Made by a program: the position numbers and the translations under genes
In this document: positions 1 to 64,000 of the stretch, one piece after another
How the letters are laid out: the number at the start of each line of letters is the position of its first letter
Numbering within the stretch: position 1 is the first letter of the stretch
NCBI GenBank assembly: GCA_963721805.1
Contig: CAVRJY010000004.1
Span: 96,001 to 160,000 of the forward strand
Length of the DNA stretch: 64,000 nucleotides
Direction: 5' to 3'
Source: Nitrospirota bacterium
Lineage (GTDB): Bacteria > Nitrospirota > Thermodesulfovibrionia > Thermodesulfovibrionales > JdFR-86
The notes under the pieces: generated by a model
Seen by the model: only the letters and a program-made list of their open reading frames with translations
Databases searched by the model: none
Told to the model about the DNA's origin: nothing

Positions 1-201
1 TAGAGCGTTCAAATGAACAGAAAAAACAAGCTGTAACCCAGCGATTTTCATCGCCTTTTGATGACCTCCGCGTTCATGCGTTCAGAAACGCTTTCCGTAA
101 TGTCCATACCCGCCCGGCCTCGCTTTCAGCCCCCTTAAAAATACCCATTCGAGCATCATTCGGTATTGAAGCACAACGATATCTAAAAAAGCGATAACCT
201 A

Positions 202-223
202 CGGTTTATATATAAACCAAAGT
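202..223. promoter_or_regulatory. Perfect 16-bp palindrome GGTTTATATATAAACC within a 22-bp sequence repeated at 51059-51080; putative operator or recombination site
   Basis: CGGTTTATATATAAACCAAAGT is identical at both loci; function inferred only. Confidence 0.5.
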
Positions 224-351
224 TGATAGGAAATTTTGATCCTAGTGCGTTTTCTATTAACTTTCGATTAACTTCGGTTAATTAATAAGTTCCGGGAGAA
301 TCTGGCTTGAGGCCTGCTGATGCATTCTGGTTGCTTTATTAATTATTTTAA

Positions 352-380
352 TTGACATCCCAATGTACTTAGCCTAAAGT
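352..380 (+). promoter_or_regulatory. Putative sigma70 promoter for ORF 487
   Basis: TTGACA-N17-TAAAGT (followed by TATAAT) in AT-rich DNA upstream of an AGGAGG RBS. Confidence 0.5.
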
Positions 381-486
381 TATAATTAATAGGCAGCTAA
401 AATGAGGCCAGGATTGTTGATAAGCGAGTCCTTGGGACTCTTTCTATAAACTGCGGCTGAGCCGTCGCAAACAGGAGGAAAGGAAT

Positions 487-858
487 ATGTCGAACTACTG
501 GATAGTAGACGCAACGATCGAAAACGGCCAAAGCGATCAAGCGGATATGTTCATCAGGAGAGGCTATTGGCATCTGGGGCTGAGGGATGAGAGTCGGCCA
601 TTGCAAGCAAAACTCAGAGACAAGATTAAACCGGGAGATGGCATAGCGATTAAAAAGATGCTCGGCCAGGGCTCTCCGTACAGCGTGATCCGTGCCTTAG
701 GGGTCGTAAAAGAGGTAGACAAACAAGATAAAAAAATCTATATCAATTGGCTTGAGCTAAAAAAGGGCAAGGAAATACCAAGCGGCATCGCTGGCAAGTC
801 GATCAACGGCCCTTTCACAGAAAACAGTAGCGTGGTGAACGAAGTGTTCTATATTTAG
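487..858 (+). CDS. Small hypothetical protein, resembles EVE/PUA-like N-terminal domains of McrB-type restriction proteins
   Basis: 123-aa ORF with strong RBS, lower GC than the flanks; NYW...IKPGDGIAIK...IRALGVV pattern. Family assignment is from memory. Confidence 0.6.
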   Translation: MSNYWIVDATIENGQSDQADMFIRRGYWHLGLRDESRPLQAKLRDKIKPGDGIAIKKMLGQGSPYSVIRALGVVKEVDKQDKKIYINWLELKKGKEIPSGIAGKSINGPFTENSSVVNEVFYI

Positions 859-965
859 AAACAGCCGGATTGAATAAGTTGCCATTGCAAGGAAGCGTAC
901 CGCGGTTCCCGTCGGCGGCATGCGCCTGACAACAACGATACGCCAGTATAAATGGAACTGCGATC

Positions 966-1031
966 TGTAATGTGCTCTGGAGGTCGGGTTCCGGTGCCCT
1001 GACGCAGTATCAAGCGATTTCGCGCGACTTT
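966..1031 (-). repeat. Dispersed rod-like repeat, copy J (5' half only)
   Basis: Reverse complement reads AAAGTCGCGCGAAATCGCTTGATACTGCGTCAGGGC...CCTCCAGAGCACAT, matching the heads of the other copies. Confidence 0.75.
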
Positions 1032-1046
1032 GTATAATAATAGGGT

Positions 1047-2327
1047 ATGAGCGATTTGAAGGTTAAGCACAAGTGCCCCAACTGCGGCGCCCCGGTTACC
1101 TTAGCCGAGGCCGACCGCTTCCTGACCTGCGGGTTTTGCAAGGTGCGACTCTACATGCGGATGCCCGGCATGCCCCGCTACGTCCTGCCATCGAACGAGC
1201 CCCTCACCGACGACACCGTGCACGTCCCATACCTCCGCATGCGCGGGATGTACTTCACGCTCCGCGACGCCGGCGTGGCCGAGGGCAAGGTGCTCGACAC
1301 GAGCCTGAAGGCAGCGGCTGTGGACTTCATGCCCGAGGGGCTGGGCGTCAGGCCGCAGGCGCTCGAGCTGCTGCCCGCGCCCGAGGACTCGGCGCGGCTG
1401 CCGCTTCGGGCCGCGCCCGAGGACATGCTCCGAAAGACGATGGGGGGAGCGCGCATGTCCGACGCATTCGGCTCTGCTGAGGACGCCATCCGCTACAGGT
1501 CGTTCATCGGGGATTCGTCCTGCGTGATCTACTACCCGGTCAGGCCGGATGGCGGCGGCGTGCGTGACTGCGTGGAGGGCCGCACGATGGCGCAGCTTAC
1601 GGCCGGGCGGCGCGACTCGATCACGGCGCGCGCCCCGCACGACGGCTGGGCGATAAAGTTCGTCGCGGCCAAGTGCCCGCGCTGCGGCTGGGACCTCGAC
1701 GCGAAGGGCAAGGCCGCGGCCCTGCTGTGCCGCAACTGCACCTCGGTATGGCGCATGCCGGCCCAGGACTCCGAGGGCCCGGCGAGCTTCAGCCCCGTAG
1801 AGTTCCACACCGTTCGCGACCAGGAGGGCGCGCCCCCGCCTTCGTGCTACATCCCGTTTTGGAGGATGAGGGCCGACGTCACGGGCGAGCTCAGCGCCAG
1901 CACTTACGGCGACCTCATCAGGCTCGCGAACCTCCCGCTCGTCGCAACGCCGGAGCTTAACGCTGTGCCGCTTCACTTCTGGGTCCCGGCGTTCCGCTGC
2001 CCGCCAACGCTGTTCCTGCGCCTCTCGCGCCAGCTCACCGGAGCGAGGCCGAGGCCGGAACTCATGGACTCAGGCTCGCTGCCGCCCGCGCAAGGCCCGC
2101 AAGTATACGAGCCGACGCTCTCGGCCGAGGACGCCCCGGAGGCCGCGCACCTGATCTTCGCCTCGATGATCACGAAACGCAAGGAGACGTTCAAGCAGCT
2201 CGGCTCGACGCGCATCGAGCCGAAGGGGTATGAATTCGTATACATCCCGTTTGGCGAGCGGGGGGGAGATTACGTCCACCAATTGTTGGGTTTTGCGATC
2301 CCGAAGGCGGCACTTACATACAAGTAG
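1047..2327 (+). CDS. Hypothetical protein with two zinc-ribbon modules
   Basis: 426 aa; CPNCG..CGFC and CPRCG..CRNC cysteine pairs; host-like codon usage. Confidence 0.8.
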   Translation: MSDLKVKHKCPNCGAPVTLAEADRFLTCGFCKVRLYMRMPGMPRYVLPSNEPLTDDTVHVPYLRMRGMYFTLRDAGVAEGKVLDTSLKAAAVDFMPEGLGVRPQALELLPAPEDSARLPLRAAPEDMLRKTMGGARMSDAFGSAEDAIRYRSFIGDSSCVIYYPVRPDGGGVRDCVEGRTMAQLTAGRRDSITARAPHDGWAIKFVAAKCPRCGWDLDAKGKAAALLCRNCTSVWRMPAQDSEGPASFSPVEFHTVRDQEGAPPPSCYIPFWRMRADVTGELSASTYGDLIRLANLPLVATPELNAVPLHFWVPAFRCPPTLFLRLSRQLTGARPRPELMDSGSLPPAQGPQVYEPTLSAEDAPEAAHLIFASMITKRKETFKQLGSTRIEPKGYEFVYIPFGERGGDYVHQLLGFAIPKAALTYK

Positions 2328-2333
2328 GCTATT

Positions 2334-2547
2334 GAAAGCGCTCCAAATCGCTTGATACTGCGTTGGGCGCAATTTTACCAAGCGGGACTCGCCCTCTATG
2401 TACGTCACAGTACACCATCGGGGTGCCACGGGCACTTCTCCTAAAAGACAGGGGCCAACCGGCCCCCTTGTCTGAAGACGATTTGGGCGCGCTTTCGGGG
2501 GGCACGGACGAAGGACGCCCCCCGCGCCCCACAAGGTCAACAGCATT
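2334..2547 (+). repeat. Dispersed rod-like repeat, copy A (with internal hairpin doublet and tail)
   Basis: GAAAGCGCTCCAAATCG ... CGATTTGGGCGCGCTTTC inverted arms; TGTAC-GTCACA-GTACA apex; AAGGTCAACAGCATT tail. Confidence 0.9.
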
Positions 2548-2553
2548 TATTGG

Positions 2554-2576
2554 AAAGGGGCCTATCGGCCCCTTTT
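2554..2576. terminator. Bidirectional intrinsic terminator-like hairpin
   Basis: AAAGGGGCC-TATC-GGCCCCTTTT between convergent genes; near-identical to 57135-57160. Confidence 0.65.
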
Positions 2577-2628
2577 AAGTGAGTGGTGCGCTAGCACCGC
2601 GAATAGGGAGAGGCGCCCGTGGCGCCCC

Positions 2629-2883
2629 CTAGGTGCGGGCCTTGAAGTTATCGAGGAACTGTTTGACCTGCACGCCGAGGTAGACGCACATGATCCCGTC
2701 CATGCAGGAGTCCGCGTCCTTTTTCTCGAGGTGGGTCGTGAGGGCCTTGCCGTTTTTGACCATCGAGACTATATACGCGTTCTTCGCCGTGTCCCACGTA
2801 AGCCCCAGCTTGACCCCGAGCTCCCCGATCTCAGGGTACATCTGCGCTATCTTTTCCTTTAGTGCGACCTCTGAATATCCCAT
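2629..2883 (-). CDS. Conserved-looking small hypothetical protein
   Basis: 84 aa, AGGAGG RBS, globular composition. Confidence 0.75.
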   Translation of the reverse strand: MGYSEVALKEKIAQMYPEIGELGVKLGLTWDTAKNAYIVSMVKNGKALTTHLEKKDADSCMDGIMCVYLGVQVKQFLDNFKART

Positions 2884-2997
2884 ATAACGACCTCCTGATG
2901 GATGTTTTCACTGCCTTAGCCTAAGGGTAGGACGACTCGGGGCCGTTGTCAATTCCCTGATGCGGACCGCGCGGTATTGCGGTAGAATGTATAGACC

Positions 2998-3822
2998 ATG
3001 CCCTACATCGACCCCCGGATCCGCAAATTCATAGGCGTGCTCGCCGCAGACCTCCTGTTCGGGGTGCTCGGGTTCATGTGGGCCGAGGGCTTGAGCGTCG
3101 GCAACGCGCTATACCTCTCGGCCGTTACGGTGACCACGGTCGGCTACGGCGACATCACCCCGCACACTGTGGCGGGCAAGGTCATCGCGGTCATCTTCAT
3201 CGTCACCGGGGTCGGGGCGTTTACGGGCGTGATAGCGCACATCACCGAGTCGATGGTCATAGGCCGCGAGGAGGACTTCAAGCGCGAGAAGCTCAAGATG
3301 ATCGTAAGCGAACTGTACAGCGAGGTCGGCACGCGGCTGATCGGGATGCTCGTCCCGGCCGACCCGCACATAGCGGGGATGCGCCCCGTGCTAGCGGTGG
3401 ACGACACCTGGGACCACGCGCGCTTCAGGGCCGCAGCGCGCGACATACTGGCTCGTGAGTTCGCGATAGACTCGCGGCGGATAGACCTGCCGGAGCTGCG
3501 GCTCGTGATGATGGCCAAGGCCGAACTCTTCCTGCGCATACTGGAGAGCCCGAGCCTCGGCAACGAGACCCAGCTTGCGGACCTGGTGCGCGCGATCCTG
3601 CACCTAAAGGACGAACTCTCGTACCGGGACGACTTCACGGCGCTGCCGCCCATTGACCTCGACCACCTCGCGGGCGACCTGGCGCGCGCGTACCGCATGC
3701 TGACGCTTATATGGCTCGACCACATGGAATACACCAAGGACCACTACGCATACCTGTTCTCGCTCGCGGTGCGAGTAAACCCTTACAAGGAGCGCCCCTC
3801 GGCCGTGATCGGGGCCGCGTAG
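2998..3822 (+). CDS. Potassium channel family protein (2-TM, KcsA-like pore)
   Basis: TVTTVGYGD selectivity filter between two hydrophobic helices. Confidence 0.9.
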   Translation: MPYIDPRIRKFIGVLAADLLFGVLGFMWAEGLSVGNALYLSAVTVTTVGYGDITPHTVAGKVIAVIFIVTGVGAFTGVIAHITESMVIGREEDFKREKLKMIVSELYSEVGTRLIGMLVPADPHIAGMRPVLAVDDTWDHARFRAAARDILAREFAIDSRRIDLPELRLVMMAKAELFLRILESPSLGNETQLADLVRAILHLKDELSYRDDFTALPPIDLDHLAGDLARAYRMLTLIWLDHMEYTKDHYAYLFSLAVRVNPYKERPSAVIGAA

Positions 3823-3910
3823 GTCTCGGGGGCCGCGCCCGCTTGCCGATCAATTCGCAGTCATTGTACAATTGCACTGTTTCGAATCACTAAATGCATG
3901 GAGGTTTTAA

Positions 3911-4417
3911 ATGAAGAGATCCGCAATCGCCGTAACATTACTCGCACTAGCCATCCTCTGCGCCGCCCCGGCATACGCCGCCGCAGGCCCCGACACCGAA
4001 CAGCTCAGGCAGGCCGCTGACGCATACATGAGCGCCCTGCCCGCCGACGGCTACTACATCTCGCCCGACGACCTCTTAAAAAGGATCGAGTCCGGGAATA
4101 AGGACTTCGTCCTCGTCGACTGCCGCGAGAAGATAGAGAAATACAAGGCCGGGCATATCCCCGGCGCGATCTACATCAACGCCAAGGACATAGCCAGGCC
4201 AGAGAGCCTCGCCCGGCTGCCCGCCGATAAGGACATCATCCTCTACTGCAACAGCGGCCACGAGGAGAGCAAGGCTATGGCGGTGCTCGGCATGCTCGGG
4301 TACAAGGTCCACGCCCTGAAGTTCGGGTATATCTCGTGGGCCAAGGCCATGCCTACGGATTTCGTCCTCGGGCTGATCGACAACGCCGCGAAGAAGAACT
4401 ATCCCGTAGAGCGATAG
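3911..4417 (+). CDS. Exported rhodanese-like domain protein
   Basis: Signal peptide; LVDCRE, GHIPGA and YCNSGHE active-site loop. Confidence 0.9.
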
Positions 4418-4439
4418 TCACATACCCAACGGAGGTCTC

Positions 4440-5033
4440 ATGAAAAGATATATCGGACTTATAGCCTCACTGATCTGTGCCGCAATGCTGTGCTCCGGCA
4501 TCGCCTATGCGGGTGACGCCGCTGCCGACCGCGAGGCCGCGGCCAGGAAGTCGGTCGCGGGCTTTATGCAGGACCTGCTCGCCGCGCTCCAAAAAGAGAT
4601 GGCGGCCGGAGGGCCGGCAGGAGCGGTAGGCGTATGCAGCGAGCTCGCGCCTCAGATCGCCGGGCGCATATCGCGCGAGACCGGCTGGAAGGTAACGCGC
4701 GTAAGCTCGAAGGTTAGAAACCCCCTGCTGGGCATGCCTGACGCGTGGGAGCAGAAGGTATTGCAGGATTTCCAGGCCCGCGCTGCAAAGGGCGAAGACA
4801 TCGACAAGATGAGCTACTCCGAGGTGGTCACCGAGCCGGACGGGAAGTTCTACCGCTTCATGAAGGCGGTCGCGATCAAGCAGCCCTGCCTCGCCTGCCA
4901 CGGGACGCCGGAGCAGATCGCACCCGCGGTGGCCGCTATTCTCAAGGAGCGCTACCCGCATGACGCGGCCACCGGCTACAAACTCGGCGAGCTGCGCGGC
5001 GCGGTGAGCGTCAAGGCCCCGATACAGAATTAG
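4440..5033 (+). CDS. DUF3365/Tll0287-like periplasmic monoheme c protein
   Basis: Signal peptide; RVS.KVRNP...[27 protein letters not shown]. Confidence 0.85.
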
Positions 5034-5073
5034 CATTGCTCCCCCCCGGGGTTAAGGGTTATACTAATCTGCC

Positions 5074-7743
5074 ATGGGGGGCGGAAAGCTGATAAACCCG
5101 GCCGGCATCAGGGTCGGCATTCTGTTCGTGGCGCTGACGGCCGCGGCCGGGTGGTGGTTTACGGGGTACATGGTGCGCTACGGCGACTCGCACGAGCGGC
5201 GCGACCTGATCACGATGGCCGTGACCGCAGCAGCGAGCGTCGACCCGGCCGACCTGGCGCCGCTTCTGGGCGGGGAGTCCGACACCGCCACCCAGCAATG
5301 GCTGAGCATCCGCGAGGACCTGCATCGCGTGCGCGCCTCTATCCCCGAGGCCCGCTTCGTCTACCTGATGAAGCGCAAGGCGGATAAGGTCGTATTCCTC
5401 GCCGACGCCGAGCCCCCGGACTCCAAGGACTACTCACCTCCCGGCCAGCCGTACGACGAGGCCACCCCCGCCCTGCTCGCCCTATTTGAAGACGCGCCGC
5501 CGTATGTCGAGGGCCCGATGCAGGACAAGTGGGGCGCGTGGGTAAGCGGGCTCGCGCCGATCAGGGACCCGGCCACCGGGCATGTCCTGGCTGTGATGGG
5601 CATAGACATAGACGCCAGCCGATGGAGCGAGATCGTGCGCGGATACCGGGTGATCGGGCTCTCGATCAGCGGGCTTTCGGCCCTGGGCGCGCTGCTGTTT
5701 CTGGCGATGCTCTACCAGCAGCGCCGGGGCAGCGCCGAGATCGAGGCCTTAAACGCAAAGCTCACCGCAGAGCTCGCCGAGCGCAGGCGCACGAACGAGT
5801 CGCTGCTCCTTTTGGAGAAGGCCGTGCGCACCACCAAGGTCGGCATCGTATTCAGGGACGTCGACAACATCGTCCGCTTCATCAACCCCGCCGACGCCGA
5901 GATGCACGGATATAAGGCCGAGGACATCATCGGCCGGGACGTCTCGGTATTGGGCGCGCCGGGGGCCAGAAAGAAACTCACGAAAGAGCAGCTCAAGGAC
6001 ATCAAGACCTGGGCGCGCGAGCGCGTAAACGTCCGGCGCGACGGCTCGATGTTCCCGGTGCACCTGATCTCCGACGTCGTCTTAAACGAGGAGGGCGAGC
6101 CTCTGGGCATCGTGACCACCTGCGAGGACATAACAGGGCGCAAGCAGGTCGAGGTCGAGCTCAAGGAGGCCAAGGAGAACGCCGAGGCCGCGAGCCGCGC
6201 AAAGAGCGAGTTCATGGCCAACATGAGCCACGAGCTCCGCACCCCGCTTAACGGCATCATCGGCCTGACCGAGCTGTTGTTGGGCCGCGGCCTCCCGCAG
6301 ACCGAACGCGAGTACATGCAGATGGTCGCCGAGAGCGCCAAGATGCTCCTGCGCATCATAAACGACATACTGGACTTCTCGAAGATCGAGGCCGGAAAGC
6401 TAGAGCTCTCCACCGAGCCCTTCAGCCTGACGCGCGTCCTGCGCTCGGTGATCGAGCCGCTCGGGGTCGTGGCCCGCAAGAAGGGCCTCGCCGTGAACCT
6501 GCGCGTGGACGACAACGTGCCGCCCTATCTCGTGGGCGACGGGGGCCGCCTCAGGCAGACGCTGTTTAACCTGCTCGGAAACGCGATAAAGTTCACCGAG
6601 GCGGGCGTCTGCGCGATCCAGGTCTCGATGCTCGGCGACAGCCCTGAGGGCCCGGACAAGGCGAGCCTCCTGTTTTCGGTGACGGACACCGGCATCGGCA
6701 TCCCGCCCGAGAAACAGGACCTGATCTTCGGCAAGTTCACGCAGGCCGACCAGTCCGTGAGCAGGAGGTTCGGGGGCACCGGGCTCGGGCTTGCGATATC
6801 TCAAAACATCGTCCTGCTGATGGGCGGGCGCATATGGGTCCGCAGCGAGCCTGGCAAAGGCAGCACGTTTTACTTCACCGCGATATTCGATATAGCCAAG
6901 GAGCCGCCTGTCGAAGAGCCCCTCCCGCAGGTCGAGCCCCCCGTCTGCAACCTGCAGGGTCCGGCGCTCCGGGTGCTGCTGGCCGAGGACAACAGGATCA
7001 ACCAGGTCGTGGCATGTTCCTTCCTCGAACGCGACTGCCACTCTGTGCGCATAGCGCAAAACGGCGCGGAGGCGCTCGAGGCCCTGGGCTCCGAGCCCTT
7101 CGACATAGTGCTGATGGACGTCGAGATGCCGGTGATGGACGGGATCGAGGCCACGCACCATATACGCGAGAACCGCGACGGCAGGTTCAATGCCGCCATC
7201 CCCATCGTAGCGCTCACCGCGCACGCCCTCTCGGGCTACCGCGAGAAGCTCCTGGGCGCGGGCATGGACCAGTACGTCTCAAAGCCGATCGTGCTCGAAG
7301 ATCTCCGGGAGGCCATAACGAAAGCCATGGCCGGCCGCATGACGCTGGGCGAGCTCGGCGCAGGAGCGGTCGTAAGGACTCCGAAGGGGGACAAGGTGCT
7401 GGACCTCGAGGGGATGCGCAGGCGGCTGGGGGACGACGGGCCCCTGATCGAGCTCACGCTCGGGCTGTTCGAGGGCGAGGCCCCGTTGAGGTTCTCGGCG
7501 CTCGACGAGGCGCTCAAGAAGCGCTCGGCCTCCGAGGGCCGCGTGGCCGCACACTCCTTTAAGAACCTCAGCCTGAACGTCGGGGCCGACCGGCTCTCGG
7601 CCCTGCTGCTGGATATCGAAAACCTCTGCGCGGACTCGGACGCTGAGGGGGCATCTGAGATGTTTTCAAGAGTGAGCGCGGAGCTCGCGGCCGTAAGTGC
7701 GGAACTGGAACGCCACAAGGGGTCACGGACCCCTCTCGCTTAG
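5074..7743 (+). CDS. Hybrid sensor histidine kinase (periplasmic sensor-PAS-HisKA-HATPase-REC-Hpt)
   Basis: FMANMSHELRTPLN H-box; NLLGNAIKFT; GGTGLGL; LMDVEMP receiver; AHSFKN Hpt. Confidence 0.92.
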   Translation: MGGGKLINPAGIRVGILFVALTAAAGWWFTGYMVRYGDSHERRDLITMAVTAAASVDPADLAPLLGGESDTATQQWLSIREDLHRVRASIPEARFVYLMKRKADKVVFLADAEPPDSKDYSPPGQPYDEATPALLALFEDAPPYVEGPMQDKWGAWVSGLAPIRDPATGHVLAVMGIDIDASRWSEIVRGYRVIGLSISGLSALGALLFLAMLYQQRRGSAEIEALNAKLTAELAERRRTNESLLLLEKAVRTTKVGIVFRDVDNIVRFINPADAEMHGYKAEDIIGRDVSVLGAPGARKKLTKEQLKDIKTWARERVNVRRDGSMFPVHLISDVVLNEEGEPLGIVTTCEDITGRKQVEVELKEAKENAEAASRAKSEFMANMSHELRTPLNGIIGLTELLLGRGLPQTEREYMQMVAESAKMLLRIINDILDFSKIEAGKLELSTEPFSLTRVLRSVIEPLGVVARKKGLAVNLRVDDNVPPYLVGDGGRLRQTLFNLLGNAIKFTEAGVCAIQVSMLGDSPEGPDKASLLFSVTDTGIGIPPEKQDLIFGKFTQADQSVSRRFGGTGLGLAISQNIVLLMGGRIWVRSEPGKGSTFYFTAIFDIAKEPPVEEPLPQVEPPVCNLQGPALRVLLAEDNRINQVVACSFLERDCHSVRIAQNGAEALEALGSEPFDIVLMDVEMPVMDGIEATHHIRENRDGRFNAAIPIVALTAHALSGYREKLLGAGMDQYVSKPIVLEDLREAITKAMAGRMTLGELGAGAVVRTPKGDKVLDLEGMRRRLGDDGPLIELTLGLFEGEAPLRFSALDEALKKRSASEGRVAAHSFKNLSLNVGADRLSALLLDIENLCADSDAEGASEMFSRVSAELAAVSAELERHKGSRTPLA

Positions 7744-7752
7744 GGGCTCTTC

Positions 7753-8202
7753 TTAAGTCGCTCCCTTGACCCGCGGGTGCCGGATCGAGCTGCTTATCGC
7801 CCGGCGCAGCGTCGCCCTTATCGTCTCGTCCGAGACGAGGCCCACGCAATGCTCGATGAACATGCGGTCATCGTCGGTCAGGGGCACCGAAGGCTGTACT
7901 GGACGCGACGGGGCATTCTCGGGGGGCTGGACCCTGCCTAGCATGAACCTCACGCCCGAGATGCCGAGCGGGCGCAGCTTCTCCAATATGGCAGGCCGCA
8001 GGAACTCTACCTGCTGCAGCCATGCGGAGCCGTCTACGTGCACGAGGAGGTGCGAGCCTTCCTTTAGCGAGGCGGGCGACGTGTGCACGCCGAGGGGGCC
8101 GGGGAATATCTCGCCCCAGCGACGGGCGATCCCATGGAGCCTCAGCCGCCCGTCGATGCCAAGGTCTGAGATCAGGGCCGAGAGGACGGCCTCCGCCCCC
8201 AC
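7753..8202 (-). CDS. DUF721/DciA family protein
   Basis: W.EI.....HT.P..L....L.V.V.GSAW.Q pattern; start codon uncertain. Confidence 0.75.
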   Translation of the reverse strand: MGAEAVLSALISDLGIDGRLRLHGIARRWGEIFPGPLGVHTSPASLKEGSHLLVHVDGSAWLQQVEFLRPAILEKLRPLGISGVRFMLGRVQPPENAPSRPVQPSVPLTDDDRMFIEHCVGLVSDETIRATLRRAISSSIRHPRVKGAT

Positions 8203-8224
8203 GAGGCCCGAGGAGCGTCTTGCC

Positions 8225-8407
8225 CTAGAGCGTCTTCCCGGAACGGATGCACCTCGTGCAGACGCTGGTCTTTATGACCGCGCCGGTGGAAGTCGAAATC
8301 TTCGCCTTCTGAAGGTTGGGGCGAACCGTACGTTTAGTCCTGTTGTTGGCATGGCTGACGTTGTTTCCAACGCTCTTGCTCTTGCCGCATACCGCGCAAT
8401 GTGCCAC
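8225..8407 (-). CDS. rpmB: 50S ribosomal protein L28 (zinc-binding CxxC type)
   Basis: [31 protein letters not shown] start at 8407 with GGAGG RBS. Confidence 0.95.
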
Positions 8408-8513
8408 TGATCGATACCTCCGTGTTAACGTGCTTAATTGATTAAAAAGAGACAAGTATGATAACATTTTCATTACATTCTTACAAGTCGATCCCGGAGG
8501 GTAGTTCTCACAG

Positions 8514-11500
8514 ATGGCAAAGATCAGGATTCACGAGCTCGCAAAACAGCTTGATATAGCGAACAAGGAGATTATAACATTCCTTGAGAAAAACGGCATT
8601 GCGGGCAAGACCCACTCTTCGAGCATCGAGGACGACCTCGTCGGAAAGATCACGGGCGCACTCGGCAAGAAGGCAGCCGCTTCTGCGGCGGCCCCGGCGG
8701 CCCCGGCCGCAACCAAGGCCCCTTCACAGCAGCCAGCGAAGCCCGGCGTTCAGCCCGGAACTCAGCCCGGAGCCCAGATAGTCAAGCCGGCCGAACCACG
8801 CCCGCGATTCATACACAAGCCTCCGTATGGCCGCCCGGCACAGCCGGCAACCACATCCACTGCGACAACCACACCGCCTGCCCAGACGACGACCCCAGGC
8901 GCCCCACAGCAGCCAAGTGGCGGGTATCAGGGACAGCGCCCCAGCGGCCCAGGCACCGGATATCAGGGTCAGCGCCCCAGCGGCCCCGGTGCCGGATATC
9001 AGGGACAGAGGCCCAGCGGCCCGGGCACCGGATATCAGGGTCAGCGCCCCAGCGGCCCAGGCACCGGGTATCAGGGTCAGAGGCCTAGCAGCCCCGGCAC
9101 CGGATATCAGGGACAGCGCCCCAGCGGCCCGGGCACCGGATATCAGGGCCAGCGCCCCAGCGGCCCAGGCACCGGGTATCAGGGTCAGAGGCCTAGCGGC
9201 CCAGGCACCGGATATCAGGGCGGACAGCGCCCCAGCGGCCCGGGCACCGGGTATCAGGGACAGAGGCCCAGCGGCCCCGGCACCGGATATCAGGGCGGAC
9301 AGCGCCCCGGCGGCGGGTATCAGGACCGCAAACCAGCAGGCCCTCCCGGCACAAAGGGCGGGTATCAGGGCCGTCCTCCTCTCCCGAGGGGTGAGCAGCG
9401 CCCGAAGCCCGCAACGACGCCTAACTATTCCCTTAAGCCCCGGTACGAGCCCCCGAGGGATTCATCCGCGGGCGTCACGGTAGGCGACCTGCTGAAGCAG
9501 CCCCTGGAGATAACGGTTGTACCGCGCATAGGTGAGGAAGAGGCCGAGGCCAAGGTCCCGGACCGTTACAGAAAGACGATCGAGGCCGACAAGGTCGAGA
9601 AATTCAAGGCCAAGCCCGCGATGGGCAAGGCCTTCCAGGCCATACGCAAGATAGACCAGAAGAAGTGGCATGACCCGAGGGGCGGAAAGAGGCCCGGGGG
9701 CGGCGGGTACCGCTACGGCGGCAAGTCCGATTCGAAGGGCCCGCTTACGACCGCGCCTCGCAAGAAGGTCATAAAGCTCATGGAAGGCGCGACCGTAAAG
9801 GAGTTCGCCGAGCTCATAAGCGTCAAGCTCTCGGATATCATCAAGAAATTCATGGAGATGGGCCTTACGCCCACGTTAAACCAGCCGATAGACATAGACG
9901 CGGCCCTCCTCGTGGCCGATGCCTTTGGCGTAAACGTCGAGATCGCCGAGGCCGAGGACATGGTCACAGAGGAGGAGCTCGTAATCGACGAGACCTCCAC
10001 CCTCGTGCACCGGCCCCCGGTCGTCACTATCATGGGCCACGTCGACCACGGCAAGACCTCGCTGCTGGACGCGATCCGCCAGACCAAGGTAACGGAATCC
10101 GAGGCCGGCGGCATCACGCAGCACATCGGCGCATACAAGGTCTCTCTGAAGGGCAAGGAAATCGTATTCCTGGACACCCCGGGCCACGAGGCCTTCACGG
10201 CCCTGCGCGCACGCGGCGCGAAGGTCACGGACATCGTAGTGCTTATAGTCGCGGCCGACGACGGCGTCAAGCCCCAGACCATCGAGGCCATCGACCACGC
10301 CAAGGCCGCCGGGGTCCCGATCATCGTCGCGATCAACAAGATCGACAAGCCCGGCGCGAACCCGCAGCTGGTCAAGACCGAACTCATGTCGCACCAGATA
10401 GTGCCCGAGGAATACGGCGGCAAGAACATCTTCGCCGAGATCTCGGCCAAGCAGCGCATAGGCATAGAAAACCTGCTGGAACTCATACTCCTGCAGGCCG
10501 ACATGCTCGAACTAAAGGCCAACCCCGACCGCCACGCCAGAGGCGCGATCATCGAAGCCCGGCTCGACAAGGGCCGCGGCCCGGTGGCGACCGTGCTGGT
10601 GCAAAACGGGACGCTCCGCCCCGGCGACGTATTCCTGGCGGGCATGCAGGCCGGCCGCGTAAGGCTTCTGCACGACGACATGGGCAAGCGCATCGAGTCA
10701 GCCGGGCCTTCGACCCCGGTTGAGGTCATGGGCTTCAGCGGCGTGCCGACGGCCGGAGACATCTTCATCTCGATGGACGACGAGCGCCGCGCAAGGCAGA
10801 TCGCGCTCGCGCGCGAGAACAAAATCCGCAGGGCCGAGACCGCCAAGAAGAGCAAGCTCACGCTCGACGAGGTCTACTCCAAGATCAAGGAAGGCGCGAT
10901 CAAGGACCTCAACCTCATCATAAAGGGCGACGTGCAGGGCTCGGTCGAGGCGCTCCGCGAATCCATGGCCGGCATCACGCACGAGCAGGTCAAGGTCAAC
11001 GTCATCCACTCCGCCATAGGCGGCATCAACGAAAGCGACGTGATGCTCGCGGCCGCCTCAAGCGCGATCATCATCGGATTCAACGTCCGCCCGGACGCGA
11101 AGGCCACCCAGGTGGCCGAGAAAGAGGGCGTGGACATAGAGCTTTACAACATCATCTACGAGGCCATCGACGACGTGAAGAAGGCCCTCGAAGGCATGCT
11201 CGAGCCGACCCTTAAAGAGACCATACTGGGCCACGCCGAGGTCCGCCAGACCTTCCAGGTCTCGCGCATCGGCACCATAGCGGGCTGCATGGTCACGGAC
11301 GGCCTGATCCGCCGCGCATCGGACGGCATCAGGCTGATCCGAGACAGCATCGTCGTATACACCGGGAAGATCGACACCCTGAAGCGCTTTAAGGACGACG
11401 CCAAAGAGGTCGCGACCGGCTATGAGTGCGGCATAACGATAGAGAACTTCAACGACATCAAGGTCGGTGATATAATCGAAAACTTCGTCATCGAAAAGGT

Positions 11501-11519
11501 GGCCGCGAAGTACGAATAA
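8514..11519 (+). CDS. infB: Translation initiation factor IF-2
   Basis: [29 protein letters not shown]-domain motifs; IF2 C-terminus. Confidence 0.98.
8922..9314 (+). repeat. Coding tandem repeat, 36-bp unit ([12 protein letters not shown]) x10 plus one partial
   Basis: Read directly from DNA and protein; units differ mainly at synonymous positions. Confidence 0.97.
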
Positions 11520-11526
11520 AATCTGC

Positions 11527-11553
11527 GCCCTCCCCCTGAGTCAGGGGGAGGGC
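11527..11553. terminator. Perfect GC-rich hairpin after infB (no U-tract; terminator or REP-like stabiliser)
   Basis: GCCCTCCCCCTG-AGT-CAGGGGGAGGGC. Confidence 0.5.
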
Positions 11554-11628
11554 CCGGCATCCCGCACCGGAGGACTTCCCATATCCTCCCTGATGTGCTA
11601 ATTTCATACGAGAGGAGGGCCCTCCGCC

Positions 11629-11985
11629 ATGCTGCCGTATAAACGCTCGGAGCGCGTCGCTCAGCTAATCAAGAAAGAGATCTCGGAGTACCTCGCGGAG
11701 CGCGTCGCGGACCCCTCGGTAGGATTTTTCACGATCACGGACGTCACGCTCTCGGACGACCTCAAGCACGCCAAGATTTTCGTAAGCGTCCTGGACGACG
11801 CCAAGCGCGAGCACACGCTCGAGGTCCTGCGCTCGATGAAAGGCCATATCCGCGCAAACGTGCTCATGGGCCTCCGCATGAAGAACATCCCCTCGATAGA
11901 CTTCTACCACGACAGCTCTGCCGCATACGGCGACAAGATGGAACGGCTGCTCAAGAAGATCAGGGAAGAGGACTCCGCGCGGTGA
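11629..11985 (+). CDS. rbfA: Ribosome-binding factor A
   Basis: RSERVAQLIKKEIS..ITDVTLSDDLKHAKIFVS..P.IDFYHD; follows infB. Confidence 0.95.
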   Translation: MLPYKRSERVAQLIKKEISEYLAERVADPSVGFFTITDVTLSDDLKHAKIFVSVLDDAKREHTLEVLRSMKGHIRANVLMGLRMKNIPSIDFYHDSSAAYGDKMERLLKKIREEDSAR

Positions 11986-12953
11986 AAGGGATACCTGAGT
12001 TCCTCACGGGTCACGACAGGTTCCTCATAGCCACGCACCTCAACCCCGACGGCGACGGCCTCGGCTCTGCCCTCGCGCTCGGGATCGGGCTTGAGGGCAT
12101 GGGCAAGCGCGCCGCGGTCTTCGCCAAAGACGGCGTGCCCGAGACCTACCGTTTCCTCCCGATGTGGGAGAGAATACTGTCCTCGGTCCCGGCCAGGTGT
12201 CTCGCCGAGGCGTGGCCGGTCGTGTACGTCGACTGCAGCAGCCCGCGCCGCGCCGGGCTCGAAGCCGAGGCCCCGAGCCTCGGGCCGGCCGCTATCATCG
12301 ACCACCACGAGACCGAGAGCGACACCCCGGCCGTAAGCTGGGTCGACTCGCTCGCGCCTGCCGCCGGCATGATGGTATGGAGCGCGCTTAAGGCCATCTC
12401 CGCCCCGATCATCCCGGACATAGCAACCAACCTCTATGCCGCGATCTCGGTCGACACCGGGATGTTCAGATACCCGAACACGACGGCCGAGGCCCTCCGC
12501 GTGGGGGCGGACCTCATAGACGCCGGGGCGCACCCCGCATCGGTCGCAAGCGGGCTGTACGAGAGCTGGAGCCGCAACCGCTTCGAGCTCTTTCAGCTCT
12601 CGATCCGGTCGATGGAGATCCGGGGCGAGGCCGCGTTCATGGCGGTCACGCAGGAGATGCTGCGCGCCACCGGCGCCTCGCAGGCCGAGACCGAAAACAT
12701 CGTCAACTACCCGCTGATGATCCGCGACGTCCGCGTATCGGTGATGCTCCGGGAGGTCCGCGAGGGTGCCTGGAAGGCATCGCTTCGTAGCAAGGGCAAG
12801 GTGAACGTCGCGCGCATCTGCGAGCATTTTGGCGGCGGGGGCCATATGAACGCGGCCGGATGCCAGCTCAGCGGCGACCTCGCCGCGGCCAGGCTCGCGA
12901 TACTCGACGCGGTCAGCCGATGGGTCACGGTCGGGACATCGGACAGCCGTTAA
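11982..12953 (+). CDS. nrnA: DHH/DHHA1 phosphoesterase (NrnA-like oligoribonuclease/pAp phosphatase)
   Basis: HLNPDGDGLGS, IIDHH, DTGMF, SLRS, GGGH motifs; typical position after rbfA. Confidence 0.9.
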   Translation: MKGIPEFLTGHDRFLIATHLNPDGDGLGSALALGIGLEGMGKRAAVFAKDGVPETYRFLPMWERILSSVPARCLAEAWPVVYVDCSSPRRAGLEAEAPSLGPAAIIDHHETESDTPAVSWVDSLAPAAGMMVWSALKAISAPIIPDIATNLYAAISVDTGMFRYPNTTAEALRVGADLIDAGAHPASVASGLYESWSRNRFELFQLSIRSMEIRGEAAFMAVTQEMLRATGASQAETENIVNYPLMIRDVRVSVMLREVREGAWKASLRSKGKVNVARICEHFGGGGHMNAAGCQLSGDLAAARLAILDAVSRWVTVGTSDSR

Positions 12954-12996
12954 TCGCCTAACGCGTGGTTGATTCTGGCTGCGAGTGAGATAGGCC

Positions 12997-13332
12997 CTAA
13001 GGTCTGAGGGACTTGTTGCACTCCGAGCAGTAGTCCCTCATCGGGACGTACTTGCCGCAGTTTGAGCAGCGGACGAGTTCTATCGGAAGTTCCCTGCCGC
13101 ACTTGCCGCAAAACGATGCACCGTCGGGGTTGGGAGCGCCGCAAAACGGGCACCTCTTTGCCATCGCCGGGCGGAGCTTGCTTGAGAGCAGCGCCAGCAG
13201 GATGATCATGAACGGGAAGATCGCGCATATCGCGCCCCAGGCGATCCAGTTTCGGCCCTTCTTGTCCGCAATCAGCGCCCCGGCCACCCCAGCCGCAAGC
13301 GTGAGAAAAAACATATTCCTGAACAAAAACAA
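12997..13332 (-). CDS. Membrane protein with double zinc-ribbon C-terminus
   Basis: Two TM helices (IADKKGR..W) then four CxxC pairs; TTG start abuts the hemC stop. Confidence 0.8.
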   Translation of the reverse strand: MFLFRNMFFLTLAAGVAGALIADKKGRNWIAWGAICAIFPFMIILLALLSSKLRPAMAKRCPFCGAPNPDGASFCGKCGRELPIELVRCSNCGKYVPMRDYCSECNKSLRP

Positions 13333-14271
13333 CTAAGCCTTACCGCCTTCGCCGTATACCTTCGCGAGTATCACGTCCGCACCCCTAGAGAGCAGCTCCT
13401 CCGCGATCTGAAGCCCCAGCTTCCCGGCATCGGCCTCCGGCACGCCTTTGCGCCCGGTGCGTATGATCTTCGAGCCGTCGGGCTCGCCCACGAGCCCCTC
13501 CATGTCGAGCAGCCCATCATGGAGCACAGCATGCCCGGCTATGGGAACCTGACAGCCGCCCTCGAGCCGGATTAAGAGCGCGCGCTCCGCGGTCACGCAT
13601 ACGGCGGTATCGTGGTCGTTCAGGGGTGCTAGCAGCTCGTTTATGAACGCGTCATCCACGCGGCACTCAACCCCGACCGCGCCCTGCGCTATCGCCGGGA
13701 GACTCACCGCCGGGTCTATGTATTCGACTATCCGCTCGCCCCAGCCCAGGCGCCTCACGCCGGCCGCGGCCAGCATTATCGCGTCGAACTGGCCCTCGTC
13801 AAGCTTCCTGAAGCGTGTCTCCAGATTTCCCCGCAGCATCGCGATCTTCAGGTCCGGCCTTACGCTCAGAATCTGGCAAGACCTCCGCAGGCTAGATGTG
13901 CCGACGGTCGCGCCGTGCGGCAGGTCCGCGAACTTGACGCCCTTCGAGATGAGGCAGTCGCGCGGGTCCTCGCGCTTGAGGATCGCCGTGAGGTGCAGCC
14001 TCTCGGGCAGCACCGTAGGGACGTCCTTCATGCTGTGCACCGCCAAGTCGCAGCCGCCGTCCAGCAGCGCCTCCTCGATCTCCTTGACGAAGAGCCCCTT
14101 GCCGCCGACCTTCGCAAGCGGGACGTCGAGGATCTTGTCGCCGGTCGTCTTGATCTTGTTGAGCTCGACCGTGAGGCCGGGGCGGAGCTGCATCAGCAGG
14201 GAGCGCACCCATTCGGCCTGCCATAAGGCCAGTTTACTACCCCTAGTACCAATTACAATTTTATCTCTCAT
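13333..14271 (-). CDS. hemC: Porphobilinogen deaminase
   Basis: IGTRGSKLALWQ, GKGLFVKEIE, VHSMKDVP, GTSSLRR, LEGGCQVP. Confidence 0.97.
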   Translation of the reverse strand: MRDKIVIGTRGSKLALWQAEWVRSLLMQLRPGLTVELNKIKTTGDKILDVPLAKVGGKGLFVKEIEEALLDGGCDLAVHSMKDVPTVLPERLHLTAILKREDPRDCLISKGVKFADLPHGATVGTSSLRRSCQILSVRPDLKIAMLRGNLETRFRKLDEGQFDAIMLAAAGVRRLGWGERIVEYIDPAVSLPAIAQGAVGVECRVDDAFINELLAPLNDHDTAVCVTAERALLIRLEGGCQVPIAGHAVLHDGLLDMEGLVGEPDGSKIIRTGRKGVPEADAGKLGLQIAEELLSRGADVILAKVYGEGGKA

Positions 14272-14309
14272 AAGACACATATTATAACACGGCACAACGG
14301 GCTCATTTC

Positions 14310-14472
14310 AAAGCGCGCGAAATACGCGTGATACTGCGTCAGGGCTTCAAAGACGCGCCCTCGGAGTACGTCACAGTACACCGTCGGGCGGTCTCCTCGC
14401 CCTTCCTTGTCTGACACGATTTCTCGCACTTTAAGTTACTGAAACGTAATCGTGCGAGCGGTCAACTGCATT
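14310..14472 (+). repeat. Dispersed rod-like repeat, copy B
   Basis: AAAGCGCGCGAAAT...TGATACTGCGTC...GTAC-GTCACA-GTAC...CCTTGTCTGA...ATTTCTCGCACTTT; tail GGTCAACTGCATT. Confidence 0.85.
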
Positions 14473-14738
14473 AGTTTAAAGATGAGCGCTGTGGCGCGAA
14501 TAGTGAGAGGGGGCCTTGACCCCGCGAATAGGAGCCGGGGGGCGCTGCCCCCCTGTAGGTAGAATTACCTAATTGACTTATGCGGCTGATGGTATTAAGC
14601 TAGTGCATGCAGTGAGGGGGATAGGGCCAGGGGTGGCCACCGCCCGTCCGGGATTTATTCAGGGCGGACGTGTATAATTGAAACCTCACGTCGCGTCCAA
14701 TCTGAATCCTACTGACGTACCAGGGGGGTATTTTTTTC

Positions 14739-16052
14739 TTGAACAGCTTACTCTTGCTTGCGGGGGCCGAGGCCGACTCCATTGTCTCGGCGCTCGGGCA
14801 GGGCTCGTACAGCATATCGGTCAAGGCCAAGCTTCCGGCCGCGCTCCGGGCGATAGAGGGCCGCGAGGTCGTGGTCGTAGGCCGCGAGTTCGGCCCCGAC
14901 GCGGCCTCTGACATACTCGCATACAACCCCGAATGCCTGGTCATACTTCTGCACGACGGCGATGCGCCCGAGGAGTGCGGGGCATACGAGTGCATAGAGG
15001 CAGGGCGCACGGCGCGGCGGCTACCGGCCGCGGTCAAAAACGCGGTGCGGCTTCAGCGGATGCGCGACGACCTGCGCGACCTCATGGGCGAGCACAAGCT
15101 CCCGCACTTCCTGAAAAGCAGGCACAAGGGGATGCAGCGCTCGATGCGCATGATCGAGGAGGCCGCCCTCATAAACGAGCCCGTGCTGCTCATGGGCGAG
15201 AGGGGCACCGGACGCGGATCGGCCGCGCGCGCGATCCATGCCGGGGGGCCGCGGCGCACCTCGGCCTTCGTCACGCTCGAGCCCGTGCGCGACGGCGTCG
15301 AGGCCGAGCTCTTCGGCAGGCTCTCGGGCGGGGACCTCAGCGAGGGCCTCCTGCACAAGGCCGACGGCGGCACGCTGTATCTGGGCGACGTCGGCCCGAT
15401 CTCGGGCGAGCTTACGCGCGGCATCATGGGGCTGCTCGGCAACCGCATGTTCAGGCCGGTAGGCTCGCCTGCCGAGGCCCGCTCCGACGCGCGGATCATA
15501 TGCGGGGTCAACGGCGGGCCGGTCGACGAGGCCCTGCTTGCGATGTTCCCGGTCAGGGTCACGCTGCCCCCGCTTCGGGAGCGCGGCGACGACATCATGC
15601 CGCTGGCCGAGGTCTTTCTGGCCGAGGCGATAGATGAGTTCGGCACCGGGCTGAAGAAGTTCACGCGCGGCGCCAGGAAGCTGATGATGGAGTACCCCTG
15701 GCCCGGCAACGTCAAGGAACTCAAGTACGCGGTCAGGAAGGCCGTGCTTCTATCGCCGGGGCCGCGCATCGAGGAGCGCCACCTTGGCACCCCCGGAGCC
15801 CTCTCGCACGTCACGATGAAGGAGTTCCTGGCTGAGAAGCTCACCTCGTATATACGCGACATGGCCCGCTGCGGCCGCTCCGACATTCACCAGACCGTGA
15901 TCGCGGAGGCCGAGCGCGCGCTGGTCGAACTCGCGCTGGCCGAGACCGGCGGCAACCAGGTGAGGGCCTCGCGCGCACTCGGGATCTCGCGCGCCACGCT
16001 CCGCACGAAGATCAAGTCATACGGCATCACCCCCCCGGCCGCTGCCGAATGA
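14739..16052 (+). CDS. Degenerate NtrC-like (sigma54 activator-type) regulator with Fis-type HTH
   Basis: PVLLMGERGTG, ELFG, ADGGTLYL, LPPLRER, WPGNV, GGNQVRASRALGISRATL; catalytic motifs altered. Confidence 0.8.
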   Translation: MNSLLLLAGAEADSIVSALGQGSYSISVKAKLPAALRAIEGREVVVVGREFGPDAASDILAYNPECLVILLHDGDAPEECGAYECIEAGRTARRLPAAVKNAVRLQRMRDDLRDLMGEHKLPHFLKSRHKGMQRSMRMIEEAALINEPVLLMGERGTGRGSAARAIHAGGPRRTSAFVTLEPVRDGVEAELFGRLSGGDLSEGLLHKADGGTLYLGDVGPISGELTRGIMGLLGNRMFRPVGSPAEARSDARIICGVNGGPVDEALLAMFPVRVTLPPLRERGDDIMPLAEVFLAEAIDEFGTGLKKFTRGARKLMMEYPWPGNVKELKYAVRKAVLLSPGPRIEERHLGTPGALSHVTMKEFLAEKLTSYIRDMARCGRSDIHQTVIAEAERALVELALAETGGNQVRASRALGISRATLRTKIKSYGITPPAAAE

Positions 16053-16241
16053 AAAACCCTGCAGCAAGCTGCAGGGAATTGCAAGTTAAAGCCTGATACG
16101 CCCTCCCGCAGCGCCTCGCGCCGCCTTCGCGGCAATCCATGCTTAACATAAAAACTAAACTTGCAGCTAGACATCCAACGTAATCGGTGGTAATATGAGT
16201 TGGGGGTAGTATCGTCTTGGGGGGCCTCACGGAGGCTGCGG

Positions 16242-18911
16242 ATGATGGGGAGCGATACAGGCCAGGGAGCAACGAGGCGCAAGCTGTTGCTTTTCGCAGC
16301 GCTGACCTTGCTTGCCTATGCCGGCAACGTCGTAACCCTCCATATGTTCTTCAACGTGGCCTTCGTCTTCGGGAGCATATTCTGGATGCTCTCGATCGTG
16401 CTGTGCGGCCCCGCCCTCGGGATGCTCTCGGCCGTGATCGCCTCGGCGCAGTCGTATATCACCTGGCACAGCCCTTACACTGTCTTTACCTTCATCTCCG
16501 AGGCCGCGTTCGTGGCCATTATATATTCAAGGCGCGGCGGGAGCCTTCTGCTGCTGGACGCGATCTTCTGGATCGCGCTCGGCATCCCGATGGGGCTGGG
16601 GATGCACATGCTGAACCTCGACGTCAGCCACTCAGCCGTATACGTCATCGTCCTGAAGCAGGCGATAAACGGGATCTTCAACACCCTCGTCGCGACGCTG
16701 GCCTTGAGCGTCGCCTACCGCATCCCCTGGGTCACGGGCCATGCCCCGGTGCGCCGGGGCCGCAGCATGCACGAGATGCTGTTCGCGGTCATGGCGGCGA
16801 TGATACTTTTCCCGTCCCTGATAGGGATGATCGTCACGAGCAGGGGGAGTTTCAACAAGATGGAACACCGGGTGATCGAGGAGACGCTTTACGCCTCGTC
16901 CCACCTGGATACCACGCTCAACGCGTGGCTCGATGACCACAGCGCGTCGGTCAGGGCCCTGGCGATTTATGCGGAAGACCCGTCGGGCGGCTCGCAGATG
17001 CGCAATCAGGCCCTGCTTTCGGCGATCATCACAGCATCGCCGGGCTTTGAACGCATGGGCATCCTGAATACGGCATACAGGAGCGTTGCGTTTTGGCCCC
17101 CGTCGGTCGGCGGCAGGTCAAACATAGGCCTGGACCTCTCGGACAGGGAATACATCACGAAACTCAGCGCCCTAAACGAGCTCTCGTTCTCGGGCATCCT
17201 GTCGGCGCGCGCCGGGCCGCCTAATTACGTCGTAGCCATCGCATCGCCGATAGTCCGCGACGGCCAGTTGCGCGGGGTAGCCCTGGGCTCGATCCTCTCC
17301 GGCGAACTCTCCAAAACCATGCGCGCGGCCCTAGGCCGCAAGGACATGGCCGCGACGCTCGTCGACTCGACCGGCAGCGTAATAGCGAGCACCGAGTTCG
17401 CCATCGAGCCCAAGAGCGCGTTTGGGGGCATCGAGACGTATGACGCCACAGAGGTCGCTAAAGGCGTATCGCGCCTGAGCCCCAGGGAAATGAAAAACGC
17501 CCCTGTGGCCGAGAAATGGGCCACCTCGCTTTACTACACCTCGGTCCCCCTGTCAGTGGCTCCGGGCTGGAAGCTCGTGGTCGAGACACCTGTGAAACCA
17601 TACCATGCGATGCTGAACTCCGAGGCCCTCTCGCTGCTGTACCTCATGATGGCCGTAACCGTCGTGGCGGTCTTCGGCTCCTTTGGGCTCAGCAGGGCGG
17701 CGGCCGGCGTAATCAATAAGATCGGCGAGGCCACGGCCGGTCTGCCTGAGCGGCTCGAGCGGGGCGAGGACGTGGAGCTGCCCCGAAGCGGCATCAGGGA
17801 GGTCGCGGCCCTCATAGAGAATTTCCGCTCAATGGCCGGGGCGCTCAACGCGCGCTTCCTCGAACTCAGGGAGGCCCGCCATACGTTGGAGTACAAGGTC
17901 GAGGAGCGCACGCACGAACTCGCCGAGGCCCACGACATGCTGCTGTCCGTCCTCGACGGGATGAGCTCGCTCGTGTATGTCGCGGACATGCAGAGCCATG
18001 AGGTCCTGTTCATGAACCGCGAGATGAAGGACGCCTTCGGCGACGCGACCGGCAGGAAGTGCTGGGCTTCGCTTCGCTCGGGGATGCAGGGGCCGTGCCC
18101 CGACTGCGTCAACGACCGCCTGGCCCTGGGCGCGCCCGAGCCGGTGGTGGCCGAGATCCTGAGCGATGCCGGGCGCTGGTACGAGGTCAGCAGCCGCGCG
18201 ATCAGGTGGATCGACGGCCGGACGGTCAGGCTCTCGGTCGGCATGGACGTATCGGAGCGCCGCGAGGCCGAGCAGGCCCTGAGGGACTCGCTCGTCGAGA
18301 AGGAGATGCTGATCAGGGAGGTCCACCACAGGGTCAAGAACAACCTGGCGGTGATATCGAGCCTCCTGTCGCTGCAGTCCCGGCGCATCGAGGACGAGGA
18401 GACCCGCGACATCTTCAACGACAGCCAGAGCCGCGTGCGCTCGATGTCGATGATCCACGAGCGCCTCTACCGCTCCGGTGACCAGAAGAGCATCGAGATC
18501 TCGGAATACGTCAGCGCGCTCGCCGGACAGATCGGCCGATCGTTCGACTCAAGCGGGACGGCCGTGAGGTTCGAGCTTCATGTGCCGAAGACGCAGATGG
18601 ACGTCGATACCGCGATCCCCTGCGGCCTGATCATAAACGAACTGGTCACTAACGCCTTCAAGCACGCCTTCACGGGCGGCCGCGAGGGCGTGCTCCAAAT
18701 ATCGCTATCGAGGGCCGAGGGCGGGGCCTACTACCTCGTCGTGCGCGACAACGGCGAGGGGCTGCCAGAGGGCGCCGCCTCGTCCCACTCGCTCGGCCTG
18801 ACTATCGTCTCGACCCTCGTCAAGCAGCTTAAGGGCACGATGGAGGTCCGCGCCGTGAAGGGCAGCGGCACGGAGTTCGATATCACGTTCTACGAGCGCA
18901 AGATCGGGTGA
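16242..18911 (+). CDS. Membrane sensor histidine kinase (HisKA_2 type) with Cache-like and PAS domains
   Basis: REVHHRVKNNL H-box; LIINELVTNAFKHAF; DNGEG; ATG at 16242 after GGAGG. Confidence 0.9.
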   Translation: MMGSDTGQGATRRKLLLFAALTLLAYAGNVVTLHMFFNVAFVFGSIFWMLSIVLCGPALGMLSAVIASAQSYITWHSPYTVFTFISEAAFVAIIYSRRGGSLLLLDAIFWIALGIPMGLGMHMLNLDVSHSAVYVIVLKQAINGIFNTLVATLALSVAYRIPWVTGHAPVRRGRSMHEMLFAVMAAMILFPSLIGMIVTSRGSFNKMEHRVIEETLYASSHLDTTLNAWLDDHSASVRALAIYAEDPSGGSQMRNQALLSAIITASPGFERMGILNTAYRSVAFWPPSVGGRSNIGLDLSDREYITKLSALNELSFSGILSARAGPPNYVVAIASPIVRDGQLRGVALGSILSGELSKTMRAALGRKDMAATLVDSTGSVIASTEFAIEPKSAFGGIETYDATEVAKGVSRLSPREMKNAPVAEKWATSLYYTSVPLSVAPGWKLVVETPVKPYHAMLNSEALSLLYLMMAVTVVAVFGSFGLSRAAAGVINKIGEATAGLPERLERGEDVELPRSGIREVAALIENFRSMAGALNARFLELREARHTLEYKVEERTHELAEAHDMLLSVLDGMSSLVYVADMQSHEVLFMNREMKDAFGDATGRKCWASLRSGMQGPCPDCVNDRLALGAPEPVVAEILSDAGRWYEVSSRAIRWIDGRTVRLSVGMDVSERREAEQALRDSLVEKEMLIREVHHRVKNNLAVISSLLSLQSRRIEDEETRDIFNDSQSRVRSMSMIHERLYRSGDQKSIEISEYVSALAGQIGRSFDSSGTAVRFELHVPKTQMDVDTAIPCGLIINELVTNAFKHAFTGGREGVLQISLSRAEGGAYYLVVRDNGEGLPEGAASSHSLGLTIVSTLVKQLKGTMEVRAVKGSGTEFDITFYERKIG

Positions 18912-19007
18912 TACCACACCGCGAGGGCTTCGAGAGTGAGCGGGGCACCGCGAATAAGTGAGCATGGCCCTAAGCCATGTGAATAGGGGCTAGCGGGCGC
19001 GGCCCGC

Positions 19008-20579
19008 TCAATGCCCGCCCGCAGGGGGGCCGCCGGATTCAGGCGCGCTGCGCTCCATGAAGAAGACCAGCCCGAGCACCCCCACCATCATCACCGAGAG
19101 CATCAGGAACGTCTCGTTGTACGCAAGCAGCGAAGACTGCCTGAAAAGCTCGTTCTGTATCACCACGTCCGGCGGCAGGTAGTTCTGCCCCTTCAGGGCG
19201 AGCCCGGCCGCAAGCTTCGCCTTCGCCGCGGCATAGTTCGGGTCAAACGGGCTTAGGTGCGAGACGAGGTTCACCTGGTTGGCTTGCGTGCGGCGCGAGA
19301 CCATCGTCGTGACGAACGCTATCCCGACGCTCCCTCCGAGGTTACGGAGCAGGTTGTATATCGCCGAGGCCTGCCCCATCATCTCCTTGCGGATATGCGA
19401 GAGCGTGAGCGTCGTAAGCGGTATGAACGTAAAGCCCATCCCTATGCCGAGCGTCACGCGCGGCCAGACGAAGTGCCAGAAGTCGGTCTGTGCGTTGAAC
19501 TTCGACATCATGTACGTCGTGAGCCCGCAGATCACTATCCCCACGGCGAGCACGGCCTTGGGGTTCGTGCGGCTAATCAGTATACCGACTATCGGCATGA
19601 CTATCAGCGTGGCGATTCCGCCGGGGCCCAGCACCATCCCGGCGTCGTAGGCCGAATACCCCATCAGGGTCTGCAGGAAAATTGGTAAGACGATAATGCT
19701 CCCGAACAGGTTGAAGAACACGAAGAACATCACCGCGCAGCCGTTGCCGAACGTGCGGTCCCGAAACAGTTTGAGGTTCACAACCGGCTGCTCGGTGTAC
19801 ATCTCGTTTATGATCAGAAACCCCAGCGAGACGAACGAGACAATGGCGAACGTTACGATCAGCGGAGAGGCGAACCAGTCCTCGCGCTGGCCCTTGTCCA
19901 GGATGAACTGCAGCGAGCCGAGCCCCGCGGCCAGCAGCACGAGCCCCAGGTAGTCGATCTTCATCTTTATCCGCTTCATGTACGAGGGGTCCTGTATGAC
20001 CAGATAGTTCATCACTATCGAGAGGATGCCAATCGGTATGTTGATATAGAATATCCACCGCCACGACCAGTTGTCCGTGATCCAGCCGCCGAGTATCGGG
20101 CCGGTGATCGGGCCGAACATCGCCCCTACGCCGAAGATCGCCATGGCCACGCCGTGCTCGGCCGGCGGAAAGGCCTCCAGCAGGATCGCCTGGCTGATCG
20201 GGACGAGCCCGCCGCCGCCCAGGCCCTGCAGGATGCGGAAGAAGATCAGGCTCTGGAGGTTCCAGGCCGAGCCGCACATGAACGAACTTACGGTAAATAG
20301 CGAGATCGAGCCGATCTGGTATGCCTTGCGCCCGAACAGGCGGCTCAGCCACCCGGACATCGGGATGACTATCGCGTTGCTGACGAGGTAGGCGCTTATC
20401 GTCCAGGTGGCCTCGTCTATCCCGGCAGAGAGCGAGCCGCGGATGTGGTCCAGAGAGACGTTGACTATCGAGGTGTCTATAATCTCGATCAGGGTGGGCA
20501 GCATGACGACGAAGGCGACCAGCCACTTGTTCACCCCGGCCATCGGCCGCTCGTGCACCTCTGCGCTGCGCGCGGACAT
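19008..20579 (-). CDS. emrB: DHA2-family MFS efflux permease (EmrB/QacA-like)
   Basis: DTSIVNVSL, WLSRLFGRK, RILQGLGGG, WRWIFYINIPIG. Confidence 0.92.
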   Translation of the reverse strand: MSARSAEVHERPMAGVNKWLVAFVVMLPTLIEIIDTSIVNVSLDHIRGSLSAGIDEATWTISAYLVSNAIVIPMSGWLSRLFGRKAYQIGSISLFTVSSFMCGSAWNLQSLIFFRILQGLGGGGLVPISQAILLEAFPPAEHGVAMAIFGVGAMFGPITGPILGGWITDNWSWRWIFYINIPIGILSIVMNYLVIQDPSYMKRIKMKIDYLGLVLLAAGLGSLQFILDKGQREDWFASPLIVTFAIVSFVSLGFLIINEMYTEQPVVNLKLFRDRTFGNGCAVMFFVFFNLFGSIIVLPIFLQTLMGYSAYDAGMVLGPGGIATLIVMPIVGILISRTNPKAVLAVGIVICGLTTYMMSKFNAQTDFWHFVWPRVTLGIGMGFTFIPLTTLTLSHIRKEMMGQASAIYNLLRNLGGSVGIAFVTTMVSRRTQANQVNLVSHLSPFDPNYAAAKAKLAAGLALKGQNYLPPDVVIQNELFRQSSLLAYNETFLMLSVMMVGVLGLVFFMERSAPESGGPPAGGH

Positions 20580-20587
20580 GGGCGTCC

Positions 20588-21712
20588 CTACTTAGCCTCG
20601 GTCAGGATCGTCGGCACAGCGGACATCCCCACGCGGAGCAGCGACATCACTGCCGGCAGGTCGTCAAACACGATCTTCACCGGCACGCGCTGGACGACCT
20701 TCACGTAGTTGCCGCTCGCGTTCTCCGGCGGAAACAGCGTGAACGCCGAGCCCGTACCCGACATGATGCTCTCGACATGGCCCTTGAAGGTCCTGTCCGG
20801 GTATGCGTCAAGCTTTATGTCGGCCGCCATGCCGGGGCGGATCGAGTGCAGCTCGGTCTCTTTGTAGTTGGCAAGGACGTATGCGTCCCCCAGAGAGACG
20901 ACGCTCAGCAGGGGCTGGCCGGGCTGGACGTGGTTGCCGACCTCGACGGCCTTTCTCGTGACGAAGCCCTCCGAGGGCGCGAGGACGCGCGTGTACGAAA
21001 GTTGCAGCCGCTCCTGCTCGGCCTGGGCCGCGCGTTTGAGGACTATCTGGCGCTGGCTCCCGATCGAGGCCTCGCTTTCCTTAAGCAGGGCCTCCTCCGA
21101 TCTGAGCGCCGCGTGCGACTGCGCGACGATGTCAGCGGCCGCATCGAGCGCGGCCTGCGCGGTATCGAACGCGGTCCGGGCCCGCTCGAGCCTCTCGGTC
21201 GAGATGACTTTCTTGTCATAGAGGCTCTGGGCGCGCTTGAGGTCAAGGCCGGCCTGGAGCTTCTGGGCCTCGCGCGCCTTGCGGTCGGCCTCGCGCGCCC
21301 CTGTCACGGCCTTCGCCGCGGCTATCGAGGTGCGCCTGACGGCGACGGCGGCGTTTAGTTCGCCGACGCGCTCTTGCTCGGCGGCAACCGAGGCCTCGGC
21401 GTCAGCCACGCGCGTGCGGTAGATGTCAGGGTCTATCTCAACGAGCACATCGCCTTCTTTGACGTGCTGGTCGTCGGTGACGTCCACCGCGTTGACCACG
21501 CCCGAGACCCTCGGGGCGACGGTATGCACCGTGCCCGCCACGAACGCGTCGTCGGACGAGATGTGGGTGCGCGTGTATCCGAGGTAGAAGTATCCGGCCA
21601 CGAGGCCGATGACGACGACCGTGCCGAAGATGAGAAACCCCATGCGCTTCTTGCGCGCGTTGCCGTTTACGGCGGCCGGCGGCTGCCCGGGCGAGTCTTG
21701 TTCATCGCTCAT
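20588..21712 (-). CDS. emrA: HlyD/EmrA-family periplasmic adaptor
   Basis: SDDAFV, ANYKET, FTLFPPENASGNYVKVVQRVPVKI. Confidence 0.92.
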   Translation of the reverse strand: MSDEQDSPGQPPAAVNGNARKKRMGFLIFGTVVVIGLVAGYFYLGYTRTHISSDDAFVAGTVHTVAPRVSGVVNAVDVTDDQHVKEGDVLVEIDPDIYRTRVADAEASVAAEQERVGELNAAVAVRRTSIAAAKAVTGAREADRKAREAQKLQAGLDLKRAQSLYDKKVISTERLERARTAFDTAQAALDAAADIVAQSHAALRSEEALLKESEASIGSQRQIVLKRAAQAEQERLQLSYTRVLAPSEGFVTRKAVEVGNHVQPGQPLLSVVSLGDAYVLANYKETELHSIRPGMAADIKLDAYPDRTFKGHVESIMSGTGSAFTLFPPENASGNYVKVVQRVPVKIVFDDLPAVMSLLRVGMSAVPTILTEAK

Positions 21713-23052
21713 TTTATCTCTCCCTTGATCGCACCCTCGGGTGATGGTGGCGGCGCGGCCTGCGCGTATGCGGTATAGAGCGGTACGCCTGCGGCGTACA
21801 GGTATAGCGCCTCGGCGGAGCTCAGTGCGCTCTGGGCGTCATAGCGGCTGAGCTCGGCCCTCGAGAGCGCGGCCACCGCGTCGAGCACCCCGGTGGAGTT
21901 CTCATCGCCCTCCTCGTACCTTACGCGCTCTATGCGCAGGGCCTCGGTGGCCTGCTCCACGGCGTGCTCCGCGACCGGGACGCGCTCGCGCGCTGTCTGA
22001 AGCGTTAGAAGGGCGTTTTGCACCTCGAGCGTCGCCATCTGCACCGACTTGTCATACTCGGCCCGCATCGACTGAAGCTCGGCCCTGGCCCCCCGCACCG
22101 CGGCTACCGTAGCGCCGCCGGAGAATATATCCATCGTCGCCCCGGCGTACAGCGACCAGTTGCCCGGATGCACGACGTAGGGGTTTTCGGTATACGCATA
22201 GCCGCCCTGCACGAAGAACGTAGGCAGGAAATCGGCCCACTTGGAGCGTATCTCGGCCTCCTTGGCCTCGATGCGTATCCTCTGCGCCTTGAGGTCCGGC
22301 TTGTTCGCGAGCGCCGCGGCCACGGCGTCCTCATACGAAGGAAGCGGCGGGTGCGGCATCGAGGGGTCCTCGACCTTCACCGGCTCGGTCACCGGCAGCA
22401 GGAGCATCGCGTCGATGGCGGCCGAGCGCCGCACGACCTCGTCGTTCGTCTCTATCAGCCGGAGCGAGGCCTCGTCGCGGGCGACCCCGGCCTGCAGCAC
22501 GTCGTTGCGCGTGACCGCGCCGGCATCGAACTGCGCCTGCGCGTCGCCCAGGTGGGCCTCGACGCTTCGCTTGACCTCCTCGGCCACGGCCACGGCGTGG
22601 CCTGCGTCGATCAGCCCGATGTAGCCGAGTATGAAGTCGCGCGCCGAGGAGTTCGCGGTCTTAAGCGTCGTGGCCTTCTGGGCCTCGGCCGAGAGCTTCG
22701 CGGACTTCCAGGCCGACGCAGCCTTCCCGAAGTCGAACACGGTCTGCCGGGCCTGTATGCCGTATGCCCTGAACTCATCGTCAGACTGCGGTATGGTCAT
22801 CCCGAGCGCCTTGGCCTCGGGCTTGTACTGAAGCCAGGTCTTGCCCGTATAGGCCTGCACCTGGGGCAGGAGCGGCGCGAGCGCGCCCTGAGAGGCGGCA
22901 TTCGCGATGCCCTCCTGCGCCAAGGCTATCCGCGAGTCGTAGCCCTTCTCAACCACGGTCTCCAGCCCATCTTTGAGCGTCAGGGCATAGGCCGGGGTCA
23001 ATGCGGTCAGCATGGCTGCAAGCGCCAGAAGCGCCGTCAAAGGCCGGATCAT
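21709..23052 (-). CDS. TolC-family outer membrane efflux protein
   Basis: Signal peptide; two OEP repeats (LLPQV / FLPTF; FDFG / IFSGG; RYEEG); operon position. Confidence 0.88.
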   Translation of the reverse strand: MIRPLTALLALAAMLTALTPAYALTLKDGLETVVEKGYDSRIALAQEGIANAASQGALAPLLPQVQAYTGKTWLQYKPEAKALGMTIPQSDDEFRAYGIQARQTVFDFGKAASAWKSAKLSAEAQKATTLKTANSSARDFILGYIGLIDAGHAVAVAEEVKRSVEAHLGDAQAQFDAGAVTRNDVLQAGVARDEASLRLIETNDEVVRRSAAIDAMLLLPVTEPVKVEDPSMPHPPLPSYEDAVAAALANKPDLKAQRIRIEAKEAEIRSKWADFLPTFFVQGGYAYTENPYVVHPGNWSLYAGATMDIFSGGATVAAVRGARAELQSMRAEYDKSVQMATLEVQNALLTLQTARERVPVAEHAVEQATEALRIERVRYEEGDENSTGVLDAVAALSRAELSRYDAQSALSSAEALYLYAAGVPLYTAYAQAAPPPSPEGAIKGEIK

Positions 23053-23735
23053 GAGTTTCCCTTCCTGTTGAGCATCCCGTTTAAATAGATATCCACGCAC
23101 TGTTCGGCCCAGCGCCTGAGCGCGTTGCGGCCCATCTCGCGGCCGAACATGACCTCCTCGGTCAGGAAGACCGAGAATATGAGCTTGCTGAAAACCTGCG
23201 CCGCGTCCTCAGGGTTCATCTCCCTGAGCTCCCCGGTCTCCTGCCGCTGCCTGATGAACCCGGCGAGCACCGCGACGATCTCGTCAACCAGGCGGCTGTG
23301 CGCGGCGCGGACCTTCTCGGGGTATGTCGTGACCTCCGAGACTAAGATGCGGATGAAGGACTTCCGCTCCCTGAGGCCCTCGAGGTAGTGCGTGCAGATG
23401 CTTATCATGGCCTCGCGGACCGGCATGTCCCCGATGGCCTCGATCTGTTCCCTGAGCCTCCCAAGCGGGCTCCGGTGCTTGAGCGTCTCCTCAAAAAGCC
23501 GCTCCTTGCTGCCGAAGAGGCGGAATACGGTCGGCTCCGAGACGTCCGCGCGGTGCGCGATCTCTCGGGTCGAGGCGCCGAGGTAGCCGCGCTCGGCCAC
23601 GAGCGCGAGCATGGCCTCGAGGATGCGCTCGCGGGTGTGCTGCGGGTTGCCGATCCTGTGCGGCCGCACCGCCTTCGGCGCACCCGGCGCCGCCTTGATA
23701 TGCGCGCCATGCGCGCCAGTTGCCTTAACCGCCAT
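23049..23735 (-). CDS. TetR/AcrR family regulator
   Basis: TRERIL..GYLGASTREIAHRADVSEPTVFRLFGSKE HTH; ATG at 23735 after GGAGG. Confidence 0.92.
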   Translation of the reverse strand: MAVKATGAHGAHIKAAPGAPKAVRPHRIGNPQHTRERILEAMLALVAERGYLGASTREIAHRADVSEPTVFRLFGSKERLFEETLKHRSPLGRLREQIEAIGDMPVREAMISICTHYLEGLRERKSFIRILVSEVTTYPEKVRAAHSRLVDEIVAVLAGFIRQRQETGELREMNPEDAAQVFSKLIFSVFLTEEVMFGREMGRNALRRWAEQCVDIYLNGMLNRKGNS

Positions 23736-23851
23736 GTCCCGGTCCACCTCCAGCGTTAGCGAATGTGTGTAAGTGCTTGCATAACAAAATATCATTTGCA
23801 GCAAGATGCTGTCAAGCGGGCTGGGGAGTTAAGGCGAGCGAAAGGCGCTTT

Positions 23852-23973
23852 GGGGCCGGTTGGCCCCCTCTTCTTGGAAAGAGGTGCCCGTGGCACCCCG
23901 ATGGTGTACCTGGGCGCACATAGAGGGCGAGTTTTCGAAGTCCAACGCAGCATCAAGCGATTAGGAGCGCTTT
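23852..23973 (-). repeat. Dispersed rod-like repeat, copy C (3' arm missing; same hairpin doublet as copy A)
   Basis: Reverse complement: AAAGCGCTCCTAATCGCTTGATGCTGCGTT...CTCGCCCTCTATGTGC..GTACACCATCGGGGTGCCACGGGCACC...GGGGCCAACCGGCCCC. Confidence 0.88.
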
Positions 23974-23983
23974 GAAGAGAGGC

Positions 23984-25717
23984 TCAGGTAAGTTTAACTT
24001 TCTTCTGTTTCTCGGCGAGCGAGATGATCTCGGCAACAGTGGTCGCATCCTCCGGGCTCTTGTCCCGTCTGATGAACCCTACCGCGCGGGGGAACCTGAG
24101 CGCATAGCCGGTGCCGGTCTCGTCGCGGCCGGCCGTATGCGAGGGCGAGCGCGTGATCTCATCCGCGGTTACGGTGATGACGAAGCGCGGCGTGAGCCAG
24201 GCGTCCGGGGTCATCTCTGAATCGACTCGCGCGTGGCGGTGCGGTATGCGGGCCTCGTCCAAAAGAGGCTTCAGCTCCATGAACTCCTCGTCCGTAAACC
24301 CGCTGCCGACCTTAGATACGGTCTTGAAGGTGTCGCTCTCGGGATCGTATACCGCGCCCAGAAGCGCGCCCAGCCCGAACCGCGCACGCGAGCCCCGCCC
24401 GGCGAAGTACCCGACCACGCAGAGGTCGACCGAGTCCGCGAGCTCGCCGCGGTATGAGCGTTTTAATTTAATCCAGTTAAAATTGCGTGATCCCGCTGCG
24501 TAGGGCGAGTCCGGCCTTTTTACGACCACGCCCTCAAGCCCGACCTCTATCGAGTGCTCGAAGAACCGGTCTATCTCGGCCGGGTCTTCGGTGACAAACA
24601 TCTCCGAGGGCACGATCAGCCCGCCGCCCTTGATAAGCTTAAGCAGCCTCCGGCGGCGCTCCTCATACCCAAACGAGATCAGGTCCTCGCCGTCGTGGTA
24701 CATCAGGTCGAAGGCGAAGAACTTAAGCGGCAGCGTACGGCTCGCCTCGGCCACGCCGTGCTTGCGCTTGCGCTGTATCGTGACCTGAAACGGCATCAGC
24801 TCGCCGGTCGATTCGTTGTGCACGAGGGCCTCGCCCTCGAATATCAGCTGCCGCGCCGGGAGGTTCGAAGCGGCCTCGACCAGCTCAGGGAACATCGCGG
24901 TCATGCGCTCCTGGTTACGCGAGAATATGTCGACCTTCTTACCGTCCTTGTGTATCTGGCAGCGGAATCCGTCGTACTTCGCCTCGACCGCGGCGCGGCC
25001 GATCTTCGCTATGATGTCCGCCGATGTCGGCAGGCGCTCGCACAGCGCGGGGCGGATCGGGTATCCGACGTGCACCTTGAAGGCCCGTATGCCCTCCATG
25101 CCCGACTCCTTAAGCGTGCGCCCGACGAGCCCCAGGTCCGAGCATAGGTTATAGGCGCGCTCCAATTCGGGCTTTAATCCCCGGTCGCCCTCGCCGAGCG
25201 CGAGGGCCTCAATCACGGTGCTGTCGCCCACTCCGAGGCGGAGCTTGCCGGCCACGAACCGCGCTGCGTACCTCGCCTCCTCGGGCGCGCAGGCCCTGAG
25301 CATGCTCGCCAGCAGGTTGAGCTTCTGGTCGACGCTGCCCTTGCCCGAGGTATGCGCTATGGCCATGAGTTCGTCGTACAGCCCGGTGACCGTGAGCGTC
25401 CCGTGGCCGGTGCCGAACTCCTCGGCCACCGCTCCGAGGTCCCCGGTGCGCTTGTACGCCTTCTCTACGCTCGCGGTCGGAGTGCCCGAGGCCTCCGAGA
25501 TCGCGCGGATCAGCAGCTTTTCGGACATCCCGATCTCGATGCCGTGAAACGGGGCCGCAAGCGCGCCCTGCGTGATGTAGATTATGCGGTCGATCTCGGC
25601 CGGGCGCGCGTCCTTAAAAAGTTCGGCGAGTATGTCGAACATCTCAAGCCGCTTGGCCGTGGCCTCGAGGCGCTTGAGGCAGGCGACGAGCTTCGAGAAC
25701 TTCATCGGCCCGGGCAT
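23984..25717 (-). CDS. ATP-dependent DNA ligase (long form with N-terminal DNA-binding domain)
   Basis: Motif I EAKYDGFR, III FEGE, IIIa FAFDL, IV EGVVVK, V WIKLK, VI LRFPR. Confidence 0.93.
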   Translation of the reverse strand: MPGPMKFSKLVACLKRLEATAKRLEMFDILAELFKDARPAEIDRIIYITQGALAAPFHGIEIGMSEKLLIRAISEASGTPTASVEKAYKRTGDLGAVAEEFGTGHGTLTVTGLYDELMAIAHTSGKGSVDQKLNLLASMLRACAPEEARYAARFVAGKLRLGVGDSTVIEALALGEGDRGLKPELERAYNLCSDLGLVGRTLKESGMEGIRAFKVHVGYPIRPALCERLPTSADIIAKIGRAAVEAKYDGFRCQIHKDGKKVDIFSRNQERMTAMFPELVEAASNLPARQLIFEGEALVHNESTGELMPFQVTIQRKRKHGVAEASRTLPLKFFAFDLMYHDGEDLISFGYEERRRRLLKLIKGGGLIVPSEMFVTEDPAEIDRFFEHSIEVGLEGVVVKRPDSPYAAGSRNFNWIKLKRSYRGELADSVDLCVVGYFAGRGSRARFGLGALLGAVYDPESDTFKTVSKVGSGFTDEEFMELKPLLDEARIPHRHARVDSEMTPDAWLTPRFVITVTADEITRSPSHTAGRDETGTGYALRFPRAVGFIRRDKSPEDATTVAEIISLAEKQKKVKLT

Positions 25718-25719
25718 GG

Positions 25720-26190
25720 TTATTTTTTCTTGGCCCTGGGCGGGATCGCGCCCTCGCCAAGCGCGGCCTCTATCTTTAGCCGCATCGCCTTGGCGGCCGC
25801 GGGGCTTGCCCCGCCGGTCGAGATCGCGATAGTGAATGCGCCGCGGCGGATAATGGAGGGGACTATGAAGGTGCAGAGCGAGGGGTCGTCGGCCACGTTT
25901 ACAAGCGCGCAGCGCGAGGCGCGGCTGACCGCGCGGTTGACCTTGCTGTCGTCCGTCGCGGCCAGGACGAGCTCGGCACCTTCGAGGTCGGACGGACGGA
26001 ACTTCCGCCTGACAAGGCTGATGCGGCCTTCGGACAGAGCGGCCTCTAGCGCAGGATTCAAGGCGGGGCTTATGACGGTCACGTCCGCCCCGGCATCGAT
26101 CAGGGAGGCCGCCTTGCGCGCTGCCACGGCGCCGCCTCCGACGACTACGGCGCGCCGGCCGCGCAGATCGAGAAACGCCGGGTAGTACAG
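25720..26190 (-). CDS. Precorrin-2 dehydrogenase/sirohydrochlorin ferrochelatase (CysG N-terminal, SirC/Met8-like)
   Basis: YYPAFLDL, VVGGGAVAARK, VNVADDP..C.F..P, AISTGGASP; homology starts at a CTG codon, start uncertain. Confidence 0.85.
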   Translation of the reverse strand: MYYPAFLDLRGRRAVVVGGGAVAARKAASLIDAGADVTVISPALNPALEAALSEGRISLVRRKFRPSDLEGAELVLAATDDSKVNRAVSRASRCALVNVADDPSLCTFIVPSIIRRGAFTIAISTGGASPAAAKAMRLKIEAALGEGAIPPRAKKK

Positions 26191-26197
26191 CCCCGCG

Positions 26198-27004
26198 TTA
26201 CTTGGGGTTGGCGGCGATGTCTTTGGCCGGCTTTTTGAGGTCAGGGGCGGCGAGTTCTTTGGCCGCGCGGGCCGTATAGGGGCTGTCAGAGTATTTTTCC
26301 TTGAGTACCGCATAGTATTTCTGGGCCGCGTCCGCATGTCCGCCGCGCTTGTCGCAGTAGACGATGTAATATAGCGCCTCGGGCACGTTGGCGTTAGTGG
26401 GGTAGTACTCAAAGACGTTGAGCGAGCGTTCGGTTGCCCCCTTGCACCCCCCGCGGTCGAAGTCATACTTGGCGACCATGAACTCGTGGTCGGCCAGCAG
26501 GTCGCGGCAGCGGGCGATCTTGGTCGCGGTCACGTCGTAGAATGGGTTACGCGGGAAGTTGTCGTTGAGCTTCTTGAACTCCCCGAGCGCGCGCTCGGCG
26601 AGGGCGTATGCCCTGTCGTCGCCCTTTATCTGGTTGAAGTAGATCATCCCGACCTGATACTGGGCGTAGTAGGCATAGCGGTCCGAGGGGTAGACCTCGA
26701 GGAAGCGCCTGTATTCGTCTATGGCCTGCTCCGGCTCGTCGGCCTGGTAGAACGTGTCCGCCACGCGCAGCTGCGCCATGGCCGAGAACTTGCCGGTCGT
26801 GTCCTTGAGCTTCACGGACTGGTATTTCTGGCGCGCGTCGGTCCAGAGCTTCTTGTCATAGAGCGCGTTTGCGGCCGCGAACTCCTGCGCCGCGTCGTAC
26901 TGCACGGCCGGGGGCTTGACCGCCTTGGAGGAGCACGAGGCGAGCGCCGCGATCAGCCCCAGCGCCGCTATAACAGACAGGATTCTGGACAGGGATCGTT
27001 GCAT
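26198..27004 (-). CDS. bamD: Outer membrane protein assembly factor BamD
   Basis: Lipobox LASC; TPR repeats; YRRFLEVYP, LADHEFMVAKY. Confidence 0.88.
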   Translation of the reverse strand: MQRSLSRILSVIAALGLIAALASCSSKAVKPPAVQYDAAQEFAAANALYDKKLWTDARQKYQSVKLKDTTGKFSAMAQLRVADTFYQADEPEQAIDEYRRFLEVYPSDRYAYYAQYQVGMIYFNQIKGDDRAYALAERALGEFKKLNDNFPRNPFYDVTATKIARCRDLLADHEFMVAKYDFDRGGCKGATERSLNVFEYYPTNANVPEALYYIVYCDKRGGHADAAQKYYAVLKEKYSDSPYTARAAKELAAPDLKKPAKDIAANPK

Positions 27005-27044
27005 TTATAATTCTAACAATTCCGCGATGGAAAAGTCTCTTGAG

Positions 27045-27141
27045 GGTGCCACAGGCACCTTTCCCTTTATAAACCCTCGGTGCCACGGGCACCATTCTCT
27101 TTACAAACCTTTGGTGCCAAGGGCGTATTTCCCTTTATAAA
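27045..27141. repeat. Three tandem 34-bp units, each starting with a GGTGCC-N3-GGCACC type hairpin (third degenerate)
   Basis: GGTGCC starts at 27045, 27079 and 27113, each followed by TT(C/T)CCTTTATAAA-like sequence. Confidence 0.85.
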
Positions 27142-28433
27142 TCAACCGCCCAGCCACGACCGAGCATACCGGCCCCGGCCTTCATAGCGCCGAGGAACCT
27201 CGACCTCAGGGCATCGCTCATCAGCGCCCGCTTGACCGGGGTGAGCCTGAGAAACCCTCCCAGTATCCCCCTCAGCGCCTGCTGCGTGATGCTGCCTGGG
27301 TCGTCGAAGAGCTGGTTTTGGAGCGTGCCCCGCTCAAGGCACTGAAGGATGATCCGCTCAAACGTCGTCTCTGGGTGCAGCACCCTCTGGCCGCGCTTGA
27401 TAAGCCTCAGCGCGCCGGTCTTGCAGCCAAGGGCGCATACCCCGCACCCAAGGCAAATCGAGGCGTCTATCCGCGGCCTCTTCTTTGGCTTCGTCCCCTC
27501 CGGCGAGGCGTCCATGGCTATGGCGTTGATCGGGCAGGCCGAGGCGCACCTGCCGCAGCCGTTACAGAGGCCATGGTCGGACTCCGCGATAAAGCTCGAC
27601 GTGACGATCGTGCCCGCGTAGCCGAACTTGCTGATCCCCAAAAGCGGATGGCAGCAGCAGCAGCAATGGCAGATGAAGGACACGTTGCGCTTGACGTTAT
27701 CCGCGTTCAGCACGAGGCCCAGTTCCCTAGACTGGGCGAGGTTCTCCAGCATCTCGGACTTCGAAACCTCGCGGCCGAGCCCGTTTCTTATGAGGTACTC
27801 CGCGGCGTACCCAAACGATGAGCATTTCTCAAGCGGTACGTCGCAGGTCTTCTCCCCGACGTGCAGCTTCTCGTGGCGGCAAGAGCATATGCCTATCGAA
27901 AACTTCTCTGCGCCCTCGACGATCGCCGTGGCCTTCTCGTAGTCGAGCACCTCAACGTAGTCTGCATCGAGGACAGCGGCCTCATGCGGCAGGGCCCTCA
28001 TGATCGAGACCCTGTCGCCGGGCCGCATATTGGCCTCAAAAAAATCCGGCCTGTTGAGGTATTCGTGAAACAGCCCGGCGAGCTTTCCGGAGTCCGCCCC
28101 TGCCCTCATCATCGAAAACTCGTATATCCCGATTATCATAGGCGAGGGGGCGTAATAATACTCCCCGTCTACACAAATATCGATGACGAGTCCCTTGTGG
28201 CAGAGCCGGTCGAGCAGGCGCTTAAGCTCGTCCCCGGCCCTGCCGGTAGCGGCCGCGATCCTCGAGACGCGCGACATGCCGAAGGGCATGCTGACTATGA
28301 GTTCGGCCTCGTCTGAGCCGTACAGTTCGTGCAGGATGGGGTAGAGCTTCTCGTCTTTTGGTATGCGCATCGAAAGGCCGTCGATCTTGCCGGCGAGCTT
28401 CTTATAGACGTCTTTCCCGGCCAGATGGCCCAT
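27135..28433 (-). CDS. 4Fe-4S dicluster domain protein (conserved anaerobe family)
   Basis: CNGCGRCASACP and CLGCGVCALGCK ferredoxin motifs; CSCR; CHCCCCCH. Confidence 0.88.
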   Translation of the reverse strand: MGHLAGKDVYKKLAGKIDGLSMRIPKDEKLYPILHELYGSDEAELIVSMPFGMSRVSRIAAATGRAGDELKRLLDRLCHKGLVIDICVDGEYYYAPSPMIIGIYEFSMMRAGADSGKLAGLFHEYLNRPDFFEANMRPGDRVSIMRALPHEAAVLDADYVEVLDYEKATAIVEGAEKFSIGICSCRHEKLHVGEKTCDVPLEKCSSFGYAAEYLIRNGLGREVSKSEMLENLAQSRELGLVLNADNVKRNVSFICHCCCCCHPLLGISKFGYAGTIVTSSFIAESDHGLCNGCGRCASACPINAIAMDASPEGTKPKKRPRIDASICLGCGVCALGCKTGALRLIKRGQRVLHPETTFERIILQCLERGTLQNQLFDDPGSITQQALRGILGGFLRLTPVKRALMSDALRSRFLGAMKAGAGMLGRGWAVDL

Positions 28434-28461
28434 ACGCTCACCTCCTGAGAGACACGCGGAG

Positions 28462-29508
28462 CTAGAGTATCTTCCACTCCTCGGGCATGAACAGGCGCTC
28501 GTAGGTCGCGAGAGCGAAGCGGTCGGTCATGCCCGCGATGAAGTCGCATACGAGGCGGTGGCTGGACTCGCCCTCGCCGCGCGGGATGTCGCGGAAGACC
28601 TCGTCGACGTGCTGGAGGTAATACGCATAGAGGTCGTGCAGGATCTTCTTGGCCTTCTTGAGCTCGGCCTTCGCGCCCTCGTGCTCGTAGACTCGCTCGA
28701 ACAGGAAGTCCTTGAGCTCGGCCGATGCGGCCATCACTCCGGGGTCCATCGAGATCTCGTCGAGGCCGGTCGCGAGCGCGTGCGTAATGAGAGAGCTCAC
28801 CATCGTGTTGATGCGGCCCGAGTGGCTCTCGCCAAGCTCGCGCAGAAACTTGGCGGGGATGTCGGACTTTTTAAGCACGCCCGCGCGCACGGCGTCGTCG
28901 AGGTCGTGGTTTAAATACGCGATCACGTCCGCGACCCGCACGATCTGACCTTCAGGCGTCCCGGCCCTCTCGCCGCGCGAGATCGGGACGATCACCCCGC
29001 GGCCCTTGGAGTGCTTCAGTATCCCGTCGCGCACCTCCTCGGTAAGGTTCAGGCCCTTGCCTTTTTTCTCGAGGAAATCCACAACGCGGAGGCTCTGCTC
29101 GTAGTGCTTGAACCCGCCCGGGTGCAGCAGGTCGAGCACCGTCTCCCCTGCATGCCCAAACGGGGTATGGCCCAGGTCGTGCGCGAGCGCAATGGCCTCG
29201 GTGAGGTCCTCGTTGAGGCGTAGCGCGCGGCTTATCGTGCGCGCGATCTGGCTTACCTCGAGGACGTGCGTCAGGCGCGTGCGGTAGTGGTCGCCCATCG
29301 GCGAGAAGAAGACCTGTGTCTTGTGCATCAGGCGGCGGAAGGCCTTTGAGTGTATGATGCGGTCGCGGTCGCGCTGGAAGCAGGTGCGGATCGCGTCGGG
29401 TTTCTCGGGGCGGATGCGGCCCATGCTCTTGCTGCTCAGTGTCGCCTTGGGGTGGAGGGTCTCGGCCTCGATGCGCTCGGACTGCTGCCGGATGCCGCTG
29501 GTGCTCAT
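28462..29508 (-). CDS. dgt: Deoxyguanosinetriphosphate triphosphohydrolase-like HD protein
   Basis: [52 protein letters not shown]. Confidence 0.93.
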
Positions 29509-29509
29509 T

Positions 29510-32500
29510 CTAGTCGGGCCCCACAGGGGCTTCCATTTCATCGATGGGCTCGACCGCCTCTGGCTCCACGGGGGATTCAATTTCTTCGATGGCCTCGACC
29601 ACCGTCGCCTCTGAAGGAGGGGGCTCGGTCGAGCCCTCGTCTTCGGACATGCGCATCGAGATCGCCTTAGAGCAGCCGGGCTCCTCCATCGTGACGCCAT
29701 AGATATAGTGCGCGGCCTCCATCGTGACGCGGTTATGCGTGACGACGATGAACTGGATCGAGCTTGAGAGCTCGCGCAGCATCTCGGCGAACTTGTGCGT
29801 GTTGTGCTCGTCGAGCGCGGCGTCGGCCTCATCGAGTATGCACAGAGGGGTGGGCTTGATCAGGAAGCTCGCAAACAGGAGCGCGAGCGCGGTCAGCGTC
29901 TTTTCGCCGCCGCTTAAGAGCGAGATGTTTTGAAGCCTCTTGCCCGGAGGCTGCGCGATGATGTCTATGCCTGTCTCCAATATGTTGTCCGGGTCGGTCA
30001 GCACGAGTTCGGCGCGGCCTCCGCCAAAGAGCATCACGTAGACCTCGGCGAACTTCTTGCTTATAGCCTCATAGGCCTCGCGGAGCATCCGGCGCGTAGT
30101 GGTGTTGATGCGGCTGATCGCCTCTTCCAGCTCGGCTATCGACTTTTGGAGGTCCTGCTGCTGCTGCGTCAGGAACTCGTGGCGGACTCTTAGCTCCTCA
30201 TATTCCTCCAGAGATCCCAGGCTCACAGGCCCCAGCGACTCGATCTTCTGCTTGAGTTCCGCCGCGGCCTCGGCGTCCGTCTCGGCCGGGACCTCGAAGG
30301 TCACATCAAGGAGCTCGACGCCGTATGTCTCGCGCATCCTGTCCGTGAGGGCCTCGATCTTCATCGCACTCTCGGTGCGCTGGATCTCGAGCGCGGTGAT
30401 CCGGCGCGAGCCCTCGTCTATGCGGACGCGCACCTCGCGCAAGCCGCGCTCGACCTCTCCGACATCGGATGCTATCGCGGAGATCGCCTCGCGGGCCTCG
30501 GCGATGCGCCCGGCCTGATCCGCGGCCTGCACCGCAAGGGCCGCAAGCGCGGACTCTTTCTCTTTAAGCTGTGCCTCGCGCTCGGTGATCCGGGTGCGCG
30601 TGGCCTCGGCCTCGCGGCCTATCATTACCTGCTTTTCGTCGAGCTCGACTATCATGCGCTGCACCGAGGTCTCCTCGGCATCGAGCGCGGACGCCCTCCC
30701 CTTAAGCGAGGTGAGTTCAAGCCTTATATCGGTGGCCTCCTCGCGCTTGAGCGCGGAGCCTGCCTTTATCGCGCCGAGTTTCTCCAAGGCCTCGGTGATC
30801 GATTTTTCAATCTGGCTGCGCCGCTCGTCGCCACGGGCGATCTCCTCGCCCTTGCCGCTGAGCTGGGCCACCAGCTGTTGCTTCTCGCGTGCGAGCTCCT
30901 CGCCTTCCAGCCTTAGCTGGCTGAGCCTCCGCTGAGCGCGCTCGATGTCCTCTTTGCAGGCGTCCGCCCTGTGGCGCAGCACCGAGAGCTCGCGCTCCAT
31001 CTCAACCGCCTTGCCCTCGGCGAGCTTCAACGCCTCCTGCGAGACAAGCAGGGCGGCCTCGGAATCCGCGACAACCTTCGTAAGCACGTCTATCTCGCGC
31101 CTTATGCGCTCGGCCTCGGCCCCAAGCTCCCTCATCTGGCGCTTGATCGTGAGTATCCCACGGCCCTTCCCGGCTATCACAGCGCCGGAGGGCTCGACTA
31201 TCTCGCCATCGAGGGTCACGAGCGTCATGCCAGAGGCCGCGGTGCCGTGAAGCGAGAGCGCGGAGTCGAGGTCGCGGACTATCAAGACGTTGCTCAGTAG
31301 GCCGCGCACCACCGGCAGGAGCTCGCCCGAGCCGCGCAGCAGGTCCGATGCGCGCGCTATGATGCCCTCGCCGGAAATCGCTTCACCTTGAGCTTGCGTT
31401 GCAGAGTCGCGGGCCACGAACGCCGTGCGGCCCATGCCCATCTCGCGCACCTGCCCGACGGCCGAGCGGATGTCGTCCGCGCCGTTTACAATAAAGCCGC
31501 TTATTACCTCTCGTAACGCGCCCTCAATCGCCCCTTCGTACTCCGCCGGGGCCTCCACCGCGTCCGCAATCGCAGCGATCACCGAGACGCGTTCGCGTAT
31601 CGCGGCCTCGCCGCTCTCGTCAATGACCATCTCTGCCAGGGACTCGAGCCTCGATGTGGTCGAGGCGAGTTCCTCTCTGAGGCGCGCGGAGTTCGAGCGC
31701 GCGGAATCGCGCTTCGCGGTGATCTCGGCGATATGTCCGGCCGCGAGGTTGCGTTCCTCGTGGGCCGCGAACATCTCGTTGCGGCGCGACTGTATGCCGG
31801 ACTCTATCTCATGGCGCTCGGCCTCTAAGGACTCCTGCCTTGCGGTGATCTCGTCTATCTCGGCCGCGAGCGCGTCCTCGCGCTGCGCGTGGTTTTCCAT
31901 CGCCGTGCGAAAACGCTCCTGCTCGGCGCGCAGGCGGCTTACGCTCTCGGTCGCGCCGAGGGCCTGCCGCCTCATCGAGTCGACGTTCTGCTCTTCCGAG
32001 GCGAGCTCGTCCTCGATCCCTTGCAGTTCTATCGAGCGCTCCTCATATGCACGCCCGGCCGCTGCAGTCTCTGCCGCCAACGTCTCGCGCAAAGTGGCGA
32101 TCTCGGCCTTGCGGTCCAGGTTCGCGCTCCGGCGGCTCGCGTTCTCCTCTGACTGCACGCCGAGCCTTACGACGTGCTCCTTGAGGTTCTCGCGCTCCTT
32201 GCCGAGCACGGCTAACGCGGTCTCGGCCTCCGAGATCGTCCGCTCAAGCGCAGCCTGCCCGGACATCGAGTCCTGCAGTGCTCGCTCGCGCTCCGCAAGC
32301 TCTATGCGGCGCGACTCTATGGCGGTCTCGGACTCCGAGAGCCCGGCCCTCATCAGGGCGTCGCGCTCGTGCTCCGAGGCGAGCGACTCGGTTGCGTCCC
32401 TCAGAAGCGTATCGAGCTGCTTGAGTTCGTATCTGGATAGCCTAAGCTCGATCGAGCGCAGCTCGGCCATGAGGCGCTTGTACCGCTCGGCCTTCTTGAC

Positions 32501-33124
32501 CTGCCGGTCGAGGGAGTTAATCTGGCGGCGGACCTCGTTTACGATATCATTGATGCGCAGGAGGTTCGTGCGCGAGCTTTCGAGCTTGTTCTGGGCCTCG
32601 CCGCGCCGGATCTTGTACTTGACGACCCCCGCGATCTCCTCGATTATGAACCGCCGATCCTCGGGCTTCGCAGCCAAGATCGCAGATATGCGATCTTGTT
32701 CTAAAATAGAATAGCTCTTGATCTCAAGCCCGGTATCGAGGAACATGTCGCGCACGTCTCTCAGGCGGCACGACTGGCGGTTGATCATGTAGTCGCTCTC
32801 GCCGGAGCGGTAGAGGCGGCGGGTAACGGTCGTCGGGGTGTCCTTCCCGTCCTCGGACTGGTTGAGCCCCCGGACGGTCATCGTGACCTCGGACATCCCC
32901 TTGGGCTTCCTGCTCTGGGAGCCGACGAAGATGACCTCCTCCATCTTGCCCCCGCGCAGGCTCTTGGCGCTCTGTTCGCCGAGCACCCACTTAAAGGAGT
33001 CCACGACGTTGCTCTTGCCGCAGCCGTTCGGCCCGACAATAGCGGTGATGCCGGGGTGGAGCTGCAGGACAGTCCTCTCCCCGAAGGATTTGAAGCCGTT
33101 TATTTCAAGTTTTTCCACACGCAT
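29510..33124 (-). CDS. smc: Chromosome segregation protein SMC
   Basis: [14 protein letters not shown], coiled coils with hinge, [15 protein letters not shown]. Confidence 0.97.
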
Positions 33125-33199
33125 TAGTGCGCCTCATTATAATGATGCCGGGATAGGTGAATAGTATACTATCATTACTGCCTTTCTATCAATCACAAA

Positions 33200-33985
33200 T
33201 CAGGCAAATCTGCGCTCGAGCGCCTCGCGGGTTTTTATGACCGCCCTTACCGCGTCAGGGTCGCCCTCGATGTGGCCGATATACCGATCGAGGTATCCCC
33301 TCTCAACGAGCATGCGCCAGGTCGATGGGAAGTTGATGTCACGGCACCAGCCCACGATCATGAGGATGATGTCCCGGCTGTTGCGGACCATCGAGAGCGT
33401 CACCTGATGGCCGCCAAGGAGGGTCGAGACGACCTCGGGCGTCGCATGCGGCGCGTCCGGCAGAGAGAGCCCGGCGGCAGAGGCCCGCTCCCAGGGCTGG
33501 ATCTCGAGGTATTCATCGAGGAACACGCGCCAGATGTCGAGCTTGTCCGCATCGCGCACCAGCCTTATGAACGTCTCCGCGCGGGCGTCGCCCAACTCCG
33601 GCACCTTGTTTGCGTTATGGAACTTTACCGCGTCGAGCACGAGCTTGCGGTCCTCCGGGGCCAGCCAGCCCAGCACGCCCTCCCGCTCGATGATCTCCGC
33701 GCCGAGCACGCCGTGGTTTACGCTCTCGCTATCTTTAAACGTGCGGAACTTTTGGTACTGCGGGAACCTTCCGGTGTCGTGCAGGATGCCGGCCGCGGCC
33801 GCAATCTCGAGGTCGTGGCCGTTTAAACCCTCGGACTTCGCGATAGAGAGGATATTTTCGGCCACAAGGCCGGTGTGTCTGATCTTCAGGACGACGTTCC
33901 TGCGGTGCTCGGGCTCGTCTTCCAAAAAACCGGCCGCGTAGGCGGAAAACCACTCGCGCAGCCGGTTTAAATCGTCCCTGCTCAT
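33200..33985 (-). CDS. HD domain protein
   Basis: LKIRHT..V, LHDTGRF.Q, NHG, HN, VRDADKLDI. Confidence 0.88.
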   Translation of the reverse strand: MSRDDLNRLREWFSAYAAGFLEDEPEHRRNVVLKIRHTGLVAENILSIAKSEGLNGHDLEIAAAAGILHDTGRFPQYQKFRTFKDSESVNHGVLGAEIIEREGVLGWLAPEDRKLVLDAVKFHNANKVPELGDARAETFIRLVRDADKLDIWRVFLDEYLEIQPWERASAAGLSLPDAPHATPEVVSTLLGGHQVTLSMVRNSRDIILMIVGWCRDINFPSTWRMLVERGYLDRYIGHIEGDPDAVRAVIKTREALERRFA

Positions 33986-33989
33986 GGCC

Positions 33990-36459
<2,470 letters not shown>

Positions 36460-36626
36460 TGTAAGTATCCTCCGTTTCGGTGCTTATTGCGAGTTCATCT
36501 GTAGCCTGATATTATAACATTACAGGGGCTCCGGAGGCCTTCCCGGGATCGTGGCGGCTGGACGCCGCCAGGGGTGGAATGACTAAGCTGCCGCCGTTCT
36601 GTTAATATAGTGAACTGACACTTGCT

Positions 36627-37767
36627 ATGAAATTCAGTCCACTCTCGATAAAAGGCATCACGGTTCCCGTCCCGATAGTCCAGGGAGGCATGGGCGTGGG
36701 CGTATCGCTCGCGCCGCTGGCCGGCGCGGTCGCTCGCGAGGGCGGCGTGGGCGTGATATCGAGCGCTTGCATCGACCGGCTAGTCTCGAAGCGCCTCGGC
36801 AGGCGCATGGACATATACGAGGCGGTGCGCGAGGAAGTCTCGCTCGCCCGGCAGCTCTCGGGCGGGCTGGGCGCGATAGGAATAAACATCATGGTAGCGC
36901 TCGGCCGCGATTATGTCGATACGGTGCGCGGCGCGATAGACGCCGGGGTGGACGTCATCATCTCGGGCGCCGGGCTGCCTCTGAGCCTCCCTACAATTCA
37001 GAAGCCGGGCCGCACGGCGCTCGTGCCGATAGTGTCTTCCAGCCGCGCGCTCGAGGTAATATGCCGCAAATGGGAGCGCGTGGGCTACCGCCCTGACGCG
37101 GTCGTGCTCGAAGGCCCGCTGGCCGGAGGCCACCTCGGTTTCTCCCTGGAGCAGGTAAACAGCGACGACCACAAGCTCGAGACACTGCTGCCGCCCGTAC
37201 TTGAGGTCGCGCACAAATACGGCGATATCCCGGTCATCGTCGCGGGCGGCATATACTCACACGCTGACATAGCGAGGTTCATCGCGATGGGGGCCTCCGC
37301 TGTGCAGATGGGCACCCGGTTTCTGGCCACGGTGGAGAGTTCCGCCACGCAGGATTATAAAAATGCGGTCGTGGCCGCGACCGAAGAGGACATACACATA
37401 GCCACGCTGCCGGGCTCGCCCTGCGGCCTGCCCTTCAGGGTGCTTAAGGACTCGCCGATGTACCAGTCCGCGATCCTGAAGCGCCGCCAGCCCAAGTGCG
37501 ACAAGGGCTACGTCCTCACGAAGGGCCAGGAGGGCAGGTACTCGATCTGCCCGGCAAGGGACAACAACGAGGGCCACTTCTGCATATGCAACGGGCTTTT
37601 GAGCTCGGGCGGGTATAACCCCGAGAAGGAAGAGGCCCTCTATACCGTCGGCTCGACCGCTCACCGCATAAAGCGCATAGTCACGCGTGCACGACCTGAT
37701 GGCCGAGCTCACCGCGGCCGAGGTCCACGAGTCCGACGAGCAGGTCTATACCACTCTCTACGCCTGA
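36627..37767 (+). CDS. Nitronate monooxygenase/FabK-like flavin oxidoreductase; +1 frameshift near 37686
   Basis: PIVQGGMGVG, SGAGLP, EGPLAGGHLG, AGGI, VQMGTRF; deleting one base gives the typical end IVTVHDLMAEL. Confidence 0.88.
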
Positions 37768-37901
37768 TTTAAGCCTGTCTCATACGTCCGCAACTTCCCG
37801 ATATATTAATCATTAAAAGAGCGCCCCGGATAATTCCCCGGCCAATACGCACCCCCCGCCCCCAAACCCCCAGGCTACTTGATACCATCCGGGCAATCCG
37901 A

Positions 37902-37931
37902 CTTGACATGACCCGACTTAAGTTTTATGAT
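37902..37931 (+). promoter_or_regulatory. HAIR-like HspR operator overlapping a sigma70 promoter
   Basis: CTTGACA-N7-ACTTAAG (consensus CTTGAGT-N7-ACTCAAG, 11/14) on top of TTGACA-N17-TATGAT. Confidence 0.8.
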
Positions 37932-37951
37932 AAGAAGGACAGGAGGATCGG

Positions 37952-39081
37952 ATGGCCCAGAAGGATTACTATGAGTTGCTCGGCCTTAAAAAGGGCGCGG
38001 CGACGGACGACATAAAAAAGGCTTACCGCAGGCTCGCCCGGAAGTACCACCCGGACCTCAATCCAGGCGACAAAGCTCTGGAGGAGAAGTTCAAGGAGAT
38101 AAACGAGGCCTACGCCGTCCTGAGCGACCCGAAGAAGAAAGAAGAGTACGACAGCTTCGGCAGCGCGGCGGAGCGGCCGGGTTCGACTGGACCGGGGCCG
38201 CCGGTGCGGCCGGATATGGAGGAAAGCCCTATGGTGGCGCGGCCCCCCCGCACGAGGACGTCTTCGAGTTCGGCTTCGGAGACATTCTCTCGGAGATGTT
38301 CGGCGCCGCTGGCGCCGAGGGCCGCCGGGCGCAGACCCCCATGCGGGGCTCGGACCTCGTAAGCGGGATCACGATCTCGCTCGAGGAGGCCTTTACCGGC
38401 ACCACGAAGAAGATGACCCTCTCGCGCGAGGTATCATGCGCGGCCTGCAAGGGCACCGGCATCGAGACCGCCAACACCTGCCCGACCTGCCAGGGCACCG
38501 GCAGGCAGCAGACCTCGAAGGGGTTTTTCCGCACGGCCCAGCGCTGTCCCGACTGCGGCGGCGTCGGCCGCAAGGTGACGAAGGTCTGCCCTCAGTGCAG
38601 CGGCCATGGCAAGAGCTTCGCGGCCGAGACCGCCAACGTCAGGATACCGGCCGGGGTCGATGACGGCTCTACCGTCAGGCTCCGCGGCATGGGCAACGCC
38701 GGAGACGGCGGCGGCCCGGCCGGAGACCTCAGGCTGCGCGTCACCGTGACCCCGCACCCGTTCTTCGAACGCCGGGGAGACGACCTGCGCCTTAAGCTCC
38801 CGGTCACGTTCGGCGAGGCCGCGCTCGGGGCGAAGGTCGAGGTCCCGACGATAGACGGCAAGGCCGTGATGACCATACCGGCCGGGACGCAGAGCGGCCA
38901 GAAGTTCAAGCTCTCCGGCAAGGGCTTCATAAAGCCCGGCACCACGGAGCGCGGCAACATGTACGTCTCGGTCGAGGTCGCGGTGCCCAGGTTCATCGAC
39001 GCCGGCGCCCGGATTGCCATAGACGAGATAGAGCGCGCGTACCCCGAAAACCCGCGCCGCTCCATGGGAGTGCAATCATGA
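37952..39081 (+). CDS. dnaJ: DnaJ-family co-chaperone, frameshift near 38165 (probable sequencing error)
   Basis: J domain with HPD; G/F linker in the next frame; four CxxCxGxG repeats; C-terminal IPAG motifs. Confidence 0.9.
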
Positions 39082-39432
39082 TAACCAAACGCAAGGACGA
39101 GCCGGTATACATGATAGGCATCGCAGCGCGCATGCTCGACGTCCACCCCCAGACCCTGCGGCTCTACGACCGCGAGGGCCTGCTCTGCCCGATGCGCCAC
39201 GGCAGGCAGCGGCTGTACTCCGAACGCGACATCGAGGTCCTGCACTTCATCCTGAACCTCACGCGCGACATGGGCGTCAACCGCGCCGGGGTGGACATCA
39301 TCCTGCGCATGCGCCGCCGCCTCGAATCGCTGCAGCGCGAGGTCGAAGAAATGTTAAAGAACATAGACGGCGAAAAACGTGATACATTTGAACAAAAGAT
39401 CCGGCGCATCTTCATTGAGGAGGACACCAACG

Positions 39433-39443
<11 letters not shown>
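39078..39443 (+). CDS. hspR: MerR-family heat-shock repressor HspR
   Basis: [41 protein letters not shown]; between dnaJ and clpB. Confidence 0.9.
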
Positions 39444-42079
<2,636 letters not shown>

Positions 42080-42096
42080 CCATTAACCGCACACAC

Positions 42097-42123
42097 GGGG
42101 GGAGCCTAGCTCCCCCCCCCTTT
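42097..42123 (+). terminator. Intrinsic terminator after clpB
   Basis: GGGGGGAGC-CTA-GCTCCCCCC followed by a T-rich tract. Confidence 0.65.
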
Positions 42124-42131
42124 CCTTTTAC

Positions 42132-42423
42132 AAAGCGCTCCAAATCGCTTGATACTGCGTTGGGCTTCTTAAACTCGCCCTCTACTGAAAGCGGCTGCAA
42201 TTGCGTGATACTGCGTCACTGCCTCGGAATTCCTCCCTCGATGTAGCGGTGCTACACCTACGGTCGTTTTCCTCGCCGTTCCTTGTCTGACGCAATATCG
42301 CTCGCTTTCATGGGGATACACCATCGGGCGGTCTTCTCGCCCTGCCTTGTCTGAAGCCGATTTGGGCGCGCTTTCGGGGGAGAGGATGACGTAGCCCCCC
42401 GCACCCCCAAGGTCAACGGCATT
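42132..42423 (+). repeat. Dispersed rod-like repeat, copy D (outer), containing a nested copy
   Basis: AAAGCGCTCCAAATCGCTTGATACTGCGTT head; CGATTTGGGCGCGCTTTC arm; AAGGTCAACGGCATT tail. Confidence 0.9.
42186..42310 (+). repeat. Nested divergent copy of the rod-like repeat (D-inner)
   Basis: TGAAAGCG...TGATACTGCGTC...TGTAGC-GGT-GCTACA...TTCCTTGTCTGA...CGCTTTCA inside the apex of copy D. Confidence 0.88.
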
Positions 42424-42455
42424 GATTGGTATTTTGCATCAACAATCTTCTAACA

Positions 42456-43051
42456 GTGAAGCTCCCCGTGGCAAGCCACGGGGCATCCGTGGCGCAGCTA
42501 TAAGTCCAGCTGCGCAGGCAATTGCTTCTCTGCTCTGTGGCCGCGTATGTATTTGCGGATCATTTCCGAGGTCAAGCTGTCCCCGACTGTCCGCGCAAAG
42601 TACCCATCCTCCCACAGCTCACCCTTCCATAGTCTTTGCCTCAGCGATGGGTATTGCTTGAACAGCTCACGGGCGCTGATACTTTTCAGGGTTCTGACCA
42701 CCACCCCTATCGAGTACCGTGGCGGGAACGATAGAAATATATGCACATGGTCCTCCGCCACTTCCATCTCCACTATCTCATATTCATACTCTTCAGCTAT
42801 CTCCCTGAAAAGTTCCGCGCACCGCTCGCGCATGTAACTTTGCGCGAACAGTCTCTTGCGATACTTAGGACACCATACCAGATGGTACCCGGTGTCATAT
42901 ACAGCGTGACTCGTCCTGCGTAACCCCATGCCTCATGATAGCCCGCAATTGCCTCGGCGGGAAAGGGGGACTTCCAGCCCCCCTTACATCCCCCCGGCAG
43001 GGATGCCATTCATCCCCGTGGCAAGCCACGGGGCATACTGGCATGGTTTTC
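42456..43051 (-). mobile_element. IS200/IS605-family insertion sequence (tnpA only), copy 1, 596 bp
   Basis: Matches 50421-51016; CCCCGTGGC-TT-GCCACGGGG hairpin at both ends; inserted 3' of TAAC, ends in TCAC, no TSD. Confidence 0.95.
42498..42929 (-). CDS. tnpA: IS200-family Y1 HUH transposase
   Basis: YHLVWCPKYR, DHVH (HUH), LKSISAR, LW..GYF, IRKYI catalytic Tyr. Confidence 0.96.
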   Translation of the reverse strand: MGLRRTSHAVYDTGYHLVWCPKYRKRLFAQSYMRERCAELFREIAEEYEYEIVEMEVAEDHVHIFLSFPPRYSIGVVVRTLKSISARELFKQYPSLRQRLWKGELWEDGYFARTVGDSLTSEMIRKYIRGHRAEKQLPAQLDL

Positions 43052-43206
43052 GTTAAAACAGGCTTTTTGTTTCTTTTGCCTGGCTTGTCACCTTTATCAG
43101 TTTTGCATAAGAATATCACTCTATTGTTTTCCTTGACTTCATAAAGGTGGTCAGCGCAAAACGCTTTGCCGCATTGAGAGCACTTTAATATGATTATGTT
43201 ATTCAT
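43052..43206 (-). pseudogene. Small AT-rich zinc-finger-like ORF interrupted by the IS
   Basis: CSQCGKAFCADH motif; the reading frame runs into the IS at the TAAC target. Confidence 0.45.
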
Positions 43207-43225
43207 ACAAAATCATCTCTACTCG

Positions 43226-43504
43226 TCATTGTTTGTACAAATTTATCTTGCGCAGTATAATCCCAATTATAAAACTCAGTCCCGAGCATACTCCAGCGGA
43301 GAAGGAAAGGAAAGCCGAGGATTCTTTGGTTAGCATTGCAATGCCGGCAAATATTTGAGTTAGACCGAGATAAAATATTATCACATAAAAAAGATTTTTG
43401 TTGTTTTTGAAGTGTGTTCTCTTCAGCGCAAACATACTAATAACCATTGACGCCCCTAAAATAATCACAATAACACCAGCTATGGTGAAAAAATCTATCT
43501 TCAT
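43226..43504 (-). CDS. Small AT-rich 3-TM membrane protein
   Basis: Three hydrophobic segments; base composition unlike the host genes. Confidence 0.65.
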   Translation of the reverse strand: MKIDFFTIAGVIVIILGASMVISMFALKRTHFKNNKNLFYVIIFYLGLTQIFAGIAMLTKESSAFLSFSAGVCSGLSFIIGIILRKINLYKQ

Positions 43505-43585
43505 GAGCCTAAGATACCACAACCGCGTTGAGTATGCCAGAGGATTCTTAGCAGTAGGCAGCGCGCGGATGTGGCTTATCTAATA

Positions 43586-43764
43586 AGCCGTTGACCTTGG
43601 GGGAGCGGGGGTCCAGCGGCAGAGCCGCGACCAACCCCCGAAAGCGCGATAAATCGCGTCAGACTAGGAAGGTCGAGAAGACCGCCCGACGGTGTACTGA
43701 GACGTACTCCGAGGGCGCGTCTTTGATGGCCTGACAACGTATCACGCGACTTTAGCGCGCTTTC
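43586..43764 (-). repeat. Dispersed rod-like repeat, copy I (closest to copy B)
   Basis: Reverse complement shares CAAAGACGCGCCCTCGGAGTACGTC.CAGTACACCGTCGGGCGGTCT with copy B; tail AAGGTCAACGGC. Confidence 0.9.
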
Positions 43765-43775
43765 AAAAAGGCCCG

Positions 43776-45038
43776 CTAAAGTACCGGCACCTGCCATGAG
43801 GGCTGCGCGGGTACGTGCGCGTTGCCCGGCACATACTGGTATTCCCTAGTCCACGGCTGCGCATGGAGGCCGGGCTTCGCCTGCTTCGTGGCTAATAGCT
43901 GGTTGACAGATATCCAGCCACGCTCGAAGGCGTGCGCGCAGCCTGCCATGTAGATAAGCCATATGCGGTAGCGTTTCTCGCCGACGGCGGCCACGGCCTC
44001 GTCTCTACGCGCCTGAAGCCTCGCGACCCAGTGCATCAGCGTCTGGGCGTAGTGCGGCCTGAGGGATTCCATGTCGAGCACCTCAAGGTCCTGCGCCTCC
44101 ATCTCATAAGCGGTTCGGCTCAGGTGCGGGAGCTCGCCGTCCGGGAAGACGTAGTCCTCGATGAACCGTCCGCCGCTCGGGCTGACGCTCCGGTTGTCCG
44201 GGTCGCGCGTGGTGATGCCGTGGTTGAGCACTAGGCCGTTTTCCTTAAGCAGCCGCCGCATCACGCCGAAATAGACCGGCAGCTTGCGGAGCCCGACGTG
44301 CTCGAACATCCCGACCGAGGAGATCTTGTCGAATACGCCCTCGCCGGGTATGTCGCGGTAGTCTTGCAGCCTCACCTCGACGCGGCCGATGAGCCCCTCG
44401 CGCCCGACGCGTTCGGTCGCATACTCAAACTGCTCGCGGCTGAGCGTTACGCCCAGCGCTTTGACGCCGTAGTGCTTCGCGGCCCAGGTGATCAGCCCGC
44501 CCCAGCCGCAGCCGATGTCCAGCAGCCGCTCGCCGGACCTGAGGCGAAGCTTGCGGCAGATGTGGTCGAGCTTCTGCTCCTGCGCGGTGTGTAGGTCCTC
44601 GTCCCCGCTCCGGAAGTACGCGCAAGAGTAAACCATGTTCCTGTCCAGCCAGAGCGAGTAGAACTCGTTGGACACGTCGTAGTGGCTTTGCACCGAGCGC
44701 GCGTCGCGCCTGCGCGTGTGGCGGAACACGGACAGGCCCGGCAGCAGCCCGGCAGAGTTGCCCCTCGACTCCTCGCCGTTTAACGCCTCGGCTATCTGCA
44801 TCAGGTCCGCAAGCGGGCCGTCGAGGTCGATCTGGCCCTCGACATAAGCCTTCGCGAGGCGGTCCATCGTGGGCCGCAGGAGGATCATCGCGGCCCCCAT
44901 GCTCTTAAATGACATGACCACCGTGGGGTTGGGCCCCAGGTCGATCGCGGAGCCGTCCCAGAGGCGGACCCTGAGCGGCAGTTGCTTGCTTATCAGATTC
45001 TTGCCGAGCCTTGTAAGCAGCGACGTGGTGGAGTTCAT
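43776..45038 (-). CDS. cfa: Cyclopropane-fatty-acyl-phospholipid synthase family SAM methyltransferase
   Basis: HYDVSNEFY, YSCAYF, LDIGCGWG, SVGMFEHVG, YVFPDG, HYAQTL. Confidence 0.92.
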   Translation of the reverse strand: MNSTTSLLTRLGKNLISKQLPLRVRLWDGSAIDLGPNPTVVMSFKSMGAAMILLRPTMDRLAKAYVEGQIDLDGPLADLMQIAEALNGEESRGNSAGLLPGLSVFRHTRRRDARSVQSHYDVSNEFYSLWLDRNMVYSCAYFRSGDEDLHTAQEQKLDHICRKLRLRSGERLLDIGCGWGGLITWAAKHYGVKALGVTLSREQFEYATERVGREGLIGRVEVRLQDYRDIPGEGVFDKISSVGMFEHVGLRKLPVYFGVMRRLLKENGLVLNHGITTRDPDNRSVSPSGGRFIEDYVFPDGELPHLSRTAYEMEAQDLEVLDMESLRPHYAQTLMHWVARLQARRDEAVAAVGEKRYRIWLIYMAGCAHAFERGWISVNQLLATKQAKPGLHAQPWTREYQYVPGNAHVPAQPSWQVPVL

Positions 45039-45129
45039 ATTGACCCTCCCTGTGGACAGATGTTCTATATTCCCCATAGTAAGAAAATTCTAGCAGGGAA
45101 TCCGTCTGTCCGCAACTGGTGTAGTTTCA

Positions 45130-45283
45130 TTTCTTTAAAGCGCTCCAAATCGTCTTCAGACTAGGAACCGGACGAAAAACGACCGCAGTCGTATATGGAA
45201 TGGACATACGTCAAGGATCGTTTTTCAGACGGTGAAAGGAGAGGGCCAGTCGGCCCTAAGCGATTTGGAGCGCTTTGAAGAAA
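45130..45283 (-). repeat. Dispersed rod-like repeat, copy E (closest to copy H; no tail)
   Basis: 23-bp terminal inverted repeat with one mismatch; shares CTGCGGTCGTTTTTCGTCCGGTTCCTAGTCTGAAGACGATTTGG with copy H. Confidence 0.9.
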
Positions 45284-45291
45284 GCGAGCTA

Positions 45292-46629
45292 CTAGCGCCC
45301 AATCCCTCTGTATTCGAACCCTTCGCGCTTGAGGGCTGCGGGGTCATACTGGTTTCTCCCGTCGAATATGACCGCATTGCGCATCGTGCGCTTCATCAAA
45401 GCAAAGTCCGGGTGCCTGAAGCTCTTCCATTCGGTCACGAGCACGAGCGCGTCCGCGCCCTCGATGGCGTCATACTGGTTTTTGGCGAGCGTGAGGCTGC
45501 CGGAGCTGAACCACTGCGCCGGGAGCTCGCGGCGCGCGACGTCCATGGCTATCGGGTCGTATGCGCTCACGGTCGCGCCGGAGGCGATCAGGTGGTATAA
45601 AAGCGTGGTCGCCGGGGCCTCGCGCATGTCGTCCGTGCCGGGCTTGAACGCAAGCCCCCAGAGGCCAATGCGCCTGCCTGTGAGGTCCGCACCGAAGCGC
45701 TCGATGACCTTGTTATAGAGCAGGTGTTTCTGGAGCGAGTTTCTGGCCTCGACCGCGTGCAGCACAGTCGGCTCGAACCCCTCCGTCTCGGCCATGTGGA
45801 TTAACGCCTTAACGTCCTTTGGAAAGCACGAGCCGCCGTAGCCGCAGCCTGGGTATATGAACGAGTAGCCGATGCGGCTATCAGAGCCTATGCCGACGCG
45901 GACGCTCTCGACGTCCACCGAGAGGTGGTCGCAGAGGTTCGCTATCTCGTTCATGAACGAGATCTTCGTGGCGAGCATCGCGTTGGCGGCGTACTTCGTG
46001 AGCTCCGATGCGCGCACGGACATATATATCAGCCGCTCGTGGCTGCGCGTAAACGGGGAGTAGAGCTCGTGCATCAGGGCCTTTGCGCGGCTGCGGCCCT
46101 CCTGGACGCCCACGATGATGCGGTCGGGCTTCATGAAGTCGTCTATCGCCGCGCCCTCTTTGAGGAACTCCGGGTTGCTCACGACGTCGAACTCGACCGA
46201 GGCGCCGCGCGTGCGCAGCTCGGCCTCGATCTCCTCGCGCACGCGCTCCGCGGTGCCGACAGGTACGGTGGATTTCACTACAATGACCGCATATGACGTG
46301 AGCAGGCCGCCGAGCTCGCGGGCGACGCCCAAGACATGGCGCAAATCCGCCGAGCCGTCCTCACCGGGCGGGGTGCCCACGGCGATCATGAATACCTCGC
46401 ACCCTGCGGCCGCCTCTTTTAGCGAGGTCGTAAAGCCGAGCCTGCCCTGGCGCGAGTTTTCGAGCACGATGGCGTCCAGCCCCGGCTCGTATATCGGCAG
46501 CACGCCGCTTTGCAGGCTCGCCACCTTTGCGGCGTCCATGTCCACACAGGTCACGTTATTGCCCATCTCGGCGAAGCACGCGCCCGTAACGAGCCCGACG
46601 TACCCGGTCCCTATAATAGTCAGTTTCAT
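45292..46629 (-). CDS. ugd: UDP-glucose 6-dehydrogenase
   Basis: GTGYVG, PIYEPGL, KSTVP, NPEFLKEG, GYGGSCFPKD, AFKPGTDDMRE. Confidence 0.95.
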   Translation of the reverse strand: MKLTIIGTGYVGLVTGACFAEMGNNVTCVDMDAAKVASLQSGVLPIYEPGLDAIVLENSRQGRLGFTTSLKEAAAGCEVFMIAVGTPPGEDGSADLRHVLGVARELGGLLTSYAVIVVKSTVPVGTAERVREEIEAELRTRGASVEFDVVSNPEFLKEGAAIDDFMKPDRIIVGVQEGRSRAKALMHELYSPFTRSHERLIYMSVRASELTKYAANAMLATKISFMNEIANLCDHLSVDVESVRVGIGSDSRIGYSFIYPGCGYGGSCFPKDVKALIHMAETEGFEPTVLHAVEARNSLQKHLLYNKVIERFGADLTGRRIGLWGLAFKPGTDDMREAPATTLLYHLIASGATVSAYDPIAMDVARRELPAQWFSSGSLTLAKNQYDAIEGADALVLVTEWKSFRHPDFALMKRTMRNAVIFDGRNQYDPAALKREGFEYRGIGR

Positions 46630-46705
46630 CTCAGGCAGGTCTCCTTCATGCGAATTCCAACGGTAAATAATAACATATTGACGGTCACTCTCAAGCCGTG
46701 ATAGA

Positions 46706-46732
46706 GTGTTACGAATAGGAGAATCGTAACAC
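46706..46732. promoter_or_regulatory. NikR operator
   Basis: Perfect inverted repeat GTGTTACGA-N9-TCGTAACAC just upstream of nikR; geometry fits widely spaced NikR half-sites. Confidence 0.85.
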
Positions 46733-46747
46733 GAAAGGGAGCACGCG

Positions 46748-47164
46748 ATGGCGCTGACGAGGTTCGGGATATCGCTGGACGAGGGGCTATTAGCCGGGTT
46801 CGACCGGATGATCTCGGCGCGCGGCTGGGCCAACCGCAGCGAGGCGATCCGCGACCTGATCCGCGACGCCCTCGTGCGCGAGGAGTGGGAGGCAGGCCGG
46901 GAGGAGACCGCCGGCACGATCACGCTCGTCTACTCACACGACACCCGCGAGCTGGCCGAGACCTTAAACGAGATCCAGCACCATCACCATGCGTCCGTAG
47001 TGTCCTCGATGCACATACACCTCGACGAGCACCGCTGCCTGGAGGTGCTCGTAGTGCGCGGGCCGGGGCACACGCTGCGCAGGATCGCGGACCGGCTGAT
47101 CGGGGTGCGCGGGGTCCTGCACGGCAAGCTCACGCTCACGACCACAGGGCAGCATATCAAATAG
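46748..47164 (+). CDS. nikR: Nickel-responsive regulator NikR
   Basis: [35 protein letters not shown]. Confidence 0.96.
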
Positions 47165-47845
47165 ATGCACATCCCTGACGGATACCTCGGGCCTCAGACC
47201 TACGTCCCGCTATGGGGCGCGACCGCGCTGGCATGGGCCGCGGCCTCGCGCAGCTTGAAACGCACGCTCTCGACCCGCAACGTGCCGTACCTCGCGATGG
47301 CATCGGCCTTCTCGTTTTTGATAATGATGTTCAACATCCCGATACCCGGCGGCACGACGGGACATGCGGTAGGTGCGGGGCTGGTGGCGATACTCCTCGG
47401 GCCATGGGCCGCGGTCGCGGCGGTATCTGTCGCGCTCGTGATACAGGCGCTCGTATTCGGCGACGGCGGCATAACCGCGCTCGGGGCCAACTGCTTTAAC
47501 ATGGCGGTCGTGATGCCGTTTATCTCTTACTGGACCTTCAGGCTGCTTCGGGGCGATGCCCTTACGGGCGCGCGCTTCAAGATCGCGGGGTTCCTCTCTG
47601 GGTACCTCGGTCTCGTCGCGGCCGCGGTATGCACCGGGGTGGAGTTCGGCATCCAGCCGCTGATCGCGCATGCGCCGGACGGGACTCCTTTATATGCGCC
47701 CTACCCGCTCTCGGTCGCGCTGCCGGCGATGGCGATAAGCCACATGGCCGTATTCGGGGTCGTGGAGGGCGTGGTCACAATGCTCGTGATCGCACAGTTC
47801 GCCGCCCATGAGCCGGGGATGCTAGGGCGCGGGGCCTCGAAATGA
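47165..47845 (+). CDS. cbiM: Ni/Co ECF transporter substrate component (NikM/CbiM)
   Basis: MHIPDG N-terminus; GTTGH; QALVFGDGGITALGAN. Confidence 0.93.
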   Translation: MHIPDGYLGPQTYVPLWGATALAWAAASRSLKRTLSTRNVPYLAMASAFSFLIMMFNIPIPGGTTGHAVGAGLVAILLGPWAAVAAVSVALVIQALVFGDGGITALGANCFNMAVVMPFISYWTFRLLRGDALTGARFKIAGFLSGYLGLVAAAVCTGVEFGIQPLIAHAPDGTPLYAPYPLSVALPAMAISHMAVFGVVEGVVTMLVIAQFAAHEPGMLGRGASK

Positions 47846-48114
47846 AGAAGCGCTTCCAGCGGAATCTATGGATAGGGCTTTTGGTGCTTGCGGCCCTGAG
47901 CCCGCTTGGGATAATCATACCCCGATGGCTCGGCGCTGGCGGCGCGTGGGGCGAGTGGAGCATAGAGAAGCTATGGAGCGCCCCTATCGCAGACTACGGC
48001 CGGGGCGGGATCTTGTGGTACGCCGTCAGCGCGGCCATAGGGCTCGGGGTATGCGCGGCGATAGCCTATGCGATAGGCCGCGCGGTCAGGCGCAGGGGCG
48101 GCAATGGCCGGTAA
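47842..48114 (+). CDS. NikN/PDGLE-like auxiliary membrane subunit (short)
   Basis: LSPLG..AWGEW..APIADY with two TM helices; overlaps its neighbours. Confidence 0.75.
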   Translation: MKKRFQRNLWIGLLVLAALSPLGIIIPRWLGAGGAWGEWSIEKLWSAPIADYGRGGILWYAVSAAIGLGVCAAIAYAIGRAVRRRGGNGR

Positions 48115-48982
48115 CCTCCCGGCGTTTCTGCTCGAGCGCTCAGAGGCGCGGCCTCCTTCAGAGCGGGGTCCTAGATTTCGCACCCCTGTGATAGAGCGCG
48201 GGATAAGGCAGACCGCGTCTCTTATCAGCCGGACGTTTGAGCAGTGGGACACCGCGCGGCGTGACGGCGTGCTCCAGCGTGTCGACGCGCGCGTGAAGCT
48301 CGCCGCACTTATAGCGATGCTCGTGGTCATATCGCTAAAGCGCACCTTGATGCCGCTTGCCGTGGCAGAGGCAGCGCTTCTGGCGGTAGCGGCTCTCTCG
48401 GGCATAGGGTTTATGAACTACGCCAGGCGGGTATTCCTATTCGCGTTCGTCTTTGGGTTTCTGGTAGCCGCCCCATCGGCCTTCATCACGCCCGGAGAGG
48501 GGATCGTCTCTGTGATCGGAAGTTTCGGCATAACGAGGCCGGGCGCGATGGGAGTTGCGATGCTTACGCTGCGCGTGGGCTGCTCTGTCTCGGCCGCGCT
48601 GCTGATACTCTACAGCACCCCGCTGACCGAGCTTCTTCGCAGCTTGAAACTCCTGCGAGTGCCGGATGCGGTCGTGCTGATGATCAGCCTCGCGTACAAA
48701 TACATCTTCCTGCTTAGCTACGGGGTCGAGCGGATGCACCTCGCGGTGATGGCGAGGCTCGGCATGAGGCTGCACTCAGGCGAGGCCCGCCACTGGGCCA
48801 GCGGGCGCATGGCCGCGCTGTTCATCCGCTCCAGGGAGCAGTGCGAGGAGCTCTATAAGGCGATGCTGGCGCGAGGGTTTCGGGGCGAGGTCAGGCTGCG
48901 CTCTGCCGGAAGGCTCGGTATAAGCGATCTCATTGCCGCACTCTTCGCGGCCGCGCTGATCGCGGCGGTGGCGGCGCTATGA
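48104..48982 (+). CDS. cbiQ: ECF transporter T component (NikQ/CbiQ)
   Basis: DARVKL, ST...L..L.VP, YKYIF, AMLARGF. Confidence 0.92.
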   Translation: MAGNLPAFLLERSEARPPSERGPRFRTPVIERGIRQTASLISRTFEQWDTARRDGVLQRVDARVKLAALIAMLVVISLKRTLMPLAVAEAALLAVAALSGIGFMNYARRVFLFAFVFGFLVAAPSAFITPGEGIVSVIGSFGITRPGAMGVAMLTLRVGCSVSAALLILYSTPLTELLRSLKLLRVPDAVVLMISLAYKYIFLLSYGVERMHLAVMARLGMRLHSGEARHWASGRMAALFIRSREQCEELYKAMLARGFRGEVRLRSAGRLGISDLIAALFAAALIAAVAAL

Positions 48983-49791
48983 GCGACTGCTTCGCACTCA
49001 AGGACGTGACCTACGGCTACCGCGCGGGCATACAGGCGCTCGACGGCGTTACCCTGAACATACCCGAAGGCAGCCGGTTTGCGGTGATCGGATCGAACGG
49101 ATCGGGGAAGTCCACGCTCTTTCAGGTCCTGGCCGGGTTGATCGAGCCGACCTCCGGCACGGTCGTATTCCGTGACAGGCCTCTTAATGCCGACGCGCTT
49201 GGACGCGCGGAGTTCGTGCGGTATTTCCGCGGCTCGGTGGGGTACGTGTTTCAGGACCCGGACGTGCAGCTCTTCTGCCCGACCGTGATGGACGAACTCA
49301 CGTACGGCCCCCTGCACCTCGGACTCACGGACGACGAGGCGGTCGGCCGCAGCCGCGAGGTGATGCGGTATTTGGAGATAGAATCGCTCGCGGACCGGCC
49401 CTCATACATGCTCTCGGGCGGTGAGAAAAAGCGCGTGGCCATAGGCTCGGTCCTCACGATGAACCCCAATGTGCTGCTGCTCGACGAGCCGACTAATGGA
49501 TTGGACCCGCGCACGCAGAGCTTCGTCGTGGAACTCATGATTGGCCTCTCTGAGGCCGGAAAGACTGTCATCATCGCAACACACGACCTATCGCTGGTAT
49601 ACGAACTCAAGGCGCAGGTCGCTGTCATGGGCGAGGACCACCGCATAGCGGCAACCGGCCCGGCATCGCAGATACTGGCGGACGAGGACCTGCTGCTTCG
49701 TGCCAACCTGATCCACGAGCACCGGCATATACACGAGGGCAGCCCGGAACACGCTCATAGACACTCGCATTTCTTTTTCCATAGGCATTAG
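48979..49791 (+). CDS. cbiO: ECF transporter ATPase (NikO/CbiO) with His-rich tail
   Basis: GSNGSGKST, FQDPD.QLF, LSGGEKKR, LLDEPT; HEHRHIH tail. Confidence 0.93.
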   Translation: MSDCFALKDVTYGYRAGIQALDGVTLNIPEGSRFAVIGSNGSGKSTLFQVLAGLIEPTSGTVVFRDRPLNADALGRAEFVRYFRGSVGYVFQDPDVQLFCPTVMDELTYGPLHLGLTDDEAVGRSREVMRYLEIESLADRPSYMLSGGEKKRVAIGSVLTMNPNVLLLDEPTNGLDPRTQSFVVELMIGLSEAGKTVIIATHDLSLVYELKAQVAVMGEDHRIAATGPASQILADEDLLLRANLIHEHRHIHEGSPEHAHRHSHFFFHRH

Positions 49792-49792
49792 G

Positions 49793-49967
49793 GAAAGCGC
49801 GCCAAATCGCTTGATACGTTGTCACCATTTGAAAATCGCCCTCCAGAGTACATCTCGGTACACTTGCGGGCTATTTTCAAATGCTTCCTAGTCTAAAGAC
49901 GATTTGGGCGCGCTTTCGGGGGGCACGGAAAAAGGTCGCCCCCCGCGCCCCCAAGGTCAAAGGCATT
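49793..49967 (+). repeat. Dispersed rod-like repeat, copy F
   Basis: 125-bp core differs at 4 positions from the reverse complement of copy G; tail AAGGTCAAAGGCATT. Confidence 0.92.
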
Positions 49968-50014
49968 AATGGATAACTTCCGCACGCGCGTTTTGTTTGA
50001 TATAGAATATAAAC

Positions 50015-50371
50015 ATGGAGCTGTTATATGACTTTGCGCGCGTGACCAGCCGCCAGCCGTTCATGGTCCCGGCGGTGCTCTTCCTCATCCTCTCCGTGCC
50101 GATAGCCTTTGGATGGGTGCCCCGCAACCGGTGGTATGGGATGAGGACGCGCCGGACGCTTGCTAACGATCTCGTTTGGTACGCCTCGAACCGCTTCTGC
50201 GGAATTGCGCTGATCGCGTCGAGCGTCGTTTACCTGTCTGTAGCCGCGATAGTGCCTTACCGCTCGCCAGCCGATGACTTCGATATATGGCTTATCCACG
50301 CGGCCACATTCGTGCTCACGAACGCAGCGAGCTTAATAGCCACTATCGTCTATTCGAGGAGGATAAAATGA
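50015..50371 (+). CDS. SdpI/YhfL-family immunity membrane protein
   Basis: PRNRWYGMRT..TL....W..SNRFCG signature between TM helices. Confidence 0.82.
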   Translation: MELLYDFARVTSRQPFMVPAVLFLILSVPIAFGWVPRNRWYGMRTRRTLANDLVWYASNRFCGIALIASSVVYLSVAAIVPYRSPADDFDIWLIHAATFVLTNAASLIATIVYSRRIK

Positions 50372-50420
50372 TGTCCTTTACCTTGGCGTCCTACTGAAGC
50401 GGTCCCCTTTTATAACAATA

Positions 50421-51016
50421 GTGAAGCTCCCCGTGGCAAGCCACGGGGCATCCGTGGCGCAGCTATAAGTCCAGCTGCGCAGGCAATTGCTTCTCTGCTC
50501 TGTGGCCGCGTATGTATTTGCGGATCATTTCCGAGGTCAAGCTGTCCCCGACTGTCCGCGCAAAGTACCCATCCTCCCACAGCTCACCCTTCCATAGTCT
50601 TTGCCTCAGCGATGGGTATTGCTTGAACAGCTCACGGGCGCTGATACTTTTCAGGGTTCTGACCACCACCCCTATCGAGTACCGTGGCGGGAACGATAGA
50701 AATATATGCACATGGTCCTCCGCCACTTCCATCTCCACTATCTCATATTCATACTCTTCAGCTATCTCCCTGAAAAGTTCCGCGCACCGCTCGCGCATGT
50801 AACTTTGCGCGAACAGTCTCTTGCGATACTTAGGACACCATACCAGATGGTACCCGGTGTCATATACAGCGTGACTCGTCCTGCGTAACCCCATGCCTCA
50901 TGATAGCCCGCAATTGCCTCGGCGGGAAAGGGGGACTTCCAGCCCCCCTTACATCCCCCCGGCAGGGATGCCATTCATCCCCGTGGCAAGCCACGGGGCA
51001 TACTGGCATGGTTTTC
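50421..51016 (-). mobile_element. IS200/IS605-family insertion sequence (tnpA only), copy 2, 596 bp
   Basis: Matches 42456-43051; TAAC target at 51017-51020 (minus strand). Confidence 0.95.
50463..50894 (-). CDS. tnpA: IS200-family Y1 HUH transposase
   Basis: Protein identical to 42498-42929. Confidence 0.96.
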   Translation of the reverse strand: MGLRRTSHAVYDTGYHLVWCPKYRKRLFAQSYMRERCAELFREIAEEYEYEIVEMEVAEDHVHIFLSFPPRYSIGVVVRTLKSISARELFKQYPSLRQRLWKGELWEDGYFARTVGDSLTSEMIRKYIRGHRAEKQLPAQLDL

Positions 51017-51054
51017 GTTAGTTGAAAACGCACGGGCATCAATTTTTACTATTA

Positions 51055-51080
51055 ACTTCGGTTTATATATAAACCAAAGT
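51055..51080. promoter_or_regulatory. Near-perfect 26-bp palindrome ACTTCGGTTTATATATAAACCAAAGT; second copy of the site at 202-223
   Basis: Direct sequence match; function inferred only. Confidence 0.5.
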
Positions 51081-51345
51081 ATCGCATTGTTTGTTGTATA
51101 GTGGTGCTATGAGCAAGATAATCGCATATCCAATGGGCGGGGCAACGAATGAAGCGGGCATCGACGCGTTTTCGGAGGCAGGGTCGAAAACCGCGCGAAT
51201 TATTCGAACATCCGAACAGCGCCGGACTCGGAAAAACGATGTTTTCCAGGGGCTTATCCGCGTATTTGCCTCAAACATCCGAACACATAAAATAAAACGC
51301 GCGCGCGCGGTATGCATATATATGCCTATGATCGGGCCTCAAACC

Positions 51346-51529
51346 ATGCCTTTGACCTTGTGGGGCGCGGGGGGCGGGGCCGACTGGCCCCCTTCTTTCC
51401 CCCCGAAAGCGCGCCCAAATCGTCTTCAGACTAGGAAGCATTTGAAAATAGCCCGCAAGTGTACTGAGATGTACTCTGGAGGGCGATTTTCAAATGGTGA
51501 CGACGTATCAAGCGATTTGGTGCGCTTTC
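51346..51529 (-). repeat. Dispersed rod-like repeat, copy G
   Basis: Inverted near-identical partner of copy F; its tail carries an extra GGGGCCAGTCGGCCCC hairpin. Confidence 0.92.
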
Positions 51530-51542
51530 AAAGAGGCTGCAT

Positions 51543-52007
51543 ATGAGATTTCTTGCGGACGCCATGTTGGGCCGCCTAGCCCGCCGCATGCGCCTGATGG
51601 GGCTGGATACGGTCTATATGCGCGACACTTCGGACGCCGAGGTGCTCAAAGTGGCCCGCGCCGAGGGCCGCATGCTCCTTACGCGCGACGCCGAACTCGC
51701 GGCCCGCCCGAACCCGGCCGGGACCCTGCACCTGCGTGCCAACGACACCGACGGCCAGCTTGCCGAGTTTATGGGGAGGTTCGGTCTTTTATTAGAGGGG
51801 ACCGTGTCCCCGCCCAGATGCCCGCGCTGCAACGGAGAGCTGCGCTTGACGGCCTCGCGGGCCGAGGTCGAGGGCCGCGTGCCGGAGCACGTACTGCACA
51901 GCTACGGGCGGTTTTTTATTTGCTCTGGATGTGGTAATGTCTACTGGGAGGGCACACAGCACGAGGCGATGAGGGAAATGCTCGAAAAATTCCGGGGCCG
52001 CGGATGA
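51543..52007 (+). CDS. Mut7-C RNase domain protein
   Basis: FLADAMLGRLAR..R..G.D, LLTRD, RCPRCNG, C..CG.VYWEG. Confidence 0.9.
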   Translation: MRFLADAMLGRLARRMRLMGLDTVYMRDTSDAEVLKVARAEGRMLLTRDAELAARPNPAGTLHLRANDTDGQLAEFMGRFGLLLEGTVSPPRCPRCNGELRLTASRAEVEGRVPEHVLHSYGRFFICSGCGNVYWEGTQHEAMREMLEKFRGRG

Positions 52008-53050
52008 GGGCGCCCGGCGAGGGCCGCGACCCCTTCCGCAAGCACAAGCGCACGATGCTCTACTCGGCGCTGCTCATAGGCTCGGTGCTCGCCGTGGGCA
52101 CGGCCGGCTACACGCTCATCGAGGGCTGGAACTGGTTCGACTCGCTCTACATGACCGTTATCACGATGACCACGATCGGCTATCAGGAGGTGCACAACCT
52201 CTCGACGGCCGGGCGGGTATTCACCGTGCTTTTCATATTCCTCAGCGTCGGGGCGGTGCTCTATACGTTTAACAACGCCGCGCGCCTGATAGTCGAGGGC
52301 GAACTCAATGACATCTTCGGGAGGCGCAAATTGCAATCGAGGATACAGAAGCTAAGCGGGCATTACATCATATGCGGCTACGGCCGCATGGGCCGGATCA
52401 TCTGCAAGGAACTCCTCACCGAGGGCTCGAAGTTCGTGGTGATCGAAAAGACGCCGTCGCCGGAATTCAGCGAGATCACGGAGTTTCCGGTTATGGTCGG
52501 CGACGCCACGATAGACGAGACGCTGAAGCTGGCCGGTATCGACCGCGCCGCCGGGCTAATCTCGGTCCTGCCCTCGGACGCCGAGAACCTGTTCGTCGTG
52601 CTGAGCGCGCGCGGGCTCAACCCGGGCCTCTTCATCGTCGCGCGCGCGGTGCTCGAAGACAGCGAAAAGAAGCTCATGCGAGCAGGCGCCAGCCGCGTCG
52701 TATCGCCCTACCACATCGGGGGGCTGCGCATCGCGCACACGATCATCAAGCCCGCTGTCGTGGACTTCATCGAGTTTACGACGAACTCCGGCAACATCGA
52801 CCTGCAGATGGAGGAGATCAAGGTCTCGGCCGGCTCGCAGCTCGTCTCGCGCACGATCAGCGAAAGCGGCATCGGCCGCGACCTCGGCGTCATCGTCGTC
52901 TCGATCAAGAACAACGACGGCCGGATGCAGCTGAGCCCCAACAACAGCACCGTGATCAACGAGGGCGATACGCTGATCGTGCTCGGCGAGCAGTCGAAGG
53001 TCACGACTCTTGAGAAGATGGCCAAGGGGGCGACTGCCCCCCTCCTGTAA
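52004..53050 (+). CDS. Potassium channel with TrkA-N/TrkA-C (RCK) domains
   Basis: TMTTIGYQE pore; ICGYGRMG; GDAT; C-terminal TrkA-C. Confidence 0.9.
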   Translation: MRAPGEGRDPFRKHKRTMLYSALLIGSVLAVGTAGYTLIEGWNWFDSLYMTVITMTTIGYQEVHNLSTAGRVFTVLFIFLSVGAVLYTFNNAARLIVEGELNDIFGRRKLQSRIQKLSGHYIICGYGRMGRIICKELLTEGSKFVVIEKTPSPEFSEITEFPVMVGDATIDETLKLAGIDRAAGLISVLPSDAENLFVVLSARGLNPGLFIVARAVLEDSEKKLMRAGASRVVSPYHIGGLRIAHTIIKPAVVDFIEFTTNSGNIDLQMEEIKVSAGSQLVSRTISESGIGRDLGVIVVSIKNNDGRMQLSPNNSTVINEGDTLIVLGEQSKVTTLEKMAKGATAPLL

Positions 53051-53116
53051 AGACCCGGGCGGGCCGTTCCTGTAGGCGGGATGAATCCGTGGCCTCATAA
53101 GGCGTAAAATATATAA

Positions 53117-54370
53117 ATGCCCAATATTAAGATAATCGGCATCGACATACCTCTAAACCTCTTCGGCCGCGAGGCCATCCGCGCACTCTCCCGCAACAAG
53201 ATGCGAAGCGCGCTCTCGGCCATCGGGATCGCGGTAGGGATCGCGGCCGTCGTCTGCGTGGTGGCGATCGGCAACGCCGGATCGAGGCGCGCCGAGCAGC
53301 AGCTGCAGGACCTCGGGGACAACCTCGTATGGATCGAGGCCGGCTCGCGCAACGTCAACGGCGTGCGCTCCGGCAGCCACGGGATGAACTCCCTTACGAT
53401 GGGGGACGCCGAGGCGATCCGCAACGAGGTGCCGCTGATCAAGAGCGTCTCCCCGAACGTGGACGGCCACGTGCTTATCGCGTTTGGGAACCGCAACTGG
53501 ACGACGCACTACCGCGGCGTCACCCCCGAGTACTTCGATATCAAGCGCTGGGACATGGCCGAGGGGGACGTCTTCGCGGACGACGACGTGGCGCATGCCG
53601 CCAACGTCGTCGTGCTCGGCCAGACCGTGCGGCAGCAGGTGTTCGGGGCCGGGCCCGCGGTCGGTCAGGACGCCCGGATCAACAGCCAGCTCTTCCGGGT
53701 GATAGGCGTGCTCGCGCCGAAGGGCCAGACCACGACCGGCTATGACCAGGACGACACCGTAGTGATGCCCTACACCACCGTGCTTAAGAAGATCCGGGGG
53801 CAGGGTTTCATATGGCTCGACGACATCCTGACCTCGGCCGTCTCGCTCGATGCCGCCGAGCCCGCGATAGCGCAGATCAACGCGCTGCTCAGGGACCGGC
53901 ACCACATCCGCCCCGGTGAGGCGGACGACTTCAACATCCGCCACCCGGAGGACGTGATCAAGGCCCAGATCGCGGCGAACCGGACGCTCGCCATCCTGCT
54001 TATAAGCGTGGCCTCGATATCGCTGCTGATCGGCGGCATCGGGATCATGAACGTGATGCTCGTCTCGGTGACGCAGCGGACGAAGGAGATCGGCCTGCGC
54101 CTCGCCGTAGGGGCCACGGCGTGGGCCATACAGGTCCAGTTCCTCGGCGAGGCCGTGATCCTGAGCCTCTTTGGCGGGCTGGCCGGGGTATTCATCGGCG
54201 TGGCGGGCTCTTTCATCATCGGCTCCGTGCTCGGATGGCCGGTTTCGATCCCCCCCGAGGCCCTGGTCCTCGCCCCGGTATTCGCCATAGGGGTCGGGAT
54301 CTTCTTCGGCTTCTATCCGGCATGGCGGGCCACCCAGCTAAACCCGATCACCGCGCTGCGCAACGAGTAG
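53117..54370 (+). CDS. MacB-like ABC transporter permease
   Basis: NKMRSALS..GI..G; GGIGIMNVMLVSVTQRTKEIGLR; FFGFYPA. Confidence 0.92.
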   Translation: MPNIKIIGIDIPLNLFGREAIRALSRNKMRSALSAIGIAVGIAAVVCVVAIGNAGSRRAEQQLQDLGDNLVWIEAGSRNVNGVRSGSHGMNSLTMGDAEAIRNEVPLIKSVSPNVDGHVLIAFGNRNWTTHYRGVTPEYFDIKRWDMAEGDVFADDDVAHAANVVVLGQTVRQQVFGAGPAVGQDARINSQLFRVIGVLAPKGQTTTGYDQDDTVVMPYTTVLKKIRGQGFIWLDDILTSAVSLDAAEPAIAQINALLRDRHHIRPGEADDFNIRHPEDVIKAQIAANRTLAILLISVASISLLIGGIGIMNVMLVSVTQRTKEIGLRLAVGATAWAIQVQFLGEAVILSLFGGLAGVFIGVAGSFIIGSVLGWPVSIPPEALVLAPVFAIGVGIFFGFYPAWRATQLNPITALRNE

Positions 54371-54439
54371 GGGGCCGCGCCTTCTATGTGCTAAGATAGT
54401 ATCCAGCGCATCTCGGGCGCCCTGGGGGGTGTATAGAGC

Positions 54440-56929
54440 ATGGCTGACAAACCGGCTGAAGAGCAGCTTCCCGTCTCACCGACGCCCTACCCTGACGCCG
54501 GCTCCTGCGGGCCGGAGATGGGCAAGCTCTACCGCCTCATCGTCTCGATGCTCTGCAACGACTACCGCCCGCCGCGCAAGGACACGTTCTATAACGGCCT
54601 CGCATACTACGTCCGCGAGCGGCTCATCGACAGATGGATAGCGGCCCAGCGCCTCTCGTACGCGCGAGAGGCCAAGCGCGTCTACTACCTCTCGATGGAG
54701 TTCCTGCCGGGGCCGTTCCTGAAGAGCTACATCACGAACCTCGATATGGCGGATGAGTGCAAGCGCGCGCTGGACTGCTCCGGGTTCACGGTCGACGGCC
54801 TGGCGCCAGAGGAGGCCGAGCCCGGCCTCGGCAACGGCGGCCTGGGGCGGCTCGCGTCGTGCTACATGGACTCGATGGCCACGCTCGGCATATCCGGCTA
54901 CGGCTACGGCATCCGCTACGAGTACGGGATATTCAACCAGCGCATCTCAAACGGCTGGCAGGTCGAGGAGTCCGACAACTGGCTCCAGAAGACCAACCCC
55001 TGGGAGATCGGCCGGCGCGGGTTTCCCTTCGCGCTCAAGTTCTATGGCCGCTCCGAGGCCTACACCGACGAGCAGGGCAACAGGCGCTACCGCTGGGTCG
55101 ACACCGAGACCGTAAACGCGGTGGCCAACGACATCCTGATCCCCGGCTACGGCAACGAGACCGTAAACAACATGCGGCTGTGGTCCGCCGTGTCGAGCAA
55201 GGAATTCAACCTGCAGTTTTTCAACCGCGGCGACTACATCCGCGCGATGGAGGCCAAGGTCCTTACCGAGAACATCTCGAAGGTCCTCTACCCCAGCGAC
55301 GAGCCGGAGCAAGGCAAGACGCTGCGCCTCAGGCAGCAGTACTTCCTCGTGGCCGCGACGTTCCAGGACATCATGCGGCGGTTCCGCAAGCTCCCGATGT
55401 ACATCCGCGACCTGCCGCGCTACGTCGCGGTGCAGCTCAACGACACGCACCCGGCCATCAGCATCCCGGAGCTCATGCGCATCCTCCTGGACGAGGAGGG
55501 CATGGGCTGGGACGAGGCCTGGCAGGTATGCGTCGAGACCTTCGCGTACACCAACCACACCGTCATGCCCGAGGCGCTTGAGCGCTGGCCGGTGAGGCTG
55601 TTCATCAAGCTCTTCCCGCGCCACCTGGAGATCATATACGAGATCAACCGGCGGTTCCTCGAAGAGGTCGCGGCCAAGTATCCGGGTGACGCCGACCGCC
55701 TCCGCCGCATGTCGATCATCGAGGAGGGCGCTGAGAAAAAGGTCCGCATGGCGCACTTAGCTATTGTCGGCAGCCACCGCGTAAACGGCGTGGCCGCGCT
55801 CCATACCCATATCCTCAAGACGCGCCTGTTTAAGGACTTCGACGAGTTCTTCCCCGGCCGCATCATCAACGTCACGAACGGCATCACCCCGCGCCGCTGG
55901 CTCATGCAGGCCAACCCACCGCTTGCGGCGCTCATCACCAGCACTATCGGGCCGGGCTGGACCACGAACCTCTACGACCTGCGCTGGCTCGAGCCGCACG
56001 CCGAGAACCAGGCATTCCGCGCGTCGTGGCGCAAGGTCAAGCGCGAGAACAAGAAGCGCCTCGCCGAGTACATCCTTCAAGTGACCGGCATAACCGTGGA
56101 CGCCGACTCGATGTTCGACATCCAGACGAAGCGCATCCACGAGTACAAGCGCCAGCTTTTAAACGTCCTGCACGTCATCACGCTCTATAACCGCATGCGC
56201 AAGGAGCCGCGCGCCAAGTACGTCCCGCGCACCGTTATCATCGCCGGGAAGGCCGCGCCCGGCTACTACATGGCCAAGCTCCTGATCAAGCTCGTCAACT
56301 CGGTGGCCGACGTAGTAAACAACGACCCCGCGATCAAGGGCCGCTTAAAACTCGTCTTCCTGCCCAACTACAACGTCTCGCAGGCCGAGAAGGTCGTCGC
56401 CGCCGCGGACGTCTCGGAGCAGATATCGACCGCGGGCATGGAGGCCTCCGGCACCGGGAATATGAAGTTCTCCCTAAACGGCGCTGCCATCGTGGGGACG
56501 CTCGACGGCGCTAACGTCGAGATCCGAGACGAGGTCGGCGAGCGCAATATCTTTATCTTCGGGCTCACCGAGGACGAGGTACAGGGCCTGCGCACCTCGG
56601 GCTACAACCCCTGGCACTTCTACCACTCGGACCCCGAACTGCGCGAGGCCGTGGACATGATCACCTCGGGCCGCTTCAGCCCGGAGGAGCGCGACCTGTT
56701 TAGGCCGATCACGCAGTCGATCCTCGATCAGGGCGACTACTACATGGTGCTCTCTGACTACCGCGCGTTCATCAACGTGCAGGACGAGGTCGACCGCGCG
56801 TACCGCGACATCGAGGGCTGGACACGCCGGTCCATACTCAACACCGCACGGATGGGCAAGTTTTCGAGCGACAGGGCGGTCAAGGAATATGCAGAAAAGA
56901 TATGGGGACTGGGACAGGTCGGAATATAA
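54440..56929 (+). CDS. glgP: Glycogen/alpha-glucan phosphorylase
   Basis: LGNGGLGRLA, QLNDTHP, KRIHEYKRQ, EASGTGNMKF. Confidence 0.97.
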   Translation: MADKPAEEQLPVSPTPYPDAGSCGPEMGKLYRLIVSMLCNDYRPPRKDTFYNGLAYYVRERLIDRWIAAQRLSYAREAKRVYYLSMEFLPGPFLKSYITNLDMADECKRALDCSGFTVDGLAPEEAEPGLGNGGLGRLASCYMDSMATLGISGYGYGIRYEYGIFNQRISNGWQVEESDNWLQKTNPWEIGRRGFPFALKFYGRSEAYTDEQGNRRYRWVDTETVNAVANDILIPGYGNETVNNMRLWSAVSSKEFNLQFFNRGDYIRAMEAKVLTENISKVLYPSDEPEQGKTLRLRQQYFLVAATFQDIMRRFRKLPMYIRDLPRYVAVQLNDTHPAISIPELMRILLDEEGMGWDEAWQVCVETFAYTNHTVMPEALERWPVRLFIKLFPRHLEIIYEINRRFLEEVAAKYPGDADRLRRMSIIEEGAEKKVRMAHLAIVGSHRVNGVAALHTHILKTRLFKDFDEFFPGRIINVTNGITPRRWLMQANPPLAALITSTIGPGWTTNLYDLRWLEPHAENQAFRASWRKVKRENKKRLAEYILQVTGITVDADSMFDIQTKRIHEYKRQLLNVLHVITLYNRMRKEPRAKYVPRTVIIAGKAAPGYYMAKLLIKLVNSVADVVNNDPAIKGRLKLVFLPNYNVSQAEKVVAAADVSEQISTAGMEASGTGNMKFSLNGAAIVGTLDGANVEIRDEVGERNIFIFGLTEDEVQGLRTSGYNPWHFYHSDPELREAVDMITSGRFSPEERDLFRPITQSILDQGDYYMVLSDYRAFINVQDEVDRAYRDIEGWTRRSILNTARMGKFSSDRAVKEYAEKIWGLGQVGI

Positions 56930-56944
56930 TCTCCTGTTCTTCTT

Positions 56945-57130
56945 AAAGCGCTCCAAATCGCTTGATACGTCGTCACCGTCCGAAAAACGATCCTCGAAGT
57001 ATGTCCATATACTACTGCGGTCGTTTTTCGTCCGGTTCCTAGTCTGAAGACGATTTGGCGCGCTTTCGGGGGTGTGGAAAAAGGGGGGGCCAGTCGGCCC
57101 GCCCCCCGGGCCCCCGTGGTCAAAGGCATT
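56945..57130 (+). repeat. Dispersed rod-like repeat, copy H
   Basis: AAAGCGCTCCAAATCGCTTGATACGTCGTCACC head; AGTAT-GTCCAT-ATACT apex; GGTCAAAGGCATT tail. Confidence 0.9.
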
Positions 57131-57134
57131 ATTT

Positions 57135-57160
57135 AAAAAAGGGGCCTTTCGGCCCCTTTT
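57135..57160. terminator. Bidirectional intrinsic terminator-like hairpin
   Basis: AAAAAAGGGGCC-TTTC-GGCCCCTTTT between convergent glgP and cytochrome genes. Confidence 0.7.
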
Positions 57161-57191
57161 CATATTAGATTAACGGTGCCCGCCTCATCAT

Positions 57192-58844
57192 CTAGAAGGG
57201 ATAGCGGTGGCACTCCACGCAGCCTATCTGCTGGCCCTTGGCGAAGGTCACTTTACTCCTACCCTTGACACGGAAGGTGCGCTGGCTGGACGCCTTCGAT
57301 AGCGCGGTGCCCGCGAAATTGACGCCATGGCAGCGGGCGCAGGCGGCCGCGTTCAGGGCATATTTCTTGTGATGGTCCACCATGGCCTGCCCTATTGTAT
57401 GCATGCCGTGAGGCCCGCTGCTTGCGGTCAGCGGGACCTTGCGATGGCATACCGAGCACTCCGCGAGCGTGCCGGCGTAGCCCTGAAGCGCGATGCTCTG
57501 GACGTTGTCGTTGGGCTCGGGCGTGGGCCATTCGGCGTGCGTAGAGCCGTGGCAGCCCTCGCACTGGACGCCCCCGTGCTCGTCGCGGACCTTATAGAGG
57601 CTGCCATCCGTCGTAAATACGCTTGGCTCATCCGTCACCACGCCTGGGGCCGCAAAGACCGTGGTGTTTCTTATATACGTGCCGTCCGCTGCGGTGTAAT
57701 GACATCCCTGGCACGTCGGCAGGTCAAGCCATCCCCGCCTGTCGGCCGAGCCTACGATCGACATCTTCCCGTGGCAGTCCTGGCACTGGATCAGCATGTT
57801 GCCTTCGGCGTCTTTGGCGTTGCCCATCACGCCTCTGAGGCACTGGGTCGTCGAGCCGGGGTGGCAATAATAGCATACGGAGCGGCTCGTCGTATCATCC
57901 ATGGGCATCCCGGTGTTGTCGTCCATGGCCTTCGTGGCATGCCATGAGTGCATCGAGGTAGTCAGCTGCTTGACCCCGGCGGCCCCCGGAGTGCCGAGGG
58001 CGTTTGAGGGGTGGCAACGTGCGCACAGCACCGGCATGCCGCCTGAAGCGGTATTGGACAGGCCGCTCAGGTCGTATCCCATCTGGTCGAGGGCGGCGTT
58101 ATAGATGTCATTGCCGATGTTCTTGTCGTCATGGATCAGGAGGATGTTCTCCTTCCAGTCCTTCTCTGGGTCGGGGTCGTTCACCCATCCGGCAAGGGGC
58201 TCTGCCATCGGGTCCCCGGTGTACGAGGCATGGCAGTGCACGCAGGTTATCTCGTCGCTGACAGGCAGCACGACGCTGGTCGACGCGAGCGTGCGACCAC
58301 TGCGGTCCTTGACGACGACCTTCACCATCGGGTAGTAATTCGCGTTGAGGTTGTCGTCATACGGGGTCAGCGGTATGCCCTCGGCCTTCCAGTAACCCAT
58401 CAGGGGGTCATAGCTCATCAAGGCCGGGGTCTTGCCCGGCGCACGGTTGCCCGTAAGCCCGGCGTTTTCGTCCGGCTGGACCCCGAAGAGGTCCAGCGCC
58501 CAGTCCCAGAAGTCCGTCTTCCCTATGCTCGTGGAGTTCATCGAGCCGTGCGTGTCCACGGCCGCCTTGTATGACACGGTGATCCCGGAGGTGACGAGCC
58601 TCCCGGTCTTCCGGTTTATAACCTGTGCGTGGAGGTTATTGTAAGGCGGCAGGATCGCGAAGACCGAGTAGCTATGGTCAATGCAGTGCATCCCAAGGTC
58701 GTTCCAGGCATATACGGCATACTTGTCGTTGCCCGACGCTACGCTGGATGCGAAACAAACGCCCGCAGTAACGCCACATGACAGCCACACCACAAGCAAA
58801 AATACCGGAAACCATTTCGAAAAAGCTAGCCTTGACCTCTCCAT
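57192..58844 (-). CDS. Exported multiheme cytochrome c (9 CxxCH)
   Basis: Signal peptide; CVHCH, CARCH, CYYCH, CQDCH, CQGCH, CEGCH, CSVCH, CARCH, CVECH. Confidence 0.92.
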   Translation of the reverse strand: MERSRLAFSKWFPVFLLVVWLSCGVTAGVCFASSVASGNDKYAVYAWNDLGMHCIDHSYSVFAILPPYNNLHAQVINRKTGRLVTSGITVSYKAAVDTHGSMNSTSIGKTDFWDWALDLFGVQPDENAGLTGNRAPGKTPALMSYDPLMGYWKAEGIPLTPYDDNLNANYYPMVKVVVKDRSGRTLASTSVVLPVSDEITCVHCHASYTGDPMAEPLAGWVNDPDPEKDWKENILLIHDDKNIGNDIYNAALDQMGYDLSGLSNTASGGMPVLCARCHPSNALGTPGAAGVKQLTTSMHSWHATKAMDDNTGMPMDDTTSRSVCYYCHPGSTTQCLRGVMGNAKDAEGNMLIQCQDCHGKMSIVGSADRRGWLDLPTCQGCHYTAADGTYIRNTTVFAAPGVVTDEPSVFTTDGSLYKVRDEHGGVQCEGCHGSTHAEWPTPEPNDNVQSIALQGYAGTLAECSVCHRKVPLTASSGPHGMHTIGQAMVDHHKKYALNAAACARCHGVNFAGTALSKASSQRTFRVKGRSKVTFAKGQQIGCVECHRYPF

Positions 58845-58880
58845 ATCCTTTGCCTCCTTCGAATAATCCTCCCTGAGAAA

Positions 58881-58908
58881 ATTCTATCAGACAATGCGCC
58901 GATGTCAA
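58881..58908 (-). promoter_or_regulatory. Putative sigma70 promoter of the cytochrome gene
   Basis: TTGACA-N16-TAGAAT with extended -10 TG, 36 nt upstream of the ATG. Confidence 0.6.
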
Positions 58909-59068
58909 ATTGTAGCTTTAGGGCATTTGCCTTGGATAGCGAGATGCCGCGAGGGCCGGGGAGGACGGAGTACGGGCGGGCGGCCACCGGTGATTGACGC
59001 GTTCCGCATTTTGAAATACACTCTGGATTGAGATGGACCAATCCAGAGTGACATGCAAGGGGGGGCCG

Positions 59069-59614
59069 ATGAAGATTCCCGCCGGAAAGGGATTGCGCGC
59101 ACTGATTGTATCTATGTTGCTGTCGCTCATAACCGCATCGGCCTGCTACGCCGGGGGCGGCAACGAGGTCGGCGCGGGGATCGGGATGAACTTCGAAAGC
59201 CAGAACGTCAGGCAGGAGTTTATATACGTAGCTCACTGGTGGGACTCTGCAAAGTACGACTTCCTCAGCTACCGCCTCGAGGCGAGCGCGGACGTAATCG
59301 CCAACGGCAGCTCCATAGTAATCGGCACGCTCTTGCCGGCCGCGAGGTTCTACGTGCCGGCCGGCCCGGCCTGGCGGCCGTTCTTCGATATCGGGGCCGG
59401 GGTGAGCCTCAAGCACGGCAACCTCGTGGGCGGCAGGCACCTGTCCGGCCCTATCGCCTTCACCCTCATGGACGCCATAGGGGTCGAGTACAAGACCGCG
59501 TCAGGCCGCAGGCTCTCGCTCTCCACCCGGTTTAAGCACATCTCGAACTCAGGCCTCTACAGGCGCAACGAGGGCTTCAACGCCCAGTACATCGTATTGG
59601 CCGTGGGATTTTGA
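59069..59614 (+). CDS. pagL: PagL-like lipid A 3-O-deacylase (acyloxyacyl hydrolase)
   Basis: Signal peptide; beta-barrel pattern; HISNSGL..RNEGFN catalytic motif; C-terminal F. Confidence 0.8.
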   Translation: MKIPAGKGLRALIVSMLLSLITASACYAGGGNEVGAGIGMNFESQNVRQEFIYVAHWWDSAKYDFLSYRLEASADVIANGSSIVIGTLLPAARFYVPAGPAWRPFFDIGAGVSLKHGNLVGGRHLSGPIAFTLMDAIGVEYKTASGRRLSLSTRFKHISNSGLYRRNEGFNAQYIVLAVGF

Positions 59615-59635
59615 TTGGCCCGGGCCGAGGGGCTG

Positions 59636-62176
59636 ATGAGTGGGGGCCAGCAGGCCCCGCCGTTCTGGCAACAGGGCCTCGCCCCGCTCCTTGAGTCTCT
59701 CGGCGCGACCGCCTCCGGGCTCGCGGCCGATGAGGCGGCCTCTCGCCTCGCACGGTTCGGGCCCAACCTCCTGCACCCGCCCAAGAGGCGTATGCTGCTC
59801 CTGCAGTTCCTCTCGAAGTTCCTCAGCCCCCTTGTGCTCATACTCCTGGCCGCGAGCTTCGTACTGGCCCTCACGGGGGACATGGCGAGTTTCATCATAA
59901 TCTCCATGATAGTCCTGATGAGCGTGACGCTGGATTTCGTGCAGGAGCACCGCGCGGGACAGGCGGCCGAGCGCCTGCGCCAGTCGGTCGCGGTGCGCGT
60001 GCAGGCCCTGCGCGGCGGCAGGCCGCTCGATGTCCCGATAGCGGACCTGGTGCCGGGGGACATCGTGCTTCTGGCCGCCGGGGACCTGGTCCCAGGCGAC
60101 GCCCGCGTGCTCGAGGCGAAGGACTTCTTCGTAAACCAGGCGCTCCTGACCGGAGAGCCCTATCCCGTCGAGAAGGCGCCGGGTGAATCGCCCGCCGAGG
60201 CGGAGGTCCTGGCCTCGACGAACACGGTGCTCATGGGGACCTCGGTGATCAGCGGCTCGGCCCGCGTCCTGATCTGCCGCACCGGGGCCGACACCACACT
60301 CGGAGAGATCTCCGACACGCTCATAACCAAGCCCCCTCCCACCTCGTTCGAGACCGGCACGCGCCGCTTCGGGATGCTCATCATGCGCCTGACGATCATA
60401 ATGGTGCTCTTCGTCCTGCTGATGAACGCGGTCTTCCACAGGCCGTGGCTTCAATCGTTCCTGTTCGCTGTCGCGCTCGCCGTCGGCCTGACCCCCGAGC
60501 TCCTGCCGATGGTGATCTCGGTGACGCTCGCTCGCGGGGCGCAGCGCATGGCCGCCAAGAAGGTGATCGTCAAGCGTCTGCAGGCGATCCAGAACCTCGG
60601 GAGCATGGACGTCCTGTGCACGGACAAGACCGGCACGCTCACCGAGGCGCGGATCACCCTGGAGCGCCACGTCGACAGCTCCGGGCATGACAGCAAACGC
60701 GTGCTGCAGCTCGCTTACCTCAACAGCTTCTTCGAGACCGGCCTGAAGAGCCCGCTCGACAACGCGATACTCGAGCACGTCGAGGTCGATATAAAGGGCT
60801 GGAACAAGATCGACGAATGCCCGTTCGATTTCGAGCGCAGGCGGGTCTCGGTGCTCGCCGACGACGGCCGGACGCGGCTGCTCGTGGTCAAGGGCGCGCC
60901 CGAGGATATCCTCAGGCTCTCGACCCAATATGAGGGGACGAGTGAGACCGACCTTCATCCCATGGACACTACCGCGATGGCCGCGGTCCACTCACTGTTT
61001 GAGTCCCTCGGCCGCGAGGGTTTTCGCGTGCTTGGCGTGGCATGGCGGGCCGTCGGGGCTGACCATCCCCATGCGGTCGTAAGCGACGAGACCGAACTCG
61101 TATTCGCCGGGTTCGCGGCCTTCCTCGACCCGCCCAAGGCGAGCGCCGGGCAGGCCCTTGCGAACCTCGCCGCAAGCGGCGTAGCGCTCAAGATCGTCAC
61201 GGGCGATAACGAGCTCGTGACCGAGCACGTCTGCCGCCAGCTCGGGCTGCCGATCACCGGGGTGCTCACCGGCGATGAGATCCACCTGATGGACGAGCAG
61301 GCGCTTGCCGTGAGGGTTGAGGGCGCAAACCTCTTCTGCCGCGTAAACCCGGCCCAGAAAAACAGGATCATCCTGGCGCTCAAAAAGCGGGGCCACGCGG
61401 TCGGATACCTGGGCGACGGGATCAACGACGCCCCCTCGCTGCACTCGGCGGACATCGGCATCTCGGTCGACAGCGCCGTGGACGTCGCAAAGGGGGCGGC
61501 CGAGATGATACTGCTCGAACACGACCTGGGCGTCCTTTACGACGGCGTGCTCGAGGGCCGCCGCACCTTCGGCAACGTCATGAAGTACATCATGATGGGC
61601 ACGAGCTCGAATTTCGGCAACATGTTCAGCATGGCCGGGGGGTTTCTCTTCCTGCCGTTCATCCCGATGCTCCCGGCGCAGATACTGCTCAACAACATGC
61701 TCTATGACCTCTCGGAGGTCCCGATCCCCTTAGACAACGTCGACGAGGAATACCTGAGCCGCCCGAGGCAGTGGGACATAGACTTCGTCCGGAGGTTCAT
61801 GCTCGCGGTCGGGCCGGTCAGCTCCATATTCGATTTCCTGACCTTCTACGTCATGCTGAGGCTCTTTAACGCCAATGAGGCGCTCTTCCATACCGGTTGG
61901 TTCGTGGAATCCCTGGCCACGCAGGTGCTCGTGATATTCATTATCCGCACCCACAGAAACCCTCTAAGGAGCAGCCCGAACCCCTGGCTGACAGGCGTCT
62001 CCCTCGCGGTCGTGGCCATAGCCATCGCCCTGCCCTTCAGCCCGCTGGCCGGGTACCTCGGGTTCGAGCCGCTCCCTCCGCTGTTCTTCCTCGTGCTGGG
62101 CGGCATGGTGGCGTTTTACCTGCTGATCGTGGAGCAGGTGAAGCAGGCGTTCTTCCGCCATTTCGCGATGAGGTGA
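59636..62176 (+). CDS. mgtA: Magnesium-translocating P-type ATPase
   Basis: LTGE, AVGLTPELLP, DKTGTLT, PFDFERRR, GDGINDAP, SSNFGNMFS. Confidence 0.95.
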   Translation: MSGGQQAPPFWQQGLAPLLESLGATASGLAADEAASRLARFGPNLLHPPKRRMLLLQFLSKFLSPLVLILLAASFVLALTGDMASFIIISMIVLMSVTLDFVQEHRAGQAAERLRQSVAVRVQALRGGRPLDVPIADLVPGDIVLLAAGDLVPGDARVLEAKDFFVNQALLTGEPYPVEKAPGESPAEAEVLASTNTVLMGTSVISGSARVLICRTGADTTLGEISDTLITKPPPTSFETGTRRFGMLIMRLTIIMVLFVLLMNAVFHRPWLQSFLFAVALAVGLTPELLPMVISVTLARGAQRMAAKKVIVKRLQAIQNLGSMDVLCTDKTGTLTEARITLERHVDSSGHDSKRVLQLAYLNSFFETGLKSPLDNAILEHVEVDIKGWNKIDECPFDFERRRVSVLADDGRTRLLVVKGAPEDILRLSTQYEGTSETDLHPMDTTAMAAVHSLFESLGREGFRVLGVAWRAVGADHPHAVVSDETELVFAGFAAFLDPPKASAGQALANLAASGVALKIVTGDNELVTEHVCRQLGLPITGVLTGDEIHLMDEQALAVRVEGANLFCRVNPAQKNRIILALKKRGHAVGYLGDGINDAPSLHSADIGISVDSAVDVAKGAAEMILLEHDLGVLYDGVLEGRRTFGNVMKYIMMGTSSNFGNMFSMAGGFLFLPFIPMLPAQILLNNMLYDLSEVPIPLDNVDEEYLSRPRQWDIDFVRRFMLAVGPVSSIFDFLTFYVMLRLFNANEALFHTGWFVESLATQVLVIFIIRTHRNPLRSSPNPWLTGVSLAVVAIAIALPFSPLAGYLGFEPLPPLFFLVLGGMVAFYLLIVEQVKQAFFRHFAMR

Positions 62177-62289
62177 AACAGCGCCGCTTATGCGACACTT
62201 ACGATTTCAGGGTGAGAAGGGGGCAGTCGCCCACAGTTGCACCTAGCGCATCTGGGTGGATCGCGATATACTTAGATCAAGAGGACCCC

Positions 62290-63568
62290 ATGCTAAAGCA
62301 ACTCACGACAAATTTCGGCAATACACTGCTGGCTCTCTCGGATTCCATCGAGCTGGCGAGCCCCGAGATCGCGACGCATCAGCTGAGGGTAGCGTACGTC
62401 GCGTGGCAGATCGCCGAGGCCGCCGAATTGCCCAAAAAGAGGGTCGAGGACCTGTTCATCGGCGGGCTGTTCCACGACATCGGGGCCCTGACGCTCGAAG
62501 ACAAGATCCTGATACACCGCTCCGAGATGCAGGACGTCGCACAGCACTGCCTGCTCGGGGAATCGCTCTTTGAGCTCTACCCGTCGCTCTTCGGACAGGC
62601 CAAGGACTCCGTCAGGTTCCACCATACGGCGTGGTCGGCATGGAAGGTGCCGATAGACCGGCCCCTGGCCTTCGACTCCCAGATACTGCACCTGGCGGAC
62701 TTCCTCGAGCGGCAGATAGACCGGGAGGTGTATATCCTCGAGCAGACCGAGGCGCTCGACAGCGAGGTGCTGAGCTGCTCCGGGGATGAGTTGCACCCGG
62801 ACGTCATCGCGCTTTATATGGGGCTCTCCAGGCGAGAGAGCTTCTGGCTGGACCTGGTATCGCCCAGGCTCTACAACATCCTGCTTAGCCAGGGCCCGCT
62901 CAGGGGCATCGAGATAACTACCGCCGACCTGCTCTCGATCGCGCAGATGGTCAGCCACATCATCGACTTCAAAAGCAGGTTCACGGCCACCCACACGGCA
63001 GGAGTGGCCGAGTGCGCAACGATCCTCGCGCAGACATACGGGATTCCCGAAGACGACATCATGCGTATAAGGATAGCCGCGTTCTTTCACGACCTCGGCA
63101 AGCTCTCGGTCCCGAACGCAATTCTGGAGAAGCCCGCGAGGCTCACCAAGGCCGAGTTCGCTGTCATGCGGCAGCACACTTACCACACGCATGCGACGCT
63201 GAGCGCGATAGGCGGGCTGGAGCGGATACCGGAATGGGCCGCGTTTCACCACGAGAGGCTCGACGGCTCGGGCTACCCCTTTCATGTCACGGGCAACAGG
63301 ATCAGCATCGAGGCGAGGATACTCGCGATCTCGGACATCTTCACCGCGCTCTCGGAGAACAGGCCCTACCGCCCCGGCATGGCATGGAAGGAGATCGAGG
63401 AGCTGCTGTAACGAACACTGCTCAAAGAGCACCATCGACAAGGGCATAGCAAAGCTCATCGTCGACGACCACGTCGCGATCCGCGCCAGGGTGATGGACG
63501 CGCAGGACAGGTCCGAGGCCCTGTTCATGGAGAAGTTCTCGAGGGCCGACCGCGGCGGCATACTGTAA
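62290..63568 (+). CDS. Tandem HD/HD-GYP domain phosphohydrolase, +1 frameshift at about 63409
   Basis: HDIG and HDLGK domains; HHERLDGSGYP; RPYRP; CTG [T] AAC restores the C-terminal helix. Confidence 0.88.
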
Positions 63569-63670
63569 TTTTCGGCGTGCGCCTCCAATCCGTGTCGGAT
63601 TGTGATAATATCCATATGTTGCGCCGCGCGCGGCAGCACCGATCACTCACACCTCAGGAGGCTTCGCAAT

Positions 63671-64000
63671 TTGATCGAACCCAAGATATTCCGCCAGTAC
63701 GACATCCGGGGCGTATGGGGCAAGGACTTCACGGTCGAGGCCGTGCGCGCCATCGCGGCCGCTTATCGCCGTGCACCTCAAAGACGCGATCAAGAAGGAC
63801 GCGCTTACGGTCACGATAGGCCGCGACGCGCGCCTGAGCTCCCCCGAGATCGACGACGCGCTCACGGACGTCCTGACCCACAGCGGCATAAACGTCATCA
63901 ACATCGGCATGTGCCCCACGCCGTTGCAGTACTTCTCGCTCTACCACCTGGAGGCCGACGGCGGCATCATGATCACCGGGAGCCACAACCCGCCGCAGTA
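63671..64000 (+). CDS. Phosphomannomutase/phosphoglucomutase, 5' part (runs off the window; +1 frameshift near 63767)
   Basis: IFRQYDIRG from TTG 63671; in the shifted frame GRDARLSS, CPTP, ITGSHNPP. Confidence 0.88.
   Translation, partial: MIEPKIFRQYDIRGVWGKDFTVEAVRAIAAAYRRAPQRRDQEGRAYGHDRPRRAPELPRDRRRAHGRPDPQRHKRHQHRHVPHAVAVLLALPPGGRRRHHDHREPQPAAV

Follow-up and report, generated by a model that had tools for sequence, protein, structure and literature searches.

Integron cassettes and the pdif modules of Acinetobacter consist of small cargo, rich in toxin-antitoxin genes, bounded by repeated sites. The MITE-bounded mobilisation units (IMU, NFM2-MITE) have identical copies and duplications at their outer ends, as presented in a review (PMC3184786). 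MITEPsy1 of Pseudomonas syringae, likely an IS5-derived miniature transposon (MITE) whose movement was shown, inserts after CTAG or YTAA (PMC3189936). In Geobacter metallireducens, the repeats Gmet_R1001-R1024 are listed in Additional file 4 of Aklujkar et al. 2009 as "predicted short RNA elements" (PMC2700814). Here, we analyzed a family of repeats in a 2.8-Mb genome, with a focus on one 64-kb stretch of its DNA (the window). These repeats are genuine copies of a MITE-like DNA element whose long hairpin is preserved in several bacterial groups.

Copies of the repeat in the window and in the genome

An earlier, sequence-only reading had described eleven copies in the window, and all of them are present where it had placed them. 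They share a ~122-bp hairpin, the rod, which in many copies is followed by a spacer and a tail. The features are the following:

965..1030, minus strand: 5' half of a rod, no tail; head 16 bp before the start of ORF 1047-2327
2335..2547, plus strand: rod (2335-2495) that carries two inserts, followed by a G/C hairpin spacer and a tail with GGTCAA at 2535; head 7 bp past the stop of ORF 1047-2327
14310..14472, plus strand: rod intact (14310-14432), tail at 14460 after a 27-bp spacer that lacks a hairpin; head on the hemC start side
23852..23973, minus strand: 5' part of a rod only, ending in a mini-hairpin insert; head ~10 bp past the stop of an ATP-dependent DNA ligase gene
42132..42423, plus strand: outer rod (42132-42374) whose apex is split by a nested rod; a spacer with hairpin and the tail (42411) follow; borders islet 1 on the left
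42186..42310, plus strand: nested bare rod with TGA...TCA ends
42424..43585, no strand: islet 1, with tails facing inwards on both sides; contains an IS200 copy (about 42452-43051) and an ORF of 92 aa, GC3 0.40
43586..43763, minus strand: rod intact (43641-43763), tail at 43596; borders islet 1 on the right; head 12 bp past the stop of a cyclopropane-synthase-like gene
45130..45283, minus strand: altered rod (45137-45276) without tail, its TGATAC segment replaced by a mini-hairpin; adjoins the stop of a UDP-glucose dehydrogenase gene
49794..49967, plus strand: rod intact (49794-49916), tail at 49955; borders islet 2 on the left; head 2 bp past the stop of a cobalt ABC ATPase gene
49968..51345, no strand: islet 2; SdpI/YfhL gene (50015-50371), IS200 copy (about 50417-51016) and inner module (51010-51345)
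51010..51345, minus strand: ~330-bp inner repeat module with several GTTCGGATG repeats
51346..51528, minus strand: rod intact (51406-51528), tail at 51357; head 14 bp ahead of a Mut7-C gene start
56945..57130, plus strand: rod intact (56945-57066), tail at 57118 after a spacer that has a mini-hairpin; head 15 bp past the stop of a glycogen phosphorylase gene

The six intact cores (14310-14432, 42188-42308, 43641-43763, 49794-49916, 51406-51528, and 56945-57066) measure 121-123 bp, and the outer stem, the TGATAC / CCT(T|A)GTCTGA segment, the three middle stems quoted for them, and the apex variants are all as first described. The GGTCAA tail is present in 7 of the 11, and the spacer at 14310 has no GGGGG/CCCCC hairpin. 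The sequence-only reading had missed two features, the polarity of the copies towards islets and their adjacency to stop codons. Nesting of one rod in another, as at 42186..42310, has one further case genome-wide (C1:1546473-1546714). The inner module of islet 2 has 42 matches in the genome, 36 of which start at most 90 bp from a tail on the same strand; among 120 other genomes of the order, just two gave matches, of 29-31 bp. The Mut7-C gene beside the rod at 51346..51528 is next after rpoC in 8/8 relatives, an order that this genome does not have.

Genome-wide, the rod family comprises 235 non-overlapping loci, against 0 in a locally shuffled genome. The copies are short, multiple, and noncoding, with 20 of 228 rods overlapping a called gene (simple gene caller). 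Their spread is patchy: R1 was found in 9 of 41 relatives, and R2 in 53 of 150 genomes of the phylum. Rfam gave no match in the window and none at E<=1 in 41500-57500, and its sole match among seven rod loci was off-target (E=0.22). The earlier remark that this is no named family is only partly right, since Gmet_R1001-R1024, as aligned in the published supplement, have the same central palindrome and loop motifs (PMC2700814).

Transposon-type ends around a selected hairpin

These repeats probably descend from a MITE of IS5-family type whose hairpin core is old and selected. Relatives and a minor subfamily of this genome have the ~122-bp rod between terminal inverted repeats matching IS5-family elements (NF033581). 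Such elements occur in the phylum (8 of 10 proteins tested exceed the NF033581 cut-off) and their repeats match the rod ends, in agreement with the non-autonomous mobile-element origin suggested earlier. The IS5-type locus L492 reads ctag|CAGGCTGCTGAAAAAG and is identical in 16/16 bases to the rod head in L219/L450, the repeats of L477, L487, and L488 resemble the GGCARCCTCTAAAAA ends of the rods of G003 and of the minor subfamily, and the right repeat of L485 has 8 bases in common with the rod tail. When 30 loci were picked solely by their IS5-type terminal repeat, a rod began exactly there in 14, and TAG, TAA, or TGA stood directly before 20. By reading, several rod copies of relatives have TA or TWA on both flanks.

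In this genome, 111 of 227 heads lie at most 30 bp from a co-oriented stop codon, and TAG or TAA make up 90 of the 110 stops adjoining heads, against 61% genome-wide (p=3e-6). Insertion at TA(G/A) targets would account for the position of rods beside stop codons. Head flanks also beat AAAG-anchored controls on a matrix of IS5 repeats (p=1e-11). For the dominant form, the matrix medians are -0.5 at the head and -6.5 at the tail, far below the 20 of true repeats, the tail control not being anchor-matched. These scores speak against an IS5-type origin, as do further observations: YTAR itself is not the top 4-mer at the head stops, unrelated hairpins are flanked by the same repeats too, and searches of this genome (94% complete), G002, and G006 revealed no IS5/IS1182/IS4 transposase. 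The profiles PF05598, PF01609, and NF033581 had 0 matches in this genome, and none of 30 DUF772-type IS loci has a rod inside or beside it. The rods of Clostridia and Berkiella occur in tandem arrays and, by eye, have no IS5-type repeat, which suggests that the core may predate its IS5 ends.

The folding z-scores of three copies range from -3.4 to -7.3 on both strands, and the median for 40 of the 147 copies is -5.9. With RNA parameters in 127/147 copies, and with DNA parameters in 135/147, it is the complement of the strand first drawn that has the stabler fold. Covariation, the check that had been proposed, is present: 5 column pairs reached E<0.1 under a crude tree-based null, all of them on the rod antidiagonal and 4 of them 90-97% paired. 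In an alignment of 43 sequences across lineages, two-sided changes were found at 19 of 22 pairs, 88% of the cells are paired versus 34-39% when slid, and the loop motifs are near-invariant. Orthologous rods in two genera are 88% identical, and their flanking proteins 73% identical; seven orthologous rod pairs showed 24 two-sided and 7 one-sided changes that keep pairing, versus 16 broken pairs. As core pairing and loop asymmetry are retained across phyla and at orthologous sites, the fold is under selection after insertion. Covariation, cross-lineage alignment, and orthologous sites thereby back the selection on single-stranded structure that had been proposed.

The rod might instead be primarily a domesticated cis-acting structured element, a 3'-UTR RNA or protein-bound folded ssDNA after stop codons, with the IS5 ends as just one vehicle and the islets gathering behind it since it insulates native genes. 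This overlaps with an origin as an IS5-type MITE, the difference being what is primary. One would then expect what is seen in orthologous copies, retained in different genomes with their pairing mostly kept, and in the near-invariant loops; the Geobacter family was likewise called predicted short RNAs, one of them, in the published list, inside the dap operon (Aklujkar et al., PMC2700814). However, the stabler fold is antisense to the adjacent gene in 44 of 45 rods of other genomes, as in the 127 of 147 here, isolated G-T versus A-C appositions pick no strand (38 versus 58 here, 25 versus 30 in the rods of other genomes), and many complete relatives have no rod. We hence regard the primacy of such a function as rather unlikely.

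A tailed form that faces foreign islets

In the dominant form of this genome, the symmetric ends are lost and a conserved GGTCAA-N-GGC tail is gained. Conservation of the 10-base tail motif ranges from 79% to 100% by position, and its spacer falls in unrelated classes. Heads stand against native genes and tails face low-GC islets rich in toxin-antitoxin genes. Pairs with tails inwards have a median length of 1.8 kb (51 of 71 are under 3 kb), compared with 9.1 kb for pairs with heads inwards (6 of 69). About a quarter of the low-GC3 genes (42/154) are inside tails-in pairs, against 76/2592 of the other genes; 21 heads-in pairs contain no low-GC3 gene. Among 26 chosen proteins, the islet cargo has matches to HicAB, Gp49/HTH, MNT-HEPN, DUF4160/DUF2442, Phd, and SRAP. 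Five of seven IS30-like copies are at one rod position.

The two copies of a pair resemble each other no more than copies drawn at random do (similarity of 0.75 versus 0.76, 33 pairs), which argues against simple composite transposons. Over 171 elements and 64 islets, direct repeats were, with one clear exception, no commoner than in shuffled pairings, so the earlier remark that target-site duplications are not visible holds for the tailed form. A comparison of filled and empty sites, also called for earlier, gave two junctions that are empty in the rod-free G005 and filled here, at the level of the genus only. Relative to G005, rod heads are at 13 of 53 broken and 1 of 144 conserved junctions (p=1.3e-7), in a 398-kb sample of one relative that counts breaks of either lineage together and has operon boundaries as a confounder.

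One might think of the tail as the recombination site of an undescribed cassette system, integron- or pdif-like, where a resident or visiting recombinase inserts cassettes beside it. The cargo is indeed cassette-like, the motif is conserved while its spacer varies in class, and there are 13 solo tails, of which several stand as direct repeats between the toxin-antitoxin pairs of islets. Yet most sites are inverted rather than direct, the sequence beyond the tail varies in spacing, and the tailed form is limited to 1 of 401 genomes. Sequence and context place the seven tyrosine recombinases (PF00589) of this genome with the XerC/XerD-like or phage-type enzymes; on inspection, none resembles an integron integrase, and the one closest to a rod is 3 kb away. 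Nor did inspection by eye bring out a dif-like 28-bp site. A cassette system of this kind thus seems improbable. Very unlikely, and largely refuted in this genome, is a REPIN- or PATE-like element moved as ssDNA by a HUH enzyme (RAYT or IS200 TnpA), in line with the sequence-only reading. It would suit a strand-asymmetric hairpin, a tailed form without target duplication, nested bare rods, the tandem arrays of other phyla, and the presence of IS200 copies in islets, but here the Y1 proteins are 6 IS200 copies only, with no RAYT and with ends unlike the rod (other hairpins, TAAC/TTCAC boundaries), the rod ends match IS5-family (DDE) repeats instead, the rod-rich G002, G003, and G006 have no Y1 match, many genomes without R1 match do have Y1, and 0 of 28 Y1 loci from relatives have a rod within about 1.5 kb.

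If the repeats descend from an IS5-type MITE, the starting point is what the sequences of relatives and of the minor subfamily show, a rod between IS5-like terminal inverted repeats, usually with TA-type flanks. An IS5 DDE transposase acting in trans would have inserted rods at TA(G/A) targets, and since insertions at stop codons leave the gene intact, heads would collect at gene ends. The pairing and the pyrimidine-rich/purine-rich loop asymmetry have been kept across phyla and at orthologous sites. This genome has expanded a one-sided form, its outer repeat decayed at the head and its GGTCAA-N-GGC tail conserved, with heads staying against native genes and marking synteny breaks and tails facing foreign islets. 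It is conceivable, if doubtful, that the tail end stayed active and that it transposed or recombined into incoming DNA of high AT content, which would have caught genes between two tails and shuffled gene blocks. The islets would later have drawn further IS200, IS481, and IS30-like insertions. Since neither an IS5 transposase nor an integron integrase turned up in this genome, and target duplications are not general, we can only infer the mechanism of the islets. More speculatively still, tailed rods might form a chromosome-wide gene-capture system made of domesticated transposon ends: a putative protein-recognised core would anchor the site at the end of a native gene and the tail would be the active joint for toxin-antitoxin or defence cassettes and for the rearrangement of gene blocks, an integron-like job without an integron integrase.

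Repeats listed in Geobacter as unexplained short RNAs can now be tied to IS5-type transposon ends. The conservation of the core across phyla, long after insertion, is unusual for the interior of a MITE and provides a clear target for binding and mutation tests. If the tail is an active joint, the islets would reveal an undescribed route for gene gain; if not, they would illustrate well how relics of MITEs can define the places that tolerate foreign DNA.

Comparison with known systems

As in REP and REPIN-RAYT systems, the hairpins are extragenic and numerous, lie close to gene ends, and attract insertion sequences, but the unit is a 122-bp rod instead of a 20-40-bp REP, no RAYT was found, and relatives have IS5-type ends. 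Small toxin-antitoxin-rich cargo between repeated sites recalls integrons and pdif modules, whereas here no integron integrase was found and the sites are mainly inverted. As in IMU and NFM2-MITE in their reviewed form (PMC3184786), passenger genes are bracketed by two short structured elements, yet the partners are no more alike than random copies and the outer flanks are not duplicated.

The Gmet_R1001-R1024 repeats are also intergenic (111-116 bp aligned), and the supplement shows TCCTCRACGTA/TACGCCTSCG and CTGCGT/GCCTTG motifs too; their central palindrome is present in 2 copies here with one mismatch, a likeness at the level of motifs only. They differ in that the supplement gives an alignment and an RNA guess, with no transposon link, tail, or islet polarity (PMC2700814). 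With IS5-derived MITEs (MITEPsy1 and NF033581 elements), the family has in common its short, noncoding, multi-copy nature and, in relatives, IS5-type terminal repeats with TA/CTAG-type flanks. In contrast to these, the rod interior is conserved, co-varying, strand-asymmetric, and common to several phyla, and the main form here shows polarity towards foreign islets, has ends that are decayed and asymmetric, and lacks both a visible duplication and a cognate transposase.

Size, anatomy and fold of the rod family

The sequence-only reading described 11 stretches of the window as copies of a rod, a hairpin core of ~122 bp, and all of them are there as described. A profile built on six window cores identified 231 loci in the 2.78-Mb genome (G000), and one built from 148 rods identified 235, versus 0 in the locally shuffled genome. 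No two of the 147 rods of 119-125 bp are identical in sequence; their mean identity is 77%, and 52 of them have a neighbour at ≥97% identity. The unit runs from the head (the outer end of the rod) through the rod and a 27-52-bp spacer, which falls into several unrelated classes, to the tail GGTCAA-N-GGC and then AT-rich bases. A tail matrix found 188 tail sites, versus 0 in shuffled DNA, 175 of them behind a rod and 13 solo. No replication-strand bias of the copies is visible in 100-kb bins.

The stems had been said to co-vary, which the data bear out: five column pairs have E<0.1 under a crude tree-based null, all on the antidiagonal. In a 43-sequence alignment of rods from G000, its relatives, Clostridia, one Bacteroidaceae-labelled genome and Berkiella, two-sided changes occur at 19 of 22 pairs and pairing is 88%, versus 34-39% when slid. 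In other lineages, rods are retained at orthologous sites and show compensatory changes: seven orthologous pairs gave 24 two-sided and 7 one-sided changes that keep the pairing, against 16 that break it, and for six of the seven the flanking protein confirms the orthology. In 45 rods of other genomes, the loops are pyrimidine-rich on the strand in which the rod was first written (1386 vs 451 non-paired bases). The opposite strand gives the more stable fold in 44 of 45 rods of other genomes and 127 of 147 in G000, an excess partly due to the preference of the energy model for purine loops. Because of this preference, and because wobble counts favour neither strand, either strand may be the working one. 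A likeness to K-turns and to SRP helix 8, judged by eye, was dropped, since a second loop variant breaks both. In Clostridia (loci L042, L045, L052 and L233-L261), the base of the outer stem is formed by the stop codon itself, whose changes are matched on the other side of the stem (TAA/TTA, TGA/TCA). Tandem rod arrays are frequent in Clostridia and Berkiella.

Gene order and islets around the rods

Gene positions in G000 were taken from a simple purpose-made gene caller (2746 genes). A co-oriented stop codon lies within 30 bp of 111 of the 227 heads, and stops at heads are mostly TAG or TAA (90 of 110, p=3e-6). Rods of other genomes are also found at stops, from -2 to +6 bp, at 10 of 20 loci in the phylum and 11 of 16 outside it.

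For gene order, we used 398 kb of the rod-free relative G005, with 205 adjacent gene pairs having orthologues in G000. A rod head is present at 1 of the 144 conserved junctions vs 13 of the 53 broken ones (p=1.3e-7). Eight junctions have insertions, one of them with heads on both sides. The Mut7-C gene (window position 51543) is behind rpoC in 8/8 relatives; this junction is split in G000, where both broken ends bear a rod head, and the relative G003 has a truncated repeat-type rod there. As the first reading had it, the tailed form as a rule shows no target-site duplication, long or short. The sole clear exception is on contig C5 of G000 (C5:73460-73760), where one tailed element splits the ancestral overlap of two cell-shape genes, penicillin-binding-protein-like and rodA-like by reading of their sequence, and 16-21 bp of this overlap are duplicated.

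Neighbouring copies whose tails face each other are separated by a median of only 1.8 kb (<3 kb in 51 of 71 pairs), those whose heads face each other by one of 9.1 kb (<3 kb in 6 of 69). The junctions of pairs are tandem in 32 cases, convergent in 24 and divergent in 4. Genes with GC3 <0.65 make up 27% of tail-side genes, vs 2% of head genes and 8% of all genes. Among the 154 genes with GC3 <0.6, 42 are inside the 64 tails-in pairs of <6.5 kb and none is inside the 21 heads-in pairs. Between inward-facing tails lie stretches of acquired genes, which we call islets; toxin-antitoxin pairs are numerous in them, next to IS200, IS481 and unassigned low-GC genes. Of the cargo proteins, 26 were scanned for domains. 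A composite transposon of identical copies was rejected, as pair partners are no more alike than random copies. Among the matches listed for contigs of four public DNA runs, none connects the two sides of an islet. The route of islet formation in G000 is one that we infer, and we consider it unlikely that tailed rods are a true gene-capture system.

Repeated elements at and around the rods (window positions unless a contig of G000 is given)
42452-43051: IS200 copy inserted after TAAC, one of six near-identical in the genome
50417-51016: IS200 copy inserted after TAAC, one of the same six
51010-51345: inner module of ~330 bp, AT-rich at one end and with several copies of the GTTCGGATG motif, 42 matches genome-wide
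2440-2470, 23852-23870, 45235-45260, 51375-51395, plus many other places between genes: small hairpins, for example GGGCCAGTCGGCCC
C1:388349, C1:649314, C1:759627, C2:368205, C2:398153: IS30-like insertions in the rod

Five of the six IS200 copies, most of them in islets, have a rod no more than about 850 bp away. The inner module is specific to G000 and usually directly behind a tail. The element that, from a motif, is tentatively IS30-like has 5 of its 7 copies at one identical position, in the right middle stem of the rod, and C4:339850 shows an apparent excision footprint. An IS481-family element has ten copies on C1 and C2, several in islets within a further repeated module. The GGGCCAGTCGGCCC-type hairpins, with arrays of GCGAATAG-hairpin units, are a separate repeat family inserting into rods, spacers and islets.

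Other genes of the window have features of their own. The clpB gene (39433-42079) is interrupted near 41463 and reads as two ORFs. Contigs of the four public runs frequently differ by one base at 41463-41464, so the interruption may reflect either a frameshift or a mistake in the assembly. A 36-bp tandem repeat of about 8-11 units (8885-9280) lies within the translation initiation factor 2 gene. The ATP-dependent DNA ligase encoded at 23984-25717 has its adenylation domain between an N-terminal and a C-terminal one; this three-domain type is more usual in archaea and eukaryotes.

Distribution, ends and candidate mobilisers

Scored with two rod sequence models, the rod is present in at least 9 of 41 relatives (R1) and at least 53 of 150 phylum genomes (R2), and five genomes outside the phylum have at least 7-41 copies each; these are lower bounds, since scoring was confined to the top candidates of each genome. 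The tailed pattern is limited to G000 (1 of 401 phylum genomes). Its 40 matches in metagenomes were attributed to chance, as none scored with R1. Viral contigs gave 0 matches to the palindrome, and 112 and 41 matches to two repeat patterns with no transposase between paired repeats; plasmids gave nothing meaningful.

An integron is unlikely: on inspection, the seven tyrosine recombinases of G000 resemble XerC, XerD and phage integrases, and no integron integrase was seen. The proposal of a HUH enzyme encoded elsewhere, RAYT or IS200, was rejected. The sole Y1 proteins in G000 are the six IS200 copies, whose ends are unlike those of the rod; the relatives G002, G003 and G006 have no Y1 protein, and there is no rod at any of 28 Y1 loci.

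The ends lead instead to IS5. In G002, G003, G006, G013 and a minor subfamily of G000, symmetric repeats, either AGAACCTRTCTCAAAA or AGGCARCCTCTAAAAA, enclose the rod, in many cases with TA or TWA on their outer sides, and other hairpins are bounded by these repeats too. Repeats matching the rod ends occur in several of 30 DUF772-type IS loci of the phylum, and 8 of 10 tested proteins from such loci pass the IS5 model NF033581. Among 30 loci picked solely by the repeat CAGGMTGYTGAAAAA, the rod starts at it in 14. Other loci of relatives (L058, L068, L085, L080, L084, L448) have IS5-type terminal repeats around unrelated interiors, namely CGTC-type REP hairpins, other palindromes and GACCAGA repeats. 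Judged from these sequences, such interiors suggest that MITE ends may capture hairpin modules. IS5-type repeats are absent by eye from the Clostridia and Berkiella rods, and in G003 and G013 none of six IS5/IS4/IS1182 fragments is close to a rod. The rod works like an IS5-derived MITE landing on stop codons, its core being strand-asymmetric and under selection. In its repeat-flanked form it has the sequence features of such a MITE. The dominant tailed form of G000 is a derived variant. Its ends are only weakly repeat-like, and no IS5-type transposase was found in this genome.

Comparison with described elements

The first reading did not recognise the rod as a named family. Rfam indeed has no match to it, but the 24 intergenic "predicted short RNA elements" of G. 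metallireducens, in the available part of their description (PMC2700814), share their central palindrome with two G000 copies, with one mismatch, as well as loop motifs. On the tailed form, we found nothing in literature searched outside ISfinder and most subscription papers. The Chunjie MITE of G. uraniireducens, which according to review excerpts is A+T-rich, ends in 21-bp repeats or contains them, and is associated with duplications of 9 bp (PMC3184786, PMC10969869), fits the rod poorly, a distinction based on these descriptions and not on sequence. A precedent for mobility of a probably IS5-derived MITE, and for CTAG/YTAA targeting, is MITEPsy1, experimentally mobile with CTAG/YTAA targets according to the available part of its report (PMC3189936).
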